In this document: positions 1 to 64,000 of the stretch, in pieces | Layout of the letters: the number at the start of each line of letters is the position of its first letter | Numbering within the stretch: the stretch's first letter is position 1 | Source of the DNA: Candidatus Thorarchaeota archaeon | GTDB taxonomy: Archaea; Asgardarchaeota; Thorarchaeia; Thorarchaeales; Thorarchaeaceae | Length of the DNA: 64,000 nt | Assembly: GCA_019057475.1 (NCBI GenBank) | Contig: DXJO01000010.1 | Span: forward strand, 352,001-416,000 | Reading direction: 5' to 3' | Position numbers and translations under genes: made by a program | Notes under the pieces: generated by a model | What the model was told of the DNA's origin: nothing | Seen by the model: only the letters and a program-made list of their open reading frames with translations | Database searches by the model: none

Positions 1-2
1 CC

Positions 3-695
3 TACATTCGCCATCCCGAGCTCTCACGAAACCTTGACAGATTGGCTAAGAAACACGGGAAGACCGTTCTGGGCACCGGCATCAATCCTGGTTTCCTGAT
101 GGATTTTCTTCCCATATGCCTTTCAGCTCCCTGTCAGAGAGTAGATACGATACGCGTGACGCGCCGCATCGATTCCAGTCGTCGGCGCACATCATTCCAG
201 AAGAAAATCGGTACGGGCATGAGTCCAGCGGACTTCAAGAAGGCCATATCTGAGGGCTCGATTACAGGTCACGTGGGTTTAGTGGAATCCATTCGAATGA
301 TTAACGATGCCCTGAATCTAGAGCTCGACTCTGTAGTAGAGTTACCCCCTGAACCAGTGATTGCATCTACTGACATTGAAACCCCCGTTGCAGATGTAAA
401 GAAAGGGGATGTCATCGGATTGAAGAGCAATGGAGTGGGTAGGAAACAGGGAACGGATGTGGTAACCTTGAGCTTCATCGCACATGCGGGAGCGGAGCCG
501 GAGTTCGACGAGGTTTGCATTGAAGGCTATCCCAAGATAGTCCAGCGCATTGAAGGAGGCATTCAGGGCGATCACGGTACTGTTGGAATGATCCTGAATA
601 TGATTCCCTTGGTTATTGAGGCCCCACCTGGTCTCTTCACGATGAAAGATCTACCGTGTCCAAGAAATACGCAGTCGTTCTGGAGAGGCGACTGA
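3..695 (+). CDS. NAD(P)-dependent amine dehydrogenase, 2,4-diaminopentanoate dehydrogenase (Ord)/DapB-like; 5' end outside window
   Basis: Open frame from window start; family-typical motifs GTGINPGFLMD, GHVGLVES, IEGGIQGDHGT, APPGLFTMKDLP. Confidence 0.7.
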   Translation, partial: YIRHPELSRNLDRLAKKHGKTVLGTGINPGFLMDFLPICLSAPCQRVDTIRVTRRIDSSRRRTSFQKKIGTGMSPADFKKAISEGSITGHVGLVESIRMINDALNLELDSVVELPPEPVIASTDIETPVADVKKGDVIGLKSNGVGRKQGTDVVTLSFIAHAGAEPEFDEVCIEGYPKIVQRIEGGIQGDHGTVGMILNMIPLVIEAPPGLFTMKDLPCPRNTQSFWRGD

Positions 696-739
696 CAAGC
701 CCTCAAGACAATACATTGCTAAGTCAGGTGAATAAGATT

Positions 740-2047
740 ATGCTTGAGAAGTATAAGCAAGCAACTCCGAAATCACGCGATCTTTGGAGCAGAGCTCTAC
801 AGGTGTTCGCGGGAGGTGTTAACCACAACATACGGACCTTCGGCATGGTGTCCCCCGGTGCATATCCTCCCTACATCAAGCGTGGAAAGGGTAGCAAAAT
901 CTGGGACGTGGATGGCAACGAGTATGTCGATTGGTGGATGACGCACTACTCGCATATCTTGGGTCATAATCATCCGCGAGTGAAAGAGTCAATTCAGAAG
1001 CAGATGGAAGACTGTATTCACCTTGGCACTTTGAATGAGCATCAAATTATCTTTGCTGAGAAGATTCAGGAGGCCATCCCATACCTAAAGAGAATGCGAT
1101 TCTGCGCTACTGGAAGTGAAGCCGCCATGTATGCAGTCAGGCTCGCTCGCTTGTTTACCGGAAAGCGTCTAGTAGCTAAGGCACGTGGGGGTTGGCACGG
1201 CGGCAGTGATGCCCTTGGCTATCACATTCACTTCCCCTTCTCCGATGATCCATTCTACGACGGCGTTTCATTTGAGTTCAATGACCGCGACAGCGTGGAT
1301 TTGCTAATGAAGACACACGGAAAGGAGCTTGCCGCCGTGGTAGTTGAGCCCGTGCTTGGAGCGGGAGGAGGGATTCCACCGGGGCCCGACTTCCTTCCCT
1401 ATCTTCGCGAAGAAACAGAAACACGGGACATCTTGCTGATATTCGACGAGATAATCACAGGCTTTCGGCTTCGCTATGGTGCAGCGGGGAAAGACATCTT
1501 CGGGGCGGAACCCGATCTTCTCACACTGGGCAAGATTGCAGCTGGTGGAATGCCCCTCGGAGTTTACGGCGGACGCAAAGATGTCATGGCATTGGCCGCA
1601 CCCGGGGCAAAAGGCGGGCGCTGGGTGGGCGGTGGGACTTTTTCAAGTCATCCACTCTCTATGGTTTCAGGGATAGCAACTTTGGATCAACTGCATTCAT
1701 TATCAGATGACTACGCTTCGCTGAACAAGCGGGGAGATGACTTCCGAGAGAAGCTGAACCAAATAATGGTGAACAAGAACGTCAACTCCTTGGCTACAGG
1801 CTATGGTTCAATGCTGTTCATCAACTGCCTCAAGCGTGATTTCAGAGGCTCGACGCTGACTGGAGGCAGCATTGGAGAGGCGTTGGATACGCGCGGTCAG
1901 GATATATTCCAGGCAAGGCTGATGGAACAGGGTGTGTTTGGCTACCATGGATTGGGTGCCATGTCGTTTGAGCATTCAGAGCAAGACTTGGAGCGAACTC
2001 TCGAAGCCGTTTCTATAGCAGCTGAGAAGCTAAAGCAAACGATGTAG
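740..2047 (+). CDS. Class III PLP aminotransferase, glutamate-1-semialdehyde aminomutase-like
   Basis: WDVDGNEYVD, SGSEA-like TGSEAAM, VEPVLGAGG, LIFDEIITGFR, TLGKIAAGGMP (PLP Lys), GGTFS; ATG 740 follows SD-like CAGGTGA. Confidence 0.85.
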   Translation: MLEKYKQATPKSRDLWSRALQVFAGGVNHNIRTFGMVSPGAYPPYIKRGKGSKIWDVDGNEYVDWWMTHYSHILGHNHPRVKESIQKQMEDCIHLGTLNEHQIIFAEKIQEAIPYLKRMRFCATGSEAAMYAVRLARLFTGKRLVAKARGGWHGGSDALGYHIHFPFSDDPFYDGVSFEFNDRDSVDLLMKTHGKELAAVVVEPVLGAGGGIPPGPDFLPYLREETETRDILLIFDEIITGFRLRYGAAGKDIFGAEPDLLTLGKIAAGGMPLGVYGGRKDVMALAAPGAKGGRWVGGGTFSSHPLSMVSGIATLDQLHSLSDDYASLNKRGDDFREKLNQIMVNKNVNSLATGYGSMLFINCLKRDFRGSTLTGGSIGEALDTRGQDIFQARLMEQGVFGYHGLGAMSFEHSEQDLERTLEAVSIAAEKLKQTM

Positions 2048-2136
2048 AGAGAGCAGCATCTGTTAGTCAAAGATAAAAGGATGGCATGAGATTGACGGCT
2101 CCCCAATCATGGGCCAATCTTTCGCGGTGAATCAAG

Positions 2137-3051
2137 TTGGCAGAACCTGAAATAGAAGATAAACGAATAACTCTCGCTGAGGCGGCCAAGATGGTCCCAG
2201 ATGGGTCTGGGCTCTTCTGGGGTGGCTTTGGATTCCAGAGGCCTCCGATAGCTTTTGCGTCAGAGTTGATTAGGCAGAAGAAGCGCAATCTCACAATCTA
2301 TACATGTGGTTCAGAGGTTGATCTCGAGATATTGGTTGGCGCGGGAGTTGTTCCACGCCTTGAGATCGCTTTCGTGGCGATTGAAGCACTAGGGCTTGCT
2401 AACAACATGCGTCGCAGAGTTGCTGAGGGCAAGGTTGAGATAGAGGACTATAGCAACCTGGCAATGGCGATGAGGTTCTTGGGTGGCGCACTGAATGTTC
2501 CGTTCATGCCCCTGCGCAGCTTGATGGGGACCGACATGGTCGCCAAATCGCGGTACAGAGGCGACAAAAAGCTCAAGGTGATTGATTGCCCATTTACAGG
2601 AGAGAAGATCTGCCTTGTTCCGTCGATTCAACCAGACTTCAGCATAATCCACGCACAGCGTGTAGATATGTCTGGGAACGCACAAATCGATGGGATTGTG
2701 GGCGAGGACCTTGAAGGCAGCCGCTGTGGAAAGAAGCTCATTGTCTTAGCAGAGGAGCTCGTTGACGAAGAGGAAATTCGCATCGCGCCTGAACAGACCA
2801 AGATTCCGGCCATGTACGTTGATCATGTTGTACTTGTTCCATTCGCAGCTCACCCCATGATGTGTCACGGCTACTATGATTATGACTTGGAGTTCTTGCA
2901 GATGTTCCATAAGATTACCCGGAAAGAAGAAACTTGGCAGGAGTATCTGGACACATACATCCTTGGGGTTGAAAACCATGACGCCTATCTGGACAAGATT
3001 GGATGGAGTCGCTTGAACAAGCTGAAGGCTATCAAGCCACGGGGGTACTAA
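2137..3051 (+). CDS. CoA-transferase subunit A (glutaconate CoA-transferase GctA-like)
   Basis: GGFGFQRPP, GGALNVPFMP, CPFTGE, IIHAQRVDMSGN, AHPMMCHGYYDYD; paired with subunit B. Confidence 0.85.
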   Translation: MAEPEIEDKRITLAEAAKMVPDGSGLFWGGFGFQRPPIAFASELIRQKKRNLTIYTCGSEVDLEILVGAGVVPRLEIAFVAIEALGLANNMRRRVAEGKVEIEDYSNLAMAMRFLGGALNVPFMPLRSLMGTDMVAKSRYRGDKKLKVIDCPFTGEKICLVPSIQPDFSIIHAQRVDMSGNAQIDGIVGEDLEGSRCGKKLIVLAEELVDEEEIRIAPEQTKIPAMYVDHVVLVPFAAHPMMCHGYYDYDLEFLQMFHKITRKEETWQEYLDTYILGVENHDAYLDKIGWSRLNKLKAIKPRGY

Positions 3052-3063
3052 GGAGGTCACCCA

Positions 3064-3837
3064 ATGGTCGAGTATAGCAAGATCGAGTTCTTAGCAGCCT
3101 GTGCCTCTAGCCATGTCAGAGACGGTGAGAATGTCTTCGGCGGTACTGGTCTGCCTCTATTGGCCGCACTGTTGGCCAAAGAAACACACGCACGCAACAT
3201 CAATTTGATTTCTGAGGCTGGGTTCATCGACGCAAGGCCCAGAGAGGTTCCACTGTCAGTGGCGGACACGAGGTATTACCTCGGCTGCTCTGCGTCGATT
3301 GGTCTTATTGAGACCCTTGGGTTCATCCTTCAAGCCGGACATGTTGATGTTGGTTTTCTAGGCGCCGCTCAGATTGATGAGTATGGTAATCTCAACACCA
3401 CATACATCGGACCTTACGAATCACCGAAGGTTAGACTTCCTGGAAGTGGCGGAGGAAATGACATTGCCTCCTCAGCTAAGCGCCTGATAATAATAATGAC
3501 CCACGATAAGCGTAAGTTTGTCAAACAATTGGACCATTTCACCAGTCCTGGCCATCTTGAAGGCCCAGGGTCTCGTGAGAAATGGTCGATGGTGGGAGGC
3601 GGCCCTGAAGTGGTCATAACTGACATGTGTCAGATGGACTTCGACCCAAAGACCCTGAAGATCAGACTGATGTCGGTGCATCCGGGGTACACTGTACAGG
3701 ATGTGCTCGATAACGTGATGTTTGACTTGATAATACCGGACGATGTTCCAACGACCGACGAACCCACTCAGGAACAGATTGACGTTATGCATCGCCTGGA
3801 TTCACACGGCGTATACTTGGGCAAGGGCGGGAGCTAA
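3064..3837 (+). CDS. CoA-transferase subunit B (GctB-like)
   Basis: GTGLP, catalytic Glu in ISEAG, GFLGAAQIDEYGNLN, RLPGSGGGND, SVHPG. Confidence 0.88.
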   Translation: MVEYSKIEFLAACASSHVRDGENVFGGTGLPLLAALLAKETHARNINLISEAGFIDARPREVPLSVADTRYYLGCSASIGLIETLGFILQAGHVDVGFLGAAQIDEYGNLNTTYIGPYESPKVRLPGSGGGNDIASSAKRLIIIMTHDKRKFVKQLDHFTSPGHLEGPGSREKWSMVGGGPEVVITDMCQMDFDPKTLKIRLMSVHPGYTVQDVLDNVMFDLIIPDDVPTTDEPTQEQIDVMHRLDSHGVYLGKGGS

Positions 3838-3856
3838 TTCGGAGACTGCACCTATC

Positions 3857-4600
3857 GTGACTTCGCTTGAACTGAGTCAATTTGAGGCGATACTCTTCGA
3901 TCTTGACTCGACGCTGACACACACAGGCGAATACGCTTTCAAGGCCTGTGAGTGGCTTCTGTCCAAGACCGTAGAGGACACGTCAGATATTCGTGAACCT
4001 TACTTCAGATCGCTCTTCTCGAACTACCGGGTTGAGATTGAGCGCATTGTCAACGGAGCACCATATATCACTCCGACGAAATGCGTGAGGAATGCTCTGA
4101 GGAAAAGCCTTGAGGACATTGGGCTTGAGGTCATTAACTCCCTGCTGGACGAAGTCACTGACATGTTCAGGAGGCTTCATGTGGAACTCTCGAAGCCCAT
4201 GCCTGACACAGAAGGTCTGCTGCAACGTCTTTCTGCGAACGGAATCAAGATGGGTGTGATAACCAATAGCTTTGTGGGGGATGTCAAAACAATTCTAGGG
4301 GGTTTCGATTTGGCGAAGTTCTTCACAGTCTTGGCCGACCCTGGAGACATGAAGGCCTTCAAGCCAATGCCCGAGATATTCGAGTATACCATGGGCGAAC
4401 TAGAGGTTTCCAAGAACGAAGTGCTGTTTGTTGGTGATGAGTACTATGCAGATATTGTTGGTGCCGCTCGGGCGGGAATTCCATCTGTCTGGGTAAATAT
4501 CAGAGGGTCCTCATACGAGAAGAGCTTGACCAAGTATGGCGATGATACCGCACCGCTTCTTGTGCTTGATGCCCTAGCAGAGCTTGGGAATTGCTTTTGA
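3857..4600 (+). CDS. HAD-superfamily hydrolase
   Basis: Motif I LFDLDSTL, motif II ITNS, KPMPEIF, motif IV FVGDEYYADIVGA; start moved to GTG 3857 to avoid overlap. Confidence 0.85.
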   Translation: MTSLELSQFEAILFDLDSTLTHTGEYAFKACEWLLSKTVEDTSDIREPYFRSLFSNYRVEIERIVNGAPYITPTKCVRNALRKSLEDIGLEVINSLLDEVTDMFRRLHVELSKPMPDTEGLLQRLSANGIKMGVITNSFVGDVKTILGGFDLAKFFTVLADPGDMKAFKPMPEIFEYTMGELEVSKNEVLFVGDEYYADIVGAARAGIPSVWVNIRGSSYEKSLTKYGDDTAPLLVLDALAELGNCF

Positions 4601-4720
4601 CTCTCCCGTTACGCGGTAGCGCGCCTCGTTTAGCTCAATTTGAGTCGCGTTAGACGAACAATACATATTAGCAACTCACGAGAACGGAGTCCTGTAAGCA
4701 CGAAAGGAGCTGCATGCAAC

Positions 4721-5167
4721 TTGAGCGGCGAAAATGACGAAACGGGCCCACTCCGAGCGCGTTCGGACCTCATTGACATACTAAGTAGTGATCCTAAGAA
4801 CACCGACGCCCTAGTCACAATCATTGAAAACGAGCTGAAGGACATCAAGGACGGTGATGTTGTTGACAAGATTTCAGCTGCAGTAGCTAGCGCCGCTGAT
4901 CGGACTGATATAGGCTCGAAAGCACGTGATAATCTCCTGTTCTGGCTGACGGAAACAAGCCCAGATGTTAGACAAATGATCATGGTGCAAACGATTGAGC
5001 ATCTCTTGCAGAACCCCGAATGTCGCAAGCCAACTCTTTCAGCCCTTGCCAAAGTGTCATCCAAAGAAAATGTCAAACTAGTGCTTGATTGGCATGACCG
5101 TGGAATTTTGACACTCAATCAGGCAGTCTTTGTTTTACTCTATCCTGATTCATCCAAGTTGGGTTAG
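4721..5167 (+). CDS. Hypothetical alpha-helical protein
   Basis: Protein-like ORF; TTG 4721 follows SD-like AAGGAG; no recognisable motif. Confidence 0.6.
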   Translation: MSGENDETGPLRARSDLIDILSSDPKNTDALVTIIENELKDIKDGDVVDKISAAVASAADRTDIGSKARDNLLFWLTETSPDVRQMIMVQTIEHLLQNPECRKPTLSALAKVSSKENVKLVLDWHDRGILTLNQAVFVLLYPDSSKLG

Positions 5168-5188
5168 GTGCGTTAAGAGGCCCTACTC

Positions 5189-5461
5189 CTACACTGTGAT
5201 ATCGGGTAGGAACTTTCGGACATGCTTCTCCCAGGCCGGTTTCAGTTCGAGAGTTTTCTTGGCGCAGGCAATTGCCTCATCCTTCTGCCCCAGTCGATGA
5301 TGTAACTGCGCCTTGTAGAACCATGCTTTCTCGAAGCTTGGATTGAGTTTTATGGCCTCTTCATACGCCTTTAGAGCACCTTCCGAGTCGCCAGCTTTTT
5401 CTCGAATCTTTGCTTCTCCGAACCAATCGTACTCTGTATAATCTCCGGGTTCGATGGACAT
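5189..5461 (-). CDS. Small tetratricopeptide-repeat protein
   Basis: Two TPR units (ALKAYEEAIKLNP, AWFYKA...AIACAKKTLELKP). Confidence 0.8.
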   Translation of the reverse strand: MSIEPGDYTEYDWFGEAKIREKAGDSEGALKAYEEAIKLNPSFEKAWFYKAQLHHRLGQKDEAIACAKKTLELKPAWEKHVRKFLPDITV

Positions 5462-5573
5462 TGCTTAGAACACCTACTTTGTGTTTCCTATGCCATTCAC
5501 CCTAATAAATCAAGAGCCAAGCATCGGGAGTCAGTTGAGAAAACCAAATAGGGAGTTGCCATACATTTCTTGA

Positions 5574-6107
5574 GTGGTATGGATAGTACGGATTGCGAAG
5601 GAGTACCCGGTGTCAATAGCCATAGCATCTGTAACTCTTCCATTGCCAATAGGCCTTGTTGAATGGCATCATCTCCTTATTGACACAATCAGCGATACCA
5701 GCTACTACTTCGTTTAGGGTGGATATAGTGTTCGATACAATCGGTTTGGCTTCTATTATTCCACTGGCTTCGGTCCAATCAACTATAAGGCGTCGGTTGC
5801 CCTTGCCATCATTTGGGTGGCCATCGCAGCTGTTCTGATTGCTAGCAACCTTGCGCTTTCCAGACAGATGCTATCTGTTCGGACAAATTTCATCATTGCG
5901 TTCCTATGTCTGCTGGCTCAAATCGTTGTCCCGATTGTCGTCATGATGGCTCTCTCTCCAAACTTCGCGATGACCTTTGCTGCACCGCTACCAGTTCCCA
6001 GTATTCTGCAAATGGTCTGCTACTCGGCTATGCGTTTTTTCTCGAAAGGTCAAAGCTCCAGCCCTCAACCACTCCCTGACGTCGGCATAACAATCGAAAG
6101 GCTTTAA
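5574..6107 (+). pseudogene. Membrane protein ORF interrupted by one in-frame TAG at 5715-5717
   Basis: Frame reads ...TSYYFV*GGYSVRYNRFG...ALAIIWVAIAAVLIAS and continues into the hydrophobic 5817-6107 ORF. Confidence 0.5.
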
Positions 6108-6156
6108 ATCGTCACTAGGGACTCATCGCTATCTGACTACCAACAGAGGGAGTCCA

Positions 6157-6558
6157 TTGAGTTCATCAAAGAAAATACGTGTACTGGTTGCCAAACCCGG
6201 TCTTGATGGGCACGATCGCGGCGCGAAGATTGTTGCCAGGGCATTGCGGGACGCCGGGATGGAAGTCATCTATACCGGCCTTCGGCAGACACCGGAGATG
6301 ATTGTCGAAGCGGCAATTTCTGAAGATGTCAATGTAATAGGAATGAGTATTCTGTCCGGCGCACACAATGCTCTCTTCCCGAAGGTCATAGATCTTTTGA
6401 AGGCCGAAGGCGTTGATAACATCCTTGTAATCGGCGGAGGAATCATACCCCAAGACGATGTTCCCGCGCTCAAAGCCGCCGGCATCGCAGAGGTATTCGG
6501 TCCAGGTACTCCTCTGGCAGAAATAGTGGGATACATCGAGTCTAACGTCAAGTTGTAA
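6157..6558 (+). CDS. Methylmalonyl-CoA mutase cobalamin-binding subunit
   Basis: [12 protein letters not shown]12-binding motif, SILSGAH, GGGIIP, FGPGT. Confidence 0.95.
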
Positions 6559-6583
6559 TCGACCTTCCGAGAGGACAAATGCC

Positions 6584-7543
6584 TTGCCGGCGACAAAACT
6601 TGTGAAAGGGGTTCTCAAGGGGAACAGGCGAGACCTGGCTCGACTAATCACACTGATAGAAAATGAGCACTCCTCAGCGGCAACCGCGCTCAGCATGCTC
6701 TACAAGCATACTGGCAATGCTCACATTGTGGGAGTGACAGGACCTCCAGGCTCAGGCAAGAGCACATTGGTGACCAGGATTACTGCTAAGTATCGAAAGA
6801 GAAGCAAAACTATCGGAATTGTGTGTGTTGACCCTTCGAGTCCATTCACCGGCGGTGCACTGCTCGGGGATAGGATTCGGATGCAGGAACACAGCCTCGA
6901 TAAGGACGTCTATGTGCGGAGCATGAGTACTAGAGGTCACCTCGGTGGTCTAGCTCGGGCTACATCGGACGCAGTGCGTGTCATGGACGCCTTTGGCAAG
7001 GACATAGTCATTGTGGAAACAGTGGGCGCTGGTCAGTCTGAGGTCCAAGTTGTTGAGGTTGCACATACAGTTATTGTGGTAGATGTCCCAGGGGCAGGGG
7101 ACGACATTCAGGCCATCAAAGCGGGCATCATGGAAATTGCAGACATCTTTGTCGTCAACAAGGCTGACTATCCGGGGGCTGATAAGAAGGTCACTGAGAT
7201 CAACGCAATGCTCGATCTCGATTCTCGAGAGCGGAGTTGGCGACCCCCGGTATTGGTTACCAATGCGCTCACTGGGGATGGCATTCCGGAACTTGTAGAT
7301 ATGATAGGCAAGCACATGTCCTATCTGCAAGAGACCGGTCTCTTGAAGCAGAAGGGGCTTCAACGCAGCCGTGATGAGCTTGAACAGATAATGGAATACA
7401 AGCTGACCAAAGAGCTCTTCACAAGGCTCCGGGGTACTCCAGAGTACGAACAGGCAATCAAGAAGATAGCTGGAAGAAATGATGACCCGTACTCGGTTGC
7501 AGAGCGACTAATTGCTGAGTTTTTGACCAGTGTTAGGGGGTAG
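6584..7543 (+). CDS. meaB: Mutase-associated GTPase chaperone MeaB/ArgK
   Basis: GPPGSGKST, VDPSSPFTGGALLGDRIRM, ETVGAGQSE, KAGIMEIAD, NKAD. Confidence 0.95.
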   Translation: MPATKLVKGVLKGNRRDLARLITLIENEHSSAATALSMLYKHTGNAHIVGVTGPPGSGKSTLVTRITAKYRKRSKTIGIVCVDPSSPFTGGALLGDRIRMQEHSLDKDVYVRSMSTRGHLGGLARATSDAVRVMDAFGKDIVIVETVGAGQSEVQVVEVAHTVIVVDVPGAGDDIQAIKAGIMEIADIFVVNKADYPGADKKVTEINAMLDLDSRERSWRPPVLVTNALTGDGIPELVDMIGKHMSYLQETGLLKQKGLQRSRDELEQIMEYKLTKELFTRLRGTPEYEQAIKKIAGRNDDPYSVAERLIAEFLTSVRG

Positions 7544-7553
7544 GTGAAAAATA

Positions 7554-9227
7554 ATGGGATCTGAAAAGGGTCTCCGCAAGATAATCAAGGAATGGGAAGA
7601 GGGTCCTGTCGCAAAGACACTGGCCAAGTTTCCCGAGAGGAAAGAGCAATTTGAGACCCTCTCAGGAATACCGGTGGACCGCCTGTATAGCCCCTCTGAG
7701 AAGGCGCTGAAGGATTATGGACCGGAGCTGGGTTTTCCCGGCATGTTTCCTTTTACGCGCGGTGTTCAGCCTACGATGTATCGTGGACGCTTTTGGACGA
7801 TGCGCCAATACAGTGGCTTTGCCACCGCGAAGGAAACGAACGAGCGCTTCAAGTTCCTGCTTGATCAGGGGCAAACTGGTCTCTCTATCGCCTTCGACCT
7901 TCCAACTCAGATAGGCTATGACTCTGACAATCCTCTCGCCCAAGGTGAGGTTGGTAAGGTCGGAGTGGCAATCGACTCTCTGGCAGACATGGAGTTGTTA
8001 TTCGATGGAATCCCCCTAGACAAGGTCAGCACATCTATGACGATCAACGCTCCTGCAGCTATTCTCCTAGCAATGTATATCGCCGTAGGTGAGAAGCAAG
8101 GAGTGCCCATGAACAAGCTTCGCGGGACAATTCAGAACGATATTCTAAAGGAATACGTTGCCCGCGGGACATGGGTGTTTGGCCCGAATCCCTCCATGAG
8201 GATAACCACAGACATAATGGAATACTGTGCGAAGAATCTCCCTCTATGGAACCCCCTCTCCATATCAGGATACCACATTAGAGAGGCAGGCTCGACAGCA
8301 ATCCAAGAGATAGCATTCACCCTACTCAACGGGATGGCATATGTTCAGGCAGGAGTCGATAGTGGTCTGGATGTAGACAGTTTTGCACCTCGACTCTCAT
8401 TCTTCTTTAGCGCCCACAATGACATTCTTGAGGAGGTGGCAAAGTTCAGGGCGGCACGAAGGATGTGGGCACGTTTAATGAGAGAAAGAATAGGGGCAAA
8501 GGATCCGCGTTCATGGAAATTGCGTTTTCATACTCAGACTGCTGGTTGTTCGCTGACCGCTCAACAACCCGTGAATAATGTTGTTCGTGTGGCCTATCAA
8601 GCACTTGCTGCAATCCTAGGAGGTACGCAATCACTACATACAAACAGCATGGATGAAGCACTTTGCTTGCCAACAGAAGATGCAGTTCGAGTTGCATTGC
8701 GTACTCAACAGATTCTTGCTCATGAGAGTGGCATTGTAAACACGATTGACCCGTTGGGAGGGTCGTATTATGTCGAATCTCTCACCAACCAGCTAGAAGA
8801 GAAGGCGTACAAGTACTTCGACCAAGTCGAGTCAATGGGTGGAGTGATTCGAGCCATCGAGAAGGGGTTCTTCCAGCGTGAGATTGCGGAATCTGCATAC
8901 AAGTATCAGCTTGAGATTGACGCTGAGCAAAGAACGGTTGTTGGCGTCAATGATTTCATCATTGAAGGCGAGGAGCTGAAATTACCCGTATTGCAGGTCG
9001 ATAAGGAAATAGAGTGTCATCAGGTTGAGAGAGTCAAACTTGGTCGAAGAAAACGTGACAATAAGAAAGTCCTCGAATACTTGGATGATTTGAGAAAGGT
9101 TTCAAAAGGCACCGAGAATGTAATGCCATCTGTCTTGAAGGCAGTAAGGGCACATGCCACTGTTGGCGAGATAATGCATGTGTGGCGTGAAGTCTATGGT
9201 GAATGGAACCAGCCCAAGGTCCTCTAG
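7554..9227 (+). CDS. Methylmalonyl-CoA (acyl-CoA) mutase substrate-binding subunit
   Basis: [63 protein letters not shown]. Confidence 0.95.
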
Positions 9228-9229
9228 CT

Positions 9230-9629
9230 TCGAAGATGGCAGAACAACAGCAGTCTGCAGCCTATCATCCGAGTCCAAAGCAAAGACCTCCGGCTCGATT
9301 CCCAGTTCGAAGGCTATGTCAGCGAGCTTATCCGTTCCACACTGCGCTCCTGAGGATGTGTTAGGCGGTCTCGCAGAAGAAACACTTCTTCCATTCTGCA
9401 ATAAAGAACAGCCACACCTCCGGTACGGTGTCAACGCCCGAAAGCACTGATGGGCGAGATTCGCCACACTGTTTACAACTCCAAGGTTGTACCATGCTGA
9501 AGCATTGTCAGGCTCAATCTCTGCTGTCATGCGGTATGCTTGCTCTGCCTTTGGGTGTCTTCCCTGCTTGTGGAGTTCGAATCCAAGATTACACCATTCG
9601 TCGGCGTCGTTAGGCTGAATACCTATCAC
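9230..9629 (-). pseudogene. Degraded TPR gene fragment followed by unrelated remnant sequence
   Basis: About 1.5 TPR units (WCNLG...AEQAYR...PDNASAWYNLG), then non-protein-like sequence that runs into the mutase 3' end. Confidence 0.4.
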
Positions 9630-9745
9630 CGATGATTGACTCCATTATGAAATTGATAAGTTTGATTGGCATGAAGAACGCAAACGATTGTAAGCAGGCA
9701 TGCAGGCGTAGTTGTCTTAAGGAAGAAACGATGATGTGGGTTTAG

Positions 9746-10441
9746 GTGGTTCCAGTGTCCGAAAAGGATGAAGTGAACTCGAAAGCTGAAGATTCACCCC
9801 TTGGGAGCGTGTTCGAAACTCTAGGTGTTGAGTTCACTGTCATTGACCTAAACTGGTCCCCCGAAGAGGAATCAGACTGGGTCCCAGAGGATGAAGAGGA
9901 AACTGAAGACGCAGAAGCTGAGGACGAAGAGGAGAGCGAAGACGCAGAAGTCGAAGAAGAAAGCGAGTTGGATGATGAACGGGAACAAATGGACCCTAAT
10001 CAACTCCTCCTGCACACACTCGCAACTATGTCCATGAGTGCAATCGAGGACTTGGACCACGACGAGCCGTACGAAAAGGTTCAGTGGATTGAAGACCTTG
10101 CGGAGCGATACCTGTGCCTTATTCCGACACAGATCCACCCTGTTGGCACTGGCTCCGGGATGTACTTGCGCTTCTGGGGATACCTCTGTGAGTTCGACCC
10201 TGAGACAGAGTCAGTCAGCGGCAGGAGGGTGACAATGTCAATCCCCTCAAAGTTAAGGAAGCAGATGGGAGCAGACCCTGAGAGCTTCTCGATGAAGGCG
10301 GACCCTGTCGATGACGCGGTCGTGTTCATGATAATCACGCAATACTACGGTCGAGAAGAGTTCGAGGTAGATGGGCAGAAGAGGAGTGCCCACAAGTTCG
10401 GAGCAATAAACCTCGTGGAGGGTCATTGGTCTGAAGACTAG
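9746..10441 (+). CDS. Hypothetical protein with acidic (E/D-rich) low-complexity segment
   Basis: 231-aa ORF; globular-looking C-terminal half; no known motif. Confidence 0.65.
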   Translation: MVPVSEKDEVNSKAEDSPLGSVFETLGVEFTVIDLNWSPEEESDWVPEDEEETEDAEAEDEEESEDAEVEEESELDDEREQMDPNQLLLHTLATMSMSAIEDLDHDEPYEKVQWIEDLAERYLCLIPTQIHPVGTGSGMYLRFWGYLCEFDPETESVSGRRVTMSIPSKLRKQMGADPESFSMKADPVDDAVVFMIITQYYGREEFEVDGQKRSAHKFGAINLVEGHWSED

Positions 10442-10649
10442 TTCAATGATTTGCAGTATCTTCGTTATCCTTCTACCCTTTGGATGATGTCAAAGGTCTT
10501 CCGTTCCACAACAGACCATTGAACTTCTCGAAGATGTCAACAGCGTGCAGACAGAGTGCGAGGGTGGCGGGCATAGTAAATAGGGCTATTCTAACGAAAC
10601 AGGTACGTCAGTATTGCTCCACCACCACAACGCATAGGTCTTTCCGATG

Positions 10650-10997
10650 TCACTGAATAATCTTTCGGAGGTCCCCTGCAGACTGGGAACAACGACTGCA
10701 CTTCAGGGCGTGTGCCCAGCACCACATGAAGGCAGCATCCTCAGACCTGCCTGTCTTGTCATAGATCAACGCAAGATGAACAAGCGCGTCTGGATTGAGG
10801 GCTTCCAACTCCAGTGACTTCACAAGAGCCTCCTCCGCCTTCTCCAGCTTGCCGTGCGACCTCAGGAACGTTCCAAGGTAGTACCATGCCTGTGCATCCT
10901 CAGGTGCGTATTCAATGCGTTCTCTTATCATCCTCTCGAACTCGCTCATAGGCTGAAGTTCGAGAGAGTGAGTTCCAGTCCTATCAGAGATTGCCAT
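10650..10997 (-). CDS. TPR protein, third gene of GH3-ThiF operon
   Basis: PEDAQAWYYLG...AEEALVKSLEL...NPDALVHLA; SD GAGGAG; 10 bp from the ThiF gene. Confidence 0.75.
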   Translation of the reverse strand: MAISDRTGTHSLELQPMSEFERMIRERIEYAPEDAQAWYYLGTFLRSHGKLEKAEEALVKSLELEALNPDALVHLALIYDKTGRSEDAAFMWCWAHALKCSRCSQSAGDLRKIIQ

Positions 10998-11007
10998 GTT
11001 GCTCCTC

Positions 11008-11919
11008 TCACTGATTCTCCTTTGACAGTACCCCCACCGCTCTCCTGACCAACCAACGCTTCTTGGGGCCGGTCACACTCATCCTTGTGCCCAACAGGTC
11101 GATGTGAAGAGTGGTCGGCACCACAGGGATGCTCCCCTTGTCGAAGAGATATCCATAGACTGCCGTGCTTACTAAGGCAGCATTGAGCCTGCAGGCTGCT
11201 GCTACTGATGGGGGTGTGCCCTGTTTTGCCCGCCTTTTGCCCAACTGGATGTCTATTCCGGTTGGTCGGGCAGACAGGAAGTTCACAGCGTAGCGTTCAA
11301 TGAATCTCTGCCACTCCTCTGAATCGGGGTCCTCAGGTATCTCTCCAAAGAACTCTCTGAAGGATGGACTCCTTTCAGGGTCGAAGATGGCAATGCCAGC
11401 GCCCCACCCAATGACGGGACAGGTGAACACCGGAATGCCTTTCTCCCGTGCAAGGTCGAACATCCTCTCTCTCAGGTGCATCACAGAGACATCGAGCCCG
11501 TCAATGACGATGTCTGCGCCATCTACGAACTCCTCCACGTTGTCCCATGTGACACCGTCAACGTAGGCTCTAACATCCGCATCCGGATTGATCTCAAGAA
11601 TCTCCTGAGCAATCACATCTGCCTTGTTACGGAACATAGTGGACATCCTAGCACCGAGCTGACGGTTGAAGTTAGAGACCTCGAACACATCGGGGTCTGC
11701 AATCCTGAAGTGTTGAAAGCCCATTTGGGCAAGGGTGATGGTGACATCCGAGTTACCACCGACCCCAGCCTGAGCAATCACAACCCTGGATATCATCTGC
11801 TGCTCCACAGACGTGACTATCCCTGTGTTCCGGTCTGTCATCCTTAGGTAGTGGTCGTCAACTGCATGGAACTCGGGGAGGACACCATCCCACCACTTTG
11901 GCTCTGCATCTGACGACAT
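11008..11919 (-). CDS. ThiF/MoeB/E1-family adenylyltransferase
   Basis: AQAGVGGN, IADPDVFEVSNFNRQ, KADV...INP, DIVIDGLD; lacks the Zn-binding CxxC pairs of MoeB. Confidence 0.88.
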   Translation of the reverse strand: MSSDAEPKWWDGVLPEFHAVDDHYLRMTDRNTGIVTSVEQQMISRVVIAQAGVGGNSDVTITLAQMGFQHFRIADPDVFEVSNFNRQLGARMSTMFRNKADVIAQEILEINPDADVRAYVDGVTWDNVEEFVDGADIVIDGLDVSVMHLRERMFDLAREKGIPVFTCPVIGWGAGIAIFDPERSPSFREFFGEIPEDPDSEEWQRFIERYAVNFLSARPTGIDIQLGKRRAKQGTPPSVAAACRLNAALVSTAVYGYLFDKGSIPVVPTTLHIDLLGTRMSVTGPKKRWLVRRAVGVLSKENQ

Positions 11920-11920
11920 C

Positions 11921-13462
11921 TCACGCCGCCTCGCATACTGCCAACACCGACATGTCTGTTGTCAGCGGTACAGGCTTTGCTTGAAGGTGAGTTGCTTTCA
12001 CAAGCTCTTCATGTTGTGACGTTCTCATCTTTGCAAGTGTGGTTGGACCAAGGCCTCCCATTGCGCGAGAGTTGAGGAATTCCCAGTTGGCCTCTCCTAG
12101 AGCGTCCTCAAAGGCATTGACGAAATCTACCGAATCCACGTCACCACGAAACATGCCCGCGATTGTGTAGTGAGGTATCGGACCATCAATAACACCGACC
12201 ACTGAATAGTCCATGAGGTGCGCACCCGTTACCAAACAAGCCTTTGCCATAGCATCAATCACATGAACATCACTGAGCTTTTCACCTGCAAGACTCACAA
12301 CGTTACCCTTGCGACTGATGTGGCGAACAGTGTACGGGTCGATGTTGGAGATTGTGACCATGTCTCCAACTCTATATCTGTACCAACCGTTGCTATTTGT
12401 AAGCAGCATTTCATACCTGCTGCCCTTCTTCACGTCTGAGAGGGGAATCACTGTAGGCTCCTCACAATCAATCTCGGCCTCTGGGATAAATTCGAAGTAG
12501 TTTAGGTCGGGCATGAGTTGTATGCCCGGTTCTGGGAGAATCTGGGACGCCATGTAAGCTTCAGATGACGCATAACCTTCCCACACTGTGACTTGAGGTA
12601 GAATCTTGGCAATCCATTCTCTGTAAGGCTCAACATCAATCCCTCCACTAGCGAACAGCCGCAGGTTAGGCCACAGCTCAGCCACGTCAACCTTGCCATC
12701 GGAGTCCATCGCCCTGCGCAGTCGCTTTTCGTGCTTCGTGCCCTTGAGCTGCTCAAGAAGCCACGGACCGTACTGGTTCTCCATGCGACGGACAAAGGCT
12801 AGACTCAATGTGGCGATACCTTGGAGTGCAGTCACATCACGGGTTGCACAGCACATCGCATATGCCCGCATTTTCTCCTCCATGTCCTGAATCCTGAATA
12901 CATCTGGACCCGGCGAGATTAGACGCGCGAAAACCTTGTTGGCCTTTCGCACATAGAGGCCTGAACCGTATCCCAGGGGCACTCCGTTGATATCTCCAAA
13001 GACCGCTGGGGCACCAAACATAATCATCGATCCATCCAGAATCTTCGTGTTGTCAGGGTGCTGGTTCATGAATCCCATCCACATGCGTGCACCGCCAACT
13101 GAAGCGGTCTTCAACCCCGATGGCGTGATGGGCATATCCTTTGGCTTGCCTGTGGAACCAGAAGTTCTCAGGTACCAGATTACAGGCTCTGCTGTCATTA
13201 TCTTTCCTGTTGGATTCCGATAGACCTCTTCCAAAATGGGCCTCATCTTATTGTAATCCGTTAGGGGAACTCTTTCCGCGTATTCCTCGGGAGAAGCAAT
13301 AGACTCAAAGTCATAATCGCGACCTAGGACAGTGTCCTGATTACGGTTAAGTATCGAAGTCAGTAAGTCTTCAGTCACCTCTACGGGGTGATTGAGAACA
13401 TGCTCAATCTCCCGAGCTTTTCGTTTCGCTACAACCGAAACGATTCGTCTCATGATTGACAT
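11921..13462 (-). CDS. GH3-family acyl-acid amido synthetase
   Basis: TSGSTGKPKDMPIT, YASSE, YFEFIP, YEMLLTNSNGWYRYRVGD, GEKL; ATG 13462 follows SD GGAGGA. Confidence 0.88.
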   Translation of the reverse strand: MSIMRRIVSVVAKRKAREIEHVLNHPVEVTEDLLTSILNRNQDTVLGRDYDFESIASPEEYAERVPLTDYNKMRPILEEVYRNPTGKIMTAEPVIWYLRTSGSTGKPKDMPITPSGLKTASVGGARMWMGFMNQHPDNTKILDGSMIMFGAPAVFGDINGVPLGYGSGLYVRKANKVFARLISPGPDVFRIQDMEEKMRAYAMCCATRDVTALQGIATLSLAFVRRMENQYGPWLLEQLKGTKHEKRLRRAMDSDGKVDVAELWPNLRLFASGGIDVEPYREWIAKILPQVTVWEGYASSEAYMASQILPEPGIQLMPDLNYFEFIPEAEIDCEEPTVIPLSDVKKGSRYEMLLTNSNGWYRYRVGDMVTISNIDPYTVRHISRKGNVVSLAGEKLSDVHVIDAMAKACLVTGAHLMDYSVVGVIDGPIPHYTIAGMFRGDVDSVDFVNAFEDALGEANWEFLNSRAMGGLGPTTLAKMRTSQHEELVKATHLQAKPVPLTTDMSVLAVCEAA

Positions 13463-13530
13463 CTGCTCGAATCCTCCTTGCAGCCCGGGACACAAGTCCA
13501 AGATTGCCTTGTAAGATTACGAGTTCTAGA

Positions 13531-13699
13531 ATATCTTAAGTGGTGGCTCCGGAGCGTCAGGGCATTTTGGGCCGTATACGTGGGCCTTGCTCGTTGAAGG
13601 CCCGTTTAGAATACCTAACCTCATATAAGACGGCCTCAAATCATCAACAGGGCGTTATGAGCAGAGATAGACTGGTGCGACCGTGATAGTCTGTACCCT
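13531..13699 (-). promoter_or_regulatory. Conserved upstream element copy 1 (GH3 operon)
   Basis: Minus strand: box A AGGGTACAGACTATCACGGT (13699-13680), box B GTATTCTAAA (13614-13605), TATA-like CTTAAGATAT (13540-13531). Confidence 0.8.
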
Positions 13700-14000
13700 A
13701 TTGAGAAAAAACCCTGCTTCTTCAAAGATTGTCCAATAAGGAGAAGGATTGGCGGCTAATGCTCGAGAGCTCCGACCACCGTATGGTGACATAGGGGGGA
13801 CCGAACCGTGCACTGAAACTCGGTCCTTTCTGAAGCAATGAATCTCTCTTTCTATCTGATCCAGCCGGCGCGTGTCAGTGTTCGCTCAGACACGGCGGCA
13901 AATTGCTAGAAGCCCGCGATATCCGTTGGTCTTCCCCGGCACAATGGCGCTCCTCTTGCAGAGTCCAACATGCACCCAAACTTGCCGATAGGTTCGCAAC

Positions 14001-14169
14001 AGGGTACAGATTATCACGGTTGAGGACTCCAATAATGCCACATAATGCCCACATCAGCACAGGGGGGCCTATGGGCTCCTTTGTTAACTTCTAAAGAAAG
14101 AATAGGGCCCCATCAGGCGGGCAGGGTGAGAATAGGTCTACTTGCACGTTCTCGGTAGTTTGAATATAG
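14001..14169 (+). promoter_or_regulatory. Conserved upstream element copy 2 (recombination operon)
   Basis: Box A AGGGTACAGATTATCACGGT (14001-14020), box B AACTTCTAAA (14086-14095), TATA-like TTGAATATAG (14160-14169). Confidence 0.8.
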
Positions 14170-14221
14170 TTTGTTCTCACTGATTGCATCATACAGTGAG
14201 AGCACTGGGAGCGTATGTTCA

Positions 14222-14953
14222 GTGTCGAGGCTTGAACGAATACTAAAAGCTTCAATTGGTCAAGAGGGTCCGGAGACGGACTTGACCATGTTCTTCCAAA
14301 TGGAGTACAACACCCCTGACAGAAGCGTCATACGAGCGCGGATGGTCACCGACCAAAGCATCGCAGTGACTATCGGGCTGAGGAGCGCGATACTTGAACC
14401 CTTTAAGAGATTCCACATACCCTCAGATGGCGAATTCCTTGCGTGCGACATTCTAGGACTGATACCCGCTGTTGCAGTGATGCTGCGGAATCAGAGTCGA
14501 GGGGTGGCTGCGGGAACCATCGAGCGGGACTCGACAACGCGAATCATACTTGCATTCGAGTCTGAGATACCCATGAAAGACAATGGACTGAGAGATCTAG
14601 CATCCACCATCACCTGTACGATGCGGCAGTGGGGTGAGTGGACCAATGTGTTGCTCGGGACTCTTGATCGCGATCCTGTAGTGGGTGACTGGGAAATTGA
14701 CTGGCGTGAGTTTCTTGCTGGAGAGGCTGGATTCGTTACGATGCCGTGGTTCAGATCACTTGGCTTTCAGGACCGCAAGATCGCGCTCTCTAGGACAATA
14801 CTGGCGGCTGAGGCTTTGCTAATCTCAGTTCTCAATAGAAAGCAGCTCATAGACCCCGTCGCAATGCAGGTTCGGGACTGGATGAAATCGCTCAGCCCAC
14901 AGCCACACGTCACTGGATCTCATTACATCACTTTGGAAGAGGAGGTATTCTGA
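14222..14953 (+). CDS. Hypothetical protein, first gene of recombination operon
   Basis: Long ORF (possible start 14171); GTG 14222 follows GGGAG; TGATG coupling to next gene. Confidence 0.7.
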   Translation: MSRLERILKASIGQEGPETDLTMFFQMEYNTPDRSVIRARMVTDQSIAVTIGLRSAILEPFKRFHIPSDGEFLACDILGLIPAVAVMLRNQSRGVAAGTIERDSTTRIILAFESEIPMKDNGLRDLASTITCTMRQWGEWTNVLLGTLDRDPVVGDWEIDWREFLAGEAGFVTMPWFRSLGFQDRKIALSRTILAAEALLISVLNRKQLIDPVAMQVRDWMKSLSPQPHVTGSHYITLEEEVF

Positions 14954-15420
14954 TGGTATTGGTTAATGACTTTCACAACTCCGCGCGAACAATCTACAGT
15001 CCGATAGTAGATACCGCTTGGCTCGCTGGAGCACTGGCTGGGACTGACCATGCAGGTTCACGGAATGGGGACTGGTACTGGGCTCGATTCTTGGATGAGG
15101 TGAAAGAGATGGCATCGCTAGCAGGGAGTGTTCGACCCACTGAACCCGGAGCAGAGCCGGATGACAATGGATCAGTCTACGATGTTATTGGAGGATACAT
15201 CAGCACTGCAGGACGATTCACACAGGAGGGCTTGAGGTTCAAGGTGCCTGTGAGCAGGCAGCAAAAGATGGTTGGCCTGTTCGGGGGAATCCTCCTGAGA
15301 GAGCATGAAGATATGATTGTGAGAGGTTATGACCTCTCAAAATTCACCAGGCTGGTTCCTATCAGGGGGCCACTGGCTGATAGGATTAGCAAGACGAAGA
15401 GTACGGAGGTAATGAAATGA
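14953..15420 (+). CDS. Hypothetical protein
   Basis: Translationally coupled on both sides (TGATG, ATGA); SD GGAGG. Confidence 0.7.
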   Translation: MVLVNDFHNSARTIYSPIVDTAWLAGALAGTDHAGSRNGDWYWARFLDEVKEMASLAGSVRPTEPGAEPDDNGSVYDVIGGYISTAGRFTQEGLRFKVPVSRQQKMVGLFGGILLREHEDMIVRGYDLSKFTRLVPIRGPLADRISKTKSTEVMK

Positions 15421-16565
15421 CAGAGCTTACAGAGGTTCCAGGAGTCGGTTCCGTTGCAGCAAAGCAACTGAAGAACGCCTACATCACGACTGCGGAGCTG
15501 TTGGCCGTACAGAATGCCGACGAGCTGAATAATAAGGTAACACTTGGCGAGGGCACATGCACGAATATAATCCTGGCGGCCAGAGAGCTGCTTGGGATGT
15601 TCGCCTTCAAGTCTGCCCTTGAGGTCGAGAAGGAGAATGAGTCCAAGCCCCGGCTGAAGATAGGGCTTGAAAACGTTGACAGGCAACTGCTTGGAGGTCT
15701 TGAAATTGGCTCCCTTGTGGAGTTCTATGGCAAAGCCTCAGGCGGCAAGACACAAATGTGCGCCCACCTTGCGATAAGATGTCAGCTTCCCTTCGATGAG
15801 GGCGGCATTGAGGGTCGCGTAATATGGCTTGACAGTGAGTCATCATTCAAGACATCAATACTACGTGCGAACGCGAAGAGGTGGGGGCTTGACCCCGAAG
15901 TGGCTTTGGGCAACATTCAGACGATGCCTATAGTCACCTCGTACCATCTGGAACAACTCTTCGCCCGGATTCCACAGATGTGCATTGAACAGGGCATCAA
16001 GATGGTGGTCGTTGACTCACTGACCGGATTCTTTCGGGCAGAGCATGGGGGATTGGGTTCACTCGCTGTGCGACAACAGAGGATCAACAGGCTCCTGAAC
16101 CTCATGCGCCGAGTGGCAATGGCGACTGACGTGATGTTCGTCTACAGCAATCAAGCCATCTCAAGGATCGGTCCATTCCCCGTGCTGAACGCCCCGGTGG
16201 GAGGGCATATAGTATCGCACGCGTCTGATTATCGCTTCATGTCAACAGAGGGAAAGAGCGGAAAGCGCAAGCTGTACCTCAAGGACCATGCTGGGCTAGC
16301 TAACTTCAATGTTGAATTCAGCATAGGGTGGGGTGGATTCTACAACGACGAGAACGAGAGGAAAAAGATCGAACCCAAAATAGTGGAATACCTCAAGAGC
16401 AAGGACATATCCGCCGAGATACAGGAGAAGGACAAGAAGAAGGAGACAAAGAAGGTCAAGAAAGCCGAGAAGACCAAGAAGACAAAGAAATCAAAGAAGG
16501 CAGAAGCCAAGGCTGAAACCGAGGTAAAGCTGGAGGCGGAGGTAGTGCTGAAAGCAGAGGGTTAA
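15417..16565 (+). CDS. RadA/Rad51-family recombinase paralogue with Lys-rich C-terminal tail
   Basis: N-terminal HhH (LTEVPGVGSVAAKQL), FxxA motif FKSA, Walker A GKASGGKTQ, Walker B MVVVDSLT, SNQA, PVGGHIVSHASD. Confidence 0.88.
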   Translation: MTELTEVPGVGSVAAKQLKNAYITTAELLAVQNADELNNKVTLGEGTCTNIILAARELLGMFAFKSALEVEKENESKPRLKIGLENVDRQLLGGLEIGSLVEFYGKASGGKTQMCAHLAIRCQLPFDEGGIEGRVIWLDSESSFKTSILRANAKRWGLDPEVALGNIQTMPIVTSYHLEQLFARIPQMCIEQGIKMVVVDSLTGFFRAEHGGLGSLAVRQQRINRLLNLMRRVAMATDVMFVYSNQAISRIGPFPVLNAPVGGHIVSHASDYRFMSTEGKSGKRKLYLKDHAGLANFNVEFSIGWGGFYNDENERKKIEPKIVEYLKSKDISAEIQEKDKKKETKKVKKAEKTKKTKKSKKAEAKAETEVKLEAEVVLKAEG

Positions 16566-16569
16566 GGCG

Positions 16570-17010
16570 ATGAGCGGCATGTTTAGAATATACAAATGCC
16601 CCTCCTGTGGCGCGATTGCCTACACGAGCGTGGAGAACGAGCAGGAAACCAGCATGTGTGGCTTGTGTAGAGGCCTAATCCTTGACGAGCCTGGCATACT
16701 CTACTCTGCAACAATCAACCAAGCTGAAGACCTTGTCGCAGAGATGGTCCTCCATAACATGTCGGAAAATAAAGTATCAACACCAACGAGCGGGCTCGGT
16801 GTGAGGCGCAGAGTGCTCAACATTATCGAGTGCCTTGTGGAGCTAAACAAGGGAAGGCCAGTGAACATTGACAGTGTGCTTAAGGAATGTGTGGGTGCCA
16901 AAATCAAGACCGAGAGGAGCCTCCATTTCCTAGATGTGCTTGAGGGCCAGGGACTGGTCATAGTTGATAGTGGTCATGTCAGTCTGGGCGAGGAGGGCAC
17001 AGACCCTTGA
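16570..17010 (+). CDS. Zn-ribbon plus probable winged-helix protein
   Basis: CPSC...CGLC; C-terminus resembles wHTH (VLNIIECL...LHFLDVLEGQGLV). Confidence 0.65.
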   Translation: MSGMFRIYKCPSCGAIAYTSVENEQETSMCGLCRGLILDEPGILYSATINQAEDLVAEMVLHNMSENKVSTPTSGLGVRRRVLNIIECLVELNKGRPVNIDSVLKECVGAKIKTERSLHFLDVLEGQGLVIVDSGHVSLGEEGTDP

Positions 17011-17618
17011 CCCACCTGTATGTCCCCCCCTCATCAAACAATGTGACGCCCAGCTCCACAATCAATCTTGTCAATCTACTGATGAGAAACACTAGCAGAC
17101 GAGTGACGGTACTCCAAGTAGGAGGAAAAGTGGATCCTGACCCAGAGGTATATGTTGTCACCCGGGTGGACTGGCGGGATAAGGATCTCAACAGGCCGAT
17201 TTTGCCCCAATTGCCAAAGGTGCTTTCGATGCTGGAAACTCTTCGAGGCTCTAGGGGTGTGCCCAAGGAGATTTACCTTGACAGTACGGATGGTGTTGTA
17301 TGCTACATACCAACCGGCATCAGAATGTCTCAGCTACCAAGCAGCGCCAAAGCATCAGTTCAATTCATCATGTCTGTAGCAAACCAAACGGTTAGCCACT
17401 TCGATTCGACACGGTCTGAGGTCGAGGACTGGTTCTGGAGGACAGCTCGCAAGAGTGGCTTCAATCCCGAGATTGTCGAGAGGATTGCCCGAAGGGAGAA
17501 GCACTACGACTCGCCATCTCACGAGCACAGGTTTAGCAAGGTCATAGAGAACTACTTCTCTCTGAGGTTCAAAGTCTATCGAGCAGAATCATGCCTGAAG
17601 CTGGAGGGAGCGTATTGA
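17007..17618 (+). CDS. Hypothetical protein
   Basis: Coupled ORF (TTGA overlap upstream, TGATG downstream). Confidence 0.7.
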   Translation: MTHLYVPPSSNNVTPSSTINLVNLLMRNTSRRVTVLQVGGKVDPDPEVYVVTRVDWRDKDLNRPILPQLPKVLSMLETLRGSRGVPKEIYLDSTDGVVCYIPTGIRMSQLPSSAKASVQFIMSVANQTVSHFDSTRSEVEDWFWRTARKSGFNPEIVERIARREKHYDSPSHEHRFSKVIENYFSLRFKVYRAESCLKLEGAY

Positions 17619-19594
17619 TGGATGTGATGCGATGGTTCCCGTACACTCCAAGACCTCAGCAGGATCGGGCCGTGACGCATGCTGCCCATGTGTTCCAAGA
17701 TAAGACAGTGGGCCTGCTATCTGCAGATTGTGGAGTAGGAAAGACAATTGCTGTACTCTCAGCGTATCTTGCAGTACGGGCGAAAGATGCATCATCGCGG
17801 TTGATTGTCCTTGCCAGGACGCACTCGCAGTCAAAAGTCTTTGAGGATGAGCTTAGAGTTCTCAGGGAGGAACCGGCCGCAATATCAGATGGACTCCAAT
17901 TGACGGCCACGAGTATGGTTTCACGGGGGCATGTCTGTCCATTGACCGACAAGATGAACTCGGTGTCGTCAGTCGGGTTCCTACGTGCATGCGCACAGAT
18001 GATAGGCTCAGGAAAGTGCAGCATGTACTGGAGTTTCTACAAACGGGGCGCCGAGGGTCGGCCTCAAATCCGCGACGCTGCCCGGCAAACTGTTGATGCC
18101 CTGCTGAATGAGGGCGTGGTCACTCGGGATGAAGCGGAGGACATGGGGCTCTCGGAAGGAGTATGCCCGTATGAGGTCTTGAGGTGGTGTGCGCGCAATA
18201 GTAGAGTAGTAATTGGTCCATACGGCTACCTATTCAGGGAGAGAGTGCGGAATGCGCTCCTCTCGTCGCTTGGAATGAGCTTACATGAAGTCGACTTGAT
18301 TGTCGATGAAGCACACAACCTAGCATCCCATGTACTGGGCTCGGAAACCGCGTGTGTCAGTCTATCAGACCTTGAATGGCTGAGAAAGCATGACACCGAG
18401 ATAGAGCGTGAAACGCAGGTCGAATGGCTCCCTGAGGCGGTTGACTTTCTCTGGGAAACCGTGATGACCAACCTTGATAATATCCACTCCGAAAAGAACC
18501 TTGAGAAGTGGGATGTACTGCCAAGGTTTGTAGATGAGTCACAGATACAAAATCTACTGCTTGGGACGAAGATTGGTCTGGATGAGTCTGATGGCACAGT
18601 ACCCACGGAGACCCCGCTGGATCGATTAGTAGAGTTCCTCTACACGGGGCACCGAGCAGTTCTGAGTGAGGACTGGCATGTCACGCTAGAGGTCAGAAAG
18701 CCTTGGAGGCAAGAGTCGAATAGCCGTGATGCCGATCTGAAGATCAGACCACTGAACGCCGCTGGATTATCAGCTCCCGTACTCAGAGGTGCAAGGTCTG
18801 CGTTGCTTATGTCCGGTACTTTGAGGCCACTGCAGCACTATGCGGATCTGTTGGGAGTGTCAGGTGCCCTGATGGAGAGCCTGATGAGTCCGTACCCCCA
18901 TGGGAGTCGCCTTGTGCTCATTGACAAGGACATCACAACCAAGTATACAGCGCGGGGCGAACGGCTGTGGAGGACCATAGCAAGAAGAATCTCGACAACC
19001 TTGACAGCGATGCCCTCCGAGAAGAGCGCTCTAATTGCCTTCCCTAGCTACAGGATGATGGAGGATGTTCTGAGCTACGGCATAGATTGTGGATTCAGAG
19101 CAAGGCTAGAGGAAGCTCCAGGAGATCGCATTGAGATTGTTAAGGACGCACTTGAGGAAGGGCCCCATACGGTGTTTTGTGTATATGGAGGCAAGTTCTC
19201 TGAGGGCGTTGACCTCGTGGAGGGCGGGTCGAGCATGGTTGACCTGATTATCGGGGTTGGGATTCCATTCAGTCCCCCAACCAGCTACCAAAAAGCCCTT
19301 CAAGAATGGTACGAGAGAAGATTCGGGAAGGGTGCAGGCTACTACTACTCGTCAATTGTACCGTCTTTTCGCATGGTTGCACAGCTTGTAGGTAGACTTC
19401 GACGGAGTCCTGAGGATCGGGGGGTGGTCGTGCTTCTCGACAAAAGGTTCCAGCAACACATCAGAGTCTTTGGAGATGACATGGTTTCGGACCACTGGCC
19501 CTACTCAGGAGAGGACGAGATGAGGGGTGCCATTGATCTATTTGTAAGCCAGAGGAACAGAACGGAGGAGGCGAAGGGAGCGGTTGGCGTCTAG
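17618..19594 (+). CDS. XPD/Rad3/DinG-family Fe-S DNA helicase
   Basis: Q motif FPYTPRPQQ, ADCGVGKT, four Cys (HVCP, RAC, KCS, VCPYE), VDEAHNL, MSGTL, FPSY, GKFSEGVD, QLVGRLRR. Confidence 0.9.
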   Translation: MDVMRWFPYTPRPQQDRAVTHAAHVFQDKTVGLLSADCGVGKTIAVLSAYLAVRAKDASSRLIVLARTHSQSKVFEDELRVLREEPAAISDGLQLTATSMVSRGHVCPLTDKMNSVSSVGFLRACAQMIGSGKCSMYWSFYKRGAEGRPQIRDAARQTVDALLNEGVVTRDEAEDMGLSEGVCPYEVLRWCARNSRVVIGPYGYLFRERVRNALLSSLGMSLHEVDLIVDEAHNLASHVLGSETACVSLSDLEWLRKHDTEIERETQVEWLPEAVDFLWETVMTNLDNIHSEKNLEKWDVLPRFVDESQIQNLLLGTKIGLDESDGTVPTETPLDRLVEFLYTGHRAVLSEDWHVTLEVRKPWRQESNSRDADLKIRPLNAAGLSAPVLRGARSALLMSGTLRPLQHYADLLGVSGALMESLMSPYPHGSRLVLIDKDITTKYTARGERLWRTIARRISTTLTAMPSEKSALIAFPSYRMMEDVLSYGIDCGFRARLEEAPGDRIEIVKDALEEGPHTVFCVYGGKFSEGVDLVEGGSSMVDLIIGVGIPFSPPTSYQKALQEWYERRFGKGAGYYYSSIVPSFRMVAQLVGRLRRSPEDRGVVVLLDKRFQQHIRVFGDDMVSDHWPYSGEDEMRGAIDLFVSQRNRTEEAKGAVGV

Positions 19595-20183
19595 TCTTGC
19601 TAGTAGTCAGTTGAGGTATACCGTGCCCGGGGCTGTAGGTGCAGCTTGGTCACTCAGGATGGCCCTTGACCAGTCATATCGGGTTGTTCTTGAGTCCACA
19701 GTAGGTCTGTTCCTACTACTAGTCGCCCTCGTAATCTACCTGAAGGGACGCGAGAAGAACCTTCTGCTTTGGAATAACGATACTGGAATTCTCGCCACTG
19801 TAAAGCCTCTCACAGTAGAAGTGTGTGCAGCTCGACTCATGACCAGTGTCCCGCTTGGGATTGACCTAAGCCATTCTGCGGGCAGAGTCCTTGAAGCCAT
19901 GACAATCAGGTTCAATGAGGAAAAGAATGCGGAACTGCGGTTCTTTGTCTGTCGCCCTTTGGGGCGTGGGGTCACACGCGTAGGCATGATGGTGGTTCGT
20001 CAAGCACCGAACATGCGCAGGTTGGTTTCTGTTGTTGAGAAGCTGTCAGAGAAGGTGCTGGAGGATGTAATGGTCTTGGAGAGTGCTCTGCGCGCAGCCT
20101 ATGCCCATATGCCCATTGCCCGAGCGGAGCTAGAAGATATCACTCTCATAAACTCTGGAGGTGTGGATTTCATTGTCAACTGA
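19584..20183 (+). CDS. Membrane-anchored hypothetical protein
   Basis: Hydrophobic VGLFLLLVALVIYL; overlaps both neighbours. Confidence 0.65.
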   Translation: MASSLASSQLRYTVPGAVGAAWSLRMALDQSYRVVLESTVGLFLLLVALVIYLKGREKNLLLWNNDTGILATVKPLTVEVCAARLMTSVPLGIDLSHSAGRVLEAMTIRFNEEKNAELRFFVCRPLGRGVTRVGMMVVRQAPNMRRLVSVVEKLSEKVLEDVMVLESALRAAYAHMPIARAELEDITLINSGGVDFIVN

Positions 20184-20460
20184 GGTGCAAGCCCAGATTA
20201 CAATCCCCACATCGCTACGCCCTCGGGCTGTTATGGACTCATTATCAGTCGGCCATGGTTACAGTTGGATTGTTCTTGTTTCCACGCCTCTGAGGATAGC
20301 TCATGGAAGCACATCAGATGGGGACCTGCCAGAGCTACTGATTGTAGGTAAGACCCTCCTGATGAGCGGGGGAAATGAAGTCTACATCAACCGCTTGAGG
20401 AGGATGCTTGAGGTGTTGTCGGGCACTTCCGTAAGAGTACGGAGGGATGGCGATGTCTAA
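20173..20460 (+). CDS. Small hypothetical protein
   Basis: TTG 20173 follows SD GGAGGTG; fills the gap between coupled genes. Confidence 0.55.
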   Translation: MSTEVQAQITIPTSLRPRAVMDSLSVGHGYSWIVLVSTPLRIAHGSTSDGDLPELLIVGKTLLMSGGNEVYINRLRRMLEVLSGTSVRVRRDGDV

Positions 20461-22804
20461 GGGCGGCCACATCATGGGCTCGAAGCCTGAGCGAGACCCT
20501 CTGGAAGAGATAAAGCAAGCCCAGCTTTGGGTCACACAGAGCACCGAGCTTAGATGGATCGATAGAAGTGTTCGTCCTTCATGGACGAGAGTCTTTCTAG
20601 CAACAGCAGCGATTATCATAGGAACATTCTGGATGCCTTGGCTTACAATCACGATGACGGCCCTAGCGCTAGTCATTCTTTCGATTCTTCTCAACTTATT
20701 CTCGGTGAACAGGACCCTGAAGGAATGGACACGTGTTCCCGAACCTGACCTAGCGGTCGAGGAAGATGAGAAGAAGAAGTACGTCTGCAGCAGGGGAACA
20801 GGAGGCGAGCAGCATATCGTGGGCCTGCACCTCAAGTCAGTTTCCTCCGACCTAGGCGGAGATCTTGGAAAACTCATTCGAGGCGTAGATACTGGGTACG
20901 GTCTGTGCCTCACTGTGGCAATGAGCCCTCAGAATCCCAAGAATATCCTTGAGGGTGATATCCTGCCGGAAGCACTTCAGGTCTACTTGGAGAGCATGTC
21001 ATCAAACGGGCTCAGGGGCTACATGCTTCGTAGAGGCGGCCTGTGGAAGGCAAGCACGTCGGTATATGGACATTCAAGAGACCGATTTGCGCTTCCCCGA
21101 TTTGAAGCATCCGTCAAGGGAGCAATTCCGGAACCCGGCTGGAAGAGAGAAAAGGCCAAAGATATCTTGGAACGAATTGCGACTCTTCAACTCACTAGGA
21201 ATGGCGCATTCCATGCGAGCGGGAGCGAGTTGACGGAGTGGCTCGTCCAGCTCAAGAGCGAACTTGGACCAGAGGTTGGCAGTAACGTACCAGGCGAGTT
21301 CATAGCACCGATACGTGACAGGCTGGGTGATTACCGCCTTGGCGTGACAATCAATCCTGAGACCCTCCAGACTGGACCGATGGCAGGCATGAGTCATAAT
21401 GATCTAACTGGAGGGATGTTGCTCTGTGGAGGTGATTGGCTGGAACGACGCAGAGTAATGATGCTCTTGACCAAGCAGCTTCTGGATGCTGGCAAGCGAG
21501 TAATGATTGTGAGTTCCAAGCCCGAAGCGATGGAGTTCGCAGCTCTTACAGACTCAGGGATCGGGTTGACTCTTGGAACGGACCTCGTTCTCAATCCAGT
21601 CGATGCTGAGGACATTCCGAGAAGTCTGTACGTACCTCAATTGAAGAGGGCACTTGAAACCATTGCAGACACAGACCTGAGTTCTGCGGCAGATTTTGAA
21701 CTGGCATTAGGGAGAGCGGTTGCCTTGTCGAATGCAACGCTCGCAGATGTCACACTCCCAAGCGTGAATGCGGATATGATGGATGGCACAGAGGCGCCTG
21801 TGACGGATAAGCCCTCTCGGAAGACAGAAGCAGGGATGGAAGCAGTCAAGGTGCTTTACCAGGGGTCAGGCTCAAGAGCCTTCTACGGACACCAGACTGT
21901 CAAGCTATCTAGGCTAGCAGAACAGCAGCTGAGCGTCACGGTCATATCATTGGGGTCAATCATTCTTGATACATTCGGGTGGGACCTCTTCAGCATGAAG
22001 CTGGCCGGCCTGCGCAGTGATTCCGATCTAGTTGTGATCTTTGACGGTCCTTTCAATCTCAAGCTCTATGGACCGTACGATTCCAGGTACAAGAGGCGCG
22101 TCCCGTTGACTGATCAGCTCACACGCGATTTGACGAGAAGAGGCCCTTTGATTGTGAGCATTGAGAGACCATCAGGTCTTGCCAAGGAAGTCGTGGCCAG
22201 GTTGTCATCGTGCATATCCCTCCGTCTTCGCGACAACTGGGATATCGGTGTTGCTACAGACATTCTCGGGTTAACGGTCATTGGTCATGGGTTGCACAGT
22301 AAGGCGCGCCAGTCTTCTAGAGAGTCATCATATCTGAGAGTGATGGAGAAGGGAATTGCGTTAATGGTACATGATGGTGCCGAAACCTGCCAGCCAATAC
22401 AACTTGACGATGCCCCTGCTTTACCGCCACCATCGACCGATGAGTTGTCGAACAGGACATCAGGGATTTTCAATGGCGCAACCAGCGATGATGGACACGC
22501 GAGCCACAAGACGCTGATAGGTCACGTAGCTGGAAGTAAGGCTGACTTGGCGGTGAGCGTGCTCAGATTGCTTCAGAGATACGAGCCCCTCACAGAGGAG
22601 GCACTTCGCAGATTCATCATCTCAAGCAGCGGACAGGAGGATATGGATGTCGAAGCGGTGCTTGTCAGGCTGGAACACGCCAGCGTGATCTTGCGGGGGC
22701 ACGAGTCACATGGGGGAGTGTCCTACGCGAATTATCGACTAACCATGAAAGGCACGATGGCACTACACCAGATGGCGGGAGAACAGGCCACGGCTACAGG
22801 ATGA
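20447..22804 (+). CDS. Membrane-anchored HerA/VirB4/FtsK-superfamily protein with degenerate ATPase motifs and C-terminal wHTH
   Basis: 2 N-terminal TM helices; GMLLCGGDWLERRR at the Walker A position; LVLNP; VVIFDGP; LIVSIERPSGL...ISLRL..D matches the HerA SQRPS motif; C-terminal ...RLEHASVI...YRLTMKG. Confidence 0.65.
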   Translation: MAMSKGGHIMGSKPERDPLEEIKQAQLWVTQSTELRWIDRSVRPSWTRVFLATAAIIIGTFWMPWLTITMTALALVILSILLNLFSVNRTLKEWTRVPEPDLAVEEDEKKKYVCSRGTGGEQHIVGLHLKSVSSDLGGDLGKLIRGVDTGYGLCLTVAMSPQNPKNILEGDILPEALQVYLESMSSNGLRGYMLRRGGLWKASTSVYGHSRDRFALPRFEASVKGAIPEPGWKREKAKDILERIATLQLTRNGAFHASGSELTEWLVQLKSELGPEVGSNVPGEFIAPIRDRLGDYRLGVTINPETLQTGPMAGMSHNDLTGGMLLCGGDWLERRRVMMLLTKQLLDAGKRVMIVSSKPEAMEFAALTDSGIGLTLGTDLVLNPVDAEDIPRSLYVPQLKRALETIADTDLSSAADFELALGRAVALSNATLADVTLPSVNADMMDGTEAPVTDKPSRKTEAGMEAVKVLYQGSGSRAFYGHQTVKLSRLAEQQLSVTVISLGSIILDTFGWDLFSMKLAGLRSDSDLVVIFDGPFNLKLYGPYDSRYKRRVPLTDQLTRDLTRRGPLIVSIERPSGLAKEVVARLSSCISLRLRDNWDIGVATDILGLTVIGHGLHSKARQSSRESSYLRVMEKGIALMVHDGAETCQPIQLDDAPALPPPSTDELSNRTSGIFNGATSDDGHASHKTLIGHVAGSKADLAVSVLRLLQRYEPLTEEALRRFIISSSGQEDMDVEAVLVRLEHASVILRGHESHGGVSYANYRLTMKGTMALHQMAGEQATATG

Positions 22805-22854
22805 TGTGATATGACGAGTCTGAAGATGAGAACGCAACCGCAGGAGGAACAACC

Positions 22855-25059
22855 GTGACATCCGCCATGGATACCCCTACCTACGTTAAGGGCGTTCTTG
22901 CAGGTGTGGGACTCACTCCTAGGGGTATCCAGAGCAAGGCAATAGAGGCTGGACTACTTGAGGGCAAGAGTATCATGGTATGTTCCCCTACAGGCTCGGG
23001 TAAGACGCTTGTCGGAGAGATGGCTCTCCTCAGAGGGGTCAGCGATATTCGCAAAGGCATCTACCTCGTTCCCCTGCGGGCACTGGCCACGCAGGTTGTT
23101 AGTGTACTCAGGGAGCGCTATGCTGACCAGGGAATCAGGATTGAGATCTCCACAGGGGACTTTCAGACCGATGGCTCAGACCTTGCTGAGGCTCAGATAC
23201 TTGTAACGACCTATGAAAGAGCAGACTCCCTCGTGAGGCACAAGGTTGACTGGCTTAACAAAATCGGAGTGCTGGTCATTGACGAAGTACAGAATATCGG
23301 GCACACATCAAGAGGCGCGCGTTTAGAGAGCGTCATCATGAGGATGCGGAAACTGACTGAGGACCTCCAGATAGTTGCCCTATCTGCTACTGTCGGAGAA
23401 CCATACATGCTGGCTGACTGGCTAGGGTGTCATCTGGTGGAGTCTGATGTCCGTCCCGTGCCGTTGACATGCAAGCTGGTTCCAACAACAGACCGTGAGA
23501 AGACCGTGCAGCAACTCGTGATGGCCACTGTGCAGGCTGACGGTCAGGTCATTGTATTCCACAGGACCAGACGCGAAACTGAGGCTGAGGCTAACCGTCT
23601 GAAGGATAGTGTGGGGCGACAACTGCGCACTAAGGAACGTACGACCCTTGATAGGGAGATGGACTCCTTGGAGAACTGGAATGTCACAATACCCACGGAA
23701 ATGCGGCCACTTCTACATGATGGTGTTGCATACCACCATGCTGGTCTTGGAGCCCGCACGAGAAGGCTTGTCGAAACCATGTTCGGTCGTGGGTTGCTGA
23801 GGGTGGTCTGTGCAACCACAACACTGGCAGCCGGGATGGATCTACCTGCACGAACAGTGGTACTCACATCCGCAAGGTCTCCCCAACATCACAGACGGTT
23901 CCTTCCCGCTAATCAGGTCCATCAGATGCTGGGCAGGGCGGGTAGACCGGGAAAGGATGTTAGAGGTTTCGGAGTGATTCTCACTGGTAGTCAAGGCGAG
24001 GCTAGGATGCTGACAAAGGAGTACTTTGCGAGTGAAGTCAACCCTGATACTGGAACGCCAGTACTGACGCCAAACTACGAGCCGGTGACTAGCGAGCTTG
24101 GGACATCGACCAATCTCACGGAACAACTGCTAGTAGCACTCGACTTTCTAGGAGCGGCATCCCTTGAAGAAGTCGAGCAGGAGTACCTTGGAGAGTCATA
24201 TCTGTTCCATTGTGGTAGATGGCTAACGAATACTCCCATGAGGATTGTGCAACTCGGTGAGGTGACTGCGCTAGCCGCAATTGAGCGCCACGCCAATCCG
24301 AATATGGTCCGTTCTGCAAGAGAGAACATACTGGGTACGGTCAAGATTAGAGAGCGGGGTGATACAGTCATCGGGGGTATTGTTTCTGTGCTGAGGAGTG
24401 GCCAACAGACATGCAGGTTTTCAGCAAGGATGACATCCGATGGTACGCTGGAGGGGCCGATGTGCTCATGCGGCAGCCCCATGACCAAGCATGGCTTTCT
24501 GTGCAACCATCTTGTTGCGCTTGGCATGGCAGCATCATCGGAGCTGACTCAACTGGCCAATTTCGTCATCCCCCTCGCGTTGAGCGAAACGAGTCCGAGT
24601 GGCCTTCTGATACGTCTTGGACTCTTGGAGGGTGGTGAGGGCGACAAGTTGAGACCCACAACCCTCGGCAGAACTGTGAACAGACTCTACCTCAAGATTT
24701 CAACCTTCAAAGAGATGATGGCTCTTATTCCGACCATTGAAAGTAACATAGTCCTAATGTCGGTGCTGAGACATCTGGTATCACTTGAAACAGGTCAGAA
24801 ACAGGGTGAAACCTTTGACACCCTCATCGCTTCTGTCGCATCAACCAATCTCTCGATGAGAGAAATGGCTCGATTGGCCAACCTTGCTGTTGGCGACGTA
24901 AAAGCACTACTTGACAAGTCGCGCTCGCTTCTATACTCGATAGTGGCAGTGGCAGACAGGGGCAACATGGAGCGGGTGTCAGAGATGGTACACGACCTTC
25001 TTTCGATCATAGATTCAAGATTACATCACATGGAGAGCGAAAACAATGACAGTGACTGA
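22855..25059 (+). CDS. Ski2-like/Hel308-family SF2 helicase with inserted SWIM Zn finger
   Basis: SPTGSGKT, PLRALA, TGD, TYER, IDEVQ, LSAT, YHHAGL, TTTLAAGMDLPA, QMLGRAGRPG; CSC-x10-CNH. Confidence 0.9.
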   Translation: MTSAMDTPTYVKGVLAGVGLTPRGIQSKAIEAGLLEGKSIMVCSPTGSGKTLVGEMALLRGVSDIRKGIYLVPLRALATQVVSVLRERYADQGIRIEISTGDFQTDGSDLAEAQILVTTYERADSLVRHKVDWLNKIGVLVIDEVQNIGHTSRGARLESVIMRMRKLTEDLQIVALSATVGEPYMLADWLGCHLVESDVRPVPLTCKLVPTTDREKTVQQLVMATVQADGQVIVFHRTRRETEAEANRLKDSVGRQLRTKERTTLDREMDSLENWNVTIPTEMRPLLHDGVAYHHAGLGARTRRLVETMFGRGLLRVVCATTTLAAGMDLPARTVVLTSARSPQHHRRFLPANQVHQMLGRAGRPGKDVRGFGVILTGSQGEARMLTKEYFASEVNPDTGTPVLTPNYEPVTSELGTSTNLTEQLLVALDFLGAASLEEVEQEYLGESYLFHCGRWLTNTPMRIVQLGEVTALAAIERHANPNMVRSARENILGTVKIRERGDTVIGGIVSVLRSGQQTCRFSARMTSDGTLEGPMCSCGSPMTKHGFLCNHLVALGMAASSELTQLANFVIPLALSETSPSGLLIRLGLLEGGEGDKLRPTTLGRTVNRLYLKISTFKEMMALIPTIESNIVLMSVLRHLVSLETGQKQGETFDTLIASVASTNLSMREMARLANLAVGDVKALLDKSRSLLYSIVAVADRGNMERVSEMVHDLLSIIDSRLHHMESENNDSD

Positions 25060-26860
25060 AGACGAACGGCCGACACATGAGGCTGAGGGGTCCAAGGCCC
25101 CCAAAGGAGAATTGAAGGCCTACGATATAGTGAAAGTCCTAGAGGCTACTGACCATCTAACTCATGTTTCCCCAAATGGGCTGGTGTTGGGGGTAAGGAT
25201 ATCGGGGATTTCAGGGGCAAGAGGGGTTCACATCGAGATAGTTCATATCCTGGACCTCAGGGAAGCAGTATTTGGCAAGGGTGGTTTTGCCTTACAGGCA
25301 TCAGTTCTTGAGAGTGTTAACAGGGAACTCCCTAGCCTCTTGAAGGACGTTGGGCTTCGAGAACGGTTGGAGGAAACATCACCGTTGACACCATGGGGAC
25401 GAGTGCCCATGCATACTCTGCGTTCTGCGTCTGGTAAGCGAAAGTCCTTGGTCTATGAAACCAGACTTGTTTACGTTGTAACTCAGGATGTCCGATCCTC
25501 TGCGGACCTGAGCTGGTTGACTGCAAATGGAAGGGTGGTCAGTGTGCATGACTTTTCCCTTGCTAGAAAGAGCGACGCAAGAATCATTTTGCCCGACCTC
25601 GAGAAGAGCCTAATCATGGACAAGTGGGATGATTTCTCAAGGGCTGTCCGGAATGGATGGTACGGAGTGCTAGCGGCTGGGGCTAGTGTGCTCGGCGGTG
25701 TGACATCCCTCATGGTCCTGTTATCGAACTCAGGCAACCTCATCGCACCATTGGCCTTCATGGGCGTGTGTGGGGCGGTGGCAGGGCGGCTACTCAAGCA
25801 GTCCCACAAAGGGCTAAACGAATTCCGCGAAGTAATTGAGAGTGAGCAGGCAGGAATTGCATCTCTTGGCGATAGGAAACGTGTGGCGGACTCGATAAAG
25901 AGCAATGAGAATAAGATTAGGCTCATTGGCGACCTGAGCTTTGTGATATCCCCCTTAATGGCGTCTGCATCGAAGAACCTTGAGGATGGCGACGTCAACG
26001 GTGCCGTGGTGCTTGCAGAAAGGGTCTTGGATGAGCTCGTGAGGCTCTCGCCATCTGATGAGGACAAGAAGGGTATTATGACTGGGGACGTTGGGATTGA
26101 GAGATTCATTGGCGTCTTCCGCAATGTAGGCGCAGACCTGACAGAAGCCGAGGAGGTCTCTCTGGCCCTTGCCTACACGGCAATAACAGGACATATCACC
26201 ACGCCACTAGGGGTGGAAGAAGCCCTGACGCATATGGCTGTCTTGAATACAAGTCTATTCAACGCAGGTGTGTTGAGTCCAACAGTGAGGGGCTCCATTG
26301 ATGATATGTTCATCTCTAGAGCATTTCATGTAATCGTCGACGAGTTCGATGAAGATCTTGCCAAGCCAGAAGAGGAGATTGTGCAGACCGTTGACGAGCA
26401 TGGCTCTGGCATGGAGGAGTTGCTTGGGGACATTGCAAAGTCCGGTCCGGTTGCAGAGGAGCACGAGGAGGAGGCTAACCCCAAGGTGGACGAAACCCCT
26501 AAGGATGAACCGCCAGAAGGAGAGTCTGCTGAGATAGAGTCTACAGAGGATGAGGCTAAAGCCGATCGTGTTAAGGCTGTTGAGGTCGAAATCGCGCCCC
26601 CTAGCGAAGCGGAACCTGAAGGGGATCAGGATGATGCTGATGGCAAGGAAGAGCCAATTCCTGAGGCCCCAGATGATGTGGATGTCACAGAGGCAGAGCA
26701 ACCAAAGGCGCCTGTGGTGATGCAGTCTTCACTTGATGAGGTTGAGAAGGAGAAGGATCCCTCTACGGGACCTGAGGTCCTCAGCAGGAGGAATAAAAAA
26801 CAAGCCAAACAGAACGCCATGATTCGAAAGAAGCGGGAGAGTGGAAAGGTCGCAGCTTAA
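25046..26860 (+). CDS. Membrane protein (2 central TM helices) with acidic disordered C-terminus
   Basis: Hydrophobic hairpin WYGVLAAG...GAVAG; E/D/P-rich tail ending in a basic patch. Confidence 0.7.
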   Translation: MTVTEDERPTHEAEGSKAPKGELKAYDIVKVLEATDHLTHVSPNGLVLGVRISGISGARGVHIEIVHILDLREAVFGKGGFALQASVLESVNRELPSLLKDVGLRERLEETSPLTPWGRVPMHTLRSASGKRKSLVYETRLVYVVTQDVRSSADLSWLTANGRVVSVHDFSLARKSDARIILPDLEKSLIMDKWDDFSRAVRNGWYGVLAAGASVLGGVTSLMVLLSNSGNLIAPLAFMGVCGAVAGRLLKQSHKGLNEFREVIESEQAGIASLGDRKRVADSIKSNENKIRLIGDLSFVISPLMASASKNLEDGDVNGAVVLAERVLDELVRLSPSDEDKKGIMTGDVGIERFIGVFRNVGADLTEAEEVSLALAYTAITGHITTPLGVEEALTHMAVLNTSLFNAGVLSPTVRGSIDDMFISRAFHVIVDEFDEDLAKPEEEIVQTVDEHGSGMEELLGDIAKSGPVAEEHEEEANPKVDETPKDEPPEGESAEIESTEDEAKADRVKAVEVEIAPPSEAEPEGDQDDADGKEEPIPEAPDDVDVTEAEQPKAPVVMQSSLDEVEKEKDPSTGPEVLSRRNKKQAKQNAMIRKKRESGKVAA

Positions 26861-27539
26861 GGATGATTCCATGTTCGGGCTTGACGGTCTGATACATCTC
26901 TCGGGAGTGGCTGGTTCTGGCAAGACCCTCTTTGCAGTCGCCTTGGCTTCCAAGGCTACGCGGAATGGAAAAGTGCTATGGATCAACACCGATGCGAAGA
27001 CCGCATTTGTCAATCATCTGAAGGTCAACATTGATTCGGTAGGTGGCGACAGGACAGCAAGCTCTATTCTCCCAATCGTGGGTCACAAGCGTGTTCGAGA
27101 AGCCATTCTCGATCTTCCAAACAGTCTTGACAATAACACGGTGCTTTTGGTAGTCGACCCCGTAACGCGAGCTTTGGATATGTCCCACAGAGAGGATGTG
27201 ATGTGGGGCAGAGAAATGTTCGAGGAAGTGATGCCCACCCTTGCAGGTCTGGTGATTGCCAGAGGAATGAATGTGGTAATAGTGTCTGAGAGCAGGAGCT
27301 TTGACCGCGAGCCTGCTGCTGTGTTTCATAGGTCGATAGAGAGGTGGGCTGATCACGACTTGGTACTGTCTAGGCGGTATGGCGCATTAACCACGGATGT
27401 GGCACGGTATCAGACTGAAGGTGCCGTTCCTTTTGTGCAATTCACATTAACAGAGGAGGGGGTCGTTAAGGTGACAGAATTCAATGATGGAAACAACTCG
27501 GAGGTGTCGGATTGTTCGGGAAGTCGATGCTCCGCGTAG
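26841..27539 (+). CDS. RadB-like / Rad51-paralogue ATPase (no N-terminal domain)
   Basis: LIHLSGVAGSGKT, KVLWINTD, LLVVDPVT; alternative start ATG 26871. Confidence 0.8.
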   Translation: MERSQLKDDSMFGLDGLIHLSGVAGSGKTLFAVALASKATRNGKVLWINTDAKTAFVNHLKVNIDSVGGDRTASSILPIVGHKRVREAILDLPNSLDNNTVLLVVDPVTRALDMSHREDVMWGREMFEEVMPTLAGLVIARGMNVVIVSESRSFDREPAAVFHRSIERWADHDLVLSRRYGALTTDVARYQTEGAVPFVQFTLTEEGVVKVTEFNDGNNSEVSDCSGSRCSA

Positions 27540-28483
27540 TAGGACTGGTAGTTGCTGGTGCCGTGGCACTTGCCATGGGTGCTAGTCTGCTGAGTTCAGT
27601 TGTGGGAGTTGTAACTGCTCTAAGAGCTGGCGATATAGTTCCGTTCATTGTTGTGACAGTGACCACAGTCATCTTCCTTAGACTATCGGCAAACTCTCCT
27701 GAGAAACGAACACCTATCCACGTATTGCTGGGAGTGCTCGGATGGGCATCTGCAATCTACTTATTCGTGGTTGTTCTGATGTGGGTGCTTCCATTCGGAG
27801 TGGCGCCGGCAATCCTTGCAGCAGGTATCACAGCTGTGCTGTGCGGGTTCGTGAGAGATCCAACCGGACTCAATGAGAAGATGAGTCGAATAGCCGATGT
27901 TTCATCATCGCTAGGTCTGAGTCCTAATGGGCTGAGCATCACCTCGCAATTAGACGGCACTCAGTCGATATGGACGAGAATGGAGCGTTTCCGGTACAAG
28001 GTCATAATCATTCCCCACAAGCATTTCGACACAGTGATTGACCTCCTCAAGGATCGCCCCAAACTTCCAGTATCCTTCACACGACTGGAGGATACAGATG
28101 TTCTGATAGTGAGAGATGAGGAGTGGGCCGACAATGTTCTTGCAGTGTTGAGAGAGAGTGGTGTCCATGACGCATATATTGCCTCCCCTCTTCTTGAAAA
28201 AGCGATACTTGCATTCCCCCTGTTAGAGCATGAACACGGGGTGAAGGTCATTGACTATCAATTCACCTATGACGCCGATACTGTACAAAAGCTACTGGCG
28301 ATTCAACCACTGCGAATGACCGTGTATCCCGATCCTAAGGGGCTCGTTGTGATGGTTTTCAGTGACAGTGTGCTCGGGCTCAACCTTGAACCCCTTCCGA
28401 TGGGAAGAGAAGCATCAGCAGTTATGGCCCGTGTTATATCACACCTACACAGAGGTGAACCTACTATTGGCAGTTCCACTTGA
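27512..28483 (+). CDS. Membrane protein (about 4 N-terminal TM helices plus soluble domain)
   Basis: Four hydrophobic stretches in the first 115 aa; SD GGAGGTG. Confidence 0.7.
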   Translation: MFGKSMLRVVGLVVAGAVALAMGASLLSSVVGVVTALRAGDIVPFIVVTVTTVIFLRLSANSPEKRTPIHVLLGVLGWASAIYLFVVVLMWVLPFGVAPAILAAGITAVLCGFVRDPTGLNEKMSRIADVSSSLGLSPNGLSITSQLDGTQSIWTRMERFRYKVIIIPHKHFDTVIDLLKDRPKLPVSFTRLEDTDVLIVRDEEWADNVLAVLRESGVHDAYIASPLLEKAILAFPLLEHEHGVKVIDYQFTYDADTVQKLLAIQPLRMTVYPDPKGLVVMVFSDSVLGLNLEPLPMGREASAVMARVISHLHRGEPTIGSST

Positions 28484-29180
28484 CTCAATTGACATAGCAA
28501 CAGAGCCTGTGACAAGGCTGGTGCCACGACAACTTGACAGGGTGCTAGGACAACTACTGGTCCCCGGTCAGGTCAGTCTTATTCATGGCCCTGACAGGTC
28601 TCCGCTAACGACCATTGCGCATGCTGTTGCGGTGGGTGCTGTCAAGTCCGGTGGTCGATCCGCATACTTGGATTCCGGTACCAACTACAGCTCCGCCCTC
28701 GCAAGGGTGCTGTGCAACAGAAGTGGCTCTCCGGAGGATTTACTGAAGGAAATTGCAGTGGGGCCGGTGATGAGTCTTGCAGATCTTGAGGGCATGGTCC
28801 TTCAGGTGTCCTCCATGGAAGGTATCACCGTGGTGGTAGTGGATAGTCTGACGGGAGTGCTGAATCTAACTGGGGCTCCGAGGAGCAAGGGCAGACAGAG
28901 GAAACTCTTTGCCACCCTTGAGGTTCTGAGGGGTGTCGTGAATGACAACAATATCCATCTGTTCATCACGGACCACTCGGCAAGGAAATGGAACAATGGA
29001 ACACCAAGCCCGATTGGAGGCAACGTCATCGCGCACGGCGTTGACTCTCTCATCAGAGTGGACCGCCTTGCTGTTAAGGAGGGTTTGTTCAGGCTTGAGG
29101 TGGAAAGAAGTCCGGTCAATCCGGCTGACAAGGGAGTGGTCGTACGGATCGGACTGAATGGAATCAGGTCGATCAAATAG
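28467..29180 (+). CDS. RecA/Rad51-fold paralogue with degenerate Walker A
   Basis: LDRVLG...PGQVSLIHGPDRSPLT (no GKT), YLDSG, VVVVDSLT, PIGGNVIAHGVD; TTG 28467 follows SD GAGGTGA. Confidence 0.78.
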   Translation: MAVPLDSIDIATEPVTRLVPRQLDRVLGQLLVPGQVSLIHGPDRSPLTTIAHAVAVGAVKSGGRSAYLDSGTNYSSALARVLCNRSGSPEDLLKEIAVGPVMSLADLEGMVLQVSSMEGITVVVVDSLTGVLNLTGAPRSKGRQRKLFATLEVLRGVVNDNNIHLFITDHSARKWNNGTPSPIGGNVIAHGVDSLIRVDRLAVKEGLFRLEVERSPVNPADKGVVVRIGLNGIRSIK

Positions 29181-29192
29181 GGGGAACTGGGA

Positions 29193-30179
29193 GTGGGCGT
29201 AAAGAAATGGAGCTTCGTGCCTTGGGAGTGGGCAAGCATTGACGAGCTCTCTCCAAGGACAATCGCCATAGACGCTCCGAACTACCTGATGCGCAGACTA
29301 TCAACTATTCGAAGGAATGGCAAGTTCAATCGAGTCCCTCTAAGTCATATTCATGTCGCTCTCGGAACAATCCGCGCAGCACTTCGTATTCATGTCCTTC
29401 CCGTATTGGTGTTCGATGGTCCTCCTGAAACCCTGAAACGTGCTCCCAATCCCGAGCTCATTATCGCAGCTCACGACCTATACCGCACCTTCTGTTCTGA
29501 GAGAGACCCCTACAGCCACAAGCTGGTCAATGACCTGCAGGACAGCCCTGCGCTGAGGATGTACTTTGCAGCGTTTCACGTCAAGGACCTTTGCAAAAGT
29601 TTGGGTATCCCATGTATCAACTCGCCCTCTGAAGCTGAGATGGCGGCTGCAGTCTTGTGTCGTGATGGGTTGGTTGGCACGGTTGTGTCGAATGATGCTG
29701 ATGCACTATTATTCGGAAGTCCACATGTCACAAAACAACTCCATCTTACAAAGAGAGCGATTTTCAGAGCCACGCGAAGTGAGCTTGAAGCCAAGATGGG
29801 CCTAGACCTAGAGCATCTGAGGGACCTTGCTATTGTTTGTGGGTGTGACTTCCACAAGCAGGGCGTGAAGGGAGTGGGGCCTCGAAAGGGAGTAGTTCTC
29901 CTTCAGAGGCACGGAGGACTTGTAGGGCTTCTAAAGGCGCGAGGCTATACCGCATTTCAGAGAGAAGAGTACATCCTCGCACGTGAGGTATTCGACGAGC
30001 CTACTCACATGTCCAGCAATGGGTTTGACATCACTCTCAGGCCTCCAATGGTTCCAATGGCAGTCAGGCTACTCAGCGCTGTCATGGGAACGGAGAAGGC
30101 AGAAGAAACCGTGGCGAAGATAGTACGACTGTGGAAAGGGTTCGGCGAACAACAGACAACACTGGAGCAATTTGCATGA
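29193..30179 (+). CDS. FEN1/XPG-family structure-specific nuclease paralogue with PIP box
   Basis: IAIDAPNYL, VLVFDG, SPSEAEMAAA, SNDADALLFG, GCDF...GVKGVGPRKG, C-terminal QTTLEQF. Confidence 0.88.
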   Translation: MGVKKWSFVPWEWASIDELSPRTIAIDAPNYLMRRLSTIRRNGKFNRVPLSHIHVALGTIRAALRIHVLPVLVFDGPPETLKRAPNPELIIAAHDLYRTFCSERDPYSHKLVNDLQDSPALRMYFAAFHVKDLCKSLGIPCINSPSEAEMAAAVLCRDGLVGTVVSNDADALLFGSPHVTKQLHLTKRAIFRATRSELEAKMGLDLEHLRDLAIVCGCDFHKQGVKGVGPRKGVVLLQRHGGLVGLLKARGYTAFQREEYILAREVFDEPTHMSSNGFDITLRPPMVPMAVRLLSAVMGTEKAEETVAKIVRLWKGFGEQQTTLEQFA

Positions 30180-30975
30180 CGAGAAGCGATGGTCATATCC
30201 CGAGAATAGGAGGGCGATGAGAATGAACAGTCTACTGGATGAGAACACACAAGGTCCAATCCTTACAAGTCGTGAAGTTAGAGAGCGGTACATCGAAGTG
30301 GAGCGAGCCATGAAGGAGCTTAAGGAGGAGTACAGGTCTTTCATCCACACAATGGCTCATGACATCAGGGGGTGTTTCAATGCTGTCCTTGGCTATGCAC
30401 AGCTTCTCAAGGAGGTGCATAATCCAGAGTACGCCAATACGATTGTTGAGAGTGTCCATAGGATGACGCGGTTGTTGGACCGGTCAGTACGGCTGGTGGA
30501 CATGGGTGTGCCCGTGGGCTGGCTCTCAGAGGTTGACCTGAATAAGGTGATTCCAACAGTTGCAGGTTCGGTGTTGCCCGCGGAGGTCGAATTCCTACAT
30601 GATAGACTTCCGATTGTGCTTGGAGATCCAGACAAGTTAGCACAAGCTTTTCAGAACCTGCTCGTGAATGCTATCGAGCATGGACGGGCCAACAGGGTTG
30701 AAGTCCGCAAGAGGAGTGCAGAGGGTGGGATTGCGGTTATATTCCGCAATGATGGGCAGCCAATTCCCGATGAACTCCGCTCACTATTATTCATTCAACG
30801 GGCAAGTTCCAAACTTGGGGGCGGAATGGGACTCGGGATTGTGAGGAAGATTATCGAATCTCATGGTTGGAGTATTAAGCTGGACCCTGTTGAGATGCCA
30901 ACCTTTCGGGTTTTCATACCTCAGTCGAGTCTCGTGAAGATTAGCTATATCAGACATGACAACTCTAGTCAATAG
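30172..30975 (+). CDS. Soluble histidine kinase (HisKA plus HATPase), no evident sensor domain
   Basis: H box MAHDIRG, N box QNLLVNAIEHG, NDGQPIP, GGGMGLGIV; true start may be ATG 30217. Confidence 0.85.
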   Translation: MHDEKRWSYPENRRAMRMNSLLDENTQGPILTSREVRERYIEVERAMKELKEEYRSFIHTMAHDIRGCFNAVLGYAQLLKEVHNPEYANTIVESVHRMTRLLDRSVRLVDMGVPVGWLSEVDLNKVIPTVAGSVLPAEVEFLHDRLPIVLGDPDKLAQAFQNLLVNAIEHGRANRVEVRKRSAEGGIAVIFRNDGQPIPDELRSLLFIQRASSKLGGGMGLGIVRKIIESHGWSIKLDPVEMPTFRVFIPQSSLVKISYIRHDNSSQ

Positions 30976-31171
30976 CTCCGGAACAGGATGCTCCAAGCAA
31001 GGGTAGCAAGGAAACCTGCTTCTGTGGGACATGGGTATAGGCCGCGAGATATTCGGACCTGATTTCTAGCCATATCGACAAGAGAAAGGAGGTTGATAAC
31101 CTCTAGTCGACACTCTATGAAACGCACATGAGAAATGTCATGAAACGATCAGATTGTGATGAATGAGGTCC

Positions 31172-32920
31172 TTACCCCGAATCAAGGAATCGCGATTCAC
31201 GTGTCCATGGATCTCGCCATCCCTTTTCACTGTGCAGCCTGTGAAGGAGGGTCATGCGATAGGTCTTCTGCTTCTCAATCAACCCTGTGACATAATTCAC
31301 ACCTATGTCATTCATGTACTCTCTCGCTGGGCCCAGAAAGATGGTGCTTTGAAGGTCTGGAACACGAACAACAGCAAATAGACCCCTCCCGCCCTCCATC
31401 CTCAGAGCGCGGACATAGGGGGCGCCTTTCAGCAGATAGGACCAGACGGCCCCCACCTTCTTTGGACTGGAATCATAGATTATGACGTATACACCCTCAG
31501 GAATTGCACTGTACTCCAACGATGGGTGGTATAGGACTGTCAGAAGGGATCTAGCAAGGAGCGTCTCCACTCTTTCCTTAGCGCTCTGATTGGGAATTCC
31601 CATAGCACGGACTAGCCTCAGTCTGTCCTGAAAACAGCCGTGGTGTGCACATAGTATCCCAAGCAGGTCCCTGTCTCTCTGTGAAACTGGCCACGGTGCA
31701 CCATCAACTTGGGGCGATTCGCAGTATAGCCATCCCGGAATGTCTTTGGGTATCATATCTTCCGCTTGCCACGGTCTTACGCTCCACTTGGGCTCACCGG
31801 TTTCATTACTGAAGAGGTCCGTTCTCATGGAGATTACCTCGGAGTCAGCAGTGACTTGCACTGAGCCAGGAATCAAGTCCTCCTCATGCGGCCCGACCGA
31901 GCTGACTGGTTCAGCATAGACGACAATCTCAAGGAATTCACTACTACTGAAGATCGTGTCTTTGCATACGTACTTTTCAGAAGCTCCCCCGGTCGGGACC
32001 TCACTCCTGCGTCCTGGAGTCGCAATCACTCGATATCTCAAGCCTATCCCATTCATTGAGGGAATGAATCTCTCCGTGAGAAGGGTTTCTACATCTCTGG
32101 TGACGCGTCGTGCAAGCTTTCCGCCCGAGCCCAAGAGCTTCTTAACTAGCGGCATTGTGATTCTGACGGGCTTCTGAGCATTGGCAAGGTGTAGAGTTAT
32201 CATCCTGACATAATCCGAGTTGAGGGCATTAACTCTACTTCTGAACCTGTTGAGAAAACCAGTCCACTTGGAGGCAGTGGCTCCGTCAGCCCTCAGTGTT
32301 AATGTCTGCCACTCTGTCAGGTGTTTAGCATCCTTCGTCTTCCTGCGAACGATCTCGATCCATGATATGGGCGTGCGAGCTCTCATCGCCACCATCTGGA
32401 TGGTGAGGAGGGCCGATGTGAGGTAGTCGAGCCCATCATAGAATCCCTGCCACTTGTTAGGGTGTGGCAAATCACCACTGACTATCCTTGACATCGCATA
32501 TACGAAAGATTCCCTGATTTGACTATCCTGAGGGAAACTCCCGGCCTCATCTGGAAGCAGGGATGTAATCTGTTCAAGCAGAGTGTCACCATCAGGATTC
32601 TTGTAGTGGACCGCTGAAGACTTCTTGTACGCTAAGGCGTCATTGAGCTGTTCATTTCCTACCGCGCTATCGGGTAACGGGACTAGGCCGAGGGCGGCTT
32701 CAAAGACACTGGGTCTAAGAGTGGGCGGTGTCTTGTGACCGAGCATCCGAGCTGCGATATCGCGGAGTATGCCCTCATCATCGTACCTGTAAAGGTCGGG
32801 GGCCGCAGCTCTTCTTAACCAGGCGGCGTCAACCTTGGTGTCGAACCTCAGTGTGACTAGCTCCATCGGGACCTTTGGAATCAACGATATAAGCATCTCC
32901 CAATGCGTGCATGAGGCCAA
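31172..32920 (-). CDS. Large putative transcription regulator with C-terminal wHTH plus Lrp/AsnC-like module (paralogue A)
   Basis: VSQRDRDLLGIL...MGIPNQSAKERVETLLARSLL, then beta-alpha-beta; resembles the C-terminus of 41740-43731. Confidence 0.55.
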   Translation of the reverse strand: MASCTHWEMLISLIPKVPMELVTLRFDTKVDAAWLRRAAAPDLYRYDDEGILRDIAARMLGHKTPPTLRPSVFEAALGLVPLPDSAVGNEQLNDALAYKKSSAVHYKNPDGDTLLEQITSLLPDEAGSFPQDSQIRESFVYAMSRIVSGDLPHPNKWQGFYDGLDYLTSALLTIQMVAMRARTPISWIEIVRRKTKDAKHLTEWQTLTLRADGATASKWTGFLNRFRSRVNALNSDYVRMITLHLANAQKPVRITMPLVKKLLGSGGKLARRVTRDVETLLTERFIPSMNGIGLRYRVIATPGRRSEVPTGGASEKYVCKDTIFSSSEFLEIVVYAEPVSSVGPHEEDLIPGSVQVTADSEVISMRTDLFSNETGEPKWSVRPWQAEDMIPKDIPGWLYCESPQVDGAPWPVSQRDRDLLGILCAHHGCFQDRLRLVRAMGIPNQSAKERVETLLARSLLTVLYHPSLEYSAIPEGVYVIIYDSSPKKVGAVWSYLLKGAPYVRALRMEGGRGLFAVVRVPDLQSTIFLGPAREYMNDIGVNYVTGLIEKQKTYRMTLLHRLHSEKGWRDPWTRESRFLDSG

Positions 32921-32936
32921 GGGAAAGATTCACGAT

Positions 32937-33105
32937 AGGGTACAGATTTTAACGGTACACGAGTAGAATCTCCCCTCATAGACCCTATTCCACCAATATC
33001 TCCCATCTTACAGACCATTAAGTATTCTAACAGCACAATACAGGTTTTAAGCACGCATTCGGGACTATCCTATCCTAGAGCCCCCTCTCCAATAGTCTAA
33101 GTATA
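32937..33105 (+). promoter_or_regulatory. Conserved upstream element copy 3 (surface-protein operon)
   Basis: Box A AGGGTACAGATTTTAACGGT (32937-32956), box B GTATTCTAAC (33022-33031), TATA-like TCTAAGTATA (33096-33105). Confidence 0.8.
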
Positions 33106-33154
33106 TTGTGTTCATCCCTACTGCAAGGATAACCTACGTTGAGAGGGTGAAGGA

Positions 33155-33754
33155 ATGCAGATTGACCTGCCGGCAGCACTGTTTGCAAATCTAGTGTTCT
33201 CTGTCAAGATTGCACCTGGGATACTGGCAATTGTGACAGTCGTCAGAGGACTGATACTCCTAAGTGGACAGAAGCGAGAGTTCGAGGACTGGACACGCAA
33301 CTCACTGATGTCAGCCCTATCGATCATATTCCTCCCCGGCACGCTAGCCTACATCGGGATAAGGTACACAGTAAGCAGAGCCTTTGGCATAGATGTGGAG
33401 AACATCGGCGGCTCGACAACCTATGGGGAGATCAACCTCTTCCTGAAGGTGGAACGTCCACCTCGGGTAGTGATTGTGCTATCTGCCCTGTACATGATAG
33501 TGGTGATGTCGGTGTTTGTTGCACTATCGCTGATTCTCCTGCCAGCGTTACTGTTCTTCCAGAACATGCCGGTTGTGCTGTTCTGTTGGTACGTGGCGAT
33601 AGGCGTTCTTTTCAACATCTCATTGAGGAGCGGGGATGTTTCACTTGTGGTCGCATCCCTACGCAGAAGGCCGCGTGCTGGTGCACTTGAGTTCATCGCT
33701 GTGATGGTGGCGCTTGTCCTTCTCTATACGCAGGTTGTGGGGGTGCTCGTTTGA
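33155..33754 (+). CDS. Polytopic membrane protein, probable inactive membrane zincin (M50-like) homologue
   Basis: About 5 TM helices; FLPGTLAYIGIR where the family has PGTxxHExxH; SLRSGD at the third-ligand position. Confidence 0.6.
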   Translation: MQIDLPAALFANLVFSVKIAPGILAIVTVVRGLILLSGQKREFEDWTRNSLMSALSIIFLPGTLAYIGIRYTVSRAFGIDVENIGGSTTYGEINLFLKVERPPRVVIVLSALYMIVVMSVFVALSLILLPALLFFQNMPVVLFCWYVAIGVLFNISLRSGDVSLVVASLRRRPRAGALEFIAVMVALVLLYTQVVGVLV

Positions 33755-33890
33755 GCAGCAATAAAAAAGTCCCTGGCTCGGATCACAGGTCTTGGTGTTT
33801 GCCCTATTTATTCCAAGACCTATCTCTGCACGGAATACCCCCTTCTTTCCGAGCCAAGGACACCTCTTTCGCTCAGGAGGTAGTTGGTAG

Positions 33891-36800
33891 ATGAAAAGCA
33901 GGAATAGATTGACCCTACTTGTTGTATTCGGACTTATGTTGCTATCTTCAATGCCACTCCTCGCAACCTTGCACTCATCGCTTGAGCCACCGGGCGGACA
34001 GACAGCGACTCGACTCGAGAATTCATTCACACGGTCAGCAGACTCCGGTGTACTTGTACAGCTGGGCTCCTACGTTGTGGTTAGTCTTCCTGGCGCAGCT
34101 ATCCCTGACAGGGGTGGAGAGATTGAGAGTCTGTTGGCATCCTTTGGGGTTCATACTCTGTTGACCACAGTCAGCGATACGCTCAGCGACCCCGAAGTGA
34201 TTGAGAGTGCTCAGGTCGTTGTACTAGATGCTAGCCTTGGTTCTGAGGACGGGAGTTCTGTGCCATCGGAGTTCGTTACACTTCTTCTAAGGTACGATAG
34301 ACCCATTGTTATGATCGGGCGTGCGGCCTGGTTATTGCATAGACTTAGAGGGCTAGGTTCCCCCTCGCAGACCGCTTCCATCAACACCCTTCTGCAGACA
34401 TCCGTGGGTCACGAGGGAGCGGTCTTTCTTTCTTTGCCTGAGAGCCTTACACTGGGAGCTAGTCTCACATCTGAAACTGGGTTGCTGCTTCCAAATAACA
34501 GGGTGCAGACCGAGCGTTCAAGGCTAGAGGACCTGACAGGCAGAGGAGTGTCTATTCAGCTTGCGCCGCTAAGACATGACGCATGGCCTCTTGATACATT
34601 TCTCTTCGGACCCGAGAACCCATCCCTTCTGACTAATGACGGTAGAGGACTACTACTGAACACGCTTGCCTATGCCACAGCGATAGGTGAGTCACCTACA
34701 TCGCAGATGCTGATTGACTCACAGACTGCTGATGGTGAGTTACTTGCAGGCGGTTTCCATTACCAACATGAGTCGATAGTGGAATTCACGTACTACGCAG
34801 TACACTCCATGAGATCAGTGCTCGACGCAACCGCTTGGACACAATGGAGGATTGATCATCAACCGAAGGTGCAGAGCATCCTATCCACCCTATACGTTGA
34901 AACCAGCTCAGACGCTTGTTTCATGGACTCTGCATCAGGAGCCAAGGTAAACCTCAAGACGACTGCTTGGGGGCTCTGGTTAGTGGAGGTCATGGGCTTG
35001 ACATCACAGTTCACAGCATCAAAGCTTGTAGCCAATCTAAGTAGTGGGCAGGGTGTATCCGGTGATTTTGATGATGACATGACATCAGCATTCTTCGTGA
35101 CGCAGGCATTGTTTGAAGCTGGTGAGCTGTCAGCCATCAACACAGGCACCCTTGAATCTTGGCTCAGGGACTGCGTTGTGACGGGAGGAGATGCTCCCTC
35201 CAACCCTGAGTATTGGGGTGGGGTATCGAAGAACCCATCGAGCATCATCCCGAGGAACTCCTACTCCGCACAGTATGCGCTGACCCTAGAGATGCTTGGA
35301 GAGTCACACCACGACCCCAACAAATTGACCGAGTGGATCAATGAGGATTCATCCAACGGTGACGGCTCGTTCAATGATGTTGTGGGACAAAGCTTTGAGA
35401 CCATCACAGGAACGTCCTCCGCTCTCACCACACTCTCAGTTCTGGGAACACTCAGTATCCCCAACAGAACTGCTGGGCTAGCATGGATATCATTCAACCA
35501 GCTGGATTCTGGTGGGTATGGAATGCGCGACAAGGCTTTGGATATCGTTGCCAAGTCACGAGAAACCCAGAGAGTCGCGCTGTGTCTGGAAGAGTTGGGA
35601 GAAACCGGCGGTGACATTGTCGATGGTGTATCAGATTACTTCGCACTTGTGGAAACCGACATGGGGTTCGAAACCATGGAGCCCATCCCGACCCTGATGT
35701 GGAGCTACTGGGTCACCGATATCGTAAGGCTTTCTCATGGCACGATTAACCACGAGCAAGCCATTGACTACTTGGAGTCCTTTGATGAATGGCGAATGTA
35801 TCCCTTCTGGAGCAACATGACCACATATGCAGGGGCAGAGTACAAATCCACACAATACAGGACCAAGAGTGTTTGGTCACAATTCTTTGGAGTAGGGCTT
35901 GCTAAGTCTTTGAGTGTGCAGCTCTCAGCTGGCATGGTGTCCGGAACATCCAACTACATCAATCAGGCACAGGACTCATCAGGTCACTACCGGAACGCTC
36001 CTCTGAGCGGAAGCCCGCACATGCAGTACAGTGTGGCTGCCGTTGAGGCGCTGTATCTCATTGATGAACTTGACACGATCGCTTACAGGACTCAGCTAGA
36101 GTCCGCATTACTATCGGAATACTCCTCCGGGCAATGGTCCACAGACGGATGGACCTTGATGCCTTTTGCAGGTCAGCAGTCGGCGATAGACCAGCTGTGC
36201 ACGAGGGCAGCATTCCGACTTGGTCTGATAGATGCCACAATGGCGTCAGAGATTGCCAGCAACATAGAGGCGAGGATTCAGTACGCTGATCTGGGAGCAC
36301 TGAGTCATGACGTAGCTACTCTTTCTCTTCTCAATTCCTCGTTCTCTATTAGCGTGAGTTCCATTGACCGTAGTATTGTACTTGGTGCCCTCGGGTCTTC
36401 ACCTTTCCCTGATGGTTGGTTCAACTCTACTGACCTTTGGCAGCCTGCTCTCACAGCAGGAGTCTTGGAGATGATATCCTCTCTGGGATTGAGGACCCTT
36501 CTCTATGACGCATCAGGAGGTTCAATATCAGCCGCTGTCCAGTCAATACCGGAAGTAGGACAAATTCTGAGTTTCGATGTTGTCATCACCTCATCTCTCG
36601 CTACACACACTGTCTATGTGCAAGCTTTTGGCGAGTGGGTGCGTTTTGACGACATTGCTAACACGGACACTCTGGAGGTCCCGGTCCCGAATGACGAGTC
36701 AGATCTTGGCCCTGCAAACGTGTCAGTAATGTTATGGGATTGGGGTGCATCCAGAGCCTTTGACAGCGTCACAACGCAGGTGAGTGGCACACTTCAGGGA

Positions 36801-39800
36801 GCTCTTAACATTGAAACCCCAACAGTGTTTCTGAACGAGCGTGTCAACGGCACGGTGACATGGTCACTCACCAGCGGTGCAGACGCAGGGCTCACTGAAA
36901 TTGTAATCAGACTTGGCGACCCACCCACGTATCAAGAGTGGACTTACAACGATGTGAGTCCATTCCACTTCTCTGTGCCCACAACGGGCTTCGACACAGG
37001 GATGTACAACCTCACAGTCACTCTGAACAGAGAGTACTGCGATGCGCTCCTCTTGCGTGAAGAAGTAGCGGTAGCATCTCCTGACCCAACCTATATGCTG
37101 GCACCAGCAGCACTCTCCGGCGATGTAGGACAAGTACTGGTCATTGACTGGTCCTTGCACTTTTGGGAGAACGATAGCCTGATTCCAGGACAGCTCGTGT
37201 CACTGGAGGTCAGGGATGACACCGAATCCATTGTCCACACAGACACCGCCATCTCGACAACAAACCTTGGTCATTTCCACTGGACGCCGTCAATGAGGGG
37301 CGTCTTCACGTTCAAGGTGGTGTTCGAGCGTAACGGGACTCTTGAGTCCTCTGAGGCATCAGGACTGGCAAACGTGTTTGAGGACACGGTCCTTGAATGG
37401 GTTGATCCAGGGACAATCAATCAATACACCACGGTATCCATTTCTGTACAGCTGAGAACGGGAACAGGAGAGCCTCTGGCAGGACAGTCGGTCCACATCA
37501 CCATAACAGCACCCTCGTCTTCAATCCTACTGGATGCCACGTTCATGACCAACAGTACAGGTCATGTACAGGTCACATTCACATTGAACGAGAACGGAAT
37601 CTATTCCCTCAAAGCCTCGTTCACGGGTCAAGGGTTCCTGAAGGCCACCGAAACAACAAACAATCTCACATCGTGGTCCGATAGTACACTCACACTGGGA
37701 GGAGTGCCTGTTGAAGGATTGACAGAGGAGTCATGGAACTTTTGGGCCCTTCTTGAGGACGCTACGCCGCTCCCCCTTGAAGGAGAGTCAGTAATAATGA
37801 GGGTCATTTTGTTACCCTCGACAGTAGTATTCGAGCAAACTCTGAGCACCAACGCAACAGGCTATGTGTCAGTCACGTGGTCGACCAGTACGGCAGGCTC
37901 CTATCTGGTAGAGTCTGAGTACGAAGGTACCATTTCGAGACAGGTGCAATTCGATTCATCCCCCCTCGATGTAAGAATCTCAGTCAGTCTTAGTATCGAA
38001 ATCTCGTCGGACCCAGAGGTGAGCGTGTCCGGCTGGGTGCGGATCTACGCCGAGGGGAGCTGGGGTTCACCTGTAGTCGGGCTGGTTGTGATGCTGGCAA
38101 TCAGGGACCCCGCTGATTTCGTGGTCTTTGAAGAGACAATCCTCACGGGGGGCTCTGGTTACGCTAACTTCTCGTGGGTCCCATCAGTGAGAGGACTGAA
38201 TACTATAGCCGCCACGTCCGACAGACAGGCATGGTTTGAGGCGTCTGAGGTGAACACTACCACGGGAGTGATGGAACAACCGACTATAGCCATAGACATT
38301 GACGAGCTCCTTGCGCCCGCTAACAGCTTTCTGACGGTATCTGTTATCGATTCATCATTGATCGGAGCATCAGGGGTTACGGTGCGCACAATTGTGACGC
38401 TGAACGATGCTACTATACTTGACGTGACGAATGTGACTGCAGGGGACGGTATAATTATTCTGAATCTGCAGCTGACAGAGCCAGGAAACCTCGGCATTGC
38501 GGTGAGCATGTCTGAACGGGGTTGGTTCTTAGCTCAGGCCAACAGCACGGCTTACTCGATTCACGGTTTAACGCAGATATCTGTGAGCGCACATCCGCAG
38601 CCAGTAGATCAAGGAACGACATATCCCGTCAAGGCTACACTGATTGGCTGGGACGGACAGCCCATGGTTGGTGCCCTTGTCACGATATCCGTAAGCTGGA
38701 CCAATGGAATATTGGTGGACTCCGCAACCCTTTCAACTGGGGTTGATGGAACTTGCACTCTAGGTCATATCTTCAATTCAGTGGGCGACTTCATTCTCAA
38801 TGCGACTTATGTCGGAACCGGGCTCAACTGCACGGCCATGGACACCGAGGTACAGAGGGTTCGCATAACACCGTCCCTCACGCTCACTCATGATCCCACA
38901 AGCCTTCTGGGGGATGATGTTCAGGTCCTATGCGGAGTCTATGATGCGTTTGGTCAGTACGTGACAGGTCGGACTCTCACTCTGTCCATTATGATGGACA
39001 GTATACTAGTCTTTGAAACCCAGTTCATCTCTGGCAGCGAGCTATCAATGGTCCTCTGGACGCCGACGGAGAGGGGCCTTGCGACCATTACTCTTACACA
39101 CACAGGAGATGCGTTCTACTTAGGCAACTCAACGATTTCTACAATGTCCATTCTGGAACATGTAAGCGGTACACTTGAAATAGACCCAGCACCGATTGAT
39201 GTTTTTCAAACAACCACTCTCACTTACACACTAGGATCCACAACCAGCCTCTTGGGAATTGAGATAGTCTTCGAGGTTCTCGGTATCGATCTTGTGCCAG
39301 TGTGGGCTGTGTCTGCATTCACCAACATCTCGGGAGTCGTGGAGGTTCAGTACATTGCCGATGACATGCATGGTGTCCTGATGGCTCAGGCTGGGCCGTC
39401 AGAAGACCAGTTCCTCGTGGGTGGAGATGTACAGGAACAGCTGGTCGCGATTACACAGTGTCATACTACCACAGAGTTCACTCCTCCGCCAGCTTCCGTG
39501 GGGAGCACCGTGAATATCACAATCAACGCAGTGGATGACCTTGGCAATGCAATAGACGGGCTCTCGGTGCAGGTCACGCTCTTCAACCCCTATGGCCAAC
39601 CCATCAAGCTGGGCGTCTGGTCGAACTCCATCACGATCACTCTGGAGGATGGTGTAGCCTATGTGGAGTTCACACCTGAGTACTCTGGACTGTACACAGT
39701 CTACCTTGACTCATCAGGTTCCGTGTCAGTGCACTCCTTCCATCAGGAGAGCTTTCACACTGTCCACACCCCGACCTTCCTAGACTTCTTGGACACTCCC

Positions 39801-41717
39801 TCGGAGATGGAGGTTGGCGAGTTCTTTGACGTTTCTGTGCTACTCTCTGACCACGCAGGCCAACCACTCATTGGCATGGATGTGATGCTATTACTGGAGG
39901 GTCCGGGAGGAGCGATAATCGGCCCCGTGGACCTCACAACGGATGAGAACGGACTAGTCTTCTGGAACGCTGTGCTTGACGATGCAGGTCCTTGGCAGCT
40001 CACCGCGCAGTTCGATGGTCTTGGAGTGTATCTAGCGGCTCAGGCAGTCCATGACATTGACGTGCGCGTAGCCACATTGGTTGAAGTGGTCTTGCTGGAC
40101 ACTGGCGATATAATTGCAGGAGTGAAGCCTGTATGCACAACTGTGCTTCTGACGGACTCTCAGGGGACTCCTCTTGAGGGACAGACGATACGCTACGAGG
40201 TCTACCACGAAGCATACGGACTGGTGGAGTCGGGTAGATTCATCCAGTTCGGTCACGATCCTGAGTCGTTCAACATCACTCTGGTCCGAGGGGGGAATCA
40301 TACCCTTGTGTTCGTGTTCGATGGAACGGAAACCTATCACTCCTCAACCGCAGCAGGGAATGTGAGGGTGCTTGGCACGAGTAAAATCTCCGTCACCGGA
40401 CCGACCAGTGTGGACAAGTCCAATGACTCAAAGCTAGTCGTTGCTGTGCTGGATGAACTGGATAGCAGGTTGGTCCTTGCTGAGCTTGATGTATCGATCA
40501 CTATGGACGGTCCTGATGGCGCAGTTAACCTAACCGCGTTGGCTGATTGGCAGGAGTTTGAGGTACACATTCCTCTGTGGGCGCTCCCCGTGGGAGCTTA
40601 CACGTTGGACATCACTGTGCTGGAATCCTCCATGCGACTGGGGGATGCCTTTCTCTACATGCTCAATATGACGGCAGAAACCACCCTGATGACAGAGGTA
40701 GAAGACCTCAGCGGTCTTGTTGGCCATTCACACTCTATCACTCTAATGCTGGCTGATACACTGGGGGTCGGCGTTGATGCGGTGGATGTCTGGGTCAGTC
40801 TCTTCGCTCCTGACGGCAGGGAGGTCTATGGGAGCCCACTGACCTCACAGACGAGGGTTGACAGTATTCATGGATTGATTGCCGTTTCGTGGAATCCGTC
40901 AATGACCGGCAATTATGCTCTGGAGGTCTGGTTCGAGGGTGACGATTTCAGGGGTGCCTCATGGTTCACAGTGATTGTGTTAACGCGCCGTGCCACGGTG
41001 TTGGAGATGAACTTGCCTGATGAGGTTACATTCCCCGCAGAACCGCAGCTTATTCTGAGTCTTAAGTCTGGGTTTGCCAAGCTAGCGGATGCGGATGTTC
41101 ACCTGTCTATTATGCTTGGGAATGAAACAATCTGGACAACTGTTCTGGAAACTGACTTCAGCGGGAGGGCGCTGATTAGCCTCGAAAGCCTTCTTGCGGG
41201 CGAATACGTGGCACTACTTTCCTATCTGGGGTCTGAAGTATATGCACCCATCAGTGCCTTCGCAGAGCTCAGGATATTGCCTAGCGTAGCCATTGCAATA
41301 GTCACTGTAACAGACGCCTACATTGGCTTCAATTGTTCCATCGTATTTGGGGTCGGAGTGCAGGGTGTGCCGGAGAACTGGCAGGGGACCATGCAAATCA
41401 CGATATCCGATTCTAATGGCTCTATCATGGCGGTCACAGAAACGATTTCGTCCGCCTTCGAGCTGAGTCTGCCCTTTGTGCCTAGACTGGATGGCGTACA
41501 TGGGCTGAACTTCACAATCAGCGGACTTCCAGTTATTACGAATTTTACGGATTGCTTCAGTTTCTCTGTGGTCGACGCTCCCCTTGCACTGAAATTAGAC
41601 CTTGGTTTAGCGCCTCTTCTCGGTGGAAGTGGGGCTATTGGTGTCATCGGCTTTCTTGTCCGCAGGAAATTAGGTGCTATGATGGACAACCTCCCAACAG
41701 AGTGGGAGTCGACTTGA
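33891..41717 (+). CDS. Giant (2608 aa) cell-surface protein: signal peptide, prenyltransferase/squalene-cyclase-like alpha-barrel repeats, long Ig-like array, C-terminal membrane anchor
   Basis: MKSRNR plus hydrophobic core; NGDGSF, NQLDSGGYG, QAQDSSGHY repeats; ~100-aa beta repeats with TNSTGHV/TNATGYV/TDENGLV; many NxS/T sequons; TM followed by RRK. Confidence 0.85.
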   Translation: MKSRNRLTLLVVFGLMLLSSMPLLATLHSSLEPPGGQTATRLENSFTRSADSGVLVQLGSYVVVSLPGAAIPDRGGEIESLLASFGVHTLLTTVSDTLSDPEVIESAQVVVLDASLGSEDGSSVPSEFVTLLLRYDRPIVMIGRAAWLLHRLRGLGSPSQTASINTLLQTSVGHEGAVFLSLPESLTLGASLTSETGLLLPNNRVQTERSRLEDLTGRGVSIQLAPLRHDAWPLDTFLFGPENPSLLTNDGRGLLLNTLAYATAIGESPTSQMLIDSQTADGELLAGGFHYQHESIVEFTYYAVHSMRSVLDATAWTQWRIDHQPKVQSILSTLYVETSSDACFMDSASGAKVNLKTTAWGLWLVEVMGLTSQFTASKLVANLSSGQGVSGDFDDDMTSAFFVTQALFEAGELSAINTGTLESWLRDCVVTGGDAPSNPEYWGGVSKNPSSIIPRNSYSAQYALTLEMLGESHHDPNKLTEWINEDSSNGDGSFNDVVGQSFETITGTSSALTTLSVLGTLSIPNRTAGLAWISFNQLDSGGYGMRDKALDIVAKSRETQRVALCLEELGETGGDIVDGVSDYFALVETDMGFETMEPIPTLMWSYWVTDIVRLSHGTINHEQAIDYLESFDEWRMYPFWSNMTTYAGAEYKSTQYRTKSVWSQFFGVGLAKSLSVQLSAGMVSGTSNYINQAQDSSGHYRNAPLSGSPHMQYSVAAVEALYLIDELDTIAYRTQLESALLSEYSSGQWSTDGWTLMPFAGQQSAIDQLCTRAAFRLGLIDATMASEIASNIEARIQYADLGALSHDVATLSLLNSSFSISVSSIDRSIVLGALGSSPFPDGWFNSTDLWQPALTAGVLEMISSLGLRTLLYDASGGSISAAVQSIPEVGQILSFDVVITSSLATHTVYVQAFGEWVRFDDIANTDTLEVPVPNDESDLGPANVSVMLWDWGASRAFDSVTTQVSGTLQGALNIETPTVFLNERVNGTVTWSLTSGADAGLTEIVIRLGDPPTYQEWTYNDVSPFHFSVPTTGFDTGMYNLTVTLNREYCDALLLREEVAVASPDPTYMLAPAALSGDVGQVLVIDWSLHFWENDSLIPGQLVSLEVRDDTESIVHTDTAISTTNLGHFHWTPSMRGVFTFKVVFERNGTLESSEASGLANVFEDTVLEWVDPGTINQYTTVSISVQLRTGTGEPLAGQSVHITITAPSSSILLDATFMTNSTGHVQVTFTLNENGIYSLKASFTGQGFLKATETTNNLTSWSDSTLTLGGVPVEGLTEESWNFWALLEDATPLPLEGESVIMRVILLPSTVVFEQTLSTNATGYVSVTWSTSTAGSYLVESEYEGTISRQVQFDSSPLDVRISVSLSIEISSDPEVSVSGWVRIYAEGSWGSPVVGLVVMLAIRDPADFVVFEETILTGGSGYANFSWVPSVRGLNTIAATSDRQAWFEASEVNTTTGVMEQPTIAIDIDELLAPANSFLTVSVIDSSLIGASGVTVRTIVTLNDATILDVTNVTAGDGIIILNLQLTEPGNLGIAVSMSERGWFLAQANSTAYSIHGLTQISVSAHPQPVDQGTTYPVKATLIGWDGQPMVGALVTISVSWTNGILVDSATLSTGVDGTCTLGHIFNSVGDFILNATYVGTGLNCTAMDTEVQRVRITPSLTLTHDPTSLLGDDVQVLCGVYDAFGQYVTGRTLTLSIMMDSILVFETQFISGSELSMVLWTPTERGLATITLTHTGDAFYLGNSTISTMSILEHVSGTLEIDPAPIDVFQTTTLTYTLGSTTSLLGIEIVFEVLGIDLVPVWAVSAFTNISGVVEVQYIADDMHGVLMAQAGPSEDQFLVGGDVQEQLVAITQCHTTTEFTPPPASVGSTVNITINAVDDLGNAIDGLSVQVTLFNPYGQPIKLGVWSNSITITLEDGVAYVEFTPEYSGLYTVYLDSSGSVSVHSFHQESFHTVHTPTFLDFLDTPSEMEVGEFFDVSVLLSDHAGQPLIGMDVMLLLEGPGGAIIGPVDLTTDENGLVFWNAVLDDAGPWQLTAQFDGLGVYLAAQAVHDIDVRVATLVEVVLLDTGDIIAGVKPVCTTVLLTDSQGTPLEGQTIRYEVYHEAYGLVESGRFIQFGHDPESFNITLVRGGNHTLVFVFDGTETYHSSTAAGNVRVLGTSKISVTGPTSVDKSNDSKLVVAVLDELDSRLVLAELDVSITMDGPDGAVNLTALADWQEFEVHIPLWALPVGAYTLDITVLESSMRLGDAFLYMLNMTAETTLMTEVEDLSGLVGHSHSITLMLADTLGVGVDAVDVWVSLFAPDGREVYGSPLTSQTRVDSIHGLIAVSWNPSMTGNYALEVWFEGDDFRGASWFTVIVLTRRATVLEMNLPDEVTFPAEPQLILSLKSGFAKLADADVHLSIMLGNETIWTTVLETDFSGRALISLESLLAGEYVALLSYLGSEVYAPISAFAELRILPSVAIAIVTVTDAYIGFNCSIVFGVGVQGVPENWQGTMQITISDSNGSIMAVTETISSAFELSLPFVPRLDGVHGLNFTISGLPVITNFTDCFSFSVVDAPLALKLDLGLAPLLGGSGAIGVIGFLVRRKLGAMMDNLPTEWEST

Positions 41718-41739
41718 TGAATGAGTGGCTGAGTGTTCT

Positions 41740-43731
41740 TCAGGACCGGCCTCGGATCTGAGAGAGCATTGCTGAAACGTCATCATCCCAGCTGCCGTCT
41801 TCATTCAGGAGTCGAGTGTAGATATTTTGCAAATAGCCTTGATATGCCGTGATTGGCATGCATCGCGCTTCAATTCCGAATTCTTGAGCCCTTGCAGGGA
41901 GAACGGCCACCAATTCGTGCAAAGCATCATCGGGTACGCGGGATATGAGGTAGCAGGACTTGCCGTTTCTTGAAACCCTTGCGGTAGTGGTTGGAGTCTG
42001 CGACAGGAATCCTCTTACCATTGCGCAGACATGACCGGGTTCACCATGAGCCATTATGAAAACCGAAGACAGACCTACTGGCGTGGGGCTATACTGCAGA
42101 CGCAGAATACCGGACTTCTTCAACTTGGCTAATGTGGAACTGAATTGTTCTTTCGTGATCCCGTGATACAGCCAAAACCTGTCTGCCTCAAGGTCGTCGA
42201 GGCTTATGCCCCGAGAAGTAAGGTCAAGGATTATAGCTTCATTCTTGCTCAATTTCCAGGGTGTTTTTCCTTGCCACCCTCCAAATTCGTTCCTGAGTCG
42301 TCGTATTGTTCGTGTTCCCTCAATTGACCTCATGGTCCTTGGAATGGATATTTTCCATTTCCTTTTGCCTTCATCGTACAATGCAAGATTGGTCGAGCTG
42401 CCGGACCATTCAATCTCCTCAATGGACGGTCTAGCCCTCATGACACGCTCCGCCGCTGACGGTGGCATGTACATCACTTGCAGGTTGGGTGGTCTGCCCA
42501 CATCATTACTCAAACGAGCGGAAAATGCCAGATGGTTGTGGGGCCACCTGTGAGCGGCTCCAACATAGATCAAGTGTCGAAGTCCTAGCGATTGCGGTTC
42601 AATGTAAGGAGTAAGATACAGGCCGTGCTTTGCAAGAGCCAAGCGTTCTCCCCATGCTCTTCTCGACCCCATAGCGGTTGCACTGGTCACCGGAAGTCCA
42701 ACAACCACATCGCCGTCTGCATTAAGGTCCATGGCATACTTGATAGCCTTTCCAGTCCAGTCAGGAAACTGCTCCCATATCTTCCGGAACGCCATCGACC
42801 ATGGCGTCTTCTCCTCCGATTCAGTTGGGGGACGCGTAAGAGGAGGGAGTCTGTCAGATGCTCCGAGCTTCATTAGCCGGACGTACGGAGGGGGTGGAAG
42901 TCCAGCCAGAAGACATAGCAGATGCCCGGCATACAAATTTGAAAACAGGCGGAGCGATTCCGTGTTGGTGAAGAACCTCACCGGGTCCTTGTCTGGAAGC
43001 CCCTTTCGAGTACTCCACGCGAGGAACGCCATTATTTCCTCACGTACTTCGCTCGGGAACTCCTTGGGGACGAGTTGACTGACCGTTTCCCTCATATTCC
43101 TGCCAATCATTAGTCCCTGAATCCGAACCTGATTAGCAAGTGATGCGATATCTTCCCACGTTGGAGGCGGCCCATCCAGTATTCCCAATGCTCTTGTTAC
43201 TGCTGATTCGGATTCTTTTGCGCTGATGCTTTGGTACATCTCATCGTCAGCATCAACGTCATCCATCATGGTAATGATGCTGGCTTCGTACTTGTGGATG
43301 GCGTGTGATTCATGAACATCTGCTGTGGCAGTGTTGACAATGGTTAGCCAGTAGCGTTCATTACTTTGCATCTTCTGGACAACAATCAACGCCTCCTTGC
43401 CATTCTTCGTCATCCTTGATGTCCAGCCTTGTGAGGGTGGAGGGTATAGATCGTCGGATGGCCGTTTCGCCTCTGCTGAGTAGAGTCGCATCGTCATGCT
43501 AATGGGTTTCAAGACGACTCTTGCCGCTTTCATGAGGGGGATGTTCTTCGAAACTCCGTTCTCATCCACAACGATTTCGTTACTGACCTCGTAGGCAGTA
43601 TCTCCAGAAGCCAGTTCGCCTGATTCCAGAGCGATGTGTGGGCCAGCTGCGTCCCAGATGAGTTGACCTAGGACACAGTCACCGGCAGGCGTGAACACCT
43701 TCACACTGATTCCATCGCGCTCTGGTGGCAT
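41740..43731 (-). CDS. Large putative transcription regulator with C-terminal wHTH plus Lrp/AsnC-like module (paralogue B)
   Basis: LSKNEAIILDL...GITKEQFSSTLAKLKKSGILRLQY; ends Y..NIYTRLLNEDGSWDD, like YRMTLLHRLHSEKGWRD of paralogue A. Confidence 0.55.
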   Translation of the reverse strand: MPPERDGISVKVFTPAGDCVLGQLIWDAAGPHIALESGELASGDTAYEVSNEIVVDENGVSKNIPLMKAARVVLKPISMTMRLYSAEAKRPSDDLYPPPSQGWTSRMTKNGKEALIVVQKMQSNERYWLTIVNTATADVHESHAIHKYEASIITMMDDVDADDEMYQSISAKESESAVTRALGILDGPPPTWEDIASLANQVRIQGLMIGRNMRETVSQLVPKEFPSEVREEIMAFLAWSTRKGLPDKDPVRFFTNTESLRLFSNLYAGHLLCLLAGLPPPPYVRLMKLGASDRLPPLTRPPTESEEKTPWSMAFRKIWEQFPDWTGKAIKYAMDLNADGDVVVGLPVTSATAMGSRRAWGERLALAKHGLYLTPYIEPQSLGLRHLIYVGAAHRWPHNHLAFSARLSNDVGRPPNLQVMYMPPSAAERVMRARPSIEEIEWSGSSTNLALYDEGKRKWKISIPRTMRSIEGTRTIRRLRNEFGGWQGKTPWKLSKNEAIILDLTSRGISLDDLEADRFWLYHGITKEQFSSTLAKLKKSGILRLQYSPTPVGLSSVFIMAHGEPGHVCAMVRGFLSQTPTTTARVSRNGKSCYLISRVPDDALHELVAVLPARAQEFGIEARCMPITAYQGYLQNIYTRLLNEDGSWDDDVSAMLSQIRGRS

Positions 43732-43763
43732 AAGGCTAGTTCCTTCTCATGATTGATTCCGAC

Positions 43764-44456
43764 CTATCTCTCTCCATAGATGCTATTCCATACCCTGTTG
43801 GTCTGCTCTTCGGTTGCCCCAATGGTCTTGAGGTCTTTCTTCGCAGCCTCGCCCCGTTTCATCTCCAGAACCAGTAGGAATAGGTCGTGTTGCACTTTCA
43901 GGCTGCTCTCTCTTGCGCTGTTGATCACTGTGGGAGTCTTCTCCCGCTCGAAGAACCGGGCGCGTGCCTCACGAGGCTTGATGGGCTCTATACTAACCAG
44001 TCTGAGGGCCTCGGCCTCTCCGTCAAGCTGGGATAACATAATCCACAGGTCGGCATCCTCCTTGTGAGCAAAGAGCCGAAGGTACGGTTCATCTGACTCA
44101 TCGTTCTCTGCAGTGGCAAGGAAGACCATGTCCATCTCGATGTCGATATCACCGTACATCCTTGTGTTCCTTGCCTTTTTGAAGACCTCTTTTGCGACCC
44201 TTGCCTGCTCCCTGCGATGGGACATCTTCACCATCCACTGCATGACAACTTCCACTTGCTGACCATTATCCACCCTGCTTTTCAGGAAGTGGACCCTTTT
44301 GCCATCATAGTCCAGCCGCCATGTGGTCGTGAACACTGTCTTGTTATCCTCTCCCAGACCGCCATCAACTTCAGTGATGGTTTTAAAAGTGTCTGCTTTG
44401 CTCGACTTGATCTCTGTGATAGAAGGTCTTACTACGGGCCTCGATTGGGTTGGCAT
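43764..44456 (-). CDS. Hypothetical protein, probably co-transcribed with paralogue B
   Basis: 230-aa ORF, 32 bp upstream of the next gene. Confidence 0.65.
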   Translation of the reverse strand: MPTQSRPVVRPSITEIKSSKADTFKTITEVDGGLGEDNKTVFTTTWRLDYDGKRVHFLKSRVDNGQQVEVVMQWMVKMSHRREQARVAKEVFKKARNTRMYGDIDIEMDMVFLATAENDESDEPYLRLFAHKEDADLWIMLSQLDGEAEALRLVSIEPIKPREARARFFEREKTPTVINSARESSLKVQHDLFLLVLEMKRGEAAKKDLKTIGATEEQTNRVWNSIYGER

Positions 44457-44566
44457 ACCCCATAATGTGCTTCCACTCCGTAAAAAGTAGCACGGTCACT
44501 CTGGTAGGATTGAGCAGGCTACAACTGGGAGAGAAGAGGAGGCTCAGATGATGGAGCTACTTGCTC

Positions 44567-45265
44567 CTACAAGATGTCTGGTGGGGGGCCAAGAGCTGCG
44601 CCACAGCTTGAGCAGAATTGGGCATTCGGAAGACGTAGGTGTTGGCCGCAGTGTGGGCAATAGTTCGTCCTCACCCGCCCAGATGTATGGGCTTGCTGGG
44701 ATGGAGGCTGTACGTACTCCGGCACTTGCTTCCTCGTCTTCGTGCGCTTTCCCACGTAGTGAAATACTACTGCAATCCCTACGATTACCAATGCGAGAAG
44801 GCCTAGACCTGCCATCCCTAACAATGTGCTAGATGGCGATGTGGGCGACCGAACCTCGACAGTCCCTTCAACATGTTTCCTAGTGAACCAGTTGTCATTG
44901 TAGAACACAACCCGCCACTCACCGTCTGAGGGCACACTGAAGCTGGTTGAGTAGCTTCCCACGTTCTCATGCAACACAGAAACTGTCACGCTATTCCCGT
45001 CACTCCAGAGGTCGTAAGTCTCACCATCACAAATGAAGAAGTCGATGTCTGACCCCGATGTAACCTCAAAGTCTACGTAGATCACATCACCCTCATCAAG
45101 CTGGGTCTGGTAGAAGCTATACCATGATCGTTGGTCTAGCCATATGTCAACATCTGCAAGAGGTCGCATATCGTTCTCTTGAGCTGGTGCCGCAGCTTGA
45201 ACTAGCACAGGCGCTATGGCGAAGACCACTAGAATGCATGCGATGGTTTCCCTTTTCACGGACAT
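44567..45265 (-). CDS. Single-pass membrane protein: signal peptide, GOLD-like beta-sandwich, TM, cytoplasmic Zn ribbon
   Basis: MSVKRETIACILVV...; FEVTSGSDIDFFI...GEWRVVFYN; TM; CPHCG...FCSSCG. Confidence 0.75.
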   Translation of the reverse strand: MSVKRETIACILVVFAIAPVLVQAAAPAQENDMRPLADVDIWLDQRSWYSFYQTQLDEGDVIYVDFEVTSGSDIDFFICDGETYDLWSDGNSVTVSVLHENVGSYSTSFSVPSDGEWRVVFYNDNWFTRKHVEGTVEVRSPTSPSSTLLGMAGLGLLALVIVGIAVVFHYVGKRTKTRKQVPEYVQPPSQQAHTSGRVRTNYCPHCGQHLRLPNAQFCSSCGAALGPPPDIL

Positions 45266-45395
45266 GTCCCACCTTAGTCCAAGAGAGTGTATCACCGGAA
45301 TAAGTAGCTTCTCTTGACAGACCCCCTAGCCATATGCCCGCCCTCAAGAACACCCACTAATGACCCAACCTGAAATCGATGCCTTTAGGTTGAAC

Positions 45396-45564
45396 AGGGT
45401 ACAGATTATCACGGTTCATGTATGCAAGAAGCCGACAGAAGGGCGGTGGGGGCCTATGGAGGCCTAAGAATTCTCAAGATGTATTCTAAACCCGCAATAG
45501 GACTCCTTGTACCTCTTTAGGTTCTATCCGCCCTTTATCAGTTTCAACCGACACTTCAAGTACT
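45396..45564 (+). promoter_or_regulatory. Conserved upstream element copy 4 (HerA/VirB4 ATPase operon)
   Basis: Box A AGGGTACAGATTATCACGGT (45396-45415), box B GTATTCTAAA (45481-45490), TATA-like TTCAAGTACT (45555-45564). Confidence 0.8.
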
Positions 45565-45822
45565 ATCTGCTAGACTCATATCTTCATGTGAGATTGACCT
45601 TATGACTTTCCTGTGCACCGACATAGAGCGACATTCTTTGGGAAACAGCCCTTGGCCTTCGGCATGTGAGAAACGGGTGATTCACTCGCGGCAATGCATG
45701 TTACCGCTCCATGAAAGAAACCATTCTAAGCCGCATCCTTCGGGAGGTGCTCCTGAACGCCATCTTCAGCAACCTCGAACCGCCTTCGACGGATTTCGGT
45801 TGTATGTCAGAGGGGATACTGA

Positions 45823-48800
45823 ATGATTTTCTCAATTATCAAACCACTTGTGAAGTACGCCATAATGTTGATTGTGGTCGTGTTCGGAGCAATGATCTGT
45901 GCCCTCATTGCCACGATTCCCATACGACTGAACCCTGCGATGCCCAGCCTGCTGCGAACTCTTGGCTTCTGGATCTCGGTATTGTGCTTTGGAGTGGGAA
46001 TGCTTGATTTGGTCTTCCGACGCAGCATGCAAGTCATGAAGCAGTCGGGCAAGATTGGAGTCGCAGTGCCTTTCGCGGTCCTCATCATAAGCATCCCGAT
46101 AACCCTAATCGAGGTTGCACTGAGGATTGTCGACCCCATGACACTGGCATGCATGGTGGTCATGGCTGTCGTATCCATCGTGTTCTTGTACGACGACATC
46201 GTAGCTCGAGTCAACAAGCTCCGAGGTATGACTTCAGGCGAATCAGGCACTTACTCGAAGCCAAGCATATCTTCGAGGTCACGTCCTCTGAGCGCAAACG
46301 CCCTTGCTAAGCAGTCAGACAACATTCTGGTGGGGGCATACGAGGTTGTAGAATGTCCTGTGGACTATATCGGTGGTGCTTCCACAGCGGACAGACGAGA
46401 GCTCTACGAACCATTCCACACACTTGTCCGGGGTATGGCAGGCAGCAAAGCACCGGTAGGTCTACGGTTAGAGCGCATTGAAGGTCGGACGCGGGAGTTC
46501 TTCCTCACAGTTGGTCTGACAGCAGCCGGCCTTACCCACAACATGGACCTGCTTGAGAGGATTCTTGCAGGGAATCTGCCAAGATTCAGGTTCAAGCGTC
46601 ATAACCGGTTCACTTGCCCAACTGCGAAGATTGGCATGACTGGCGCCTTGGCCCATCTCACCGGCGAGCCCCTGAGTGTTACAGACACACGGCAGAGTGT
46701 AGACCCCCTTACAGTCCTTGCAGAGTCGTTCCAGCATCATGAGGATGGCATCATGCAGGTCTTTGTGACTCCTGCCCCTCAAGGAGTTGTCAGGTCATTG
46801 ACACGAGCCTGGAAGGGTAGGCAGTACCAGAACAAGACGCAACAAGCAACGAAGACGGTCTCCAAGAAGAGCAGTGGGCTGTTCTCAGGCGGTTCTGAGG
46901 AGTCTGTAACGACGGTCAATGTGGCCGCTGCAAGTGAAGCTGACCGACTTGATCGAGAGGTCCAGCGATACAGAGCGGAGAACGCATGCGAGCTGGAGGC
47001 AATAGTCGGGTACTGGGATGACTCACGCAGAGACGCAACGCAGGAGGCTCACACCCTGATGGAAATTCTGAGGGGTGCAGTGGTCCCTGCAGATGTTGAA
47101 CGAGACCTGAAAATCACAACTAGCAGGAGGAGCGAGGACTTTCAGAGGCTCGTAGATGGAAAGCCTGTTGGTATCGCAACGCTTCTCCTACCAGAAGAGG
47201 CCTCAATGTTCCTTACACTGCCCCGTTGTGACCTAGGGATTGTCACTTCTAGACGTGAGTCCTTCTCTACAGCCACGACTCCTGTTCCCGCCCCACTGGA
47301 GGATGCGATAAGCCCCGGTGAAGGCTCTGTGACAGCATCTCAGAAATCCGGACGAAGCAGATACGAAATGAAACAGCCATATCCCAATAGGAGGGGCGGG
47401 GTTATTCTCGGGAATCCAATTCGGAAGAGCGGGGACGCCATAGCTGGCAAGTTCATATGGTTCCGCCATCAGCAGTTCGAGTCACACATTGGCATATACG
47501 GAAACACACGGTCCGGAAAGACAACAACCGCTCTCTCTGTTGCGGCTCAGGCGATCAACTGTGGAATACGGACATTGATGCTCATTCCTCGGAAGGGCGG
47601 AGACTGGGTAAGGCTGTCGTACATGAAGCCTGAGATCTGGGTCTTCACAGCAGGAAATCAAGGCGGCACACAGTTTCGCAAGAACATCTTCATACCTCCC
47701 ACTGGAGTACAGCTCACCAGGTGGATAGCGGAGCTAGTCAAGATATTCTCCGCGTGGCTCCCCAACGACCGCGTGATGAGTATGCACTTCGATGACATCT
47801 TTCATACAATATACCGCAACTGTGGCTGGAACCAAGATACGAACGTGCAGGGAAGACCCCCTCTGCTGAAGGACTTCTGGGATGCAGTGGAGGAGGTCTG
47901 CATCGACTTCCAGTACAGTGACGAGCTCAAGAGCAACTTCTACGGTGCACTGTACAGCCGTATGTCCAGCATGCTGCGGAACCACGGCATAGTGGACATG
48001 TACAATACAACTGAAGGCATCACTTGGGAGGAGCTGGTGGAGAATGATGTCATCATCATCATGGAGGACCTTCCAGAGGCTGACATGGCATTGCTCACGA
48101 GCATACTGCTGGCAGGGGTTCACCTCTACAAGATAGCACACCCGACCGAGATGATAACGAATCTCGTGGTGCTGGAAGAGGCCAGCTATCTGCTCAAGAG
48201 GTCTACTGGACATGATATCTATGGTCCTGACGTACACGAGGTGATGTCACGGGGCATTGTGGACATGTTCACCACGGGTGGTGGTAACGGTCTTGGCTGC
48301 ATGGTCGTTGAACAGCTGCCCGTGCGTCTTGTGAAGGATGTGTTCAAACTGATCGTCAATGTCATAGTCCATGCCATGGCCGATGAGGATGAGAGAAGGC
48401 TGGTCGGCGGTCACATAGGCGTTGATGAGAAGCAGTTGGACCACCTCAGACAGATGCGGAGGGGTGAGACCGTTGTTCATCTGGAGGGGCAGGGCGTGCC
48501 ACAGAGTGTCAAGATCATGCCCTTGGATATCTTTCTTGAAGCCCCCCTTCCGAAGAAGCCATTGACCAACGAGATGATTCGCGATGTGATGAGACCTATT
48601 TACGAGAAGCATCCGAACCTCGCATCAGTTGAGGAGCTGCCCAGTGAGATCATTGCGCGCATCGAACGAGCGAAACCCAGTGCAGAGGAGTCAACAAAGG
48701 AAGTACAGAGAGAACGCGTGCACCTGTCCATCGAGCGGATACTGGACCCTGATGCCAAGACGCGCCTCAGCCATCTTGTTGAGAACCATAGGTTCTCGAA

Positions 48801-49020
48801 ACGTTACTACGAGTCACTGAGAAAGGCTGCCAGTAGTGATTCTACCTCTTTTGTAGACCTCATGGTCACTGCGGTGAAGAAGGCAAGTCCTGAAGGTGCT
48901 GATCTGTCAACCCTGGCAGAGTGGTTCATCCCTCATGTCAGGGACGTACTCGGTGCTCCTGACGACGGAACACTGTTCAGTGACCTTACTGCGCGTGTGA
49001 GAGAGAAGGTCACCGCCTAA
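45823..49020 (+). CDS. Membrane-anchored HerA/VirB4/VirD4-superfamily ATPase (CedB-like architecture)
   Basis: 4 N-terminal TM helices; HIGIYGNTRSGKTTT; LVVLEEASYLL; GLGCMVVEQLP; LRQMRRGETVV. Confidence 0.8.
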   Translation: MIFSIIKPLVKYAIMLIVVVFGAMICALIATIPIRLNPAMPSLLRTLGFWISVLCFGVGMLDLVFRRSMQVMKQSGKIGVAVPFAVLIISIPITLIEVALRIVDPMTLACMVVMAVVSIVFLYDDIVARVNKLRGMTSGESGTYSKPSISSRSRPLSANALAKQSDNILVGAYEVVECPVDYIGGASTADRRELYEPFHTLVRGMAGSKAPVGLRLERIEGRTREFFLTVGLTAAGLTHNMDLLERILAGNLPRFRFKRHNRFTCPTAKIGMTGALAHLTGEPLSVTDTRQSVDPLTVLAESFQHHEDGIMQVFVTPAPQGVVRSLTRAWKGRQYQNKTQQATKTVSKKSSGLFSGGSEESVTTVNVAAASEADRLDREVQRYRAENACELEAIVGYWDDSRRDATQEAHTLMEILRGAVVPADVERDLKITTSRRSEDFQRLVDGKPVGIATLLLPEEASMFLTLPRCDLGIVTSRRESFSTATTPVPAPLEDAISPGEGSVTASQKSGRSRYEMKQPYPNRRGGVILGNPIRKSGDAIAGKFIWFRHQQFESHIGIYGNTRSGKTTTALSVAAQAINCGIRTLMLIPRKGGDWVRLSYMKPEIWVFTAGNQGGTQFRKNIFIPPTGVQLTRWIAELVKIFSAWLPNDRVMSMHFDDIFHTIYRNCGWNQDTNVQGRPPLLKDFWDAVEEVCIDFQYSDELKSNFYGALYSRMSSMLRNHGIVDMYNTTEGITWEELVENDVIIIMEDLPEADMALLTSILLAGVHLYKIAHPTEMITNLVVLEEASYLLKRSTGHDIYGPDVHEVMSRGIVDMFTTGGGNGLGCMVVEQLPVRLVKDVFKLIVNVIVHAMADEDERRLVGGHIGVDEKQLDHLRQMRRGETVVHLEGQGVPQSVKIMPLDIFLEAPLPKKPLTNEMIRDVMRPIYEKHPNLASVEELPSEIIARIERAKPSAEESTKEVQRERVHLSIERILDPDAKTRLSHLVENHRFSKRYYESLRKAASSDSTSFVDLMVTAVKKASPEGADLSTLAEWFIPHVRDVLGAPDDGTLFSDLTARVREKVTA

Positions 49021-49034
49021 CAGAGGGACTGACC

Positions 49035-52000
49035 TTGAGAAGAGGGGACTACGAGGGGGGGAATGAGGGTAGGGAGCGGAGGTCACATCACGAAGAGGGA
49101 GAGAGCAGCGAACACCATGAGCGGAGCGAGTCAAACAACTTGATGGATGAGATAGAGAGGGATCTGGAGTCAGGAGAGAAACGAACAACCGATGCAGACG
49201 AGCTAATGGATGATATTGTACGAGAACTTGAGGGTAGATCAGAGATAGAGGAACTAATGGACGAGATAGAGAGAGACCTTGAGGGAGAGCAAGAAGCCAG
49301 GGAAACAACCGAAGCGGAGCAGCTAATGGATGAGGTCAAAAAGGAGCTAGAAGACGACAGAGAAACTGTAGAGAGTGTCGAAGACAGACTTGACGAGTTC
49401 GAGGAGGATATCCTTGAGAACTTCGAGAAATACGGCATCGATGGCGACGAGGTGATGGAGCGCTGGCGTGAGAGATTCGTAGAAGATGTGGAGGAAGAGC
49501 TTGAGAATGATTCTGCGTCCGACCAACCCGATGAGTCAGCGGAAGTATCTGATGATGCAGCTGACTCTGAGATGACTGAGGCCGCTGAGTCCTACTCGCA
49601 TTCGGAGTCTGGCGATGGCACAGTACAGATATTGAAGAGTGAGGGCCATTCAGAGACTACAGAATCCGTAGGCGAATCTGAGGAACACAAGGCAGAGATG
49701 GAGCCTCAGGCAGAATCTGACTCAAGTGTGGAAGGCGAGAAGGACCGCGCGGTCGAAGAGAGCAACCAGAAGGAAGGATTGGAATCTCCCGAAACTGAGA
49801 AACAGATAGCGCAAGAGACTGAGTCTGAAACATCTGAGAATAGCGCGCAACATGAATTGAAACGCGACTCGAAAGAGAGCATTCCGGAAACGAGCGAGGA
49901 CGCGCAAGCAAGGCAGCAGACATCGGAAACGGTTTCAGAGTCATCTGAGGAGAAAGCAGAAGCCGCAGAACAGAAGGAAGAGCAAGCCGAGGGTATCGAG
50001 TCACACAGCGTACGAGTGGAATGCGAAGAACTGGCTGAAGAAGAGGTTGAGGACACTCAGACTGAAGGCCATCTCAACGAGTCTGAAGAAGAAGGCGAGG
50101 TAATACAGGACTCTGACTCCGAGAATATGCAAGAATGGAAGGAAGATGGCGAGAGCGAGGAACTAGCAGACTCCGAACATCTCGAAGAACCAGATTCGAC
50201 GCAAAGCACCTTGGAATCCTATCATGAAGTTTTGGAGGAGAATATCTCACCTGACGCAGAAGAGCTTGATGAGGACGAAGAAGTGGACGAGCGGGTGGTA
50301 TCTGACGACGAGCGGCTGACGGGAATGCTTGACTCACCCTATCCACATGTCTACGTCGATGAAACTGGGTTCTTTGCAGAAACTGAGGAGCAGAGATGGA
50401 GGCGCAAGCTGATTGAGTTGTATAATGAGCTTCCTGAGGAGATGAAGCAGCTATACCGCGAGCTTGTAAAGGCCACGCTGGAGTCAGAGGAAGGGCTTGA
50501 GAAGCTTCTTGACACGTTTCCTGAGCTTAGGGATCAGGAGGAGTATGAGGAGAAGCATGAGGACGCATTAGAGTATGTCAGGTTCAGGCAGAAACTTCAG
50601 GAACTTGAGCTTCTTGGAACTCCGGAAGAAACTACTGCAGAGGAACTCGCTCTCGAGCTGGACATAGACCAAGAAACTGTCGAGAAGTGGTTGAATGATG
50701 ATTACGACTCGTTTCCAAAGCTCATTCAACAGGTCTGGAACCAAGAGATAGAACGACGGTGGGGGACTGTACTCCGAGCCATCGCAAATCGTGATGTGCC
50801 ATATGACATGAGTGAGGTCAACGAGATCCTAAAACGGTTTCCAGAGCTGAAGAGGAAGCGGTGCTTCGGATGGCACTATGACGAAGTCAAGGCGTGGACT
50901 GAGGTCATGGCAGCAAAGAAACATGGCAAGATTACCACGCTCATTATTCAAGGTAAGGAACGGTTCAAGGTAGATGAAGTCGAGGAGCTGGCTAAGAGGT
51001 TTAGTTTCACTGTTGACAAGGTGGTTCGTTGGCTCAGAGATGAGAGCCGCCCCCGGCTAGTTGACGTATTGACTGAAAAAAAACTGCGGTTGCGGTCAAA
51101 GCAGAATGGGACGATACAAGAACCAACGATTGTTCAGGAAGCCAGCACATTCGAGGATTGGATTCAAAGGGAGCTTGGGGATTTCGCGGGGTTGCTGAAT
51201 GACAAGCAAATCAAGAGAATACATGAAGTCCACGCGATTTCTTCCTTTGTAGATCCAAAGTATGAGAATTCGCAATACAGTGCGGAGTCGGATTCGACCA
51301 TTGATGAGTCAAGGAGGAACATTCTCCGAAGCAAAGAAGACCTGGATGAAGCGATTGAGGCGAACCCCGGCATCCGAGAGTTTAAGGATTTCGCGAAGAC
51401 GTACCACGATGCGTTGGCATACATCAGGCTTCGAATCATGCTCGAATCTGAAGCCACAGGTGCATTGACGCAGAATGAGATTGCGGAGATACTTGGCACA
51501 CGGCAGACTCGTGTGAGCAAGTGGATGCTTGGACAAGCAACTCCTAGAATCATACGCTCAATAGAAGGTCATCCAAGATTTGAAACAGATTTTGCCCCAG
51601 CTATCGAGTCGTTCAGTGATGTGATAGGGCTTATCAAGCACATTCCACATATCATTGATTCAAAGCGCTTCTCGGAACGGCTCCTTCAGAGCTGGCTATA
51701 CCACGAGTTCAAACAGCAAGACAAGAATGGGAATCTCGCAGAGTACTCGAACAAGGAGTTATCGCGTATTTTCGGAGTATCCAAGAGAGCTATCTGGTGC
51801 TGGAGAACATCGAAAACAAGACCTATCTTGGATAACATGTTATCGACGCAAGAGCGAGCTCGCCGAAAACATGAGGCAAGCTTGCAGTCAAAGGCGAGAG
51901 AACTTCGCATTGACCCCTCACTTGTTTACGAATCATTCAGAGGTCTTAAGAAGAGTAAGGACCGCACGCTCCAATCTATTGCTGAATCAATCCGGGAACT

Positions 52001-53408
52001 CATCGAGAGGGCTGAGCCATCAACTCGCGTCTTCTTTGCTGAGCTTCGTCCATACCATCAATCGGGTCCCAACTGGCTGAATGCGATTGCTGATGACATA
52101 GCGGCGCAAGAAGGGAAAATTGAGATTTTGCTAAACGAGTCATTGAGAGAAGTAATAGGGCCTGACGAACGACTTCAGATTGGCGTAGTTGGTCGCACTC
52201 TCTATGTTTGGTGCCATAGAACAAATCAATTAAACTGGGCTAACCTCTATTCAGACGAGCTCTTCTACTTCGATATGAAATACAAGAGAGAACTAGTCAA
52301 GCGTATGCGTTCAGCTCTTAGCATTTCTGGCAATGTTAGGCTTGCCTCACTAGTGGAAAGAATATGCAATCATTACTCAGATGGCAGGCTGCGGCGCAAC
52401 CCCACGTCTGACTTCTTGGTAGTAGATATACCCTACATCAGTGGTGAAGCATTGCATTTCTTAATCGATACTATTGGTGTGAGTCTGGACAGCTTGCCTG
52501 TTAGGCAGATAGGCACCAATAGGAACGACGGTCAGATCATCAACCCCAAGTTTCCACGAAACATTGGCCAAATCATCGCACAGCTCTATGCAATAGTCGT
52601 AAGTGATGGCCACATAGACAACCAGTGCTCGGTCTACTACAGAGAAAAGCGACCGGCAAGGCTTGAGATAGTAAGACGATTGTTCTGTCAGCTTGGAGAT
52701 GTCGCCTACAGATACCTAGAAGAAATCAATGGGACTGGGGGTTTGTATTTTCCGCCAGTAATCGGTCGAATGCTTGCAAAGGTTGGGATGCCAATTGGGA
52801 ACAAAACGAACATCAATATGGGATTGCCGTCGTTCATACTGAAGAATCCCAAATCCTATGGTCGTGACCATCTACGAGAGGTCATCCCAGAAGACGGCTC
52901 TTTCCAATTCTCAAGACCATGTTTCTCTATCAGTCGTGCAGCACTTCTCCACATCCCAGACAGTAGTCCAATGATTACTCCTGAAGAAATTGAATTAATT
53001 CACAGTCATGGATCTCCCCTAACTCTGAAATTCCCTGATAACCACAGAGATGCCATTTCCATAACTTTTCGCTGTCTTTATGACCTTTCTAAAACGAATA
53101 AAAACGCGAACAAACTGTATCAACGGATTCTCCAGACAAGGAATCGCCTACTCGATGATGAAGGTCGAATCTGCAAGGCAAATGGTATTGACACAAAGAT
53201 ACGCCCAAGTCGAGTGTATTTGCATAAGGATACAGGCAAAATAACAGTAATTTGGCGTTTGAGAACAAGAACACTTCAAGATGCAATGAGATGGGCTATT
53301 CTGGCTCCCCCTCATGATGTATATAAGCGCTCATTGATTGAAAGATTCATAAATGCACGACAGGACATCCGCGACCAAGTGCAAGGTCAACTCAGAGAAG
53401 AAGGATAG
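49035..53408 (+). CDS. 1457-aa protein: acidic disordered N-terminus, four HTH-containing repeats, C-terminal LAGLIDADG-like endonuclease domain
   Basis: HTH e.g. TQNEIAEILGTRQTRVSKW...P; LAGLIDADG-like LYAIVVSDGHI and HLREVIPEDGSF with intervening G.K....LPSFI. Confidence 0.7.
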   Translation: MRRGDYEGGNEGRERRSHHEEGESSEHHERSESNNLMDEIERDLESGEKRTTDADELMDDIVRELEGRSEIEELMDEIERDLEGEQEARETTEAEQLMDEVKKELEDDRETVESVEDRLDEFEEDILENFEKYGIDGDEVMERWRERFVEDVEEELENDSASDQPDESAEVSDDAADSEMTEAAESYSHSESGDGTVQILKSEGHSETTESVGESEEHKAEMEPQAESDSSVEGEKDRAVEESNQKEGLESPETEKQIAQETESETSENSAQHELKRDSKESIPETSEDAQARQQTSETVSESSEEKAEAAEQKEEQAEGIESHSVRVECEELAEEEVEDTQTEGHLNESEEEGEVIQDSDSENMQEWKEDGESEELADSEHLEEPDSTQSTLESYHEVLEENISPDAEELDEDEEVDERVVSDDERLTGMLDSPYPHVYVDETGFFAETEEQRWRRKLIELYNELPEEMKQLYRELVKATLESEEGLEKLLDTFPELRDQEEYEEKHEDALEYVRFRQKLQELELLGTPEETTAEELALELDIDQETVEKWLNDDYDSFPKLIQQVWNQEIERRWGTVLRAIANRDVPYDMSEVNEILKRFPELKRKRCFGWHYDEVKAWTEVMAAKKHGKITTLIIQGKERFKVDEVEELAKRFSFTVDKVVRWLRDESRPRLVDVLTEKKLRLRSKQNGTIQEPTIVQEASTFEDWIQRELGDFAGLLNDKQIKRIHEVHAISSFVDPKYENSQYSAESDSTIDESRRNILRSKEDLDEAIEANPGIREFKDFAKTYHDALAYIRLRIMLESEATGALTQNEIAEILGTRQTRVSKWMLGQATPRIIRSIEGHPRFETDFAPAIESFSDVIGLIKHIPHIIDSKRFSERLLQSWLYHEFKQQDKNGNLAEYSNKELSRIFGVSKRAIWCWRTSKTRPILDNMLSTQERARRKHEASLQSKARELRIDPSLVYESFRGLKKSKDRTLQSIAESIRELIERAEPSTRVFFAELRPYHQSGPNWLNAIADDIAAQEGKIEILLNESLREVIGPDERLQIGVVGRTLYVWCHRTNQLNWANLYSDELFYFDMKYKRELVKRMRSALSISGNVRLASLVERICNHYSDGRLRRNPTSDFLVVDIPYISGEALHFLIDTIGVSLDSLPVRQIGTNRNDGQIINPKFPRNIGQIIAQLYAIVVSDGHIDNQCSVYYREKRPARLEIVRRLFCQLGDVAYRYLEEINGTGGLYFPPVIGRMLAKVGMPIGNKTNINMGLPSFILKNPKSYGRDHLREVIPEDGSFQFSRPCFSISRAALLHIPDSSPMITPEEIELIHSHGSPLTLKFPDNHRDAISITFRCLYDLSKTNKNANKLYQRILQTRNRLLDDEGRICKANGIDTKIRPSRVYLHKDTGKITVIWRLRTRTLQDAMRWAILAPPHDVYKRSLIERFINARQDIRDQVQGQLREEG
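49140..49352 (+). repeat. Four imperfect coding repeats LMD(E/D)(I/V)xx(D/E)LE
   Basis: LMDEIERDLE, LMDDIVRELE, LMDEIERDLE, LMDEVKKELE; visible in DNA as (C/T)T(A/G)ATGGAYGA. Confidence 0.75.
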
Positions 53409-53450
53409 TGTTTGATAGGTTGATAAGTTATCCTCTTGATGATTTCCAAT

Positions 53451-54508
53451 GCACGTTCATCTTTCCGCCGAAGCCATCCATGCGCCTTATCACTGACACA
53501 TTCAAATTCTGTTCGCAGAGCATGCCGCTTTGGAATACGATCTCCATATCCGGTTATCATATCCGAGAGGCCGGCTCGACGGCCGTGCAGGAAATCGCTT
53601 TCACGCTAGCCAACGGGGTTGCCTACGTTGACGCCGCTGTCAAGGTCGGTCTCGACGTAGATTCATTCGCATCTCGATTATCTTTCTTCTTTGGTTCGCA
53701 TAGTGATTTCTTTGAAGAGATTGCCAAGTTTCGGGCAGCTCGAAGGCTTTGGGCTAGGATAATGCGCAATAGGTTCGGCGCAAAGGACGACAACTCTTGC
53801 AGAATGAGGTTTCATACTCAAACAGCTGGTTGTACGTTGACCGCGCAACAGCCGGATAACAACGTTGTGCGTGTGACTCTTCAAGCCCTGCAGGGCGTGT
53901 TGGGTGGAACACAGTCGCGCCACACGAACTCTAGGGATGAAGCATTGTCGCTCCCGACGGAGCAGTCAGTTCAAATCGCACTTAGGACTCAGCAGATAAT
54001 CGCTTACGAGACCGGAGTGGGTGACACAATCGACCCGCTAGCCGGCTCCTACTTCATTGAACACTTGACTGATGAAGTAGAGAAGAGAGCAATGGAGTAC
54101 ATTACGAAAATTGATGATATGGGCGGCGCCCCTGCTGCAATCGAGAAGGGATTCATCCAAAGAGAAATCAACGACAGTGCCTATAAGTTCCAACAGGCCG
54201 TTGATAATAACACAAGAGTCGTAGTGGGACTCAATAGGTTCACCGTGGAGGAGGAGCAACAGTTCGACTATCTGAGAGTGGACCCAGCAGCAGAAGCAGA
54301 GCAGATTCGGCGATTGCAAGAGATGAAAGAGGGACGTGACCAAGCGGCTGCTGAAAAGACGCTTGAAGCGATGAGGTCTGCTGCAGAAAGTAATAGTAAC
54401 CTAATGCCCCTGATTCTTGATGCTGCCAAGGCTTACGCGACTCTAGGCGAGATGTGTGGAGTGTTGCGTGAGGTCTTCGGTGAATACAGAGCGCCAGACA
54501 TATTGTAG
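53451..54508 (+). pseudogene. 5'-truncated second methylmalonyl-CoA mutase substrate-binding subunit
   Basis: Homology starts abruptly at TFIFPPKPSMR (equivalent to [11 protein letters not shown], about residue 205 of the intact copy); also QSRHTN for the conserved QSLHTN. Confidence 0.85.
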
Positions 54509-54520
54509 GGAGAGAGAAAC

Positions 54521-54931
54521 GTGCCAATCGACAAGTTGGACCACATCGGAATTGCAGTGAAGAGCATTGAAGAGGGTCTCAAGTATTATCGAGATGTGCT
54601 TGGGATGGAGTATTTGGGCGAGGAAGAAGTAACCGAACAGAAGGTGCGTGTGGCATTCCTCAAGCTTGGTGAGAGTCGGATAGAGCTTCTTGAACCAACC
54701 TCTTCGGACAGTCCGGTAGCGAAGTTCCTTGAAAAGCGAGGCGCGGGTATTCATCACATCGCAGTTCTAGTTGATGATATCGAAGCCGCCCTGAGTGGCC
54801 ATCGCAAAGCTGGGACCCGTCTTATTGACGAAACGCCCCGAGTTGGTGCACATAGTATGCTAATTGGTTTTGTTCACCCGAAATCTACTGGTGGGGTTCT
54901 CCTTGAACTATGCCAACGCCCACATGAGTAA
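54521..54931 (+). CDS. mce: Methylmalonyl-CoA epimerase
   Basis: LDHIGIAV, EQKVRVAF, IELLEP, GIHHIA, FVHPKSTGGVLLEL. Confidence 0.93.
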   Translation: MPIDKLDHIGIAVKSIEEGLKYYRDVLGMEYLGEEEVTEQKVRVAFLKLGESRIELLEPTSSDSPVAKFLEKRGAGIHHIAVLVDDIEAALSGHRKAGTRLIDETPRVGAHSMLIGFVHPKSTGGVLLELCQRPHE

Positions 54932-54957
54932 GCGCGGAGCGCGAACCAGAACTATCT

Positions 54958-56007
54958 TCAGATTCTGACAGGATTAAGAATTTCCTCCGCCGCACTGGTT
55001 ACCCTCGATAGATCCTCCCGCTCCACCATTCTGTTGAGAACAAATCTAACGCGCTTTCCGTACTCTCCGTAGACGAGGATCCCTTGTTTCTTTAACTCCT
55101 CAGAGAATTTTTCAGCGTTGATGCTGAAGTCGTTAAGATGCACGAAAATGATGTTAGTTTCGGGTTCGTCAACGATGAGGCCATCTATCTTCGAAAACGC
55201 CTTGTAGAGAATCTTTGCATTGGCATGGTCGTCTGCCAATCGGTCGACCATCCTTTCAAGAGCCACAATGCCTGGCGCTGCTATCAAGCCTACCTGCCTC
55301 ATTCCGCCACCAAGCCGTTTTCTGACTCTTCGGGCAGCGTGGATGAACTCCTCTGAACCTGCAATCATGGACCCTATCGGCGCAGAGAGACCCTTGCTAA
55401 GGCAGATTTGAACGCTCTCAACATCCTCTACGAGTTTCTTCGCCGGAACGTCAAGGGCAACTGCGGCGTTAAACAACCTCGCGCCGTCACAATGCACAAG
55501 AAGCCCATTGTCATGAGCGACATCTGCAAGGGCTTTGACCTGTTCTGGTCGCGTGATTGTGCCTCCTGCATAATTGTGGGTGTTCTCAACCACAACCATC
55601 GATGTTCTTGCGTAATGAGTATCATCAGGGCTTACAACTGACTGTAGGGTCTTGGGCAGAATGTAACCACGAACTCCCTTCACAGGCTTGGGGAACAAGC
55701 CCCCCAGTGATGCCATCGAACCAGCTTCAAAGAGGTATGTATGGGACTGCTCTTCCACTACAATCTCATCTCCTCTTCTTGTCTGCGCTAGGAGAGCGAT
55801 GACATTGCCCTGTGTTCCTGAAGTGACCAGCAGCGAAGACTCCTTTCCTAGAATCCGCGCAGCCTTATCTTCGAGCTCGTGGACGACCTCATCCTCGCCG
55901 ATGACATCATCGCCGAACCTACCTTCCCTATGTGCAGACACAATCGCTTCGATCATCTCGTCCGTCGGAAGAGTCACAGTGTCACTTCGAAGGTCGATAG
56001 TCTTCAT
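54958..56007 (-). CDS. ltaE: Low-specificity L-threonine aldolase
   Basis: IDLRSDTVT, GDDV, SGTQGN, ENTHN, HCDGARLFNA, CLSKGLSAPIGS, GGGMRQ. Confidence 0.93.
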   Translation of the reverse strand: MKTIDLRSDTVTLPTDEMIEAIVSAHREGRFGDDVIGEDEVVHELEDKAARILGKESSLLVTSGTQGNVIALLAQTRRGDEIVVEEQSHTYLFEAGSMASLGGLFPKPVKGVRGYILPKTLQSVVSPDDTHYARTSMVVVENTHNYAGGTITRPEQVKALADVAHDNGLLVHCDGARLFNAAVALDVPAKKLVEDVESVQICLSKGLSAPIGSMIAGSEEFIHAARRVRKRLGGGMRQVGLIAAPGIVALERMVDRLADDHANAKILYKAFSKIDGLIVDEPETNIIFVHLNDFSINAEKFSEELKKQGILVYGEYGKRVRFVLNRMVEREDLSRVTSAAEEILNPVRI

Positions 56008-56182
56008 GATTGCCGTTGGAACTAATTTCTCGGTTTAGTCTTTCGGTGCACTGACCCATGAATGGTAAAATCTCCTGCAAGGGCTGTCTAGATTGGAGTC
56101 GCTATGTGCTATATCAGGAACGCATAAAGGCGATACCGATTGTTGGTCCCTCCACACACTTCTGAAATTAGGGGATAATCCG

Positions 56183-57469
56183 GTGACAGAGAATGAAGAG
56201 CTTGGATACATAGGCAAGGTGCGGCTCTTCAATGCAGATGCCAGGCTCTTCATCGCATTCAATGCAACGCGTGCATTCTCTTGGAGCATGGGCGGAGTCA
56301 TCTTCAATCTCTACATGATTGAGGCTGGCTTTGAAGCCGACTTTCTCGGTGTATTCCTGGCTGTCGCGATGTTTGCCACCGCAGGCGTTTCCATCGTTGC
56401 AGGATTGTTTACCGACAGGCGAAGCAGGAAGAATATAATACTCGTATCAACTGTGGTTTCGTTTTTCGCCATCGCCCTTCAGTATGTGGTGCTCGATGCG
56501 TCTTGGCTTTTAATCTCACAGGCTCTTCTCGGTTTCTCTAGCGCATTCATTATGGTTGCTTGGTCTCCGTACGTGACGGGCTTGTCAACATCTGAGGAGC
56601 GCGCCCACCTGTTCGGATTCAGCAGCGGCATTGCATTGCTTGCCATTCTTGCGGGCAGTGTCTTAGGCGGTTATCTGCCACATCTCCTTATGGAGCTACA
56701 GGGTGTTGCTCCCACACTCTTCTGGGCTTATAGGAAGACCCTCTGGCTTAGCCTCTTACCCCTAGCGGTTTCAACTCTGATTGTCGTGCCAATGACACGC
56801 GACCGTCCCGCAGGCATTACTCGAAGCTTTAGTGTTGGTCACATCAAGAATTCGAGGTTCATCGCAAAGTACGCAGCCACTGTCACAGTTGTTGGGATGG
56901 GTGCTGGGATTATTGTCATGTACTTCAACCTGTTCTTTTCATGGTGGGGCGCAGACTCTAGTCTCATTGGTATGGTCTTTGGGCTCAACATTCTCATGCT
57001 CTCGGCTGGCAACTTCCTAGCGCCAGCTATGGCTGACCGCATCGGCAAGGTGAAGACCGTTGTAATCACCGAGGCTCTTTCGATACCATTTCTATTGATG
57101 CTTTATTGGTCACCTTTCTTCAGCTTGGCAGTCCTGGCATACATTGCAAGGGGCACGCTCATGAATATGGCTGGACCCATTTCCAGCGCCTTCTTCATGG
57201 AAGGGCTTACTAAGGATGAGCGGTCCACTGCAATGGGTGTTGTCGGAACGGGTGACCGATTCGTTCGAGGCGTGGGTGCCATTATCGGTGGATGGTTTCT
57301 TGCAGCTGGGCTGTACAAAGAACCCTATTTGTTAGTGTCAGGACTCTACATTCTATCAGTTGTCATGTTCTACTATTTCTTCAAGAACAAGGAACAGGAG
57401 ATTGAAGCAATCACGAAAGTCAAAGTCACACTGGCGGAAGAAACCGAAGCCACTTCAGATATCATCTGA
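56183..57469 (+). CDS. MFS transporter
   Basis: About 12 TM helices; motif A GLFTDRRSRK and MADRIGK; start GTG 56183. Confidence 0.88.
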   Translation: MTENEELGYIGKVRLFNADARLFIAFNATRAFSWSMGGVIFNLYMIEAGFEADFLGVFLAVAMFATAGVSIVAGLFTDRRSRKNIILVSTVVSFFAIALQYVVLDASWLLISQALLGFSSAFIMVAWSPYVTGLSTSEERAHLFGFSSGIALLAILAGSVLGGYLPHLLMELQGVAPTLFWAYRKTLWLSLLPLAVSTLIVVPMTRDRPAGITRSFSVGHIKNSRFIAKYAATVTVVGMGAGIIVMYFNLFFSWWGADSSLIGMVFGLNILMLSAGNFLAPAMADRIGKVKTVVITEALSIPFLLMLYWSPFFSLAVLAYIARGTLMNMAGPISSAFFMEGLTKDERSTAMGVVGTGDRFVRGVGAIIGGWFLAAGLYKEPYLLVSGLYILSVVMFYYFFKNKEQEIEAITKVKVTLAEETEATSDII

Positions 57470-58292
57470 AGTACATTTCCAGGGCGCGGCTCATTACGTC
57501 CTCGTCAGCTGGGAATACCAGTGGGATTGCCGTATAAGTTGCAGTGCAGGGATTTCCTCTGGCAACATGGAACACAGCTTTTGGTCGGCCATTCTCACCT
57601 GGGTGATCTATCTCCACTACGTAACTCGTCACTGTAGACATTTGCCCCTCGCCAGAGCTGTGTTTGCAGATGCTCGACTGACTTGGACCTTCACCGTGGT
57701 CCTTTAGAGCGGAAAAAACGCCTTGAACGCTGGTAACATTTCTGAATAGCTCATAGCCACGGTCAACGCGTAATGTCGAGTTCACAAAGCTGTCAACACC
57801 CTTTGAGTTCAAATGCTGACTAAGAACCTCCTCAGTATCAAGCATGATGTGATGTCCCGCGCGGAGCACTTTCCGTTCGGACCACTCGATTGAGTGGTCA
57901 TTCCCCGCAATCTCAATGGCAAGCATACTGTCGTGGTCCGCAAGAATGAGGTTTCCCCACTGGAATTTCCGGCCGCTCTTTAGCTGGTCTACAGTCATTC
58001 TGAGACCGTCCTCTGCATCTTTGGCGAACACAAGTATCTGTTCGGTGAGGATATCATACGTTGGGTCTTCTGTGCCCATGACGTGGCTATTTGCCACTGC
58101 AAGACCGTATCGGTTCACGCCAATCGAGAGTCCACCAGTCTTGCCTGTAACCATGTCGATTCCTCTCACACCAAATCCATCGACATCGTGAAAAAGCGCA
58201 TCCTTGTGGGAGGTGGAGTACAGGTCCCTGTTTTTGAAGAGTAGCGTCTTGTTGAGGTCACGAAGAATTACTGCACCTGCAAAGCTCGCCAT
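57462..58292 (-). CDS. Ntn-hydrolase-fold protein (peptidase C45/C69-like)
   Basis: LLFKNRD, GVNRYGLAVANS, NLILAD, SICKH, GNPC; ATG 58292 follows SD AGAGGA. Confidence 0.7.
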   Translation of the reverse strand: MASFAGAVILRDLNKTLLFKNRDLYSTSHKDALFHDVDGFGVRGIDMVTGKTGGLSIGVNRYGLAVANSHVMGTEDPTYDILTEQILVFAKDAEDGLRMTVDQLKSGRKFQWGNLILADHDSMLAIEIAGNDHSIEWSERKVLRAGHHIMLDTEEVLSQHLNSKGVDSFVNSTLRVDRGYELFRNVTSVQGVFSALKDHGEGPSQSSICKHSSGEGQMSTVTSYVVEIDHPGENGRPKAVFHVARGNPCTATYTAIPLVFPADEDVMSRALEMYFR

Positions 58293-58386
58293 TGTCCTCT
58301 CACACCCAATAGCAACACCGCTATCCCGCACACAATATAAGTCATCATTGTACATAGAAGTTAAAGGCATGGCAGGGAGTCATCTA

Positions 58387-59199
58387 ATGCGGTCTGATGG
58401 CGCTAGATGGAGCGTGAATGCGATCGACCCTCGGGCTATCCTGAATGGAATTGACTTGGTTCTGCTTGAGCCGAACATTGTATGTGTGAATCAGACAGAG
58501 TCAACAAACGTCTTGGCTAGGGTCATGGTAGAAGGAGGTCTCGGAGAAGGACTTATCGCAATTGCTGATCTGCAGACCCAGGGACGAGGGAGACATGATA
58601 GGACGTGGTATTCCCCCTTGGGTGGACTCTACTTCTCTATCGTGCTGAAGCCCCGAATCGCAGACGAAACTGCGCCATTGTTGGGGTTCCTTACCGCTTG
58701 TGCAATTGCCACAGGGATTCGCGAAGTTCTTGGTTTGGAGGTTTCTCTGAAGTGGCCCAATGATATCTTGGTTGGTGAACGAAAGCTGGGCGGCATTCTT
58801 AGTGAAACCGTTTCGACGAATAGCAGTCTGTTAGCCGTTATTGGGGTCGGCATCAACCAGAACGTGAAGAGAGAAGACTTGCCAGCTGAGCTACGAGATA
58901 ATACTACTACGATTCTCAGCGAAATCGGCAGAGAAACGTCAAGAGAAAATCTCATCTCAGCCATTATCAGCGGAATCGATTTCAGACTCGGCCGAGTGGA
59001 GTCCGATTCATCGTTTAGCTCAATCCTTGATGAGTGGACTGGTCACAGCAGCACCATCGGCAGGTCAGTACGTGTTCGTGATAGATCTGAAATCATCGAA
59101 GGGCTCGCTCTCGGCATTGGACCTGATGGATCACTGGAGGTAGAGGACAGCGACGGTCAGCTGAAGAGAATACTTATTGGAGATATCTTCCATCTCTAG
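58387..59199 (+). CDS. birA: Biotin--protein ligase
   Basis: ESTN, QTQGRGRHDRTWYSP, LKWPNDI, KLGGIL, IGVGIN; start uncertain (58387 or 58414). Confidence 0.92.
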   Translation: MRSDGARWSVNAIDPRAILNGIDLVLLEPNIVCVNQTESTNVLARVMVEGGLGEGLIAIADLQTQGRGRHDRTWYSPLGGLYFSIVLKPRIADETAPLLGFLTACAIATGIREVLGLEVSLKWPNDILVGERKLGGILSETVSTNSSLLAVIGVGINQNVKREDLPAELRDNTTTILSEIGRETSRENLISAIISGIDFRLGRVESDSSFSSILDEWTGHSSTIGRSVRVRDRSEIIEGLALGIGPDGSLEVEDSDGQLKRILIGDIFHL

Positions 59200-59293
59200 G
59201 TACATACGAAGGAAGGCTTTTCTCATGTGTCCATATTCATGAAACTGTAGATTTCCTTGTCTTGTCTAATAGTCGAAGATTTGAACGAGCGGA

Positions 59294-60166
59294 GTGGAAC
59301 TATTCTTGCGAACGACTGTAATCAAGATCGATGGCTCAGAACTCGATGAGCTACGTAGCCTGCTACTCAAGGCTCCTTCTACAGCGGAGAAGCGAACGAC
59401 AAATGAGTACGAGTCTTTCAAAATCGGATACAGCGGCGGCTCCATAATCGGCTATGCAAGCGGGAAGGTGGTCATTACTTCCGAACCAGCAGTCCAGCTT
59501 GTTCGTGAAGCCCTTCAGAAGATGGTTTTCAAGGATGCGGACTATGATCTTATTATAGGATCTGACGAAGCTGGGAAGGGAGAATGGTTGGGTCCTATGG
59601 TCATTGCGGCAGTCGCGTTAACTCCGACCCAATCGAGTGACTTGAGAGCACAGGGGGTCATGGATAGCAAAGACCTGTCATTAGATCGAATATCTGAGCT
59701 TGCCCCCGTGATAGTCAAGCTCAGCACAGCTCTGAAGACGGTGACTCTCCCACCAGATGCATTTAACGCGCTTCTGAAGGAGTTTCATGATGAAGGGAAG
59801 AATCTGAATGACCTCTTGGCTTGGGCTCATGCGAAGGCAATCTCACAGGTGGTCTCCGAGTTAGACTTGCGAAGTGGTACCCAACAGGTCCGGATTGTGG
59901 TTGACGAGTTTGCACGTTCCAAGACAGAGGAGCGCCTTGCCAGAGTGATAGACCTCGATTCTGTTGACCTTATTCAGAGACCTCACGCGGAAGATGAGAT
60001 AGCCGTTGCGGCATCCAGCATAGTTGCTAGGAATGCACGCGAGGATTGGATTGATGAGGCTTCGGTCAGGTTGGAACTGAATCTGCGTACGTTGAGCATG
60101 AAGGAGGCGGCTAACAGGGATGATAGCAACCTCTACGCAAAGACCAGCTATCTTCGCAGGGATTAG
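59294..60166 (+). CDS. rnhC: Ribonuclease HIII-like (type 2 RNase H with N-terminal extension)
   Basis: IGSDEAGKGEWLGP, GVMDSK, VVDEF, VAASSIVAR; N-terminal domain with YASGKVVI. Confidence 0.75.
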   Translation: MELFLRTTVIKIDGSELDELRSLLLKAPSTAEKRTTNEYESFKIGYSGGSIIGYASGKVVITSEPAVQLVREALQKMVFKDADYDLIIGSDEAGKGEWLGPMVIAAVALTPTQSSDLRAQGVMDSKDLSLDRISELAPVIVKLSTALKTVTLPPDAFNALLKEFHDEGKNLNDLLAWAHAKAISQVVSELDLRSGTQQVRIVVDEFARSKTEERLARVIDLDSVDLIQRPHAEDEIAVAASSIVARNAREDWIDEASVRLELNLRTLSMKEAANRDDSNLYAKTSYLRRD

Positions 60167-60195
60167 TTGTCATCCATTCCTAACTGGATTGTTTT

Positions 60196-62148
60196 GTGAT
60201 TGCTAACACAACAAGGCTTAAGGTCTGGGAACCCCCTTGTAGAGTTGCTCTGGGATTGAGGCGACGGTTGACACTGCGTGTGTTTGGTTGGGATGCGAGG
60301 AAGTTTTCTAGTCTAGTTTTGATAGCCGCGATTCTTGCTCTTGCATTATTTCCTACATCCATTAGGTCCCAGTCCCTCCCTGAGCTTGGGTTGAAGAATG
60401 GTCCCTTTGTTGACAAGATACAGTTCAAAGTAATACCGGGGGACGACCAGCAGGTTCTTGCACTGCTGAACGATGAGATTGATCTCATTGGCAGCATGAT
60501 TCATCCTAGCTTCCTCTCCCAGTTGAATATGTCTGAAAGTGTCAATGTTGTTAATCACCTCCGAAATGGATATGGCTACATCGTGATCAACTGCGCAAAG
60601 TATCCTTTCAATATCACCGCCTTTAGAAGGGCCGCCGCTTTTGCTCTCGACAAGTATGCAATTTCTGAAGATATCTGGGAGGGTTTCTCACAGCCTCAGG
60701 ATTCGTGCGTGCCTTCGGTGAACCCCTTCTCTATCGAGGGTCAATTATCCTACTCCTACTACGATGCCAATATCGAGCTTGGTAATCAATTGCTTGATGA
60801 TGCCGGATTCCTTGATGTGGACGCGGATGGATTCAGAGATGCCCCTGACGGTTCAAACCTCGACGTTCTCCTACAAGTAGGGCGCGCTTCGAATATCGGG
60901 ATCGAGGTCGGGGAGAAGATGGCTGAGGGACTGCGAGCCCTCAATATCAGTGCTGTTTCAGAGCCAATTGACTTTCCCGTATATGGAAGCTGGGACTTCG
61001 ACATGATCTTCCTCGGCATGAGATTCAACAGCTTCGATGTTGATTGGCTCGCATACGAGTTCTGGGGAGGGCACGCAGGTGAGCCCTGGCAGAACTTCGG
61101 GAGCTGGAGGAATGCAAGTTATGATGGGTGGCGTGACCAGCTCATCAATTCCACTTCCTACGAGGACGTCTATGAGGCTGCGATTGAGATGCAAAGAGTG
61201 TGGGTCTATGAGTGCCCGTGGGTTATCTGCTACGAGAACTTCCACATCTCAGCCTACCGGACAGACAGGTTCGAGGGTCACGTCAACGATTGGACGGATG
61301 GAATCCCCGGCACTTGGACGAACAAGAAAGTCCATCTAAAGGCTGATCAGGGTGGTCCGTTCGGCGGAACCCTCCGTTGGAGCAACTCGCTCGACCTCGA
61401 CACATTCAACATGATGGGTGCTAGCTCAGCTTACACCCTCCGGGTGTTGATCGAGCTCTATGACAGCTTGATGACCCTTGATTCCACTGGCTTGGATATG
61501 ATGTGGCTGGCTGAGTCATACCTTGCTGAAACGCATGCTGACAATGCAGCAATCCCTGCAGGACATACCCGGTTCACCTTCCAATTGCTCCAGAATGCCA
61601 CTTGGACCGATGGTACTTCATTGACGGCTGAGGATGTCGCGTTCTCACTGAACTTCCTAAGAGACGCACCTGCAAACAAATATCGGCTAGACCTGCTAGA
61701 GATGAGTGCAGCGTATGCTCCATCAACCTACACAGTCGTTGTGGAGTTCAGCACTGAATCCTACTGGCACTTACATGGCATCGCATTCAAACCAATCTTT
61801 CCGAAACATATCATGCAGGAGATTGTGATTGAGGACTGGGCATACTGGAGCCCCAATCCTCCAGTTGAGGAGATGGTGACCTCTGGTCCATTCAACGTAT
61901 CCGAGTATGTCGCAGGTGAGTTCGTTGAGCTGACGTACAACCCGAATTACTTCTTCGGACCAAACCGAAGTGCAGGAATCGAGTCAACTCCAACAGCTCC
62001 TACGAGTAACGGTACGCCGTCTGTTACCTCATTTGGCTGGCCTGACCCATTCGGTGAGATGGACCTCGTTGGACGTGTCGTAACGACTGGGTCATTATTC
62101 GTGATAGCTGTTGTCGCCGTTTTATGGTGGAAAGACACACGAATGTGA
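60196..62148 (+). CDS. ABC peptide/nickel substrate-binding protein (family 5), C-terminally anchored
   Basis: GPFVDK, AFRRAAAFALDK, LYDSL, NATWTDGTSLTAEDVAFS, SGPF, NPNYF, C-terminal TM; true start probably further downstream. Confidence 0.88.
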   Translation: MIANTTRLKVWEPPCRVALGLRRRLTLRVFGWDARKFSSLVLIAAILALALFPTSIRSQSLPELGLKNGPFVDKIQFKVIPGDDQQVLALLNDEIDLIGSMIHPSFLSQLNMSESVNVVNHLRNGYGYIVINCAKYPFNITAFRRAAAFALDKYAISEDIWEGFSQPQDSCVPSVNPFSIEGQLSYSYYDANIELGNQLLDDAGFLDVDADGFRDAPDGSNLDVLLQVGRASNIGIEVGEKMAEGLRALNISAVSEPIDFPVYGSWDFDMIFLGMRFNSFDVDWLAYEFWGGHAGEPWQNFGSWRNASYDGWRDQLINSTSYEDVYEAAIEMQRVWVYECPWVICYENFHISAYRTDRFEGHVNDWTDGIPGTWTNKKVHLKADQGGPFGGTLRWSNSLDLDTFNMMGASSAYTLRVLIELYDSLMTLDSTGLDMMWLAESYLAETHADNAAIPAGHTRFTFQLLQNATWTDGTSLTAEDVAFSLNFLRDAPANKYRLDLLEMSAAYAPSTYTVVVEFSTESYWHLHGIAFKPIFPKHIMQEIVIEDWAYWSPNPPVEEMVTSGPFNVSEYVAGEFVELTYNPNYFFGPNRSAGIESTPTAPTSNGTPSVTSFGWPDPFGEMDLVGRVVTTGSLFVIAVVAVLWWKDTRM

Positions 62149-62245
62149 CGTTGATTCTCTGCTATTCCATTATGTACTCAAAAGCACAAGAAGGCTTTTG
62201 TGAAAGTTTTGACTTAGCAAACCCGCGTGCAGGCCGGAACGAGTC

Positions 62246-64000
62246 ATGAAAACAACGAGTCCTCATCCAAAAGGAAGAACGCTCGCTGCACTTTCTTTGA
62301 TACTCGCACTCGTGTCCATGAGCGCTATTCCATGGCCTATAGTTGCCATCTGGGATGCTCCCGGTCATGCCAACAGCGGACCTTATCTCGACAAGCTCCA
62401 GGCCCAGATAATAACCCAGGATGATCTACAGACTCTTGCCTTGCTATCCAACGAGATTGATTTGATTGGCAATTCGGTGCATCCGGATTTCTTCAATGCT
62501 CTGTCTGAGGCAACAGACATCGAGATAGTTCAGACTCCTCGCAATGGCTACGGCTACCTTACAATTAACACACTCAAGAATCCATTCAACTACACTTCAT
62601 TTCGGAGAGCTCTCGCGTTTGCCATAGATAAGGAGGCAATCTCTGAAGAGGTCTGGAATGGTTTTTCAGAGCTACAGGACTCCATTGTGCCGAAGGCTAA
62701 CCCGTATTCGGTTGAAGGGCAGCTGCCTTACAGCTACTACGAAGCCAGTGTCGAGCTTGGAAACCAGCTGCTAAATGAATCCAGCTTCAGCATTGACAAT
62801 GAAACAGGTTTCAGGAGCGATCCGCACGGCAATCCCTTTCAAGTACATGTCGAGGTTCTCGCTTCATCCGCGGTGGCCATCGAAACTTGCCAGATGGTGA
62901 TTGAGGCATTTGATGGGCTTCATATCGATGCCGTTCTTTGGCTTCCGACCTTCTATAGCTATCTCGGTCGCCTCCACTCCCATGGGGACTACGACATCGC
63001 TTTCCTCCCGAGATCGTTCAGTAGCTGGAATGTCAACTGGCTCGCCTACAACTTTCACTCATACTTCGCGAATGTGCCAGGCTTCAATTATCCCAACTTC
63101 AGCAACGAAAGCCTCGATATTTGGATAGACCATCTCCTTCATTCTGTAGATTACAATGAGGTATACGAAGCAGCAATCGAAATTCAGAAGATTCTGGCAT
63201 ACGAGTGTCCGGAGATAGTCCTGTATGAGAATGTGCTTCTGTCCGCCTACAGAACTGATAGATTTGAAGGGTTCGTCAACGACGCCAGTACTGGTATCCC
63301 CTGTTGGTGGACATACCAAAGGGCACACTTGAAAGCAGTAGAGGGCGGTCCGTTCGGAGGGACCCTTCGCACAAGCATGCCTCTTGATATTCAAGGGTTT
63401 AACTTCATGACAGCCATTGCAGATTATCCTCTGAATGGGATGCTCTACATGATGTATGATAGTCTCCTTAAACAGAATTCTGATGGCTTTGACATACCGT
63501 GGCTGGCAGAGTCATACGAGGTGACAACACATTCCGATGACTCGACAGTTCCTGAGGGCCATACCAGAGTCGTCTTTGATATTCGGAGAAATGCAACTTG
63601 GAGTGATGGTCTTCCAATCACTGCGGATGACGTTTCATTCAGTATCAATTACTACCGGGACATGCCCGGCAGTCCTTACCGTCCAAGTTTATGGAACATG
63701 TCACAAGCAATTGCGCTCACGGACTACCGTGTTCGATTCGAGTTCAACACCGAGTCACTCTGGCATCTGCATTCGATTGCGTACAAGCCCATCATTCCGA
63801 AGCATATCTTTATCGAAATCGGTTTAGAGGGGTGGGACGAATGGAACCCAATACCTCCAGGGGACTCCATTGTTACATCAGGTCCTTTCCTGATCTCAGG
63901 TTACATCCCTGGAGATATCTTGGAGTTCAAACCCAACCCTAACTACTTCTTCAACGTTTCTGGACTATCTGATGGAACCCCCACGCCAACAGAACGCAGC
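62246..64000 (+). CDS. Second family-5 substrate-binding protein, tandem paralogue; runs off window
   Basis: My translation: MKTTSPHPKGRTLAALSLIL...SGPYLDK...NGYGY...FRRALAFAIDK...NATWSDGLPITADDVSFS; missing from the ORF track because it has no stop in the window. Confidence 0.88.
   Translation, partial: MKTTSPHPKGRTLAALSLILALVSMSAIPWPIVAIWDAPGHANSGPYLDKLQAQIITQDDLQTLALLSNEIDLIGNSVHPDFFNALSEATDIEIVQTPRNGYGYLTINTLKNPFNYTSFRRALAFAIDKEAISEEVWNGFSELQDSIVPKANPYSVEGQLPYSYYEASVELGNQLLNESSFSIDNETGFRSDPHGNPFQVHVEVLASSAVAIETCQMVIEAFDGLHIDAVLWLPTFYSYLGRLHSHGDYDIAFLPRSFSSWNVNWLAYNFHSYFANVPGFNYPNFSNESLDIWIDHLLHSVDYNEVYEAAIEIQKILAYECPEIVLYENVLLSAYRTDRFEGFVNDASTGIPCWWTYQRAHLKAVEGGPFGGTLRTSMPLDIQGFNFMTAIADYPLNGMLYMMYDSLLKQNSDGFDIPWLAESYEVTTHSDDSTVPEGHTRVVFDIRRNATWSDGLPITADDVSFSINYYRDMPGSPYRPSLWNMSQAIALTDYRVRFEFNTESLWHLHSIAYKPIIPKHIFIEIGLEGWDEWNPIPPGDSIVTSGPFLISGYIPGDILEFKPNPNYFFNVSGLSDGTPTPTERS

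Follow-up and report, generated by a model that had tools for sequence, protein, structure and literature searches.

A two-box element shared by host genes and selfish DNA-cutting elements points to a possible, undescribed mating-like DNA-exchange programme in Thorarchaeota

What would lead an archaeon to place an acyl-amino-acid ligase, a long operon of recombination and membrane genes, a giant surface protein and a membrane ATPase with a nuclease behind one and the same upstream element? The question arises from a 64,000-nucleotide stretch of DNA (the window, here always the whole stretch), for which an original prediction, made from the sequence alone, named a probable Asgard host, correctly as it turns out since the genome is thorarchaeotal, and a contact-dependent exchange of DNA. 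Asgard archaea, Thorarchaeota among them, are close relatives of eukaryotes, and there are few molecular handles on how such archaea exchange DNA or on whether regulated recombination apart from repair predates meiosis; what this locus offers is a clearly delimited set of genes with its upstream element, and candidates for the regulators. The region consists of two layers, a single-copy cluster and a mobile multicopy module, and the reading I favour, with a probability of roughly 0.55, is an inducible cell-contact DNA-exchange programme of the host that is exploited by homing nucleases, where co-expression, transfer and cutting are all predicted from sequence. The link between operon, box and module, and the capture of the cluster, are new here, and literature searches on Asgard archaea with VirB4, GH3, RadA paralogs or homing, covering mainly papers outside subscription, yielded no description of it.

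An insertion in the mutase gene mcmA

Positions 8171-53450 are an insertion whose target is mcmA, and its ends and passengers are:

7554..9227, + strand: hybrid mcmA (methylmalonyl-CoA mutase), left insertion end
9746..10441, + strand: acidic passenger gene with further copies on other contigs
43764..45295, - strand: two passenger genes, also on other islands
53451..54508, + strand: displaced original 3' half of the host mcmA, right insertion end, then the epimerase gene

The hybrid gene runs as the host 5' part to about 8170 and continues as a recoded 3' part supplied by the element, with identity to empty alleles of about 93% before that point and about 65-70% after it. Empty alleles are present in four relatives (G001, G003, G004 and G006) and an occupied one in G005, and this combination of a hybrid gene, a displaced native 3' part and empty alleles in relatives is the anatomy of homing mobile endonuclease ORFs (mORFs). 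The junctions are a recoded gene duplication of about 64% DNA identity with no att core, and an assembly artefact is unlikely because they are common to G005 and contain no N. A second gene-restoring insertion is found in a porA-like gene of G004. In this genome the insertion holds the whole cluster and the native cluster site is deleted, as read from the assembly, the cluster's place inside the element resting on this one assembly plus the scar on contig C3, as a look for another assembly turned up none.

The original prediction made no mention of this insertion of the whole stretch into mcmA. It had judged the region not to be an ordinary ICE, which stands insofar as there is neither an integrase family match nor an att core, yet the stretch is a mobile island. 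It was also right that no integrase, relaxase, pilin or capsid family would be matched among the window proteins, and a replication gene was likewise unmatched, several conserved proteins having no known family.

The conserved cluster and its two-box element

The cluster is a block of about 20 genes, namely GH3, a 15-gene operon, a membrane and a surface protein, and two tandem-Lrp proteins, and the gene identities given earlier (GH3, ThiF, RadA paralog, helicases, RadB-like, XPG/FEN1-like, surface protein, HerA-like ATPase) have held:

10650..10997, - strand: TPR protein, accessory, adjoining GH3 in genus g1 and G030
11008..11919, - strand: ThiF/E1-like adenylyltransferase, accessory (nearest model PRK08223, below cut-off)
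11921..13501, - strand: GH3-family acyl-amino-acid ligase, core, catalytic motifs intact
14171..15420, + strand: pair of conserved proteins without an assigned family, the first with an uncertain start
15417..16565, + strand: second RadA/Rad51 paralog, HhH domain, Walker A intact
16570..17618, + strand: Zn-ribbon protein and conserved 203-aa protein of no known family
17591..19594, + strand: XPD/DinG-type helicase, paralog of a copy on contig C54
19584..20460, + strand: small membrane protein and 99-aa partner
20447..22804, + strand: membrane-anchored HerA/VirB4-like pseudo-ATPase, Walker A lost, single-copy core
22855..25059, + strand: Hel308/Ski2-like helicase with SWIM zinc finger
25046..26860, + strand: 2-TM protein of no known family, acidic tail
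26841..27539, + strand: RadB-like P-loop protein
27512..28483, + strand: 4-TM protein of no known family
28362..29180, + strand: Rad51-paralog-like protein
29193..30179, + strand: XPG/FEN1-family nuclease paralog
30172..30975, + strand: HisKA-HATPase fragment
31172..32920, - strand: tandem Lrp/AsnC-fold protein 1, candidate DNA-specificity factor
33155..33754, + strand: conserved multi-pass membrane protein
33891..41717, + strand: 2608-aa surface protein
41740..43731, - strand: tandem Lrp/AsnC-fold protein 2 (regulator 2)

As predicted, GH3, operon, surface protein and both Lrp-like genes are found together and in the same order across the family (about 15 genomes) and in a second family, and part of the cluster recurs in other Asgard families; in two of these (G071 and G076) the dead ATPase, a Hel308-like gene and RadA/RadB paralogs lie within 13-18 kb, a co-location taken from coordinates only. 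The dead ATPase is single-copy in 52 of 76 family genomes and has relatives across Asgard archaea, and the multi-pass membrane protein (47/59) and regulator 2 (43/45) are similarly single-copy. Fifteen of the 16 operon genes originally listed are conserved, the exception being the histidine kinase fragment, which is at this place only in genus g1, and of the proposed GH3-ThiF pair GH3 is core, but ThiF adjoins it in just five examined loci. Weighing against the exchange reading, the curated model closest to GH3 is that of an ornithine-lipid synthetase, and the gene lies apart from the cluster in G016 and G030 and is disrupted at its usual position in G017. A further RadA of this genome is on contig C39. 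Four membrane proteins are among the genes described; profile comparison of the three other membrane proteins with the ATPases detected no homology, which leaves a resemblance of the 199-aa membrane protein to the ATPase N-terminus unsupported, and an Atlas search with the 2-TM protein gave no usable match. The surface protein has a hydrophobic segment at its N-terminus and a TM segment at its C-terminus, besides two alpha/alpha toroids and many Ig/MG-like domains, and its best fold matches, partial and with TM about 0.3-0.6 by target, are RabGGTase beta and a human translocon/OST chain that I read as ribophorin II. A reading as alpha-2-macroglobulin was dropped because the thioester motif is absent.

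The upstream element consists of a 20-nt box, a 68-nt gap and then TTCTAA, and it occurs four times in the 3.3-Mb genome, each time upstream of a unit:

13606..13699, - strand: two-box element 1 (GH3 unit), 20-nt box 13680-13699
14001..14094, + strand: two-box element 2 (operon), 20-nt box 14001-14020
32937..33030, + strand: two-box element 3 (surface-protein unit), 20-nt box 32937-32956, just upstream of tandem Lrp/AsnC-fold protein 1 on the opposite strand
45396..45489, + strand: two-box element 4 (mobile module), 20-nt box 45396-45415

That four units share such an element had been noticed from the sequence, and a whole-genome search with the 20-nt box, allowing up to 3 mismatches, confirmed these four sites and found no others; with a weight matrix for both boxes they score 47.7-52.5, the next best site in the genome scoring 16.0. 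The second box is exactly 68 nt downstream in all 14 sites of the genus and on 3 further contigs. Furthermore, the three promoters of the cluster have a common box in 7 genera, with letters specific to the lineage (different boxes in G007, G011/G035, G012, G013, G017/G031/G119 and G024), and genome-wide scans with the lineage boxes gave 4-9 matches and zero control matches in the source genomes, while in G034, G036, G014, G028, G010, G009 and G030 no common box rose above shuffled controls. Sequence, spacing and position suggest that the element is a promoter, and a spacing that is kept while the letters change by lineage makes it a clean case for regulator-site co-evolution.

The two tandem-Lrp proteins probably read this element. 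The Lrp-like protein has a wHTH plus RAM-domain fold (model pLDDT 86) whose Atlas neighbours are AsnC/HTH_24 clusters and which aligns with NirDL (Z 10.1, rmsd 5.8, 267 aligned), although the fold is no proof of regulation because NirDL is an enzyme. Regulator 2 is the fastest-changing of the genes compared within the genus.

The mobile ATPase-nuclease module and what it may exploit

The fourth unit is of a different kind:

45823..49020, + strand: 4-TM HerA/VirB4-like ATPase, Walker A/B intact, mobile, 0-5 matches per genome
49035..53408, + strand: LAGLIDADG nuclease gene with acidic N-terminus (37% D/E) and HTH repeats

The original prediction had made it a fixed part of the cluster, which did not survive comparison: the module is patchy and multicopy across genomes, adjoins the cluster only in this one, and its ATPase had no match in the near-complete cluster-bearing genomes G009, G014, G016, G017 and G024. 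Both catalytic LAGLIDADG motifs (52584 and 52881) are present, in a domain at about 52030-53405, and the nuclease lies next to the junction. Other modules carry different tips behind the common acidic N-terminus (LAGLIDADG, NUMOD3-like repeats with HNH, others), and the one close homolog of the window tip with an intact end, 94% identical, is that of G005 at the same mcmA site; a metagenome scan with the tip returned no match. Unlinked ATPase modules bear the host's own box in 10 genomes, even on other contigs, and this box tracks the host lineage and not the ATPase tree, with modules on G000 C21, G004 C116 and L257 having none.

The HerA-like protein of the operon is homologous to the module ATPase and has no Walker A in 18 of 18 orthologs; the core ATPase is dead, so that the cluster by itself contributes no evident motor for DNA. 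The two ATPases of the window have membrane anchors and, when tested for the grouping with soluble HerA-NurA that would have counted against the original idea, neither joined NurA-linked HerA but both fell on separate branches, in a tree that is unrooted, has long branches and includes no true CedB, TedB or VirB4; the HerA-NurA pair of this genome is on contig C54. The contact-dependent exchange first proposed is partly supported, by gene co-occurrence and the shared box, and loses the HerA-nuclease unit as a cluster member and an active ATPase in the core.

How might the two layers work together? In the host layer, the two-box element would switch three units on as an inducible contact-dependent exchange programme, in which the GH3 ligase may make an acyl-amino-acid signal or lipid, the giant surface protein and its membrane partner could mediate cell contact, a membrane scaffold would assemble round the dead HerA/VirB4-like subunit, and a second recombination enzyme set, co-transcribed with the scaffold, would recombine incoming DNA into the chromosome, these roles being suggested by gene content; signal synthesis, adhesion, DNA translocation and co-expression, all named in the original prediction, keep this predicted status. 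In the parasite layer, a two-gene module that has taken on the host box would become active at an encounter of two chromosomes; its LAGLIDADG domain would cleave an mcmA allele that is still empty, repair would copy the element and the recoded 3' half would restore mcmA. The active ATPase probably docks on the channel of the host and moves nuclease or DNA. In this genome, as the assembly shows, the whole host cluster sits inside the element and the native copy is deleted. More tentatively, and below even odds, one may picture in Asgard archaea a dedicated, inducible mating-like programme whose private toolkit (recombinase, Rad51 paralogs, SWIM-helicase, XPD and XPG-family nuclease) assembles at a membrane contact, where fast-changing regulators and boxes would give lineage specificity and where homing drive elements with their own motor and the same promoter would parasitise the whole programme and be able to capture and replace it.

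Competing readings and known systems

A programme that answers stress or serves development (DNA damage, dormancy, aggregation) and involves no exchange, in which the second enzyme set mends the cell's own chromosome at the membrane and the modules are polymorphic toxins or defence units induced along with it, seems doubtful to me. Polymorphic nuclease toxins are exported by FtsK/HerA-family pumps whose gene adjoins that of the large toxin protein, and the modules resemble them in the constant N-terminus, the swappable tip, orphan tips nearby and often a small downstream gene (roughly 200 aa, coupled and immunity-like, in 9 of 30 loci); defence HerA proteins are also among the best solved-structure matches of the module ATPase, and neither a pore (no CedA/VirB6 homolog among the multi-pass proteins with Pfam, NCBIfam and PDB profiles) nor a pilin (none of the conserved genes, among ORFs above 60-80 aa, is a small pilin-like one with two TM segments) was found. 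However, the tips are of homing type, the window and G005 modules have no downstream immunity gene, the window module ends with a stop codon 42 nt from the mcmA break beside a recoded replacement, which is homing anatomy, PADLOC gave one weak match only, and self-repair alone would not account for four membrane proteins and a giant surface protein under joint regulation. That the cluster is instead a domesticated or active conjugative element, transferring itself and satellite modules, is improbable, even though the genes flanking it vary by genus, it moved in this genome with deletion of its native site, and the window alleles of GH3 (82% DNA identity to relatives, 93% among the relatives) and regulator 2 (80% and 86%) look imported; against this, it is single-copy in most family genomes and deeply divergent (25-56% protein identity), its left-hand neighbour is constant across several genera, and relaxase, integrase and replication gene are absent from the matches.

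In streptococci, the ComRS/ComX competence regulons bring together a signal, a regulator particular to the lineage, a promoter of their own, a DNA machine and a recombinase, and by analogy the locus might be a natural-competence regulon that takes up free DNA in one direction, as food or for repair, with GH3 making the pheromone and with regulators that differ by lineage. The logic is indeed the same (signal enzyme, dedicated promoter, membrane machine, recombinase) and regulator 2, which diverges fast, maps close to GH3 (a few kb away) in 6 genomes, but I consider this quite improbable, given that ComEC, ComEA, DprA and type IV pilin are unmatched among the window proteins, that Lrp-fold proteins and GH3 stand in place of a peptide pheromone and sigma factor, that so large a surface protein together with a VirB4-like subunit agrees better with cell contact, and that inserts of 14-45 kb would home with more difficulty through fragment uptake. 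It is very improbable that the two-box element serves in recombination or as an origin of transfer and not as a promoter: the left edge of the mobile module is about 60 nt upstream of the box and box copies are homogenised within a genome (a 110-nt near-identical repeat in G013), yet the box is always sense-oriented and mostly 100-430 nt upstream of a unit's first gene, and the insertion junctions at mcmA and porA have none.

The preferred reading, an exchange programme exploited by homing nucleases, can be set beside Ced/Ups of Sulfolobales and Ted of Thermoproteales, which are DNA-exchange systems (PMC9905601) and, like this locus, combine a chromosomal, co-regulated membrane machine, a VirB4/HerA-like subunit and a link to recombination genes. 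Unlike Ced and Ted, the Thorarchaeota cluster has GH3 and the 2608-aa surface protein, a dead core ATPase, no detected CedA/VirB6 or CedA1/TedC pilin homolog, and RadA, Rad51-paralog, XPD, Hel308-SWIM and XPG in place of HerA-NurA/Rad50, while the dedicated transcription factor TFB3 has a candidate counterpart in Lrp-like proteins with a lineage-specific two-box element. The one CedD match is 42 aa long and far below cut-off, and no archaeal conjugative VirB4 is among the 30 plasmid matches listed.

Similarly, mORFs with a carried C-terminus are known from Allomyces atp6 and from Glomus atp6/atp9/cox2/nad3 (PMC3630166), and these too have a LAGLIDADG gene in a conserved gene, a divergent replacement 3' end and the native end displaced downstream. 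Their LAGLIDADG gene is free-standing, whereas the Thorarchaeota nuclease is fused to acidic and HTH regions, sits on an archaeal chromosome with 14-45 kb of cargo, is coupled to a membrane ATPase and has a host regulon box ahead. An archaeal LAGLIDADG element that has a membrane motor, carries as much as 45 kb of cargo and restores its target gene would be a new kind of integrase-free mobile element. For homing to occur, sex or gene transfer must first bring alleles together, and the yeast VMA1 intein VDE homes only in meiosis (PMC1654191); as with VDE, a homing nuclease here would be tied to a host sexual programme, the tie being a shared upstream box and no intein or intron, and box-bearing homing elements would in that case report naturally on the meeting of chromosomes under the programme.

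Two-box element and conserved cluster

In the window, the 20-nt box AGGGTACAGATTATCACGGT lies at 13680-13699 (-), 14001, 32937 and 45396, and a scan of the whole 3.34-Mb genome (G000) at up to three mismatches found no other site. A second box, TTCTAA, stands exactly 68 nt past the first in 14 of 14 sites of the genus, and a weight matrix of both boxes scores the four window sites at 47.7-52.5 and the next-best site at 16.0. The original prediction of one element shared by four transcription units is thus confirmed; its gene identities agree with database comparison, as does its probable Asgard host, named Candidatus Thorarchaeota in the database. The box-headed units and the two regulators are:

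GH3-ThiF-TPR unit
Long operon, with a HerA/VirB4-like protein that has lost Walker A at 20447..22804 (the dead ATPase)
Membrane protein and surface protein unit
ATPase and nuclease unit (the module): active membrane HerA/VirB4-like ATPase, 45823..49020, and nuclease partner with LAGLIDADG tip, 49035..53408
31172..32920 (-), regulator 1, tandem Lrp/AsnC-fold protein
41740..43731 (-), regulator 2, its paralog

Every window box is directed into one transcription unit. The element would be a promoter recognised by the two Lrp-like proteins; that it is a site of some other kind we consider very improbable.

The gene order GH3, 15 coupled operon genes, regulator 1, membrane protein, surface protein, regulator 2 is the same in about 15 family genomes; in a second family, genome G037 has most of the gene set, and genome G043 has part of it. 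Of the 16-gene operon and GH3-ThiF pair first proposed, the 15 coupled genes and GH3 are kept, and the His-kinase fragment and ThiF are accessory. The dead ATPase (52 of 76 family genomes), the membrane protein (47 of 59) and regulator 2 (43 of 45) are single-copy, save that genus g5 mostly has two copies of regulator 2 and no clear box. By coordinates only, the RadB-like, Hel308-like, RadA-paralog and dead-ATPase genes fall inside 13 kb in G071; in G076 they fall inside 18 kb together with homologs of the surface protein and, weakly, of the membrane protein, and GH3 lies 10 kb beyond. The cluster's recombination enzymes are paralogs, with further RadA, XPD, Hel308 and FEN1 genes elsewhere in the window genome, and its surface protein combines two alpha/alpha toroids with Ig-like repeats. 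Nine GH3 matches, several in tandem, occur in G057 (family f12).

Regulators and turnover of the box

The box AGGGTACAGATTATCACGGT is confined to its genus, and equivalent promoters carry their own common box in G007 (TTGTTGTGCCGTTTGCGATGA), G011/G035 (TTGTATACATTTGTCCAA) and G013 (GTGTTACGGCTGTGCAAATG), and yet other boxes in G012, G017/G031/G119 and G024, most with a second box about 70 nt further. Genome-wide scans of those lineages gave 4-9 sites each and none in the reversed control; in seven genomes searched no box rose above shuffles. The putative regulon is kept across lineages; the letters of its box turn over.

Profile comparison identifies regulators 1 and 2 as paralogs (98%), regulator 2 itself having the tandem Lrp/AsnC fold. 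Between genera they are among the least conserved genes (medians 25% and 28%); inside the genus, with its constant box, conservation stands at 86-88% for regulator 1 and at no more than 74-80% for regulator 2, from which we infer that regulator 1 may set DNA specificity and regulator 2 may vary in ligand or partner. Boxes also stand at L135 (G035:C25:30027), L138, L141, L132, L146 and G013:C16:46715, with a toroid surface-protein gene, a gene resembling the nuclease partner, and repeated elements that come with a small Cys-rich gene; these may be extra members of the regulon. Regulator 2 copies share a contig with the LAGLIDADG family in G256 (C269:18420-23182, 1.5 kb apart), G232:C14, G269:C50 and G128:C134.

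Insertion in mcmA and its mobile module

The methylmalonyl-CoA mutase gene mcmA (7554-9227) is about 93% identical to the intact genes of G001, G004 and G006 up to 8170 and about 65-70% beyond, and starting from the same codon, a fragment at 53451-54508 matches mcmA of G001, G003, G004 and G006 at about 91%; therefore 8171-53450 is inserted in mcmA. It supplied a recoded 3' half and displaced the native half downstream, where this starts 42 nt behind the LAGLIDADG stop, an anatomy like that of mORFs in fungal mitochondria (PMC3630166). Both junctions recur in G005, together with a tip of 94% identity, but there the cluster is still at its native site, and G004 has a similar insertion in a porA-like gene. 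Directly behind a hybrid mcmA, L178 (G005:C34:9868-13782) is an N-terminally truncated, orphan-cassette-like extra nuclease gene; G013:C79 is arranged similarly. Passenger genes at 9746-10441 and 43764-45295 have copies on C4, C20, C22, C25, C28 and C36, and sit together at another site in G005; a TPR-like frame (9102-9629, -) overlaps the end of the recoded mcmA.

On contig C3 (36529-37059) of the window genome, the native cluster site has been reduced to a fusion of the 5' end of regulator 2 with the TPR gene's 3' end, across about 10 nt of microhomology. Across this scar region, regulator 2 of the window shares 75-76% identity with the scar, G004 and G005, which match one another at 83-85%; the window GH3 is likewise divergent. 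The scar and these divergences make it probable, from this one assembly, that the element introduced a partly foreign cluster, which took the place of the native cluster.

The active module ATPase has matches in 19 of 36 family genomes, at most five per genome, and in almost every case a large acidic protein comes next; G001 and G004 carry 92-95% identical ATPases at a different locus. The N-terminus of the nuclease partner is conserved in the genus (about 80%), and the tip is swapped (LAGLIDADG, basic repeats plus HNH, others). Unlinked modules bear the host's box in G000, G001, G004 (2 of 3), G005, G007, G011, G012, G013, G022 and G035 (2 of 2), and the box follows the host, because distant-branch ATPases bear the same box when their host is in common. 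One module's promoter can be aligned to that of the operon over 116 nt, which suggests copying. Some modules have no box; in one of these the nuclease is also broken by a repeat. In G000, L030 (C21:65191-70455) is a second ATPase-LAGLIDADG module lacking N-terminal TM segments and box, and C18 (about 17700-18630) holds a remnant LAGLIDADG tip at a site that is occupied by a module in G004 and G001, the ATPase gene and the greater part of its partner being deleted. Of 86 family genomes, 52 contain this LAGLIDADG family (L219-L246); frequent neighbours are tRNA-like sequence, the 3' end of a gene or a displaced gene tail.

Proposed exchange programme and its rivals

We favour, at a probability of roughly 0.55, an inducible contact-dependent DNA-exchange programme parasitised by homing nucleases, in which the GH3 product (nearest curated model, a lipid synthetase) would be the signal, the surface protein would make cell contact, DNA would move between cells and the module nuclease would home. 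The strongest argument is that homing nucleases spread only where alleles come together (PMC1654191) and modules repeatedly bear the regulon's box. A stress programme with toxins is unlikely. In structure the module qualifies as a homing mORF; of the two polymorphic-toxin tests it passes one. We give little credence to a domesticated conjugative element and slightly less to competence; nor does the stretch look like an ordinary ICE, as the original prediction already had it. Such an exchange programme would work like Ced/Ted with its repair regulon (PMC9905601); the cluster is not assignable to Ced/Ted, because profile searches of its proteins found no CedA/VirB6 or pilin homolog and its core ATPase is dead. 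The literature searched held no description of cluster, box or element.

The original interpretation is upheld in part: gene-neighbourhood comparison found the cluster order kept, but the core ATPase is dead. It shows homology with the module ATPase across about 480 columns (probability 97%), yet in all 18 orthologs Walker A is gone. The missing motor and pore are the main weakness of the exchange reading, since several near-complete genomes with the cluster have no match to the module ATPase. A HerA-NurA identity for the system was rejected; the window genome has a HerA-NurA pair on contig C54. The same contig encodes L249 (41310-45059), a 1250-aa membrane-anchored HerA-like ATPase with Walker A intact and no box, a candidate motor partner for the dead subunit; matches in family f9 are proteins of similar size.

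Follow-up and report, generated by a model that had tools for sequence, protein, structure and literature searches.

A GH3-ThiF gene pair of a Thorarchaeota archaeon, with a probable role in the formation and subsequent activation or cyclisation of a small acyl-amino acid

The operon and its upstream element

The window, by which we mean the whole stretch of 64,000 nucleotides that was analysed, carries on its minus strand three co-directional open reading frames that make up a single operon in the order GH3, ThiF, TPR. The first (11921 to 13462, minus strand) is for a GH3-family acyl acid amido synthetase of 513 aa, with the ATG at 13462 as its start. The protein would be 13 aa longer if it began at a TTG at 13501, an option rejected because the orthologs are of 513 aa, which matches the ATG. 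The second gene (11008 to 11919, minus strand) is for a stand-alone ThiF-like adenylating enzyme of 303 aa, of the PRK08223 or oxazolone-cluster type, and the third (10650 to 10997, minus strand) is for a small TPR protein of 115 aa. There is one base between the GH3 stop and the ThiF start, the junction reading GCG TGA G ATG, and GAGGAG stands directly after the ThiF stop with the TPR ATG 6 nt further on. The operon is divergent from one with orf260, RadA and XPD genes, of which the last gene is for a histidine kinase. The ORF coordinates and the reading of the junction thus confirm the first-pass annotation, which had the GH3 and ThiF genes 1 bp apart and divergent from a recombination operon. 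A CPBP/Rce1-like protease was considered as a further member of the operon and rejected, as it is convergent with the GH3-ThiF pair and in this genome is on another contig.

The two divergent operons have the same 20-nt box, AGGGTACAGAYTATCACGGT, in their promoters. The copy before GH3 (13680 to 13699, minus strand) is about 220 nt upstream of the ATG, and the copy before the orf260/RadA/XPD operon is at 14001 to 14020 on the plus strand, each having the same orientation relative to its own gene. About 65 nt downstream of the GH3 copy there is a second box, GTATTCTAAA (13605 to 13614, minus strand), in which TTCTAA is invariant in all four copies of the element, and an A/T-rich TATA-like box at 13531 to 13540 (minus strand), aligned in 4/4 copies and about 70 nt before the GH3 ATG, is the putative promoter. 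The 20-nt box is present four times in the window, with none expected from shuffles and no further copy in the 3.3-Mb genome, and the shared upstream element of the first-pass annotation is thus real. The operons that it heads are GH3-ThiF-TPR, RadA/XPD, one for a giant surface protein and one for two multi-HTH proteins. It is kept in the two genomes of the same genus, and a search of the sequence before GH3 in other genera gave neither the box nor the inverted arrangement. Scanning the window with Rfam and for tRNA genes gave no match, and the 320-nt stretch between the inverted boxes thus has no known RNA of these kinds. A small ORF called between the boxes in two relatives was rejected, as its frame is not kept in the window.

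Sequence, fold and phylogeny of the two enzymes

In the case of GH3 there are Pfam matches to GH3_N (PF03321, 1.7e-34), GH3_M (PF23571, 3.2e-17) and GH3_C (PF23572, 4.8e-4). The last is slightly below the cut-off and the domain is present in the orthologs, and we treat the protein as a three-domain GH3 enzyme. Its translation has the ANL-type nucleotide-binding motifs TSGSTGKPK, YASSE and YRVGD, and the AMP-binding P-loop region aligns at residues 83-130. Plant GH3 enzymes adenylate a carboxylic acid and then join an amino acid to it, and the PDB sequence matches of the window protein are JAR1 and GH3.x. The top NCBIfam match is OlsH (1.4e-41), at 142.6 bits against a cut-off of 620. OlsH is a prokaryotic GH3 enzyme that uses ATP to turn free fatty acid into an N-acyl amino acid (PMC12493201).

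The ThiF protein matches PF00899 (1.5e-30), and its NCBIfam scores are 199.5 bits for PRK08223, 82 for ThiF, 59 for UbaA and 47.4 for TcdA. The PRK08223 score is under the equivalog cut-off of 266 bits, as is that of a distant Thorarchaeota ortholog (176 bits), and the same profile gives 347-483 bits on bacterial stand-alone ThiF proteins encoded beside FeeM-type synthases; PRK14851 is the profile that matches bacterial ThiF-oxidase fusions. The TcdA model (NF011696) has a cut-off of 304 bits, far above the score of the window protein. The family alignment conserves R30, G52xGG55, D75, NxNRQ83-87, K99, D140 and D143, and the adenylation core is thus intact, including the Asp equivalent to D217 of TrzS. 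The same alignment has no Zn-binding CxxC motif and no conserved Cys, and with CxxC pairs, the loop Cys and an adjacent ubiquitin-like carrier all lacking the protein is very probably not of the MoeB/ThiF/UbaA type. Beyond the general E1 core the Thorarchaeota and synthase-linked ThiF proteins share few residues (F71, P76, N85 and P237). An AF2 model (pLDDT 83) has an E1-like fold. Among solved structures AclA of Tenacibaculum discolor (PDB 9EGB-9EGD) comes closest (sequence 7.9e-14; Foldseek 1e-16, TM 0.67/0.81), and at about 22% identity it is likened to the window protein by sequence and fold alone, with no transfer of function.

ThiF trees were made in a quick and a careful version, both without authentic OxzB, TyzB and TrzS sequences. 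The Thorarchaeota proteins are monophyletic (100/99, careful tree) and fall inside a 42-row clade of synthase- or oxidase-linked ThiF proteins (94/95 in the careful tree; the quick one gives an SH-aLRT of 99). Their immediate sisters are four stand-alone ThiF proteins, from Phycisphaerales, Victivallales, Verrucomicrobiota and one unclassified bacterium, and there is no synthase or oxidase gene within 6 kb of any of these four. With regard to the two identities that would tell against the first-pass proposal, a ubiquitin/SAMP E1 or a tRNA enzyme, the Thorarchaeota clade is split from E. coli ThiF and MoeB and from the genome's own MoeB-like gene at 100/99, and grouping with the tRNA enzyme TcdA is disfavoured weakly.

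Distribution and gene contexts

GH3 is present in 59 of the 76 family genomes and ThiF in 12. Wherever the upstream side of ThiF is assembled in other Thorarchaeota genomes it lies directly 3' of GH3 (12/12, with identity down to 47%); a thirteenth match is a C-terminal fragment only and is outside this count. There is an in-frame TGA in ThiF twice among the family genomes. ThiF is thus an optional add-on that many relatives have lost, with the GH3 step being the conserved core, and it is not essential to GH3, being absent from most of the genomes that keep GH3. The TPR protein, which matches several TPR Pfam models at 1e-8 to 1e-11, is kept beside the pair within the genus, and in another genus there is a single case of a 40% identical homolog just upstream of GH3. 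With this distribution it cannot be taken as a core part of the system. The recurrent small genes of related loci are those for the TPR protein and an acidic protein only, with no ThiS/MoaD/SAMP-like gene recurring among them.

A tblastn search of Thorarchaeota loci with four bacterial synthases found no FeeM/GNAT-type synthase, the upstream gene being the GH3 ligase. There is no oxazolone-type flavin oxidase gene in the operon or its flanks, and a bacterial oxidase query gave no match in the 96%-complete genome, which does have generic nitroreductases. No GH3-ThiF fusion or longer fused form of ThiF was found, by a search that is weak evidence. In about 37 family genomes GH3 and orf260 are about 10 kb apart or less, and the co-occurrence of the two (51/8/1/16) is inflated because adjacent genes drop out together in assembly gaps.

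Among 65 bacterial ThiF loci a FeeM-type N-acyl amino acid synthase gene is found within 6 kb in 33, a fused or adjacent flavin-oxidase domain of nitroreductase type also in 33, and one or both in 51. This layout of synthase, ThiF and flavin oxidase is that of OxzAB, TyzACB and TrzAS (PMC10404671, PMC12856293). Exporter genes (ABC/MacB/HlyD or MMPL) are present in the bacterial clusters, and kinase genes are near ThiF in four related loci. In one Solirubrobacterales locus (L123) a full GH3 gene is paired with a ThiF-oxidase fusion, which is an independent recurrence of the pairing, in one bacterium; 250 genomes around it gave one more GH3 gene, with a short flank lacking ThiF. In the sister-group locus L076 the ThiF gene adjoins one for an ICMT-like carboxyl methyltransferase, and a cluster mate in L077 suggests the same there.

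Proposed function and known systems

Judging by comparison with related enzymes and loci, we suggest that the pair probably forms a small acyl-amino acid and goes on to activate or cyclise it. More specifically it may be a two-enzyme small-molecule cassette in which GH3 makes an N-acyl amino acid and ThiF closes a saturated oxazolone, a reading that we see as evenly balanced between right and wrong. By the chemistry of its family GH3 would adenylate a free carboxylic acid and link it to an amino acid through the alpha-amine of the latter. ThiF, if it acts as its relatives do, would then use ATP to adenylate the free carboxylate of this N-acyl amino acid, and the amide oxygen would close the ring to give a 2-substituted 5(4H)-oxazolone, as for TyzB, the ThiF domain of TrzS and OxzB. 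The ring would stay saturated as a reactive azlactone, since the pair has no nitroreductase-type flavin oxidase beside it and none of that type was detected in the genome. A saturated cyclised intermediate is known to build up when TrzS is without O2 (PMC12856293). Such an azlactone is prone to hydrolysis, and so may be a mere intermediate. The absence here of both the acyltransferase and the flavin oxidase, the defining partners in known oxazolone clusters, counts against the cassette. The two-step GH3 and ThiF route of the first-pass annotation nonetheless gains comparative support from the 12/12 linkage, the oxazolone-type bacterial contexts and the tree. Its extension to a pheromone or quorum signal with autoinduction does not, as neither an exporter nor a receptor is adjacent.

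There are other ways to read the pair. ThiF may adenylate the GH3 product for capture by an outside amine, thiol or hydroxyl, giving an N-acyl dipeptide, ester, thioacid or acylated protein, with an oxazolone as a transient intermediate at most. We regard this as possible but rather unlikely. Nucleotidylation is the sole step common to ThiF-like enzymes, with later steps differing (PMC12596934), there is no oxidase here to stabilise a ring, and the sister-group ThiF genes lack oxazolone partners, that of L076 being beside the carboxyl methyltransferase gene; the solved structure closest to ThiF is that of AclA (9EGB). However no candidate for an acceptor-binding partner is kept beside the pair across genera, and all characterised members with the architecture of the wider clade carry out cyclisation. 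That ThiF is a TcdA-like tRNA ct6A dehydratase, or some other enzyme unrelated to GH3 that happens to share its operon, is very unlikely. The deepest split in the tree does not part TcdA from the Thorarchaeota clade, TcdA likewise lacks Zn cysteines (PMC12596934), the genome has only two ThiF-family genes, and a joint clade is not rejected under LG+G4 (p 0.57, quick tree). Under a site-heterogeneous model, however, that clade is 14.5 lnL units worse (AU p 0.032), and the TcdA model gives only 47 bits against its cut-off of 304, with PRK08223 at 199.5. A gene present in 12/76 genomes, always joined to GH3 and twice with an in-frame TGA, is also not what one expects of a tRNA-modification enzyme. 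Close to refuted is a role for ThiF as a ubiquitin-like/SAMP E1 or sulfur-carrier activator on a protein C-terminus. The general E1-like fold and weak UbaA, MoeB and ThiF profile matches are what one would expect of it, but the lack of CxxC Zn motifs and of a conserved Cys, the lack of a recurrent ThiS/MoaD/SAMP-like small gene in related loci, the 100/99 separation from ThiF, MoeB and the genome's own MoeB-like gene, and the presence elsewhere in the genome of a canonical copy (C40, 219 bits) all argue against it.

With regard to the role of the product, one suggestion is that, with or without the action of ThiF, it leaves the cell as a pheromone or quorum signal and, by way of the shared element, induces both the operon that makes it and the recombination operon. 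This suggestion now looks distinctly improbable. It draws on the box being found only four times in the genome, each time heading an operon, on the proximity of GH3 to orf260 and their co-occurrence, on the histidine kinase gene that ends the divergent operon and on the kinases near four related bacterial loci. Against it, the box is confined to the genus, the co-occurrence is inflated by assembly gaps as discussed above, and no exporter gene adjoins the pair, unlike the bacterial clusters with their ABC/MacB/HlyD or MMPL genes. The AsnC/Lrp ligand domain (PF01037) is absent from the window, and the Lrp-like proteins to which the signal was to bind are thus unsupported. Oxazolones have no known role even in bacteria, and tryptazolones are reported to be intracellular (PMC12856293). 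A more speculative version, which we think highly doubtful, is that the GH3 product, which in some lineages ThiF would activate further, serves as a lipo-amino-acid-type cue that times archaeal cell-cell DNA exchange, in one regulon with the other box-headed operons. That regulon would take in the Asgard 'second recombination / DNA-exchange' operon, the giant surface protein and the two multi-HTH proteins.

To our knowledge N-acyl amino acids and oxazolone lipids have so far been described in bacteria only. If the proposed GH3-ThiF cassette is correct, oxazolone-type chemistry would extend to archaea and to anoxic life, with an Asgard version that starts from free acid by way of a GH3 ligase and has no O2-dependent oxidase, and there would be a biochemical role for many prokaryotic GH3 genes that have no assigned function. 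The conserved place of GH3 beside the optional recombination operon is a concrete lead to the biology of that operon.

Of the known systems, OlsH, the planctomycete GH3-like lyso-ornithine-lipid synthetase (PMC12493201), is like the window GH3 in being prokaryotic and in having the same nucleotide-binding motifs, but the window gene has ThiF as its partner and no adjacent OlsI-like O-acyltransferase gene. TcdA (CsdL), the tRNA ct6A dehydratase, is likewise ThiF-like and lacks Zn cysteines, and the ring that it closes, on an N-carbamoyl amino acid moiety, is an oxazolone; it differs in having tRNA as substrate and no GH3 partner. One review names OxzB as the sole ThiF-like enzyme for which action on a small molecule is known (PMC12596934). 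The oxazolone systems differ from the archaeal pair in that their first step is by a FeeM/GNAT acyl-CoA or acyl-ACP transferase in place of an ATP-dependent GH3 ligase on free acid. The archaeal pair lacks the flavin oxidase, so that no desaturated ring is expected, and the adjacent exporter of the bacterial clusters, and its host, unlike theirs, is an anaerobe-type Asgard archaeon. The archaeal ThiF nevertheless falls in the clade of bacterial ThiF proteins with oxazolone gene architecture, with a PRK08223 score below the cut-off, and the logic proposed for the pair is the same as that of OxzA/OxzB of Pseudoalteromonas rubra, TyzA/TyzB/TyzC and TrzA/TrzS of Mycobacterium tuberculosis, in which formation of an N-acyl amino acid is followed by activation of its carboxylate with ATP by a ThiF-like enzyme.

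The GH3-ThiF pair and its distribution

Three minus-strand genes lie head to tail in the order GH3-family enzyme (11921-13462 from an ATG), ThiF-family enzyme (11008-11919) and a TPR protein of 115 aa (10650-10997). The first-pass annotation had placed GH3 and ThiF 1 bp apart in one operon, and this is borne out, as the reading frames are co-directional and a single intergenic base lies between GH3 and ThiF. GAGGAG directly follows the ThiF stop, ahead of the TPR start. A TTG at 13501 is a possible alternative start for GH3, but the 513-aa length of the orthologs speaks for the ATG.

The source genome (3.34 Mb, completeness 96%) is that of a Thorarchaeota-like Asgard archaeon and has one GH3 gene. 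The protein carries all three Pfam GH3 domains (3/3), and the adenylate-forming motifs TSGSTGKPK, YASSE and YRVGD are visible in its translation. The top curated family is OlsH, with a score (142.6 bits) far short of the cut-off of 620. OlsH is the sole characterised bacterial GH3, and makes N-acyl ornithine from free fatty acid with ATP (PMC12493201). Other Asgard families (G079:C319, G033:C1, G118:C43 and G022) have divergent GH3 paralogs in tandem, 3-5 per array and with 27-33% identity to the window GH3, an expansion of this ligase family.

The pair is real and conserved. We surveyed 300 sampled genomes of the phylum, 76 of them in the same family, and found a ThiF ortholog in 12 of the 76 and in hardly any genome outside the family. 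GH3 is far commoner (59/76). In all 12 other genomes with the DNA upstream of ThiF assembled, GH3 is directly upstream, with ThiF identity down to 47%; a thirteenth match, in G206, is a C-terminal fragment only and is not in this count. GH3 occurs without ThiF, but ThiF was never seen without GH3 in the surveyed genomes. Where ThiF is missing, GH3 is directly followed by a convergent gene for a CPBP/Rce1-like membrane protease, the same gene that elsewhere comes after ThiF. ThiF-linked copies are scattered in the GH3 tree, requiring at least 6 changes, whereas the Thorarchaeota ThiFs are monophyletic. The simplest reading is an ancient GH3-ThiF pair from which ThiF has been lost repeatedly. 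Two ThiF orthologs have one in-frame TGA each (G293:C1:34509-35360 and G179:C4:44498-45211, loci L009 and L014), consistent with a ThiF step still in decay beside an intact GH3. On this reading ThiF is an optional second step, and GH3 functions without it.

With regard to the neighbours, the TPR gene adjoins the pair within the genus only, apart from a copy with 40% identity that immediately precedes GH3 in one other genus. An acidic 231-aa protein that matched no Pfam family (9746-10441, plus strand) is convergent with the operon, and has a homolog of 34% identity in another genus (L051:3395-4045), directly 3' of GH3 with one unknown gene of 117 aa in between; it is the second recurrent small neighbour of GH3 besides the TPR protein. 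The protease (about 550 aa, predicted intramembrane) immediately follows GH3 or GH3-ThiF, in convergent orientation, in most related genomes (loci L019:5007-6659, L021, L022-L026, L041, L046, L053, L055, L057, L062 and L063). In the source genome it has been relocated to a different contig (C3:34946-36526), and is 94% identical to a same-genus copy.

The upstream element and the question of signalling

A 20-nt box occurs four times in the entire genome, always inside the window and within 32 kb, at 13680-13699 (minus), 14001-14020, 32937-32956 and 45396-45415 (all plus). Downstream of each copy, with similar spacing, come a GTATTCTAAA-like box about 65 nt on and next an A/T-rich TATA-like box, so that the three form a composite promoter-proximal element. 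The units headed are GH3-ThiF-TPR; the divergent operon of orf260, RadA, XPD, Hel308-like and FEN1-like genes with a histidine kinase at its end; a 199-aa gene with that for a 2608-aa Ig/MG2-domain surface protein; and genes for two very large proteins of 1065 and 1457 aa, the latter with several HTH motifs. The box is kept in both same-genus genomes and is not found in other genera. Regardless of the box, some 37 genomes of the family have GH3 and orf260 no more than about 10 kb apart, and the two genes co-occur (51/8/1/16). This count overstates the link, because neighbouring genes drop out jointly at assembly gaps and because of the relatedness of the genomes. Within this genus, then, co-regulation is plausible.

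The first-pass annotation had gone further, proposing that the product could be a pheromone or quorum signal, with autoinduction through the shared element. The element is real and rare, and heads both divergent operons, but neither autoinduction nor a pheromone role is directly supported: no exporter gene is next to the operon and no AsnC/Lrp ligand domain was found in the window.

The roughly 200 nt between the first box and the GH3 start (13463-13680; alignment columns 500-700) are apparently better conserved in an alignment of three genomes of the genus than the stretch separating the two inverted boxes, and could be a conserved leader; no Rfam family matches them. At the head of the divergent operon (14160-14222) the TATA-like box ends at 14169, just ahead of a TTG at 14171, so orf260 more probably begins at an ATG farther downstream, near 14222.

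Identity of the ThiF-family enzyme

The ATP- and Mg-binding residues (R30, GxGG, D75, NxNRQ, K99, D140 and D143) are kept throughout the family, and its alignment has neither CxxC pairs nor a conserved cysteine. The AlphaFold2 model (pLDDT 83) predicts an E1-like fold, nearest among solved structures to AclA of Tenacibaculum discolor (9EGB) and then to ThiF, PaaA, MoeB and MccB. Among curated models PRK08223, a "hypothetical protein", is top with 199.5 bits (cut-off 266, not reached), followed by ThiF (82), MoeB (68), UbaA (59) and TcdA (47). The only other ThiF-family gene in the source genome is canonical MoeB/UbaA-like and on a different contig.

In a tree of 49 rows (LG+C20+F+G4) the Thorarchaeota ThiFs are a single clade (100/99). 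Four stand-alone ThiFs group as its sister (90/67); they come from Phycisphaerales, Victivallales, Verrucomicrobiota and one unclassified bacterium, and their gene contexts are uninformative. The next branch out (94/89) has actinobacterial ThiF-oxidase fusions. All are enclosed, with synthase- or oxidase-linked ThiFs, in a 42-row clade (94/95). A protein E1 is excluded by the 100/99 branch that sets apart ThiF and MoeB of E. coli along with the MoeB-like gene of the source genome. The separation from TcdA is weaker: E. coli TcdA is one very long branch just outside the 42-row clade, and a constraint that unites it with the Thorarchaeota clade lowers the log-likelihood by 14.5 units (AU p 0.032), but is not rejected under a simpler model with 87 rows (p 0.57). 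Judged by its profile scores, distribution and operon setting, the enzyme is unlikely to be TcdA.

Relation to bacterial oxazolone clusters

Scanning prokaryotes at one genome per species gave 65 bacterial ThiF relatives (29-41% identity), in Planctomycetota, Thioalkalivibrio, Desulfovibrio, Bdellovibrionales, Streptomyces, Saccharopolyspora, Pseudomonas and others. Their loci have a nitroreductase-superfamily domain fused to or adjoining ThiF, FeeM-type N-acyl amino acid synthases alongside, and frequently export genes (ABC/MacB/HlyD or MMPL/LolA-like). By tblastn the synthase was found in 33 of the 65 loci, the oxidase domain in 33 and one or both in 51. Stand-alone, synthase-linked ThiFs score 347-483 bits with PRK08223, which is the model of this type; the fusions match PRK14851 (841 bits, under its own cut-off of 1170). 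L076 (Victivallales), among the closest relatives, has an ICMT/PEMT-like carboxyl methyltransferase directly followed by ThiF (2742-3575; 3610-4473) and a hybrid histidine kinase upstream, and in L077 (Verrucomicrobiota) a cluster mate of this methyltransferase adjoins ThiF.

Oxazolone biosynthesis clusters are reported to have the same gene architecture. In these an acyltransferase (OxzA/TyzA/TrzA) makes an N-acyl amino acid, a ThiF, either TyzB or a domain of OxzB/TrzS, uses ATP to cyclise it, and a flavin oxidase (TyzC or a fused domain) desaturates the ring with O2 (bioRxiv 10.1101/2020.06.11.147165; PMC10404671; PMC12856293). In a Solirubrobacterales locus (L123) a full-length GH3 (3865-5658, minus) is divergent from a ThiF-flavin-oxidase fusion (5992-7905, plus). 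The pairing is apparently rare in its class, and seems a bacterial counterpart with GH3 in the acyltransferase's place, which is an independent hint.

By analogy GH3 would join an acid to an amino acid, and ThiF would adenylate the carboxylate of the product, with ring closure to a 5(4H)-oxazolone. The main rival is capture of the adenylate by another nucleophile. The two-step route to a cyclised acyl-amino acid suggested in the first-pass annotation is supported by comparison, through the placing of ThiF in an oxazolone-linked clade and of GH3 directly upstream in the 12 other genomes, but both steps are inferred. An oxazolone-type oxidase is absent from the operon and none was detected in the source genome, so the ring would stay saturated; the missing oxidase fits an anoxic lifestyle. 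A saturated intermediate was seen with TrzS under limiting O2 (PMC12856293). The most fitting description of GH3-ThiF is a putative archaeal variant of the N-acyl-amino-acid/oxazolone pathway, based on GH3 and lacking the oxidase.

Follow-up and report, generated by a model that had tools for sequence, protein, structure and literature searches.

A second full-length RadA in a Thorarchaeia genome raises the question whether it is a recombinase with a task of its own, and which of its features point to that task. The open reading frame 15417-16565 of the window (the whole stretch of DNA analysed, 64,000 nucleotides) codes for a protein of 382 amino acids, named RadA2 here. The original prediction regarded it as a filament-competent, specialised recombinase, conceptually like Dmc1, with an FxxA polymerisation motif and a Lys-rich tail likened to that of histone H1. 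In our study, the H1-like tail contributes little, and the value of the locus is found to lie in its operon context and in the residue pattern of the protein.

Architecture and descent of RadA2

RadA2 is a second full-length and divergent RadA paralogue of this genome. As had been predicted, it is not the sole copy; the canonical RadA lies on another contig (G000:C39:35512-36609) with 34% identity to RadA2, and five shorter RecA-fold proteins are also present. The N-terminal HhH domain, the FKSA motif and the Walker A sequence were found as claimed (Table 1). Pfam HHH_5 matches the N-terminal domain with an E-value of 1.7e-5, slightly below the curated cut-off, and the Rad51 core spans aa 80-307 (E 2.8e-48), so that the HhH domain and RecA core of a canonical RadA are both present. 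The AlphaFold2 model (pLDDT 80.6) has RAD51/RadA structures as its top Foldseek matches. Against the curated NCBIfam RadA models, RadA2 reaches 222 of the 259 and 203 of the 361 bits required. A core-only RadB or aRadC identity, from which the protein had already been distinguished, was rejected on the presence of the N-terminal domain and on the RadB model score of 71 of 172 bits. The E-values against RadA/RAD51 range from 1e-49 to 1e-42 and those against RAD51B or XRCC3 from 1e-14 to 1e-10, which places RadA2 closer to RAD51 (1e-42) than to the eukaryotic paralogues.

The nearest database records to RadA2 are Thorarchaeota MAGs. The RadA2 profile matched 54 of the 79 Thorarchaeales genomes at E < 1e-110, plus one fragment, and its best score on 222 other Asgard genomes was 1.7e-92. 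The RecA-family phylogeny, named as a check in the original prediction, placed RadA2 in a clade apart from the housekeeping RadA and from Rad51/Dmc1; two Dmc1 rows of the tree were labelled from motifs and tree position, and the eukaryotic RAD51 paralogues were left out of the trees, their comparison with RadA2 being one of E-values. The AU test rejected the union of RadA2 with Dmc1 (p 0.0002) and with the Thorarchaeia RadA (p 0.006). Under the mixture model, RadA2 groups at 99/92 with the second RadAs of Freyarchaeum deiterrae (WXG41457.1) and Jordarchaeales (MEM4447737.1) and with two metagenomic proteins. The pairwise identity with the Freyarchaeum deiterrae protein is 32%, and orthology with it is probable, judged from the tree, the Walker A motif and synteny, with long branches involved. 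A wider grouping with the second RadAs of Lokiarchaeia and others was supported under LG+G and weak under the mixture model (72/43), and is not claimed here.

The RadA2 clade is already delineated as a phylogenetic group. In the available parts of the preprint of Ferlez et al. (bioRxiv 10.1101/2025.02.19.639135), 18 Asgard groups are distinguished and 14 accepted as recombinases; the representative of Group 7 is OLS31719.1, and the v1 supplement lists a pET28-RadA-Group 7 plasmid. OLS31719.1 is the RadA2 orthologue of Thorarchaeota AB_25 (locus L062), with 53% identity and the same operon position. The available current text gives no Group 7 results, function, genomic context or tail analysis. 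Group 8 of the same source, as far as given there, has the representative MCD6483719.1, which falls in the cluster of P0014 and branches beside the RadA2 group. The literature search found no published description of the operon within the library searched. Matsuo et al. in 2025 (PMC12722695) described RadA duplicates of full length in Asgard archaea, which have no connection with the Rad51/Dmc1 split; their second RadA clade covers Heimdall-, Njord-, Gerd- and Lokiarchaea, and Thorarchaeia are in the dataset and not discussed in the text. RadA2 is probably a duplication separate from that clade, since the other second copies fall elsewhere in our trees.

Table 1. Coordinates of RadA2, its sequence features and the genes of its operon (positions in the window).
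Feature	Position	Strand	Remarks
Operon gene 1, uncharacterised protein	14171..14953	+	start may be GTG 14222
Operon gene 2, uncharacterised, 155 aa	14953..15420	+	stop overlaps RadA2 start; not detected in a few genomes
RadA2	15417..16565	+	full-length divergent RadA paralogue, 382 aa; AF2 model, Foldseek
N-terminal HhH domain (aa 3-57)	15423..15587	+	family-invariant segment aa 26-33, unlike canonical RadA
Polymerisation motif FKSA (aa 64-67)	15606..15617	+	FxxG in 42/46 orthologues
Walker A GKASGGKT (aa 105-112)	15729..15752	+	Lys, Thr invariant; RAD51 F129 position is Ala in 41/46
Catalytic Glu141 (RAD51 E163)	15837..15839	+	invariant
Walker B (aa 197-201)	16005..16019	+	Asp200 invariant
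DNA loop L1	16032..16076	+	R229, R241, Q242 equivalents invariant; R235 position is Leu213
DNA loop L2 region	16149..16220	+	archaeal Pro-Asp replaced by Ile-Gly here; G288, G289, H294 equivalents invariant
Folded C-terminal extension	16326..16400	+	GWGG motif and well-predicted helix aa 312-328; conserved; not in canonical RadA; AF2 model
Lys-rich low-complexity stretch (aa 338-365)	16428..16511	+	16 K in 28 residues; genus-specific
Zn-ribbon protein, probably with winged helix (from sequence)	16570..17010	+	also in Freyarchaeia clusters
Conserved 203-aa protein	17007..17618	+	confident structure model
XPD/Rad3-like helicase	17591..19594	+	second copy in genome
Membrane protein, 199 aa	19584..20183	+	hydropathy
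Small conserved 99-aa protein	20161..20460	+	~30 Thorarchaeia genomes, 48 loci
Membrane-anchored HerA/VirB4/CedB-like protein	20447..22804	+	no Walker A GK[ST]; feature score 0.91, a lead
Hel308-like helicase	22855..25059	+	SWIM-type CxC..CxH finger aa 537-552; extra copy
Two-TM protein	25046..26860	+	acidic C-terminal region
RadB-like core-only RecA paralogue	26841..27539	+	Walker A intact
Multi-TM protein	27512..28483	+	no Pfam or NCBIfam match
RadB-like core-only RecA paralogue	28362..29180	+	Walker A dead
FEN1/XPG-like nuclease	29193..30179	+	second copy in genome

The operon and its distribution

RadA2 is the third of 15 genes that abut or overlap one another (14171 to 30179); this context, which the original prediction had left out, is the strongest clue to function. 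The genome has other copies of the XPD-, Hel308- and FEN1-like genes outside the operon. A comparison by features places the HerA-like protein near HerA, CedB and VirB4, which serves as a lead, and no GK[ST] P-loop was found in 14 Thorarchaeia and 7 other Asgard homologues. For the 203-aa protein, the PDB, VIA-wide (best Z 5.4) and Atlas searches gave no clear match, which does not imply a new fold. The operon TM proteins had no Pfam or NCBIfam match, and neither a DNA channel nor a protease or regulator target was recognised among the operon genes. In 40 aligned loci no conserved element was found 5' of the operon, where a short imperfect inverted repeat is present in this window (14062-14111); a sigma-70 promoter scan, with a model unsuited to archaea, stayed at chance level.

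The Ced/Ted DNA-import systems of Thermoproteota combine membrane proteins with a membrane-anchored protein of the HerA/VirB4 type. The RadA2 operon is alike in having membrane proteins and a HerA/VirB4-type protein, with CedB among its Atlas look-alikes (0.91). It differs from these systems in the dead P-loop where an active membrane ATPase would be expected and in carrying recombination enzymes of its own; no CedA-type channel or pilin was identified among its TM proteins by Pfam and NCBIfam models.

RadA2 was always found linked to the operon, and is present or missing together with it; the downstream gene order is the same in all Thorarchaeia loci where the contig extends far enough. Among Thorarchaeales, RadA2 and the HerA-like gene occur together in 50 genomes, one of the two occurs in 9 and neither in 20, a tally which is no independent test as the genes are linked. 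In G001, G008, G019 and G022 (90-92% complete) RadA2, the HerA-like gene and the operon helicase were not found and are absent as a block, and three of these genomes, checked for the 203-aa gene, were also without it; such absences from MAGs may reflect assembly gaps. In G236, most of the operon is present, but its first three genes, RadA2 among them, could not be found. At this locus (L205, G236:C1:85000-104999; a single contig, 86% complete) a shortened Zn-ribbon gene comes first in the operon. The related RadA of Freyarchaeia and Jordarchaeia sits among Hel308-like, RadB-like, split HerA-like, FEN1-like and membrane genes. Other Asgard families have a membrane HerA-like gene, often with Hel308, without a RadA of the RadA2 type.

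P-loop-dead membrane HerA-like genes with membrane neighbours, often with a Hel308-like gene, were observed in many Asgard families (loci L186, L187, L190, L191, L193, L195, L196, L197 and L200); in family f9 the HerA-like protein is ~1260 aa long, and a membrane protein of 700 aa with HhH motifs is encoded nearby. A GH3-family gene stands just 5' of the operon in many Thorarchaeia (L025, L026, L027, L030, L034, L035, L036 and L179), and in this genome a GH3-family gene and a ThiF gene lie upstream (11008-13501). On the other side, a gene on the opposite strand (31172-32920; no Pfam match) follows 3' of the FEN1-like gene in many Thorarchaeia loci. Further downstream, the 2608-aa protein encoded at 33891-41717, with Ig-like repeats and a prenyltransferase-like toroid region, is probably a surface protein. 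A methylmalonyl-CoA-mutase-like gene, which matches its profile at positions 172-512 only, adjoins the gene of a 1457-aa protein with several HTH motifs (together 49035-54508); the window also encodes a full-length mutase subunit, at 7554-9227.

Residue pattern and probable function

Residues were counted in 46 distinct RadA2 orthologues with positions mapped onto human RAD51, and the ssDNA-contact residues used were those listed in PMC13186703 and PMC8682777. K133, T134, E163, D222, H294, D316, R229, R241, Q242, G288 and G289 (RAD51 numbering) are invariant in 46/46, and the F86 equivalent is kept in 45. These invariant positions span the ATP site, the inter-subunit cap and most of the ssDNA contacts; the Walker A Lys and Thr, catalytic Glu, Walker B Asp and ATP-cap His and Asp of canonical RadA are present in every orthologue. 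In comparison to archaeal RadA (P. furiosus 1pzn, S. solfataricus 2bke), RadA2 has in common the domain order, the fold, Walker A and B, the catalytic Glu, the ATP-cap His and Asp and most L1/L2 contacts, whereas it has no L1 Arg and no L2 Pro-Asp, carries Ala for F129, mostly FxxG, an altered pocket strand and a C-terminal extension, and is optional and operon-bound.

The L1 arginine (R235 of RAD51) is replaced by Leu or Ile in all 46 orthologues. In L2, Pro-Asp has become Ile-Ser in most and Ile-Gly in others, with Pro in three and Asp in none, and the canonical combination of the L1 Arg with L2 Pro-Asp or Pro-Gly is lacking; an aromatic residue in L2 is retained in most. Four residues past R235, at the S239 position, an Arg or Lys is present in 35 of the 46 and may substitute for the lost L1 charge. 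The RadA2 of this genome is without this basic residue and without the R303/K304 equivalents. In 39 of the 46 orthologues, at least five K/R are kept in the basic beta-hairpin by which the displaced strand is captured (PMC12360782). The pocket strand, at RAD51 A190-N196, has been remodelled, and so has the DSP motif. The family-wide changes are hence the loss of the L1 Arg, the rebuilding of L2 and of the subunit interface, and the gain of a folded C-terminal extension.

A distinct clade, operon linkage, patchy presence and intact ATP-site and ssDNA-backbone residues are observed for RadA2. We give an even chance to the explanation that RadA2 is an old, dedicated, ATP-dependent and filament-forming recombinase, which would serve an optional membrane-associated DNA-processing module and not housekeeping. 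RadA2 would polymerise on ssDNA through a remodelled and probably self-specific interface, as the donor motif, the acceptor strand and the N-domain segment have all changed. The ssDNA would be supplied by the operon helicases, and the RadB-like and SWIM proteins would load RadA2 onto it. Since the L1 Arg/L2 Asp pair has been lost, the filament may then pair DNA with relaxed checking, and flaps would be trimmed by the FEN1-like nuclease, which would finish the product. The likeliest substrate may be DNA that the TM proteins and the dead HerA-like scaffold carry through the membrane; of all steps this one is the least certain, and it is proposed tentatively, since neither a channel nor an active motor was identified.

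In favour of a recombinase are the ATP-site and ssDNA residues invariant in 46/46, the sequence closeness to RadA/RAD51, the conserved gene order, the similar gene company of the Freyarchaeum and Jordarchaeales second RadAs, and, in the parts of the preprint available, the retention of Group 7 among the accepted recombinase groups. The absence of the genes as a block in four genomes speaks for the module. Against the recombinase stand the loss of R235 in 46/46 and the altered F129, pocket strand and DSP motif, and for this copy also the missing S239 basic residue and R303/K304 equivalents; against the module stand the lack of a recognised channel, the dead P-loop of the HerA-like protein and the operon of G236 without RadA2. 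A predicted complex of the RadA2 homodimer with ATP scored 0.01, which counts neither for nor against homotypic assembly. That the protein is a specialised recombinase, as originally predicted, stays plausible on its intact catalytic and ssDNA-binding residues, but the arguments drawn from the tail, from FxxA and from Dmc1 found no support. As a speculation that we consider rather improbable as a whole, an ancient machine for DNA exchange, coupled to the membrane, might be common to Thorarchaeia and Freyarchaeia/Jordarchaeia. It would possess a mismatch-tolerant recombinase, mediators, helicases and a nuclease of its own and would work apart from housekeeping repair, as an independently evolved division of labour between recombinases for cell-to-cell genetic exchange among the archaea related to eukaryotes.

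The main rival explanation, possible though on the doubtful side, is that RadA2 is an XRCC3- or RAD51C-like mediator, which would bind ATP and ssDNA and, helped by the SWIM helicase and both RadB-like proteins, would nucleate or cap canonical RadA filaments without strand exchange of its own. R235 holds the complementary strand in RAD51 and Dmc1 (PMC8682777) and the R235E change severely impairs strand exchange (PMC11788929); its loss in all 46 orthologues is the chief argument for a mediator role, to which FxxG and the altered pocket strand can be added. Moreover, the RAD51 paralogues XRCC3 and RAD51B/C/D and the Shu complex resemble RadA2 in the retained N-terminal domain, in the degenerate polymerisation motif and in being accompanied by a HELQ/Hel308 helicase, by a SWIM finger and by other paralogues; the RadA2 operon encodes two more paralogues and a SWIM finger. 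Human XRCC3 keeps an N-terminal domain and a pocket accepting the FxxA of RAD51 while acting as mediator (PMC13186703), and HELQ binds the BCDX2 paralogue complex (PMC13623763).

The weight of the lost R235 as near-proof of a mediator had to be toned down, since Ile stands at this position, in an otherwise canonical sequence, in five genomes of two other Asgard families, each time in their best-scoring RadA. Those genomes also hold a more divergent RadA copy in which the Arg is kept. Further against a mediator, RadA2 is by E-value much nearer to the true recombinases than to the paralogues, it has the full set of ssDNA and ATP-cap residues, its displaced-strand hairpin is mostly retained, and real erosion is seen in dead RadA2 derivatives elsewhere in Thorarchaeia. 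The most canonical RadA is without the L1 arginine at the loci L206-L213 (families f17 and f20) and L162 (f23), and the divergent second copy of f20 keeps it.

It is also conceivable, though we regard it as unlikely, that a RadA2 filament merely coats, protects or senses ssDNA as a transfer intermediate or signal and then hands over to the canonical RadA. Such a role would agree with intact ssDNA-backbone and ATP residues beside a lost post-synaptic Arg, with the membrane-protein surroundings, and with the novel C-terminal extension, which is folded and could serve as a docking site for a partner. However, the orthologues largely keep the site for the displaced strand, for which a pure coat would have no use, and the operon lacks a recognised protease or regulator target.

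If RadA2, as a dedicated recombinase, exchanges strands without the L1 arginine, it would be a natural test of how the RecA family holds and proofreads the complementary strand, a question that underlies the fidelity difference between Rad51 and Dmc1. If it is a mediator, an archaeal set like that of the RAD51 paralogues, with one full-length and two short paralogues, SWIM and Hel308, would be encoded in one operon.

Polymerisation motif, Lys-rich tail and other RadA copies

The FKSA of RadA2 aligns with the polymerisation motif of the P. furiosus, S. solfataricus and human proteins. FxxA is present in RadA2 and three close kin only, the other 42 orthologues having FxxG, and human XRCC3 keeps similar features as a mediator, so that FxxA cannot be taken as proof of filament competence as was done earlier. 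The RAD51 E169 position holds Trp in 29 of the 42 FxxG orthologues and in none of the four with FxxA; co-evolution of the two sites was considered and dropped, because the FxxA sequences form one clade and hence represent a single event.

The proposed likeness to Dmc1 is an analogy at most. Dmc1, like RadA2, is a second full-length recombinase beside a general one and has no L1-L2 salt bridge. Kinship was rejected, as common descent fails in the AU test and the Dmc1 pattern of a kept L1 Arg with L2 Pro-Gly is not found in RadA2: Dmc1 loses the Asp and keeps the Arg (PMC8682777) and Pro, whereas RadA2 loses the Arg and, in 43/46, the Pro.

The Lys-rich stretch exists as had been described, but it is not the end of the protein, being followed by 17 more residues, mostly acidic or hydrophobic, up to the C-terminus. 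The C-terminal tail of histone H1 is long, rich in Lys, Ala and Pro, with S/TPKK repeats and a conserved basic charge. The stretch in RadA2 has 28 residues and no proline, and the tail is net acidic in 42 of the 46 orthologues and strongly basic in this genome and one same-genus genome only; the H1-like tail is therefore no feature of the family. It had further been suggested that the tail pairs with acidic tails of neighbours. The acidic C-terminal region of the 25046-26860 product is equally acidic where the RadA2 tail is acidic, which speaks against such a pairing, and the gene at 49035-53408, which codes for a multi-HTH protein, does not belong to the operon. With acidic tails in most orthologues, a neighbour whose acidity is unlinked to them and 12 ORFs of this genome with at least 12 K in 28 residues, the Lys tail is probably a local low-complexity feature, incidental to function. 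On the same grounds, a specialisation defined by a basic tail that acts as an H1-like DNA or chromatin binder, or as an electrostatic partner of acidic neighbours, appears very improbable, despite the Lys content of the stretch and the basic tail of the same-genus orthologue.

Purifying selection acts on RadA2, judged against the same-genus orthologue, in which 290 codons show 49 synonymous-only and 20 amino-acid-changing differences. That RadA2 is the sole canonical RadA of the genome or a decaying duplicate is practically refuted, in spite of the label 'RadA' which NCBI gives to its orthologues, by the canonical copy on the other contig, the scores under the curated RadA cut-offs, this selection, the conservation in 54 genomes and the AU rejection of a Thorarchaeia-only duplication (p 0.006).

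Further eroded full-length derivatives of RadA2, with degenerate L1 and L2, occur in many Thorarchaeia (L033:15157-16269, L126:8589, L128:8046, L129:371, L180:5686-6684 and L038:10562-11542); one stands in tandem within the operon and some lie beside GH3/ThiF genes. A RadA paralogue with a second, C-terminal HhH domain was observed near RadB-like and membrane genes (L183:10001-11230 and L164:2610-3842). Outside the window, this genome encodes two core-only RecA-fold proteins with a dead Walker A (G000:C36:28585-29355 and G000:C20:1157-1903), of which the one on C36 keeps FxxA and could cap RadA filaments or act like ImuA.

Follow-up and report, generated by a model that had tools for sequence, protein, structure and literature searches.

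A candidate gene-end-replacing homing endonuclease fused to a partner module of a membrane DNA-motor ATPase in a Thorarchaeota genome

The window analyzed here is a stretch of 64,000 nucleotides from a Candidatus Thorarchaeota (Asgard) archaeon (GenBank assembly GCA_019057475.1, contig DXJO01000010.1, positions 352,001 to 416,000 of the forward strand). A single open frame of 1,457 aa at 49035-53408 (+) lies directly downstream of a membrane ATPase gene. It closes the gene series of a large insertion that splits a methylmalonyl-CoA mutase gene. The features discussed below are as follows:

7554 to 9227, plus strand: chimeric full-length mutase, native up to codon ~207 and foreign from ~8171
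8172 to 53452, no strand: insertion of 45.3 kb relative to congeners G221, G182, G206 and G301
45396 to 45560, plus strand: multi-box promoter-like element of family D6, upstream of the ATPase gene
45823 to 49020, plus strand: VirB4/HerA-type P-loop membrane ATPase of 1,065 aa, first gene of the operon
49035 to 53408, plus strand: mosaic open frame, an ATPase-associated N-module followed by an HTH+LAGLIDADG C-module
49035 to 50480, plus strand: acidic, low-complexity N-terminal region (aa 1-482), from composition and repeats
50481 to 50759, plus strand: HTH unit 1 (aa 483-575), hmmsearch E 3.5e-14
50808 to 51098, plus strand: HTH unit 2 (aa 592-688), hmmsearch E 6.8e-12, with a recurrent breakpoint at its end
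51085 to 53405, plus strand: exchangeable C-terminal cassette with the third and fourth HTH units, linker domains and the LAGLIDADG domain
51327 to 51572, plus strand: HTH unit 3 (aa 765-846), hmmsearch E 7.8e-17, with Pfam HTH_3 at aa 811-839
51603 to 51878, plus strand: HTH unit 4 (aa 857-948), hmmsearch E 3.6e-29, helical in the model
52272 to 52508, plus strand: Cro/C1 (XRE)-like HTH domain (aa 1080-1158), preceding the nuclease domain
52554 to 53384, plus strand: two-lobed LAGLIDADG nuclease domain (aa 1174-1450), from the AlphaFold2 model and structural matches
53408 to 54508, plus strand: displaced native mutase 3' part, MCM-B (Pfam profile positions 172-512)
53409 to 53452, plus strand: spacer of 44 bp from the stop codon of the open frame to the right junction of the insertion

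The N-terminal part of the protein is strongly acidic, Asp and Glu making up 26-44% of each 50-aa block from residue 1 to about 550, and four short repeats of the LMDEIERDLE type are found at 49143-49352. The HTH units were located by hmmsearch with an HMM made from the HTH unit of homologues; four units of ~90 aa each span 50481-51878, and the fourth is the first element of a conserved family core of ~600 aa. The XRE-like domain (model residues 224-302) gave weak VIA matches to MqsA, SinR, ImmR and ComR (Z ~4). G+C content falls from ~0.51-0.55 upstream to 0.42-0.47 across 51400-53500. The original prediction, made from the letters of the sequence, had described an acidic N-terminus, four tandem HTH repeats at 50490-51830 and a 3' part that looked richer in AT by eye, and all three descriptions agree with these measurements.

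The LAGLIDADG domain claimed in the same prediction, with two motifs at positions that agree with ours, is borne out by structural modeling. Motif 1 is LYAIVVSDGHI (52584-52616, core ..VVSDGH.., terminal acid D1191) and motif 2 is HLREVIPEDGSF (52869-52904, core ..IPEDGS.., terminal acid D1287). The confident AlphaFold2 model (mean pLDDT 92.7) shows a pseudo-dimer saddle built from two alpha-beta-beta-alpha-beta-beta-alpha lobes, with two LAGLIDADG helices that each end in an acidic residue at the metal-binding position. Its top VIA matches were 7qsu (Z 18.1), 1dq3 (Z 17.2) and 2dch (Z 17.1), 2vs8 aligned with Z 15.2 and an rmsd of 2.0 over 161 residues, and every top Foldseek match had the LAGLIDADG fold (E down to 1e-5). 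D1191 is Asp in 195 of 196 relatives, position 1287 is Asp or Glu in all 195 compared, and K1257 is Lys or Arg in 194 of 196; the equivalence of D1191 and D1287 to the catalytic residues of I-DmoI was judged from motif position alone rather than from superposed coordinates. The domain has the appearance of an intact homing-type nuclease, and the protein is predicted to cleave DNA; members of the superfamily characteristically cut both strands at specific sites, leaving 4-nt 3' overhangs.

It is not part of an intein, given that no Hint or intein family was matched in Pfam and no splice motifs are present, in line with what had been noted originally. Intein structures align with the model over their endonuclease domains only, and the region 5' of the nuclease domain consists of HTH units and the acidic region, not of an extein. 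An intron-encoded origin was likewise rejected, as there is no RNA gene or intron context and no tRNA within the window. No zinc finger was matched in the protein, and no relaxase family (HUH, Rep or other) in Pfam, NCBIfam or PHROGs, structural modeling having covered the C-terminal part of the protein.

The last ~600 aa of the open frame define a large archaeal family that lacks annotation (359 clusters at 50% identity) and is best read as a new family of free-standing LAGLIDADG homing endonucleases with HTH arrays. It is patchily distributed, being present in 68 of the 301 genomes of the phylum, and multi-copy, with often several and up to five matches counted per genome. Many copies are degraded, appearing as fragments, frames with stops or matches at contig ends. 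The C-terminus had also been suspected of being exchangeable, and this is seen directly within one genus. Across congeners, one and the same N-terminal module is followed by any of three HTH+LAGLIDADG cassettes, all attached at one breakpoint, ~51085, which recurs at ~51075-51090 in G221, G206 and a second gene of G075; the cassette at 51085-53405 occurs only in the present genome (G000) and G075 among the five genomes of the genus compared.

The gene upstream, described originally as a translocase ATPase, encodes four transmembrane helices at the N-terminus (aa 1-134), then a middle domain and finally a P-loop ATPase domain with Walker A and B motifs, of the fold of the VirB4/HerA clade. Residues G560, T562, G565, K566, T567, E785 and E786 are invariant. 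Its AlphaFold2 model (pLDDT 80.5) matched TrwK/VirB4 over the full length (Foldseek E 9.5e-15), HerA (E 4e-13) and the DndH C domain, with a TM of 0.74 to the VirB4 C-terminal domain, and its Atlas annotation is DUF87/HerA plus TrwB_AAD_bind. Matches to CedD, TraD and HerA in NCBIfam and PADLOC were weak; an identity as CedD or CedB was rejected, since the match to the CedD model NF053655 (30.1 bits, the cut-off being 600) covers only the surroundings of Walker A, and the protein is therefore not a CedD orthologue.

Linkage of the two genes in other genomes, on which the original prediction depended, was found in at least 25 loci, where a family member follows a homologous membrane-anchored ATPase and the two genes overlap or nearly touch. 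These loci include a second such pair in the same genome. In several genera the operon holds the same conserved position on the chromosome, an observation that is more suggestive of a resident system than of a recent invader and speaks against homing. Many family members, on the other hand, stand alone with no ATPase nearby.

The insertion, which the original prediction had not recognized, lies at codon ~207 of the mutase gene. This gene is uninterrupted in G221, G182, G206 and G301, while G000 and G075 carry the insertion with both junctions in common. It begins with a foreign replacement of the mutase 3' part and ends with the ATPase-nuclease operon. In the resulting chimera, which also occurs in G075, the first 207 residues are 97-100% native, and the remainder has ~57% aa identity to the native protein. 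The displaced native 3' part begins at the same codon where the left copy turns foreign, shares 92% identity with the full-length genes in the four congeners, and has a GTG start that overlaps the TAG of the nuclease frame; the right junction is placed 42-45 bp past that stop. The locus shows both the presence and absence at one conserved-gene site among close relatives that is typical of homing genes, and the geometry of gene-end replacement, in which the target is kept whole by a divergent borne end and the native end lies beyond the nuclease gene. The displaced fragment has a dN/dS of 0.12 against G075, and such purifying selection is unexpected for a relic and runs counter to a homing origin.

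The insertion is a mosaic, its ATPase differing between G000 and G075 (38% identity) and its regulators being 74% identical. The cargo includes RadA paralogues, helicases and FEN1, and none of the larger ORFs of the island (>=120 aa) matched an integrase or transposase family. The promoter-like element at 45396-45560 is shared with 32937-33100, upstream of a giant surface-protein operon.

Similar geometry was observed beside other family members. The 3' end of SAHH is occupied in G103, G191 and G131, bears a remnant in G116 and is empty in G242, G197 and others, a range of states, with a decaying copy, that is typical of mobile homing genes. Duplicated SAHH tails also occur. Other partial duplications include a uvrB 5' fragment and hydrogenase-like 3' fragments, among others; a position at the edge of displaced gene parts recurs at four or more other genes. 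Gene fragments were present at 12 of 31 family loci compared with 6 of 120 random 20-kb windows, i.e., they were ~8 times commoner, the loci being non-independent.

Taken together, we consider it somewhat probable that the protein is a homing endonuclease that replaces the end of its target gene, in the manner of the WHO elements of yeasts, fused to a partner module of a DNA-motor ATPase. The C-module (aa ~690-1457) would be a complete family member whose HTH arrays recognize DNA. Family members would enter conserved genes bringing their own copy of the end that they interrupt, and in consequence the host gene would remain whole and its old end be displaced. Here, the enzyme is predicted to cut the uninterrupted mutase allele at a putative target site near codon ~207; during double-strand-break repair the flanking mutase halves could serve as homology arms by which the insertion is copied in, and the target site would be lost through the divergence of the replacement end. 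The N-module (the acidic region and HTH units 1 and 2) travels with the upstream ATPase and probably tethers the nuclease to the DNA motor, which may couple cutting to DNA translocation at the membrane. To our knowledge, an insertion of 45.3 kb is far larger than any known homing element; being so large and mosaic, it may have grown by later recombination instead of having moved as a unit. Between the domesticated and selfish alternatives raised originally, the selfish one fits better and the domesticated one less well, because the acids at the catalytic positions persist where WhiA has lost them, the family occurs patchily, in several copies and with signs of decay, and its members sit at junctions of replaced or displaced gene ends.

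A rather unlikely alternative, the main one of the original prediction, is that the protein initiates DNA transfer, a domesticated site-specific nuclease or DNA binder that would mark or nick a start site and, like a relaxase, hand the DNA to the membrane ATPase for export to or import from other cells, the mutase junction being incidental. The recurrent two-gene operon and its retention of one site across genera would fit such a role, as would the full-length resemblance of the ATPase to VirB4, its CedD-like architecture, the promoter boxes shared with the surface-protein operon and the RadA, helicase and FEN1 genes of the island. However, ATPase-linked and solo members are interspersed on the family tree, and of the 15 genomes of genus g27, 11 have the family and none has the ATPase. 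Furthermore, no VirB6/CedA-like channel or pilin was seen within the three-gene operon, and it is left unexplained why gene ends next to family members are replaced and displaced.

It is improbable that the pair forms a defense system, in which a nuclease would serve as the effector of a membrane HerA-type ATPase, in the manner of Sir2-HerA, DUF4297-HerA and TdpAB, and the variability of the cassettes would stem from an arms race with viruses. Nuclease-paired HerA-family ATPases do dominate the structural matches, PADLOC weakly matched the ATPase to mad8 and HerA, and the system is patchy and multi-copy, shuffles its modules and lies in variable regions. Yet the nuclease had no PADLOC match, the neighbors are housekeeping and not defense genes, and the gene-end duplications are not accounted for. 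LAGLIDADG enzymes recognize long specific sites, a property suited to homing but not to broad defense. We regard as quite improbable an insertion without nuclease action, whereby a distant foreign mutase gene recombined in a conserved patch, the right side was joined illegitimately and the edge position arose by chance. The left junction does lie within a patch conserved and identical between the mutase lineages, and plain homologous recombination with foreign DNA could thus have produced it; the mosaic state of the island is also compatible. Against this stand the recurrence of the edge position at other genes and the excess of fragments at family loci. Finally, a non-catalytic WhiA-like regulator on a LAGLIDADG scaffold, possibly binding the shared multi-box promoters of the island, is barely credible despite a WhiA match (Z 15.9) and the many HTH units, as both acids are conserved in essentially all ~196 relatives and the copy number and decay of the family are unfitting.

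For gene-end-replacing homing, the closest known systems are the WHO elements, HO endonuclease relatives found in the yeasts Torulaspora and Lachancea, which on integration replace the 3' end of a target such as FBA1 with a divergent copy and leave the old end downstream; allele-specific cleavage of the uninterrupted target has been shown for WHO6 (Coughlan et al., 2020; PMC7282813). In both cases a free-standing LAGLIDADG-type gene with an extra DNA-binding module lies beside a conserved metabolic gene, with neither intron nor protein splicing. However, WHO proteins derive from inteins, retain remnants of Hint and have a zinc finger, while recognition here would rely on HTH arrays; membership of the WHO/HO family by descent was rejected, as neither a Hint/intein Pfam match nor a zinc-finger match was obtained. 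WHO elements are eukaryotic, nuclear and a few kb long, whereas the archaeal element replaces 350 codons, has 45 kb of cargo separating the nuclease gene from the new gene end, and has its nuclease fused to a module accompanying a membrane ATPase. Cleavage was demonstrated for WHO6 and is predicted here.

The archaeal intron and intein endonucleases I-DmoI, I-Tsp061I, PI-PfuI and that of the TliVMA intein have the same two-lobed fold (Z 15-18) and both motif-terminal acids. In contrast to them, the present protein is free-standing, is only 13-18% identical, and has ~330 extra conserved residues in front (HTH unit, linkers, XRE-like HTH) as well as variable N-terminal extensions. Endonuclease ORFs of the Allomyces atp6 type in fungal mitochondria also enter at the end of a gene and bring a foreign version of that end with them, but they belong to another nuclease family, are organellar and small, and have no ATPase partner. 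WhiA is a LAGLIDADG-fold transcription factor that has lost the catalytic acids; it shares the scaffold and an HTH, yet it is bacterial and its HTH is C-terminal. Identity with WhiA was rejected on the conserved acids, the N-terminal HTH units and the lack of a LAGLIDADG_WhiA Pfam match. Concerning the ATPase, CedD, one of the archaeal Ced ATPases with CedB, similarly combines a transmembrane segment, an N-terminal domain and an ATPase domain (PMC11868833), although the present operon has no CedA-like channel gene. Thermus TdtA appears to be a comparable HerA/VirB4-clade system (PMC5365140). HerA-NurA, Sir2-HerA, DUF4297-HerA and TdpAB likewise place the gene of a hexameric-type ATPase of this clade beside a nuclease gene, while in the present case that nuclease is of the LAGLIDADG type and carries HTH arrays.

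The open reading frame at 49035-53408 (+) of the window (hereafter the ORF) encodes 1,457 aa in a single uninterrupted frame, and each item of its original description was borne out. The N-terminal stretch is very acidic, as had been noted (Asp and Glu together account for 26-44% of each 50-aa block from aa 1 to ~550), and it carries four short LMDEIERDLE-type repeats. The four tandem helix-turn-helix (HTH) units seen originally were recovered by an HMM derived from the single unit present in homologues (aa 483-575, 592-688, 765-846, and 857-948; E-values between 7e-12 and 4e-29), the two LAGLIDADG-like motifs lie where they had been placed, and computation of the G+C content confirmed that the 3' part is AT-richer, with values down to 0.42-0.47. 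The positions of these features in the window are:

50481-51878, + strand: HTH array (HMM matches)
52584 and 52869, + strand: two LAGLIDADG-like motifs

The LAGLIDADG fold, which had been proposed from the motifs, was recovered by structure prediction. ORF aa 857-1457 were aligned with 34 homologues, and an AlphaFold2 model of this region has a mean pLDDT of 92.7 and a pTM of 0.87. In a Foldseek comparison of the model with the PDB the top matches were all LAGLIDADG proteins, and a VIA search, which is independent of Foldseek, returned the endonuclease domain of the TliVMA intein (Z 18.1), PI-PfuI (17.2), I-Tsp061I (17.1), WhiA (15.9), and I-DmoI (15.2, rmsd 2.0 over 161 residues), these matches spanning model residues 318-594, i.e., ORF aa 1174-1450. 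Model residues 224-302 show a weak likeness to HTH domains of the Cro/C1 type (VIA Z ~4). Among the ~196 aligned relatives, D1191, the acid closing motif 1, is Asp in 195, D1287, the acid closing motif 2, is Asp or Glu in all, and K1257 is Lys or Arg in 194; judged by motif position, these would correspond to the metal-binding residues of active enzymes. An intein was ruled out, because no Hint/intein family of Pfam matches the ORF and there is no extein, in keeping with the lack of intein splice motifs noted originally.

The core of the ORF (aa ~857-1457) belongs to a family of 359 clusters, 106 of them below 1e-30, in a complete HMMER search of 1.84 billion representatives, and many members of 610-680 aa consist of the core alone. 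They are labelled 'hypothetical protein' in the source records, and no family covering the core was found in Pfam, NCBIfam, PHROGs, or PADLOC; the complete ORF has no family in these four collections beyond weak HTH matches, and none in the PDB by sequence. The sole match of a genome-context search with the ORF protein alone was the orthologue in the congener G075. The family is present in 68 of the 301 genomes of the phylum (45 of 76 in the window's own taxonomic family, 15 of 19 in another). Several matches per genome are common (up to 5 were counted), fragments and stop-containing frames are numerous, and at least 34 of the ~150 matches listed begin <1 kb from a contig start.

Comparison of C-termini among homologues bears out the proposal that this end of the protein is exchangeable. 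The congener G221 matches window 45333-51075 at 91% DNA identity, a stretch that comprises the promoter, the gene for the upstream ATPase, the acidic region, and HTH units 1-2, and beyond the shared part its ORF has other HTH units and a LAGLIDADG_3 domain that is canonical by Pfam. Another congener, G206, has only window 50865-51084 in common, followed by a third core, 27% identical. The window gene and those of G221 and G206 diverge at one point, ~51085, which is the end of HTH unit 2. G075 matches the window from 49326 on, its ATPase being only 38% identical; the ATPase and the first ~97 residues of the ORF are thus exchanged together in G075, which would place a contact between the two proteins in these residues. 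G075 also possesses a second nuclease gene in which the N-module (acidic region and HTH units 1-2) is fused at the same breakpoint to a cassette of the G221 type:

L120:36-3983 (C34) of G075: second nuclease gene, 1.1 kb right of the chimeric mutase gene, left end of the G075 insertion

Its product comprises the N-module from aa ~271, six HTH units, and a canonical LAGLIDADG domain, and is 56% identical to the G221 protein. The locus is a mosaic within the genus.

The gene after the ORF encodes a methylmalonyl-CoA mutase (MCM-B) without Pfam profile positions 1-171. Four congeners have a full-length mutase gene that is 92% identical to this displaced fragment, and the mutase locus of G221 aligns to the window as two pieces, 6666-8767 and 53468-56005, the first of which reaches into a chimeric gene:

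7554-9227: chimeric left mutase; residues 1-207 are 97-100% identical to the native protein and the remainder ~57%

The displaced fragment starts at the same codon as the switch in the chimera, and its identity to the native gene is 87-100% in most 30-column blocks and 75% in the first block, at the junction. Since the mutase gene of the congeners is uninterrupted and two junctions are found here (~8171 and ~53450-53453, the right one 42-45 bp past the ORF stop), the window has a 45.3-kb insertion relative to the congeners. Its left end is a foreign replacement of 350 mutase codons, its right end is the ATPase-nuclease operon, and G075 shares both junctions. As cargo, the insertion encodes, among others, enzymes resembling ThiF and GH3, two RadA/Rad51 paralogues, helicases of the XPD-like and DEAD types, a KaiC-like ATPase, FEN1, a histidine kinase, and a protein of 2,608 aa with Ig repeats. 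None of the larger ORFs of the island matched an integrase or transposase family, no long att-like direct repeats bound the region, and there are no tRNA genes in the window. A search of the whole genome did not turn up the 5' part that the displaced mutase fragment lacks, because the native 5' part sits in the chimeric left copy.

The displaced fragment (53406-54508) is an open frame, the GTG start of which overlaps the TAG of the nuclease gene (TAGTG). Between the window's own genome (G000) and G075 it is under purifying selection (dN/dS 0.12, dS 0.35), which would be surprising for a relic without its first ~207 codons; the dS of the core is 0.12, lower than the 0.2-0.5 of its neighbours. 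The seven codons after the insertion point (window 8172-8192 and 53453-53476; L111 ~1498-1520) are unusually variable between conserved flanks, and they read FIHGPKE in G221 and G182, YIF(P/S)PKP in G301 and G206, FIFPPKP in the displaced fragment, and WVFGPNP in the replacement. This may be what target-site escape looks like; five sequences prove nothing. As separate observations, G075 has a 3-kb insertion relative to the window between lyase and MFS genes (L034:8306-11333), with an 861-aa multi-PAS histidine kinase, and the 230-aa protein at window 43764-44456 (-), which has no Pfam family, has four more copies or pieces at 75-78% identity on other contigs of G000 (C4, C36, C20, and C22), several of them near a contig start, and may be an unrecognised repeated element.

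The same geometry is encountered at other genes. Solo family members, i.e., those without the ATPase, have a hot spot at the 3' end of the S-adenosylhomocysteine hydrolase (SAHH) gene: such a member occupies the site in G103, G191, and G131, a 112-aa relic is present in G116, and G242 and G197 are among the genomes with an empty site. In G227 and G081 the final 60-78 SAHH codons are present once more downstream, the difference between G131 and G227 at this locus is essentially the nuclease gene alone, and the SAHH match ends at codon ~357-368 in ~11 genomes. Solo members also adjoin a displaced 5' part of uvrB (G110) and displaced 3' ends of a hydrogenase-like gene (G052, G122), and in G221 a family member adjoins the 3' end of a neighbour gene. 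The loci are:

L037, L041, L046, L101, L102, L103: SAHH loci, other Thorarchaeota
L036:9400-9773, L036:13942-16068, L040:17329-17406, L043:13605-13712, L053:11273-11368: partial duplicates (uvrB 5' part, NiFe-hydrogenase/49-kDa-like 3' end, neighbour gene), four other genomes

With one filter, terminal gene fragments were found at 12 of 31 family loci, not all of them mutually independent, vs. 6 of 120 random 20-kb windows of G000.

The ATPase encoded directly upstream of the ORF was modelled with four N-terminal membrane helices (aa 1-134), a middle domain, and a P-loop domain. Foldseek ranked TrwK/VirB4 (full length), HerA, and the C domain of DndH first, and a protein-language-model search led to DUF87/HerA and TrwB_AAD_bind clusters, CedB included. 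Orthology to CedD was ruled out (30 bits vs. a cut-off of 600); the two have their architecture in common (PMC11868833). Linkage of the two genes, a part of the original prediction, recurs in other genomes; in at least 25 loci a family member is immediately preceded by an ATPase gene of the same orientation, with gaps mostly of -150 to +330 bp. This count, obtained by cross-reading two genome searches and from the retrieved loci, is a lower bound, as no more than two ATPase candidates were scored in each genome. Among these loci is a second ATPase and HTH-LAGLIDADG pair elsewhere in G000 (C21:65197-70449), ~25% identical to that of the window. Solo members are numerous, and of the 15 genomes of genus g27, 11 have the family and none has the ATPase. 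That the ATPase-linked members form one clade was ruled out by a tree of 52 cores, in which linked and solo members are intermixed with 9 changes. Being conserved, the coupling to the ATPase probably matters; for its role we infer, as candidates only, delivery of DNA ends to the motor, access to incoming DNA, or a resident transfer system parasitised by the nuclease.

A third conserved gene of ~200 aa immediately follows the nuclease gene in ten ATPase-linked loci (L060:7098-7691, L061:11699-12301, L048:8625-9218, and seven more). Its product has no Pfam family and appears as two winged-helix-like halves, and pieces of its 3' end lie dispersed around two of the operons (L044, L067). The gene was not found in G000, where the mutase fragment occupies its place after the ORF. 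A polymorphic toxin, with the ATPase as exporter, a variable nuclease tail, and a downstream immunity gene, was set aside, because the ~200-aa gene is constant across cassettes and absent here, and LAGLIDADG enzymes are site-specific. Regarding the operon itself, the ATPase orthologue of G221 (L055:15051-18248; 92% identical) is broken by one TAG, either by decay or by sequencing error. In G000 the site that separates a ZIP transporter gene from the adjacent gene is empty (C34:19402-20069, 667 bp); six genomes from five genera have the ATPase-nuclease operon there, and the congener G182 has a solo nuclease gene. Window 32937-33100, upstream of the giant surface-protein operon, and 45396-45560, upstream of the ATPase, have boxes in common at equal spacing (AGGGTACAGATT.T.ACGGT.CA, GTATTCTAA, CAATA, CTATCC, and AAGTA).

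The simplest account, toward which we lean by a small degree, is that the C-module (HTH units 3-4 and LAGLIDADG) homes by gene-end replacement. The nuclease would cut the uninterrupted target, the target halves on either side of the element would act as homology arms in the repair of the break, and the divergent gene end borne by the element would keep the gene whole and remove the cut site. Homing at the level of the family is a firmer claim than that this copy moved all 45 kb. A relaxase-like initiator of transfer, working beside the VirB4/HerA-type ATPase, is rather unlikely, and the numerous solo members have to be considered with it. A defence pair of the HerA type is improbable; HerA ranks high among the structural matches of the ATPase, and the core has no PADLOC family. 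We give little credence to an insertion formed without the action of the nuclease, to be weighed against the recurrence of gene fragments beside solo members. A WhiA-like regulator, akin in fold, was rejected as the main reading because the catalytic-position acids, lost in WhiA, are conserved here, and it is highly improbable.

Gene-end replacement could be extended to the speculative and unlikely proposal that the whole 45-kb insertion is one self-spreading 'homing island'. Its nuclease, tethered to a membrane motor of the VirB4/HerA type, would cut the empty mutase allele in the DNA of a partner cell after contact and drive gene conversion of the cargo, which brings recombination enzymes of its own (RadA paralogues, helicases of the XPD-like and DEAD types, and FEN1) as well as a giant surface protein resembling an adhesin and their regulators, so that a selfish element would supply both mating-like DNA exchange and homing. 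If true, such an element would exist in the archaeal lineage closest to eukaryotes.

Homing endonucleases persist within genes by hiding in introns or inteins, and a spare gene end is a third way to do so. A large unannotated Asgard family appears to use this gene-end strategy with an HTH-array recognition module of its own; in that case the strategy would be old and widespread, and one concrete way in which chimeric and fragmented housekeeping genes arise in these genomes. The recurrent ATPase operon and the 45-kb cargo rich in recombination genes suggest the idea that one prokaryotic element may encode both homing and intercellular DNA transfer, and the long modular recognition arrays may be of interest as programmable nuclease scaffolds. 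In the literature on LAGLIDADG proteins in Asgard archaea and together with FtsK in archaea, on HerA and mobile elements of Thorarchaeota, and on Asgard VirB4, we found no paper on the family or the operon. What we regard as new is the architecture based on an HTH array, its fusion to a module associated with an ATPase, the exchange of cassettes at one fixed joint, and how large the insertion is and what it contains. The mechanism of gene-end replacement itself has a eukaryotic precedent, and to our knowledge the strategy has been demonstrated experimentally only for the yeast WHO elements, relatives of HO. There, homing by replacement of the gene end was shown by experiment at FBA1 (PMC7282813).
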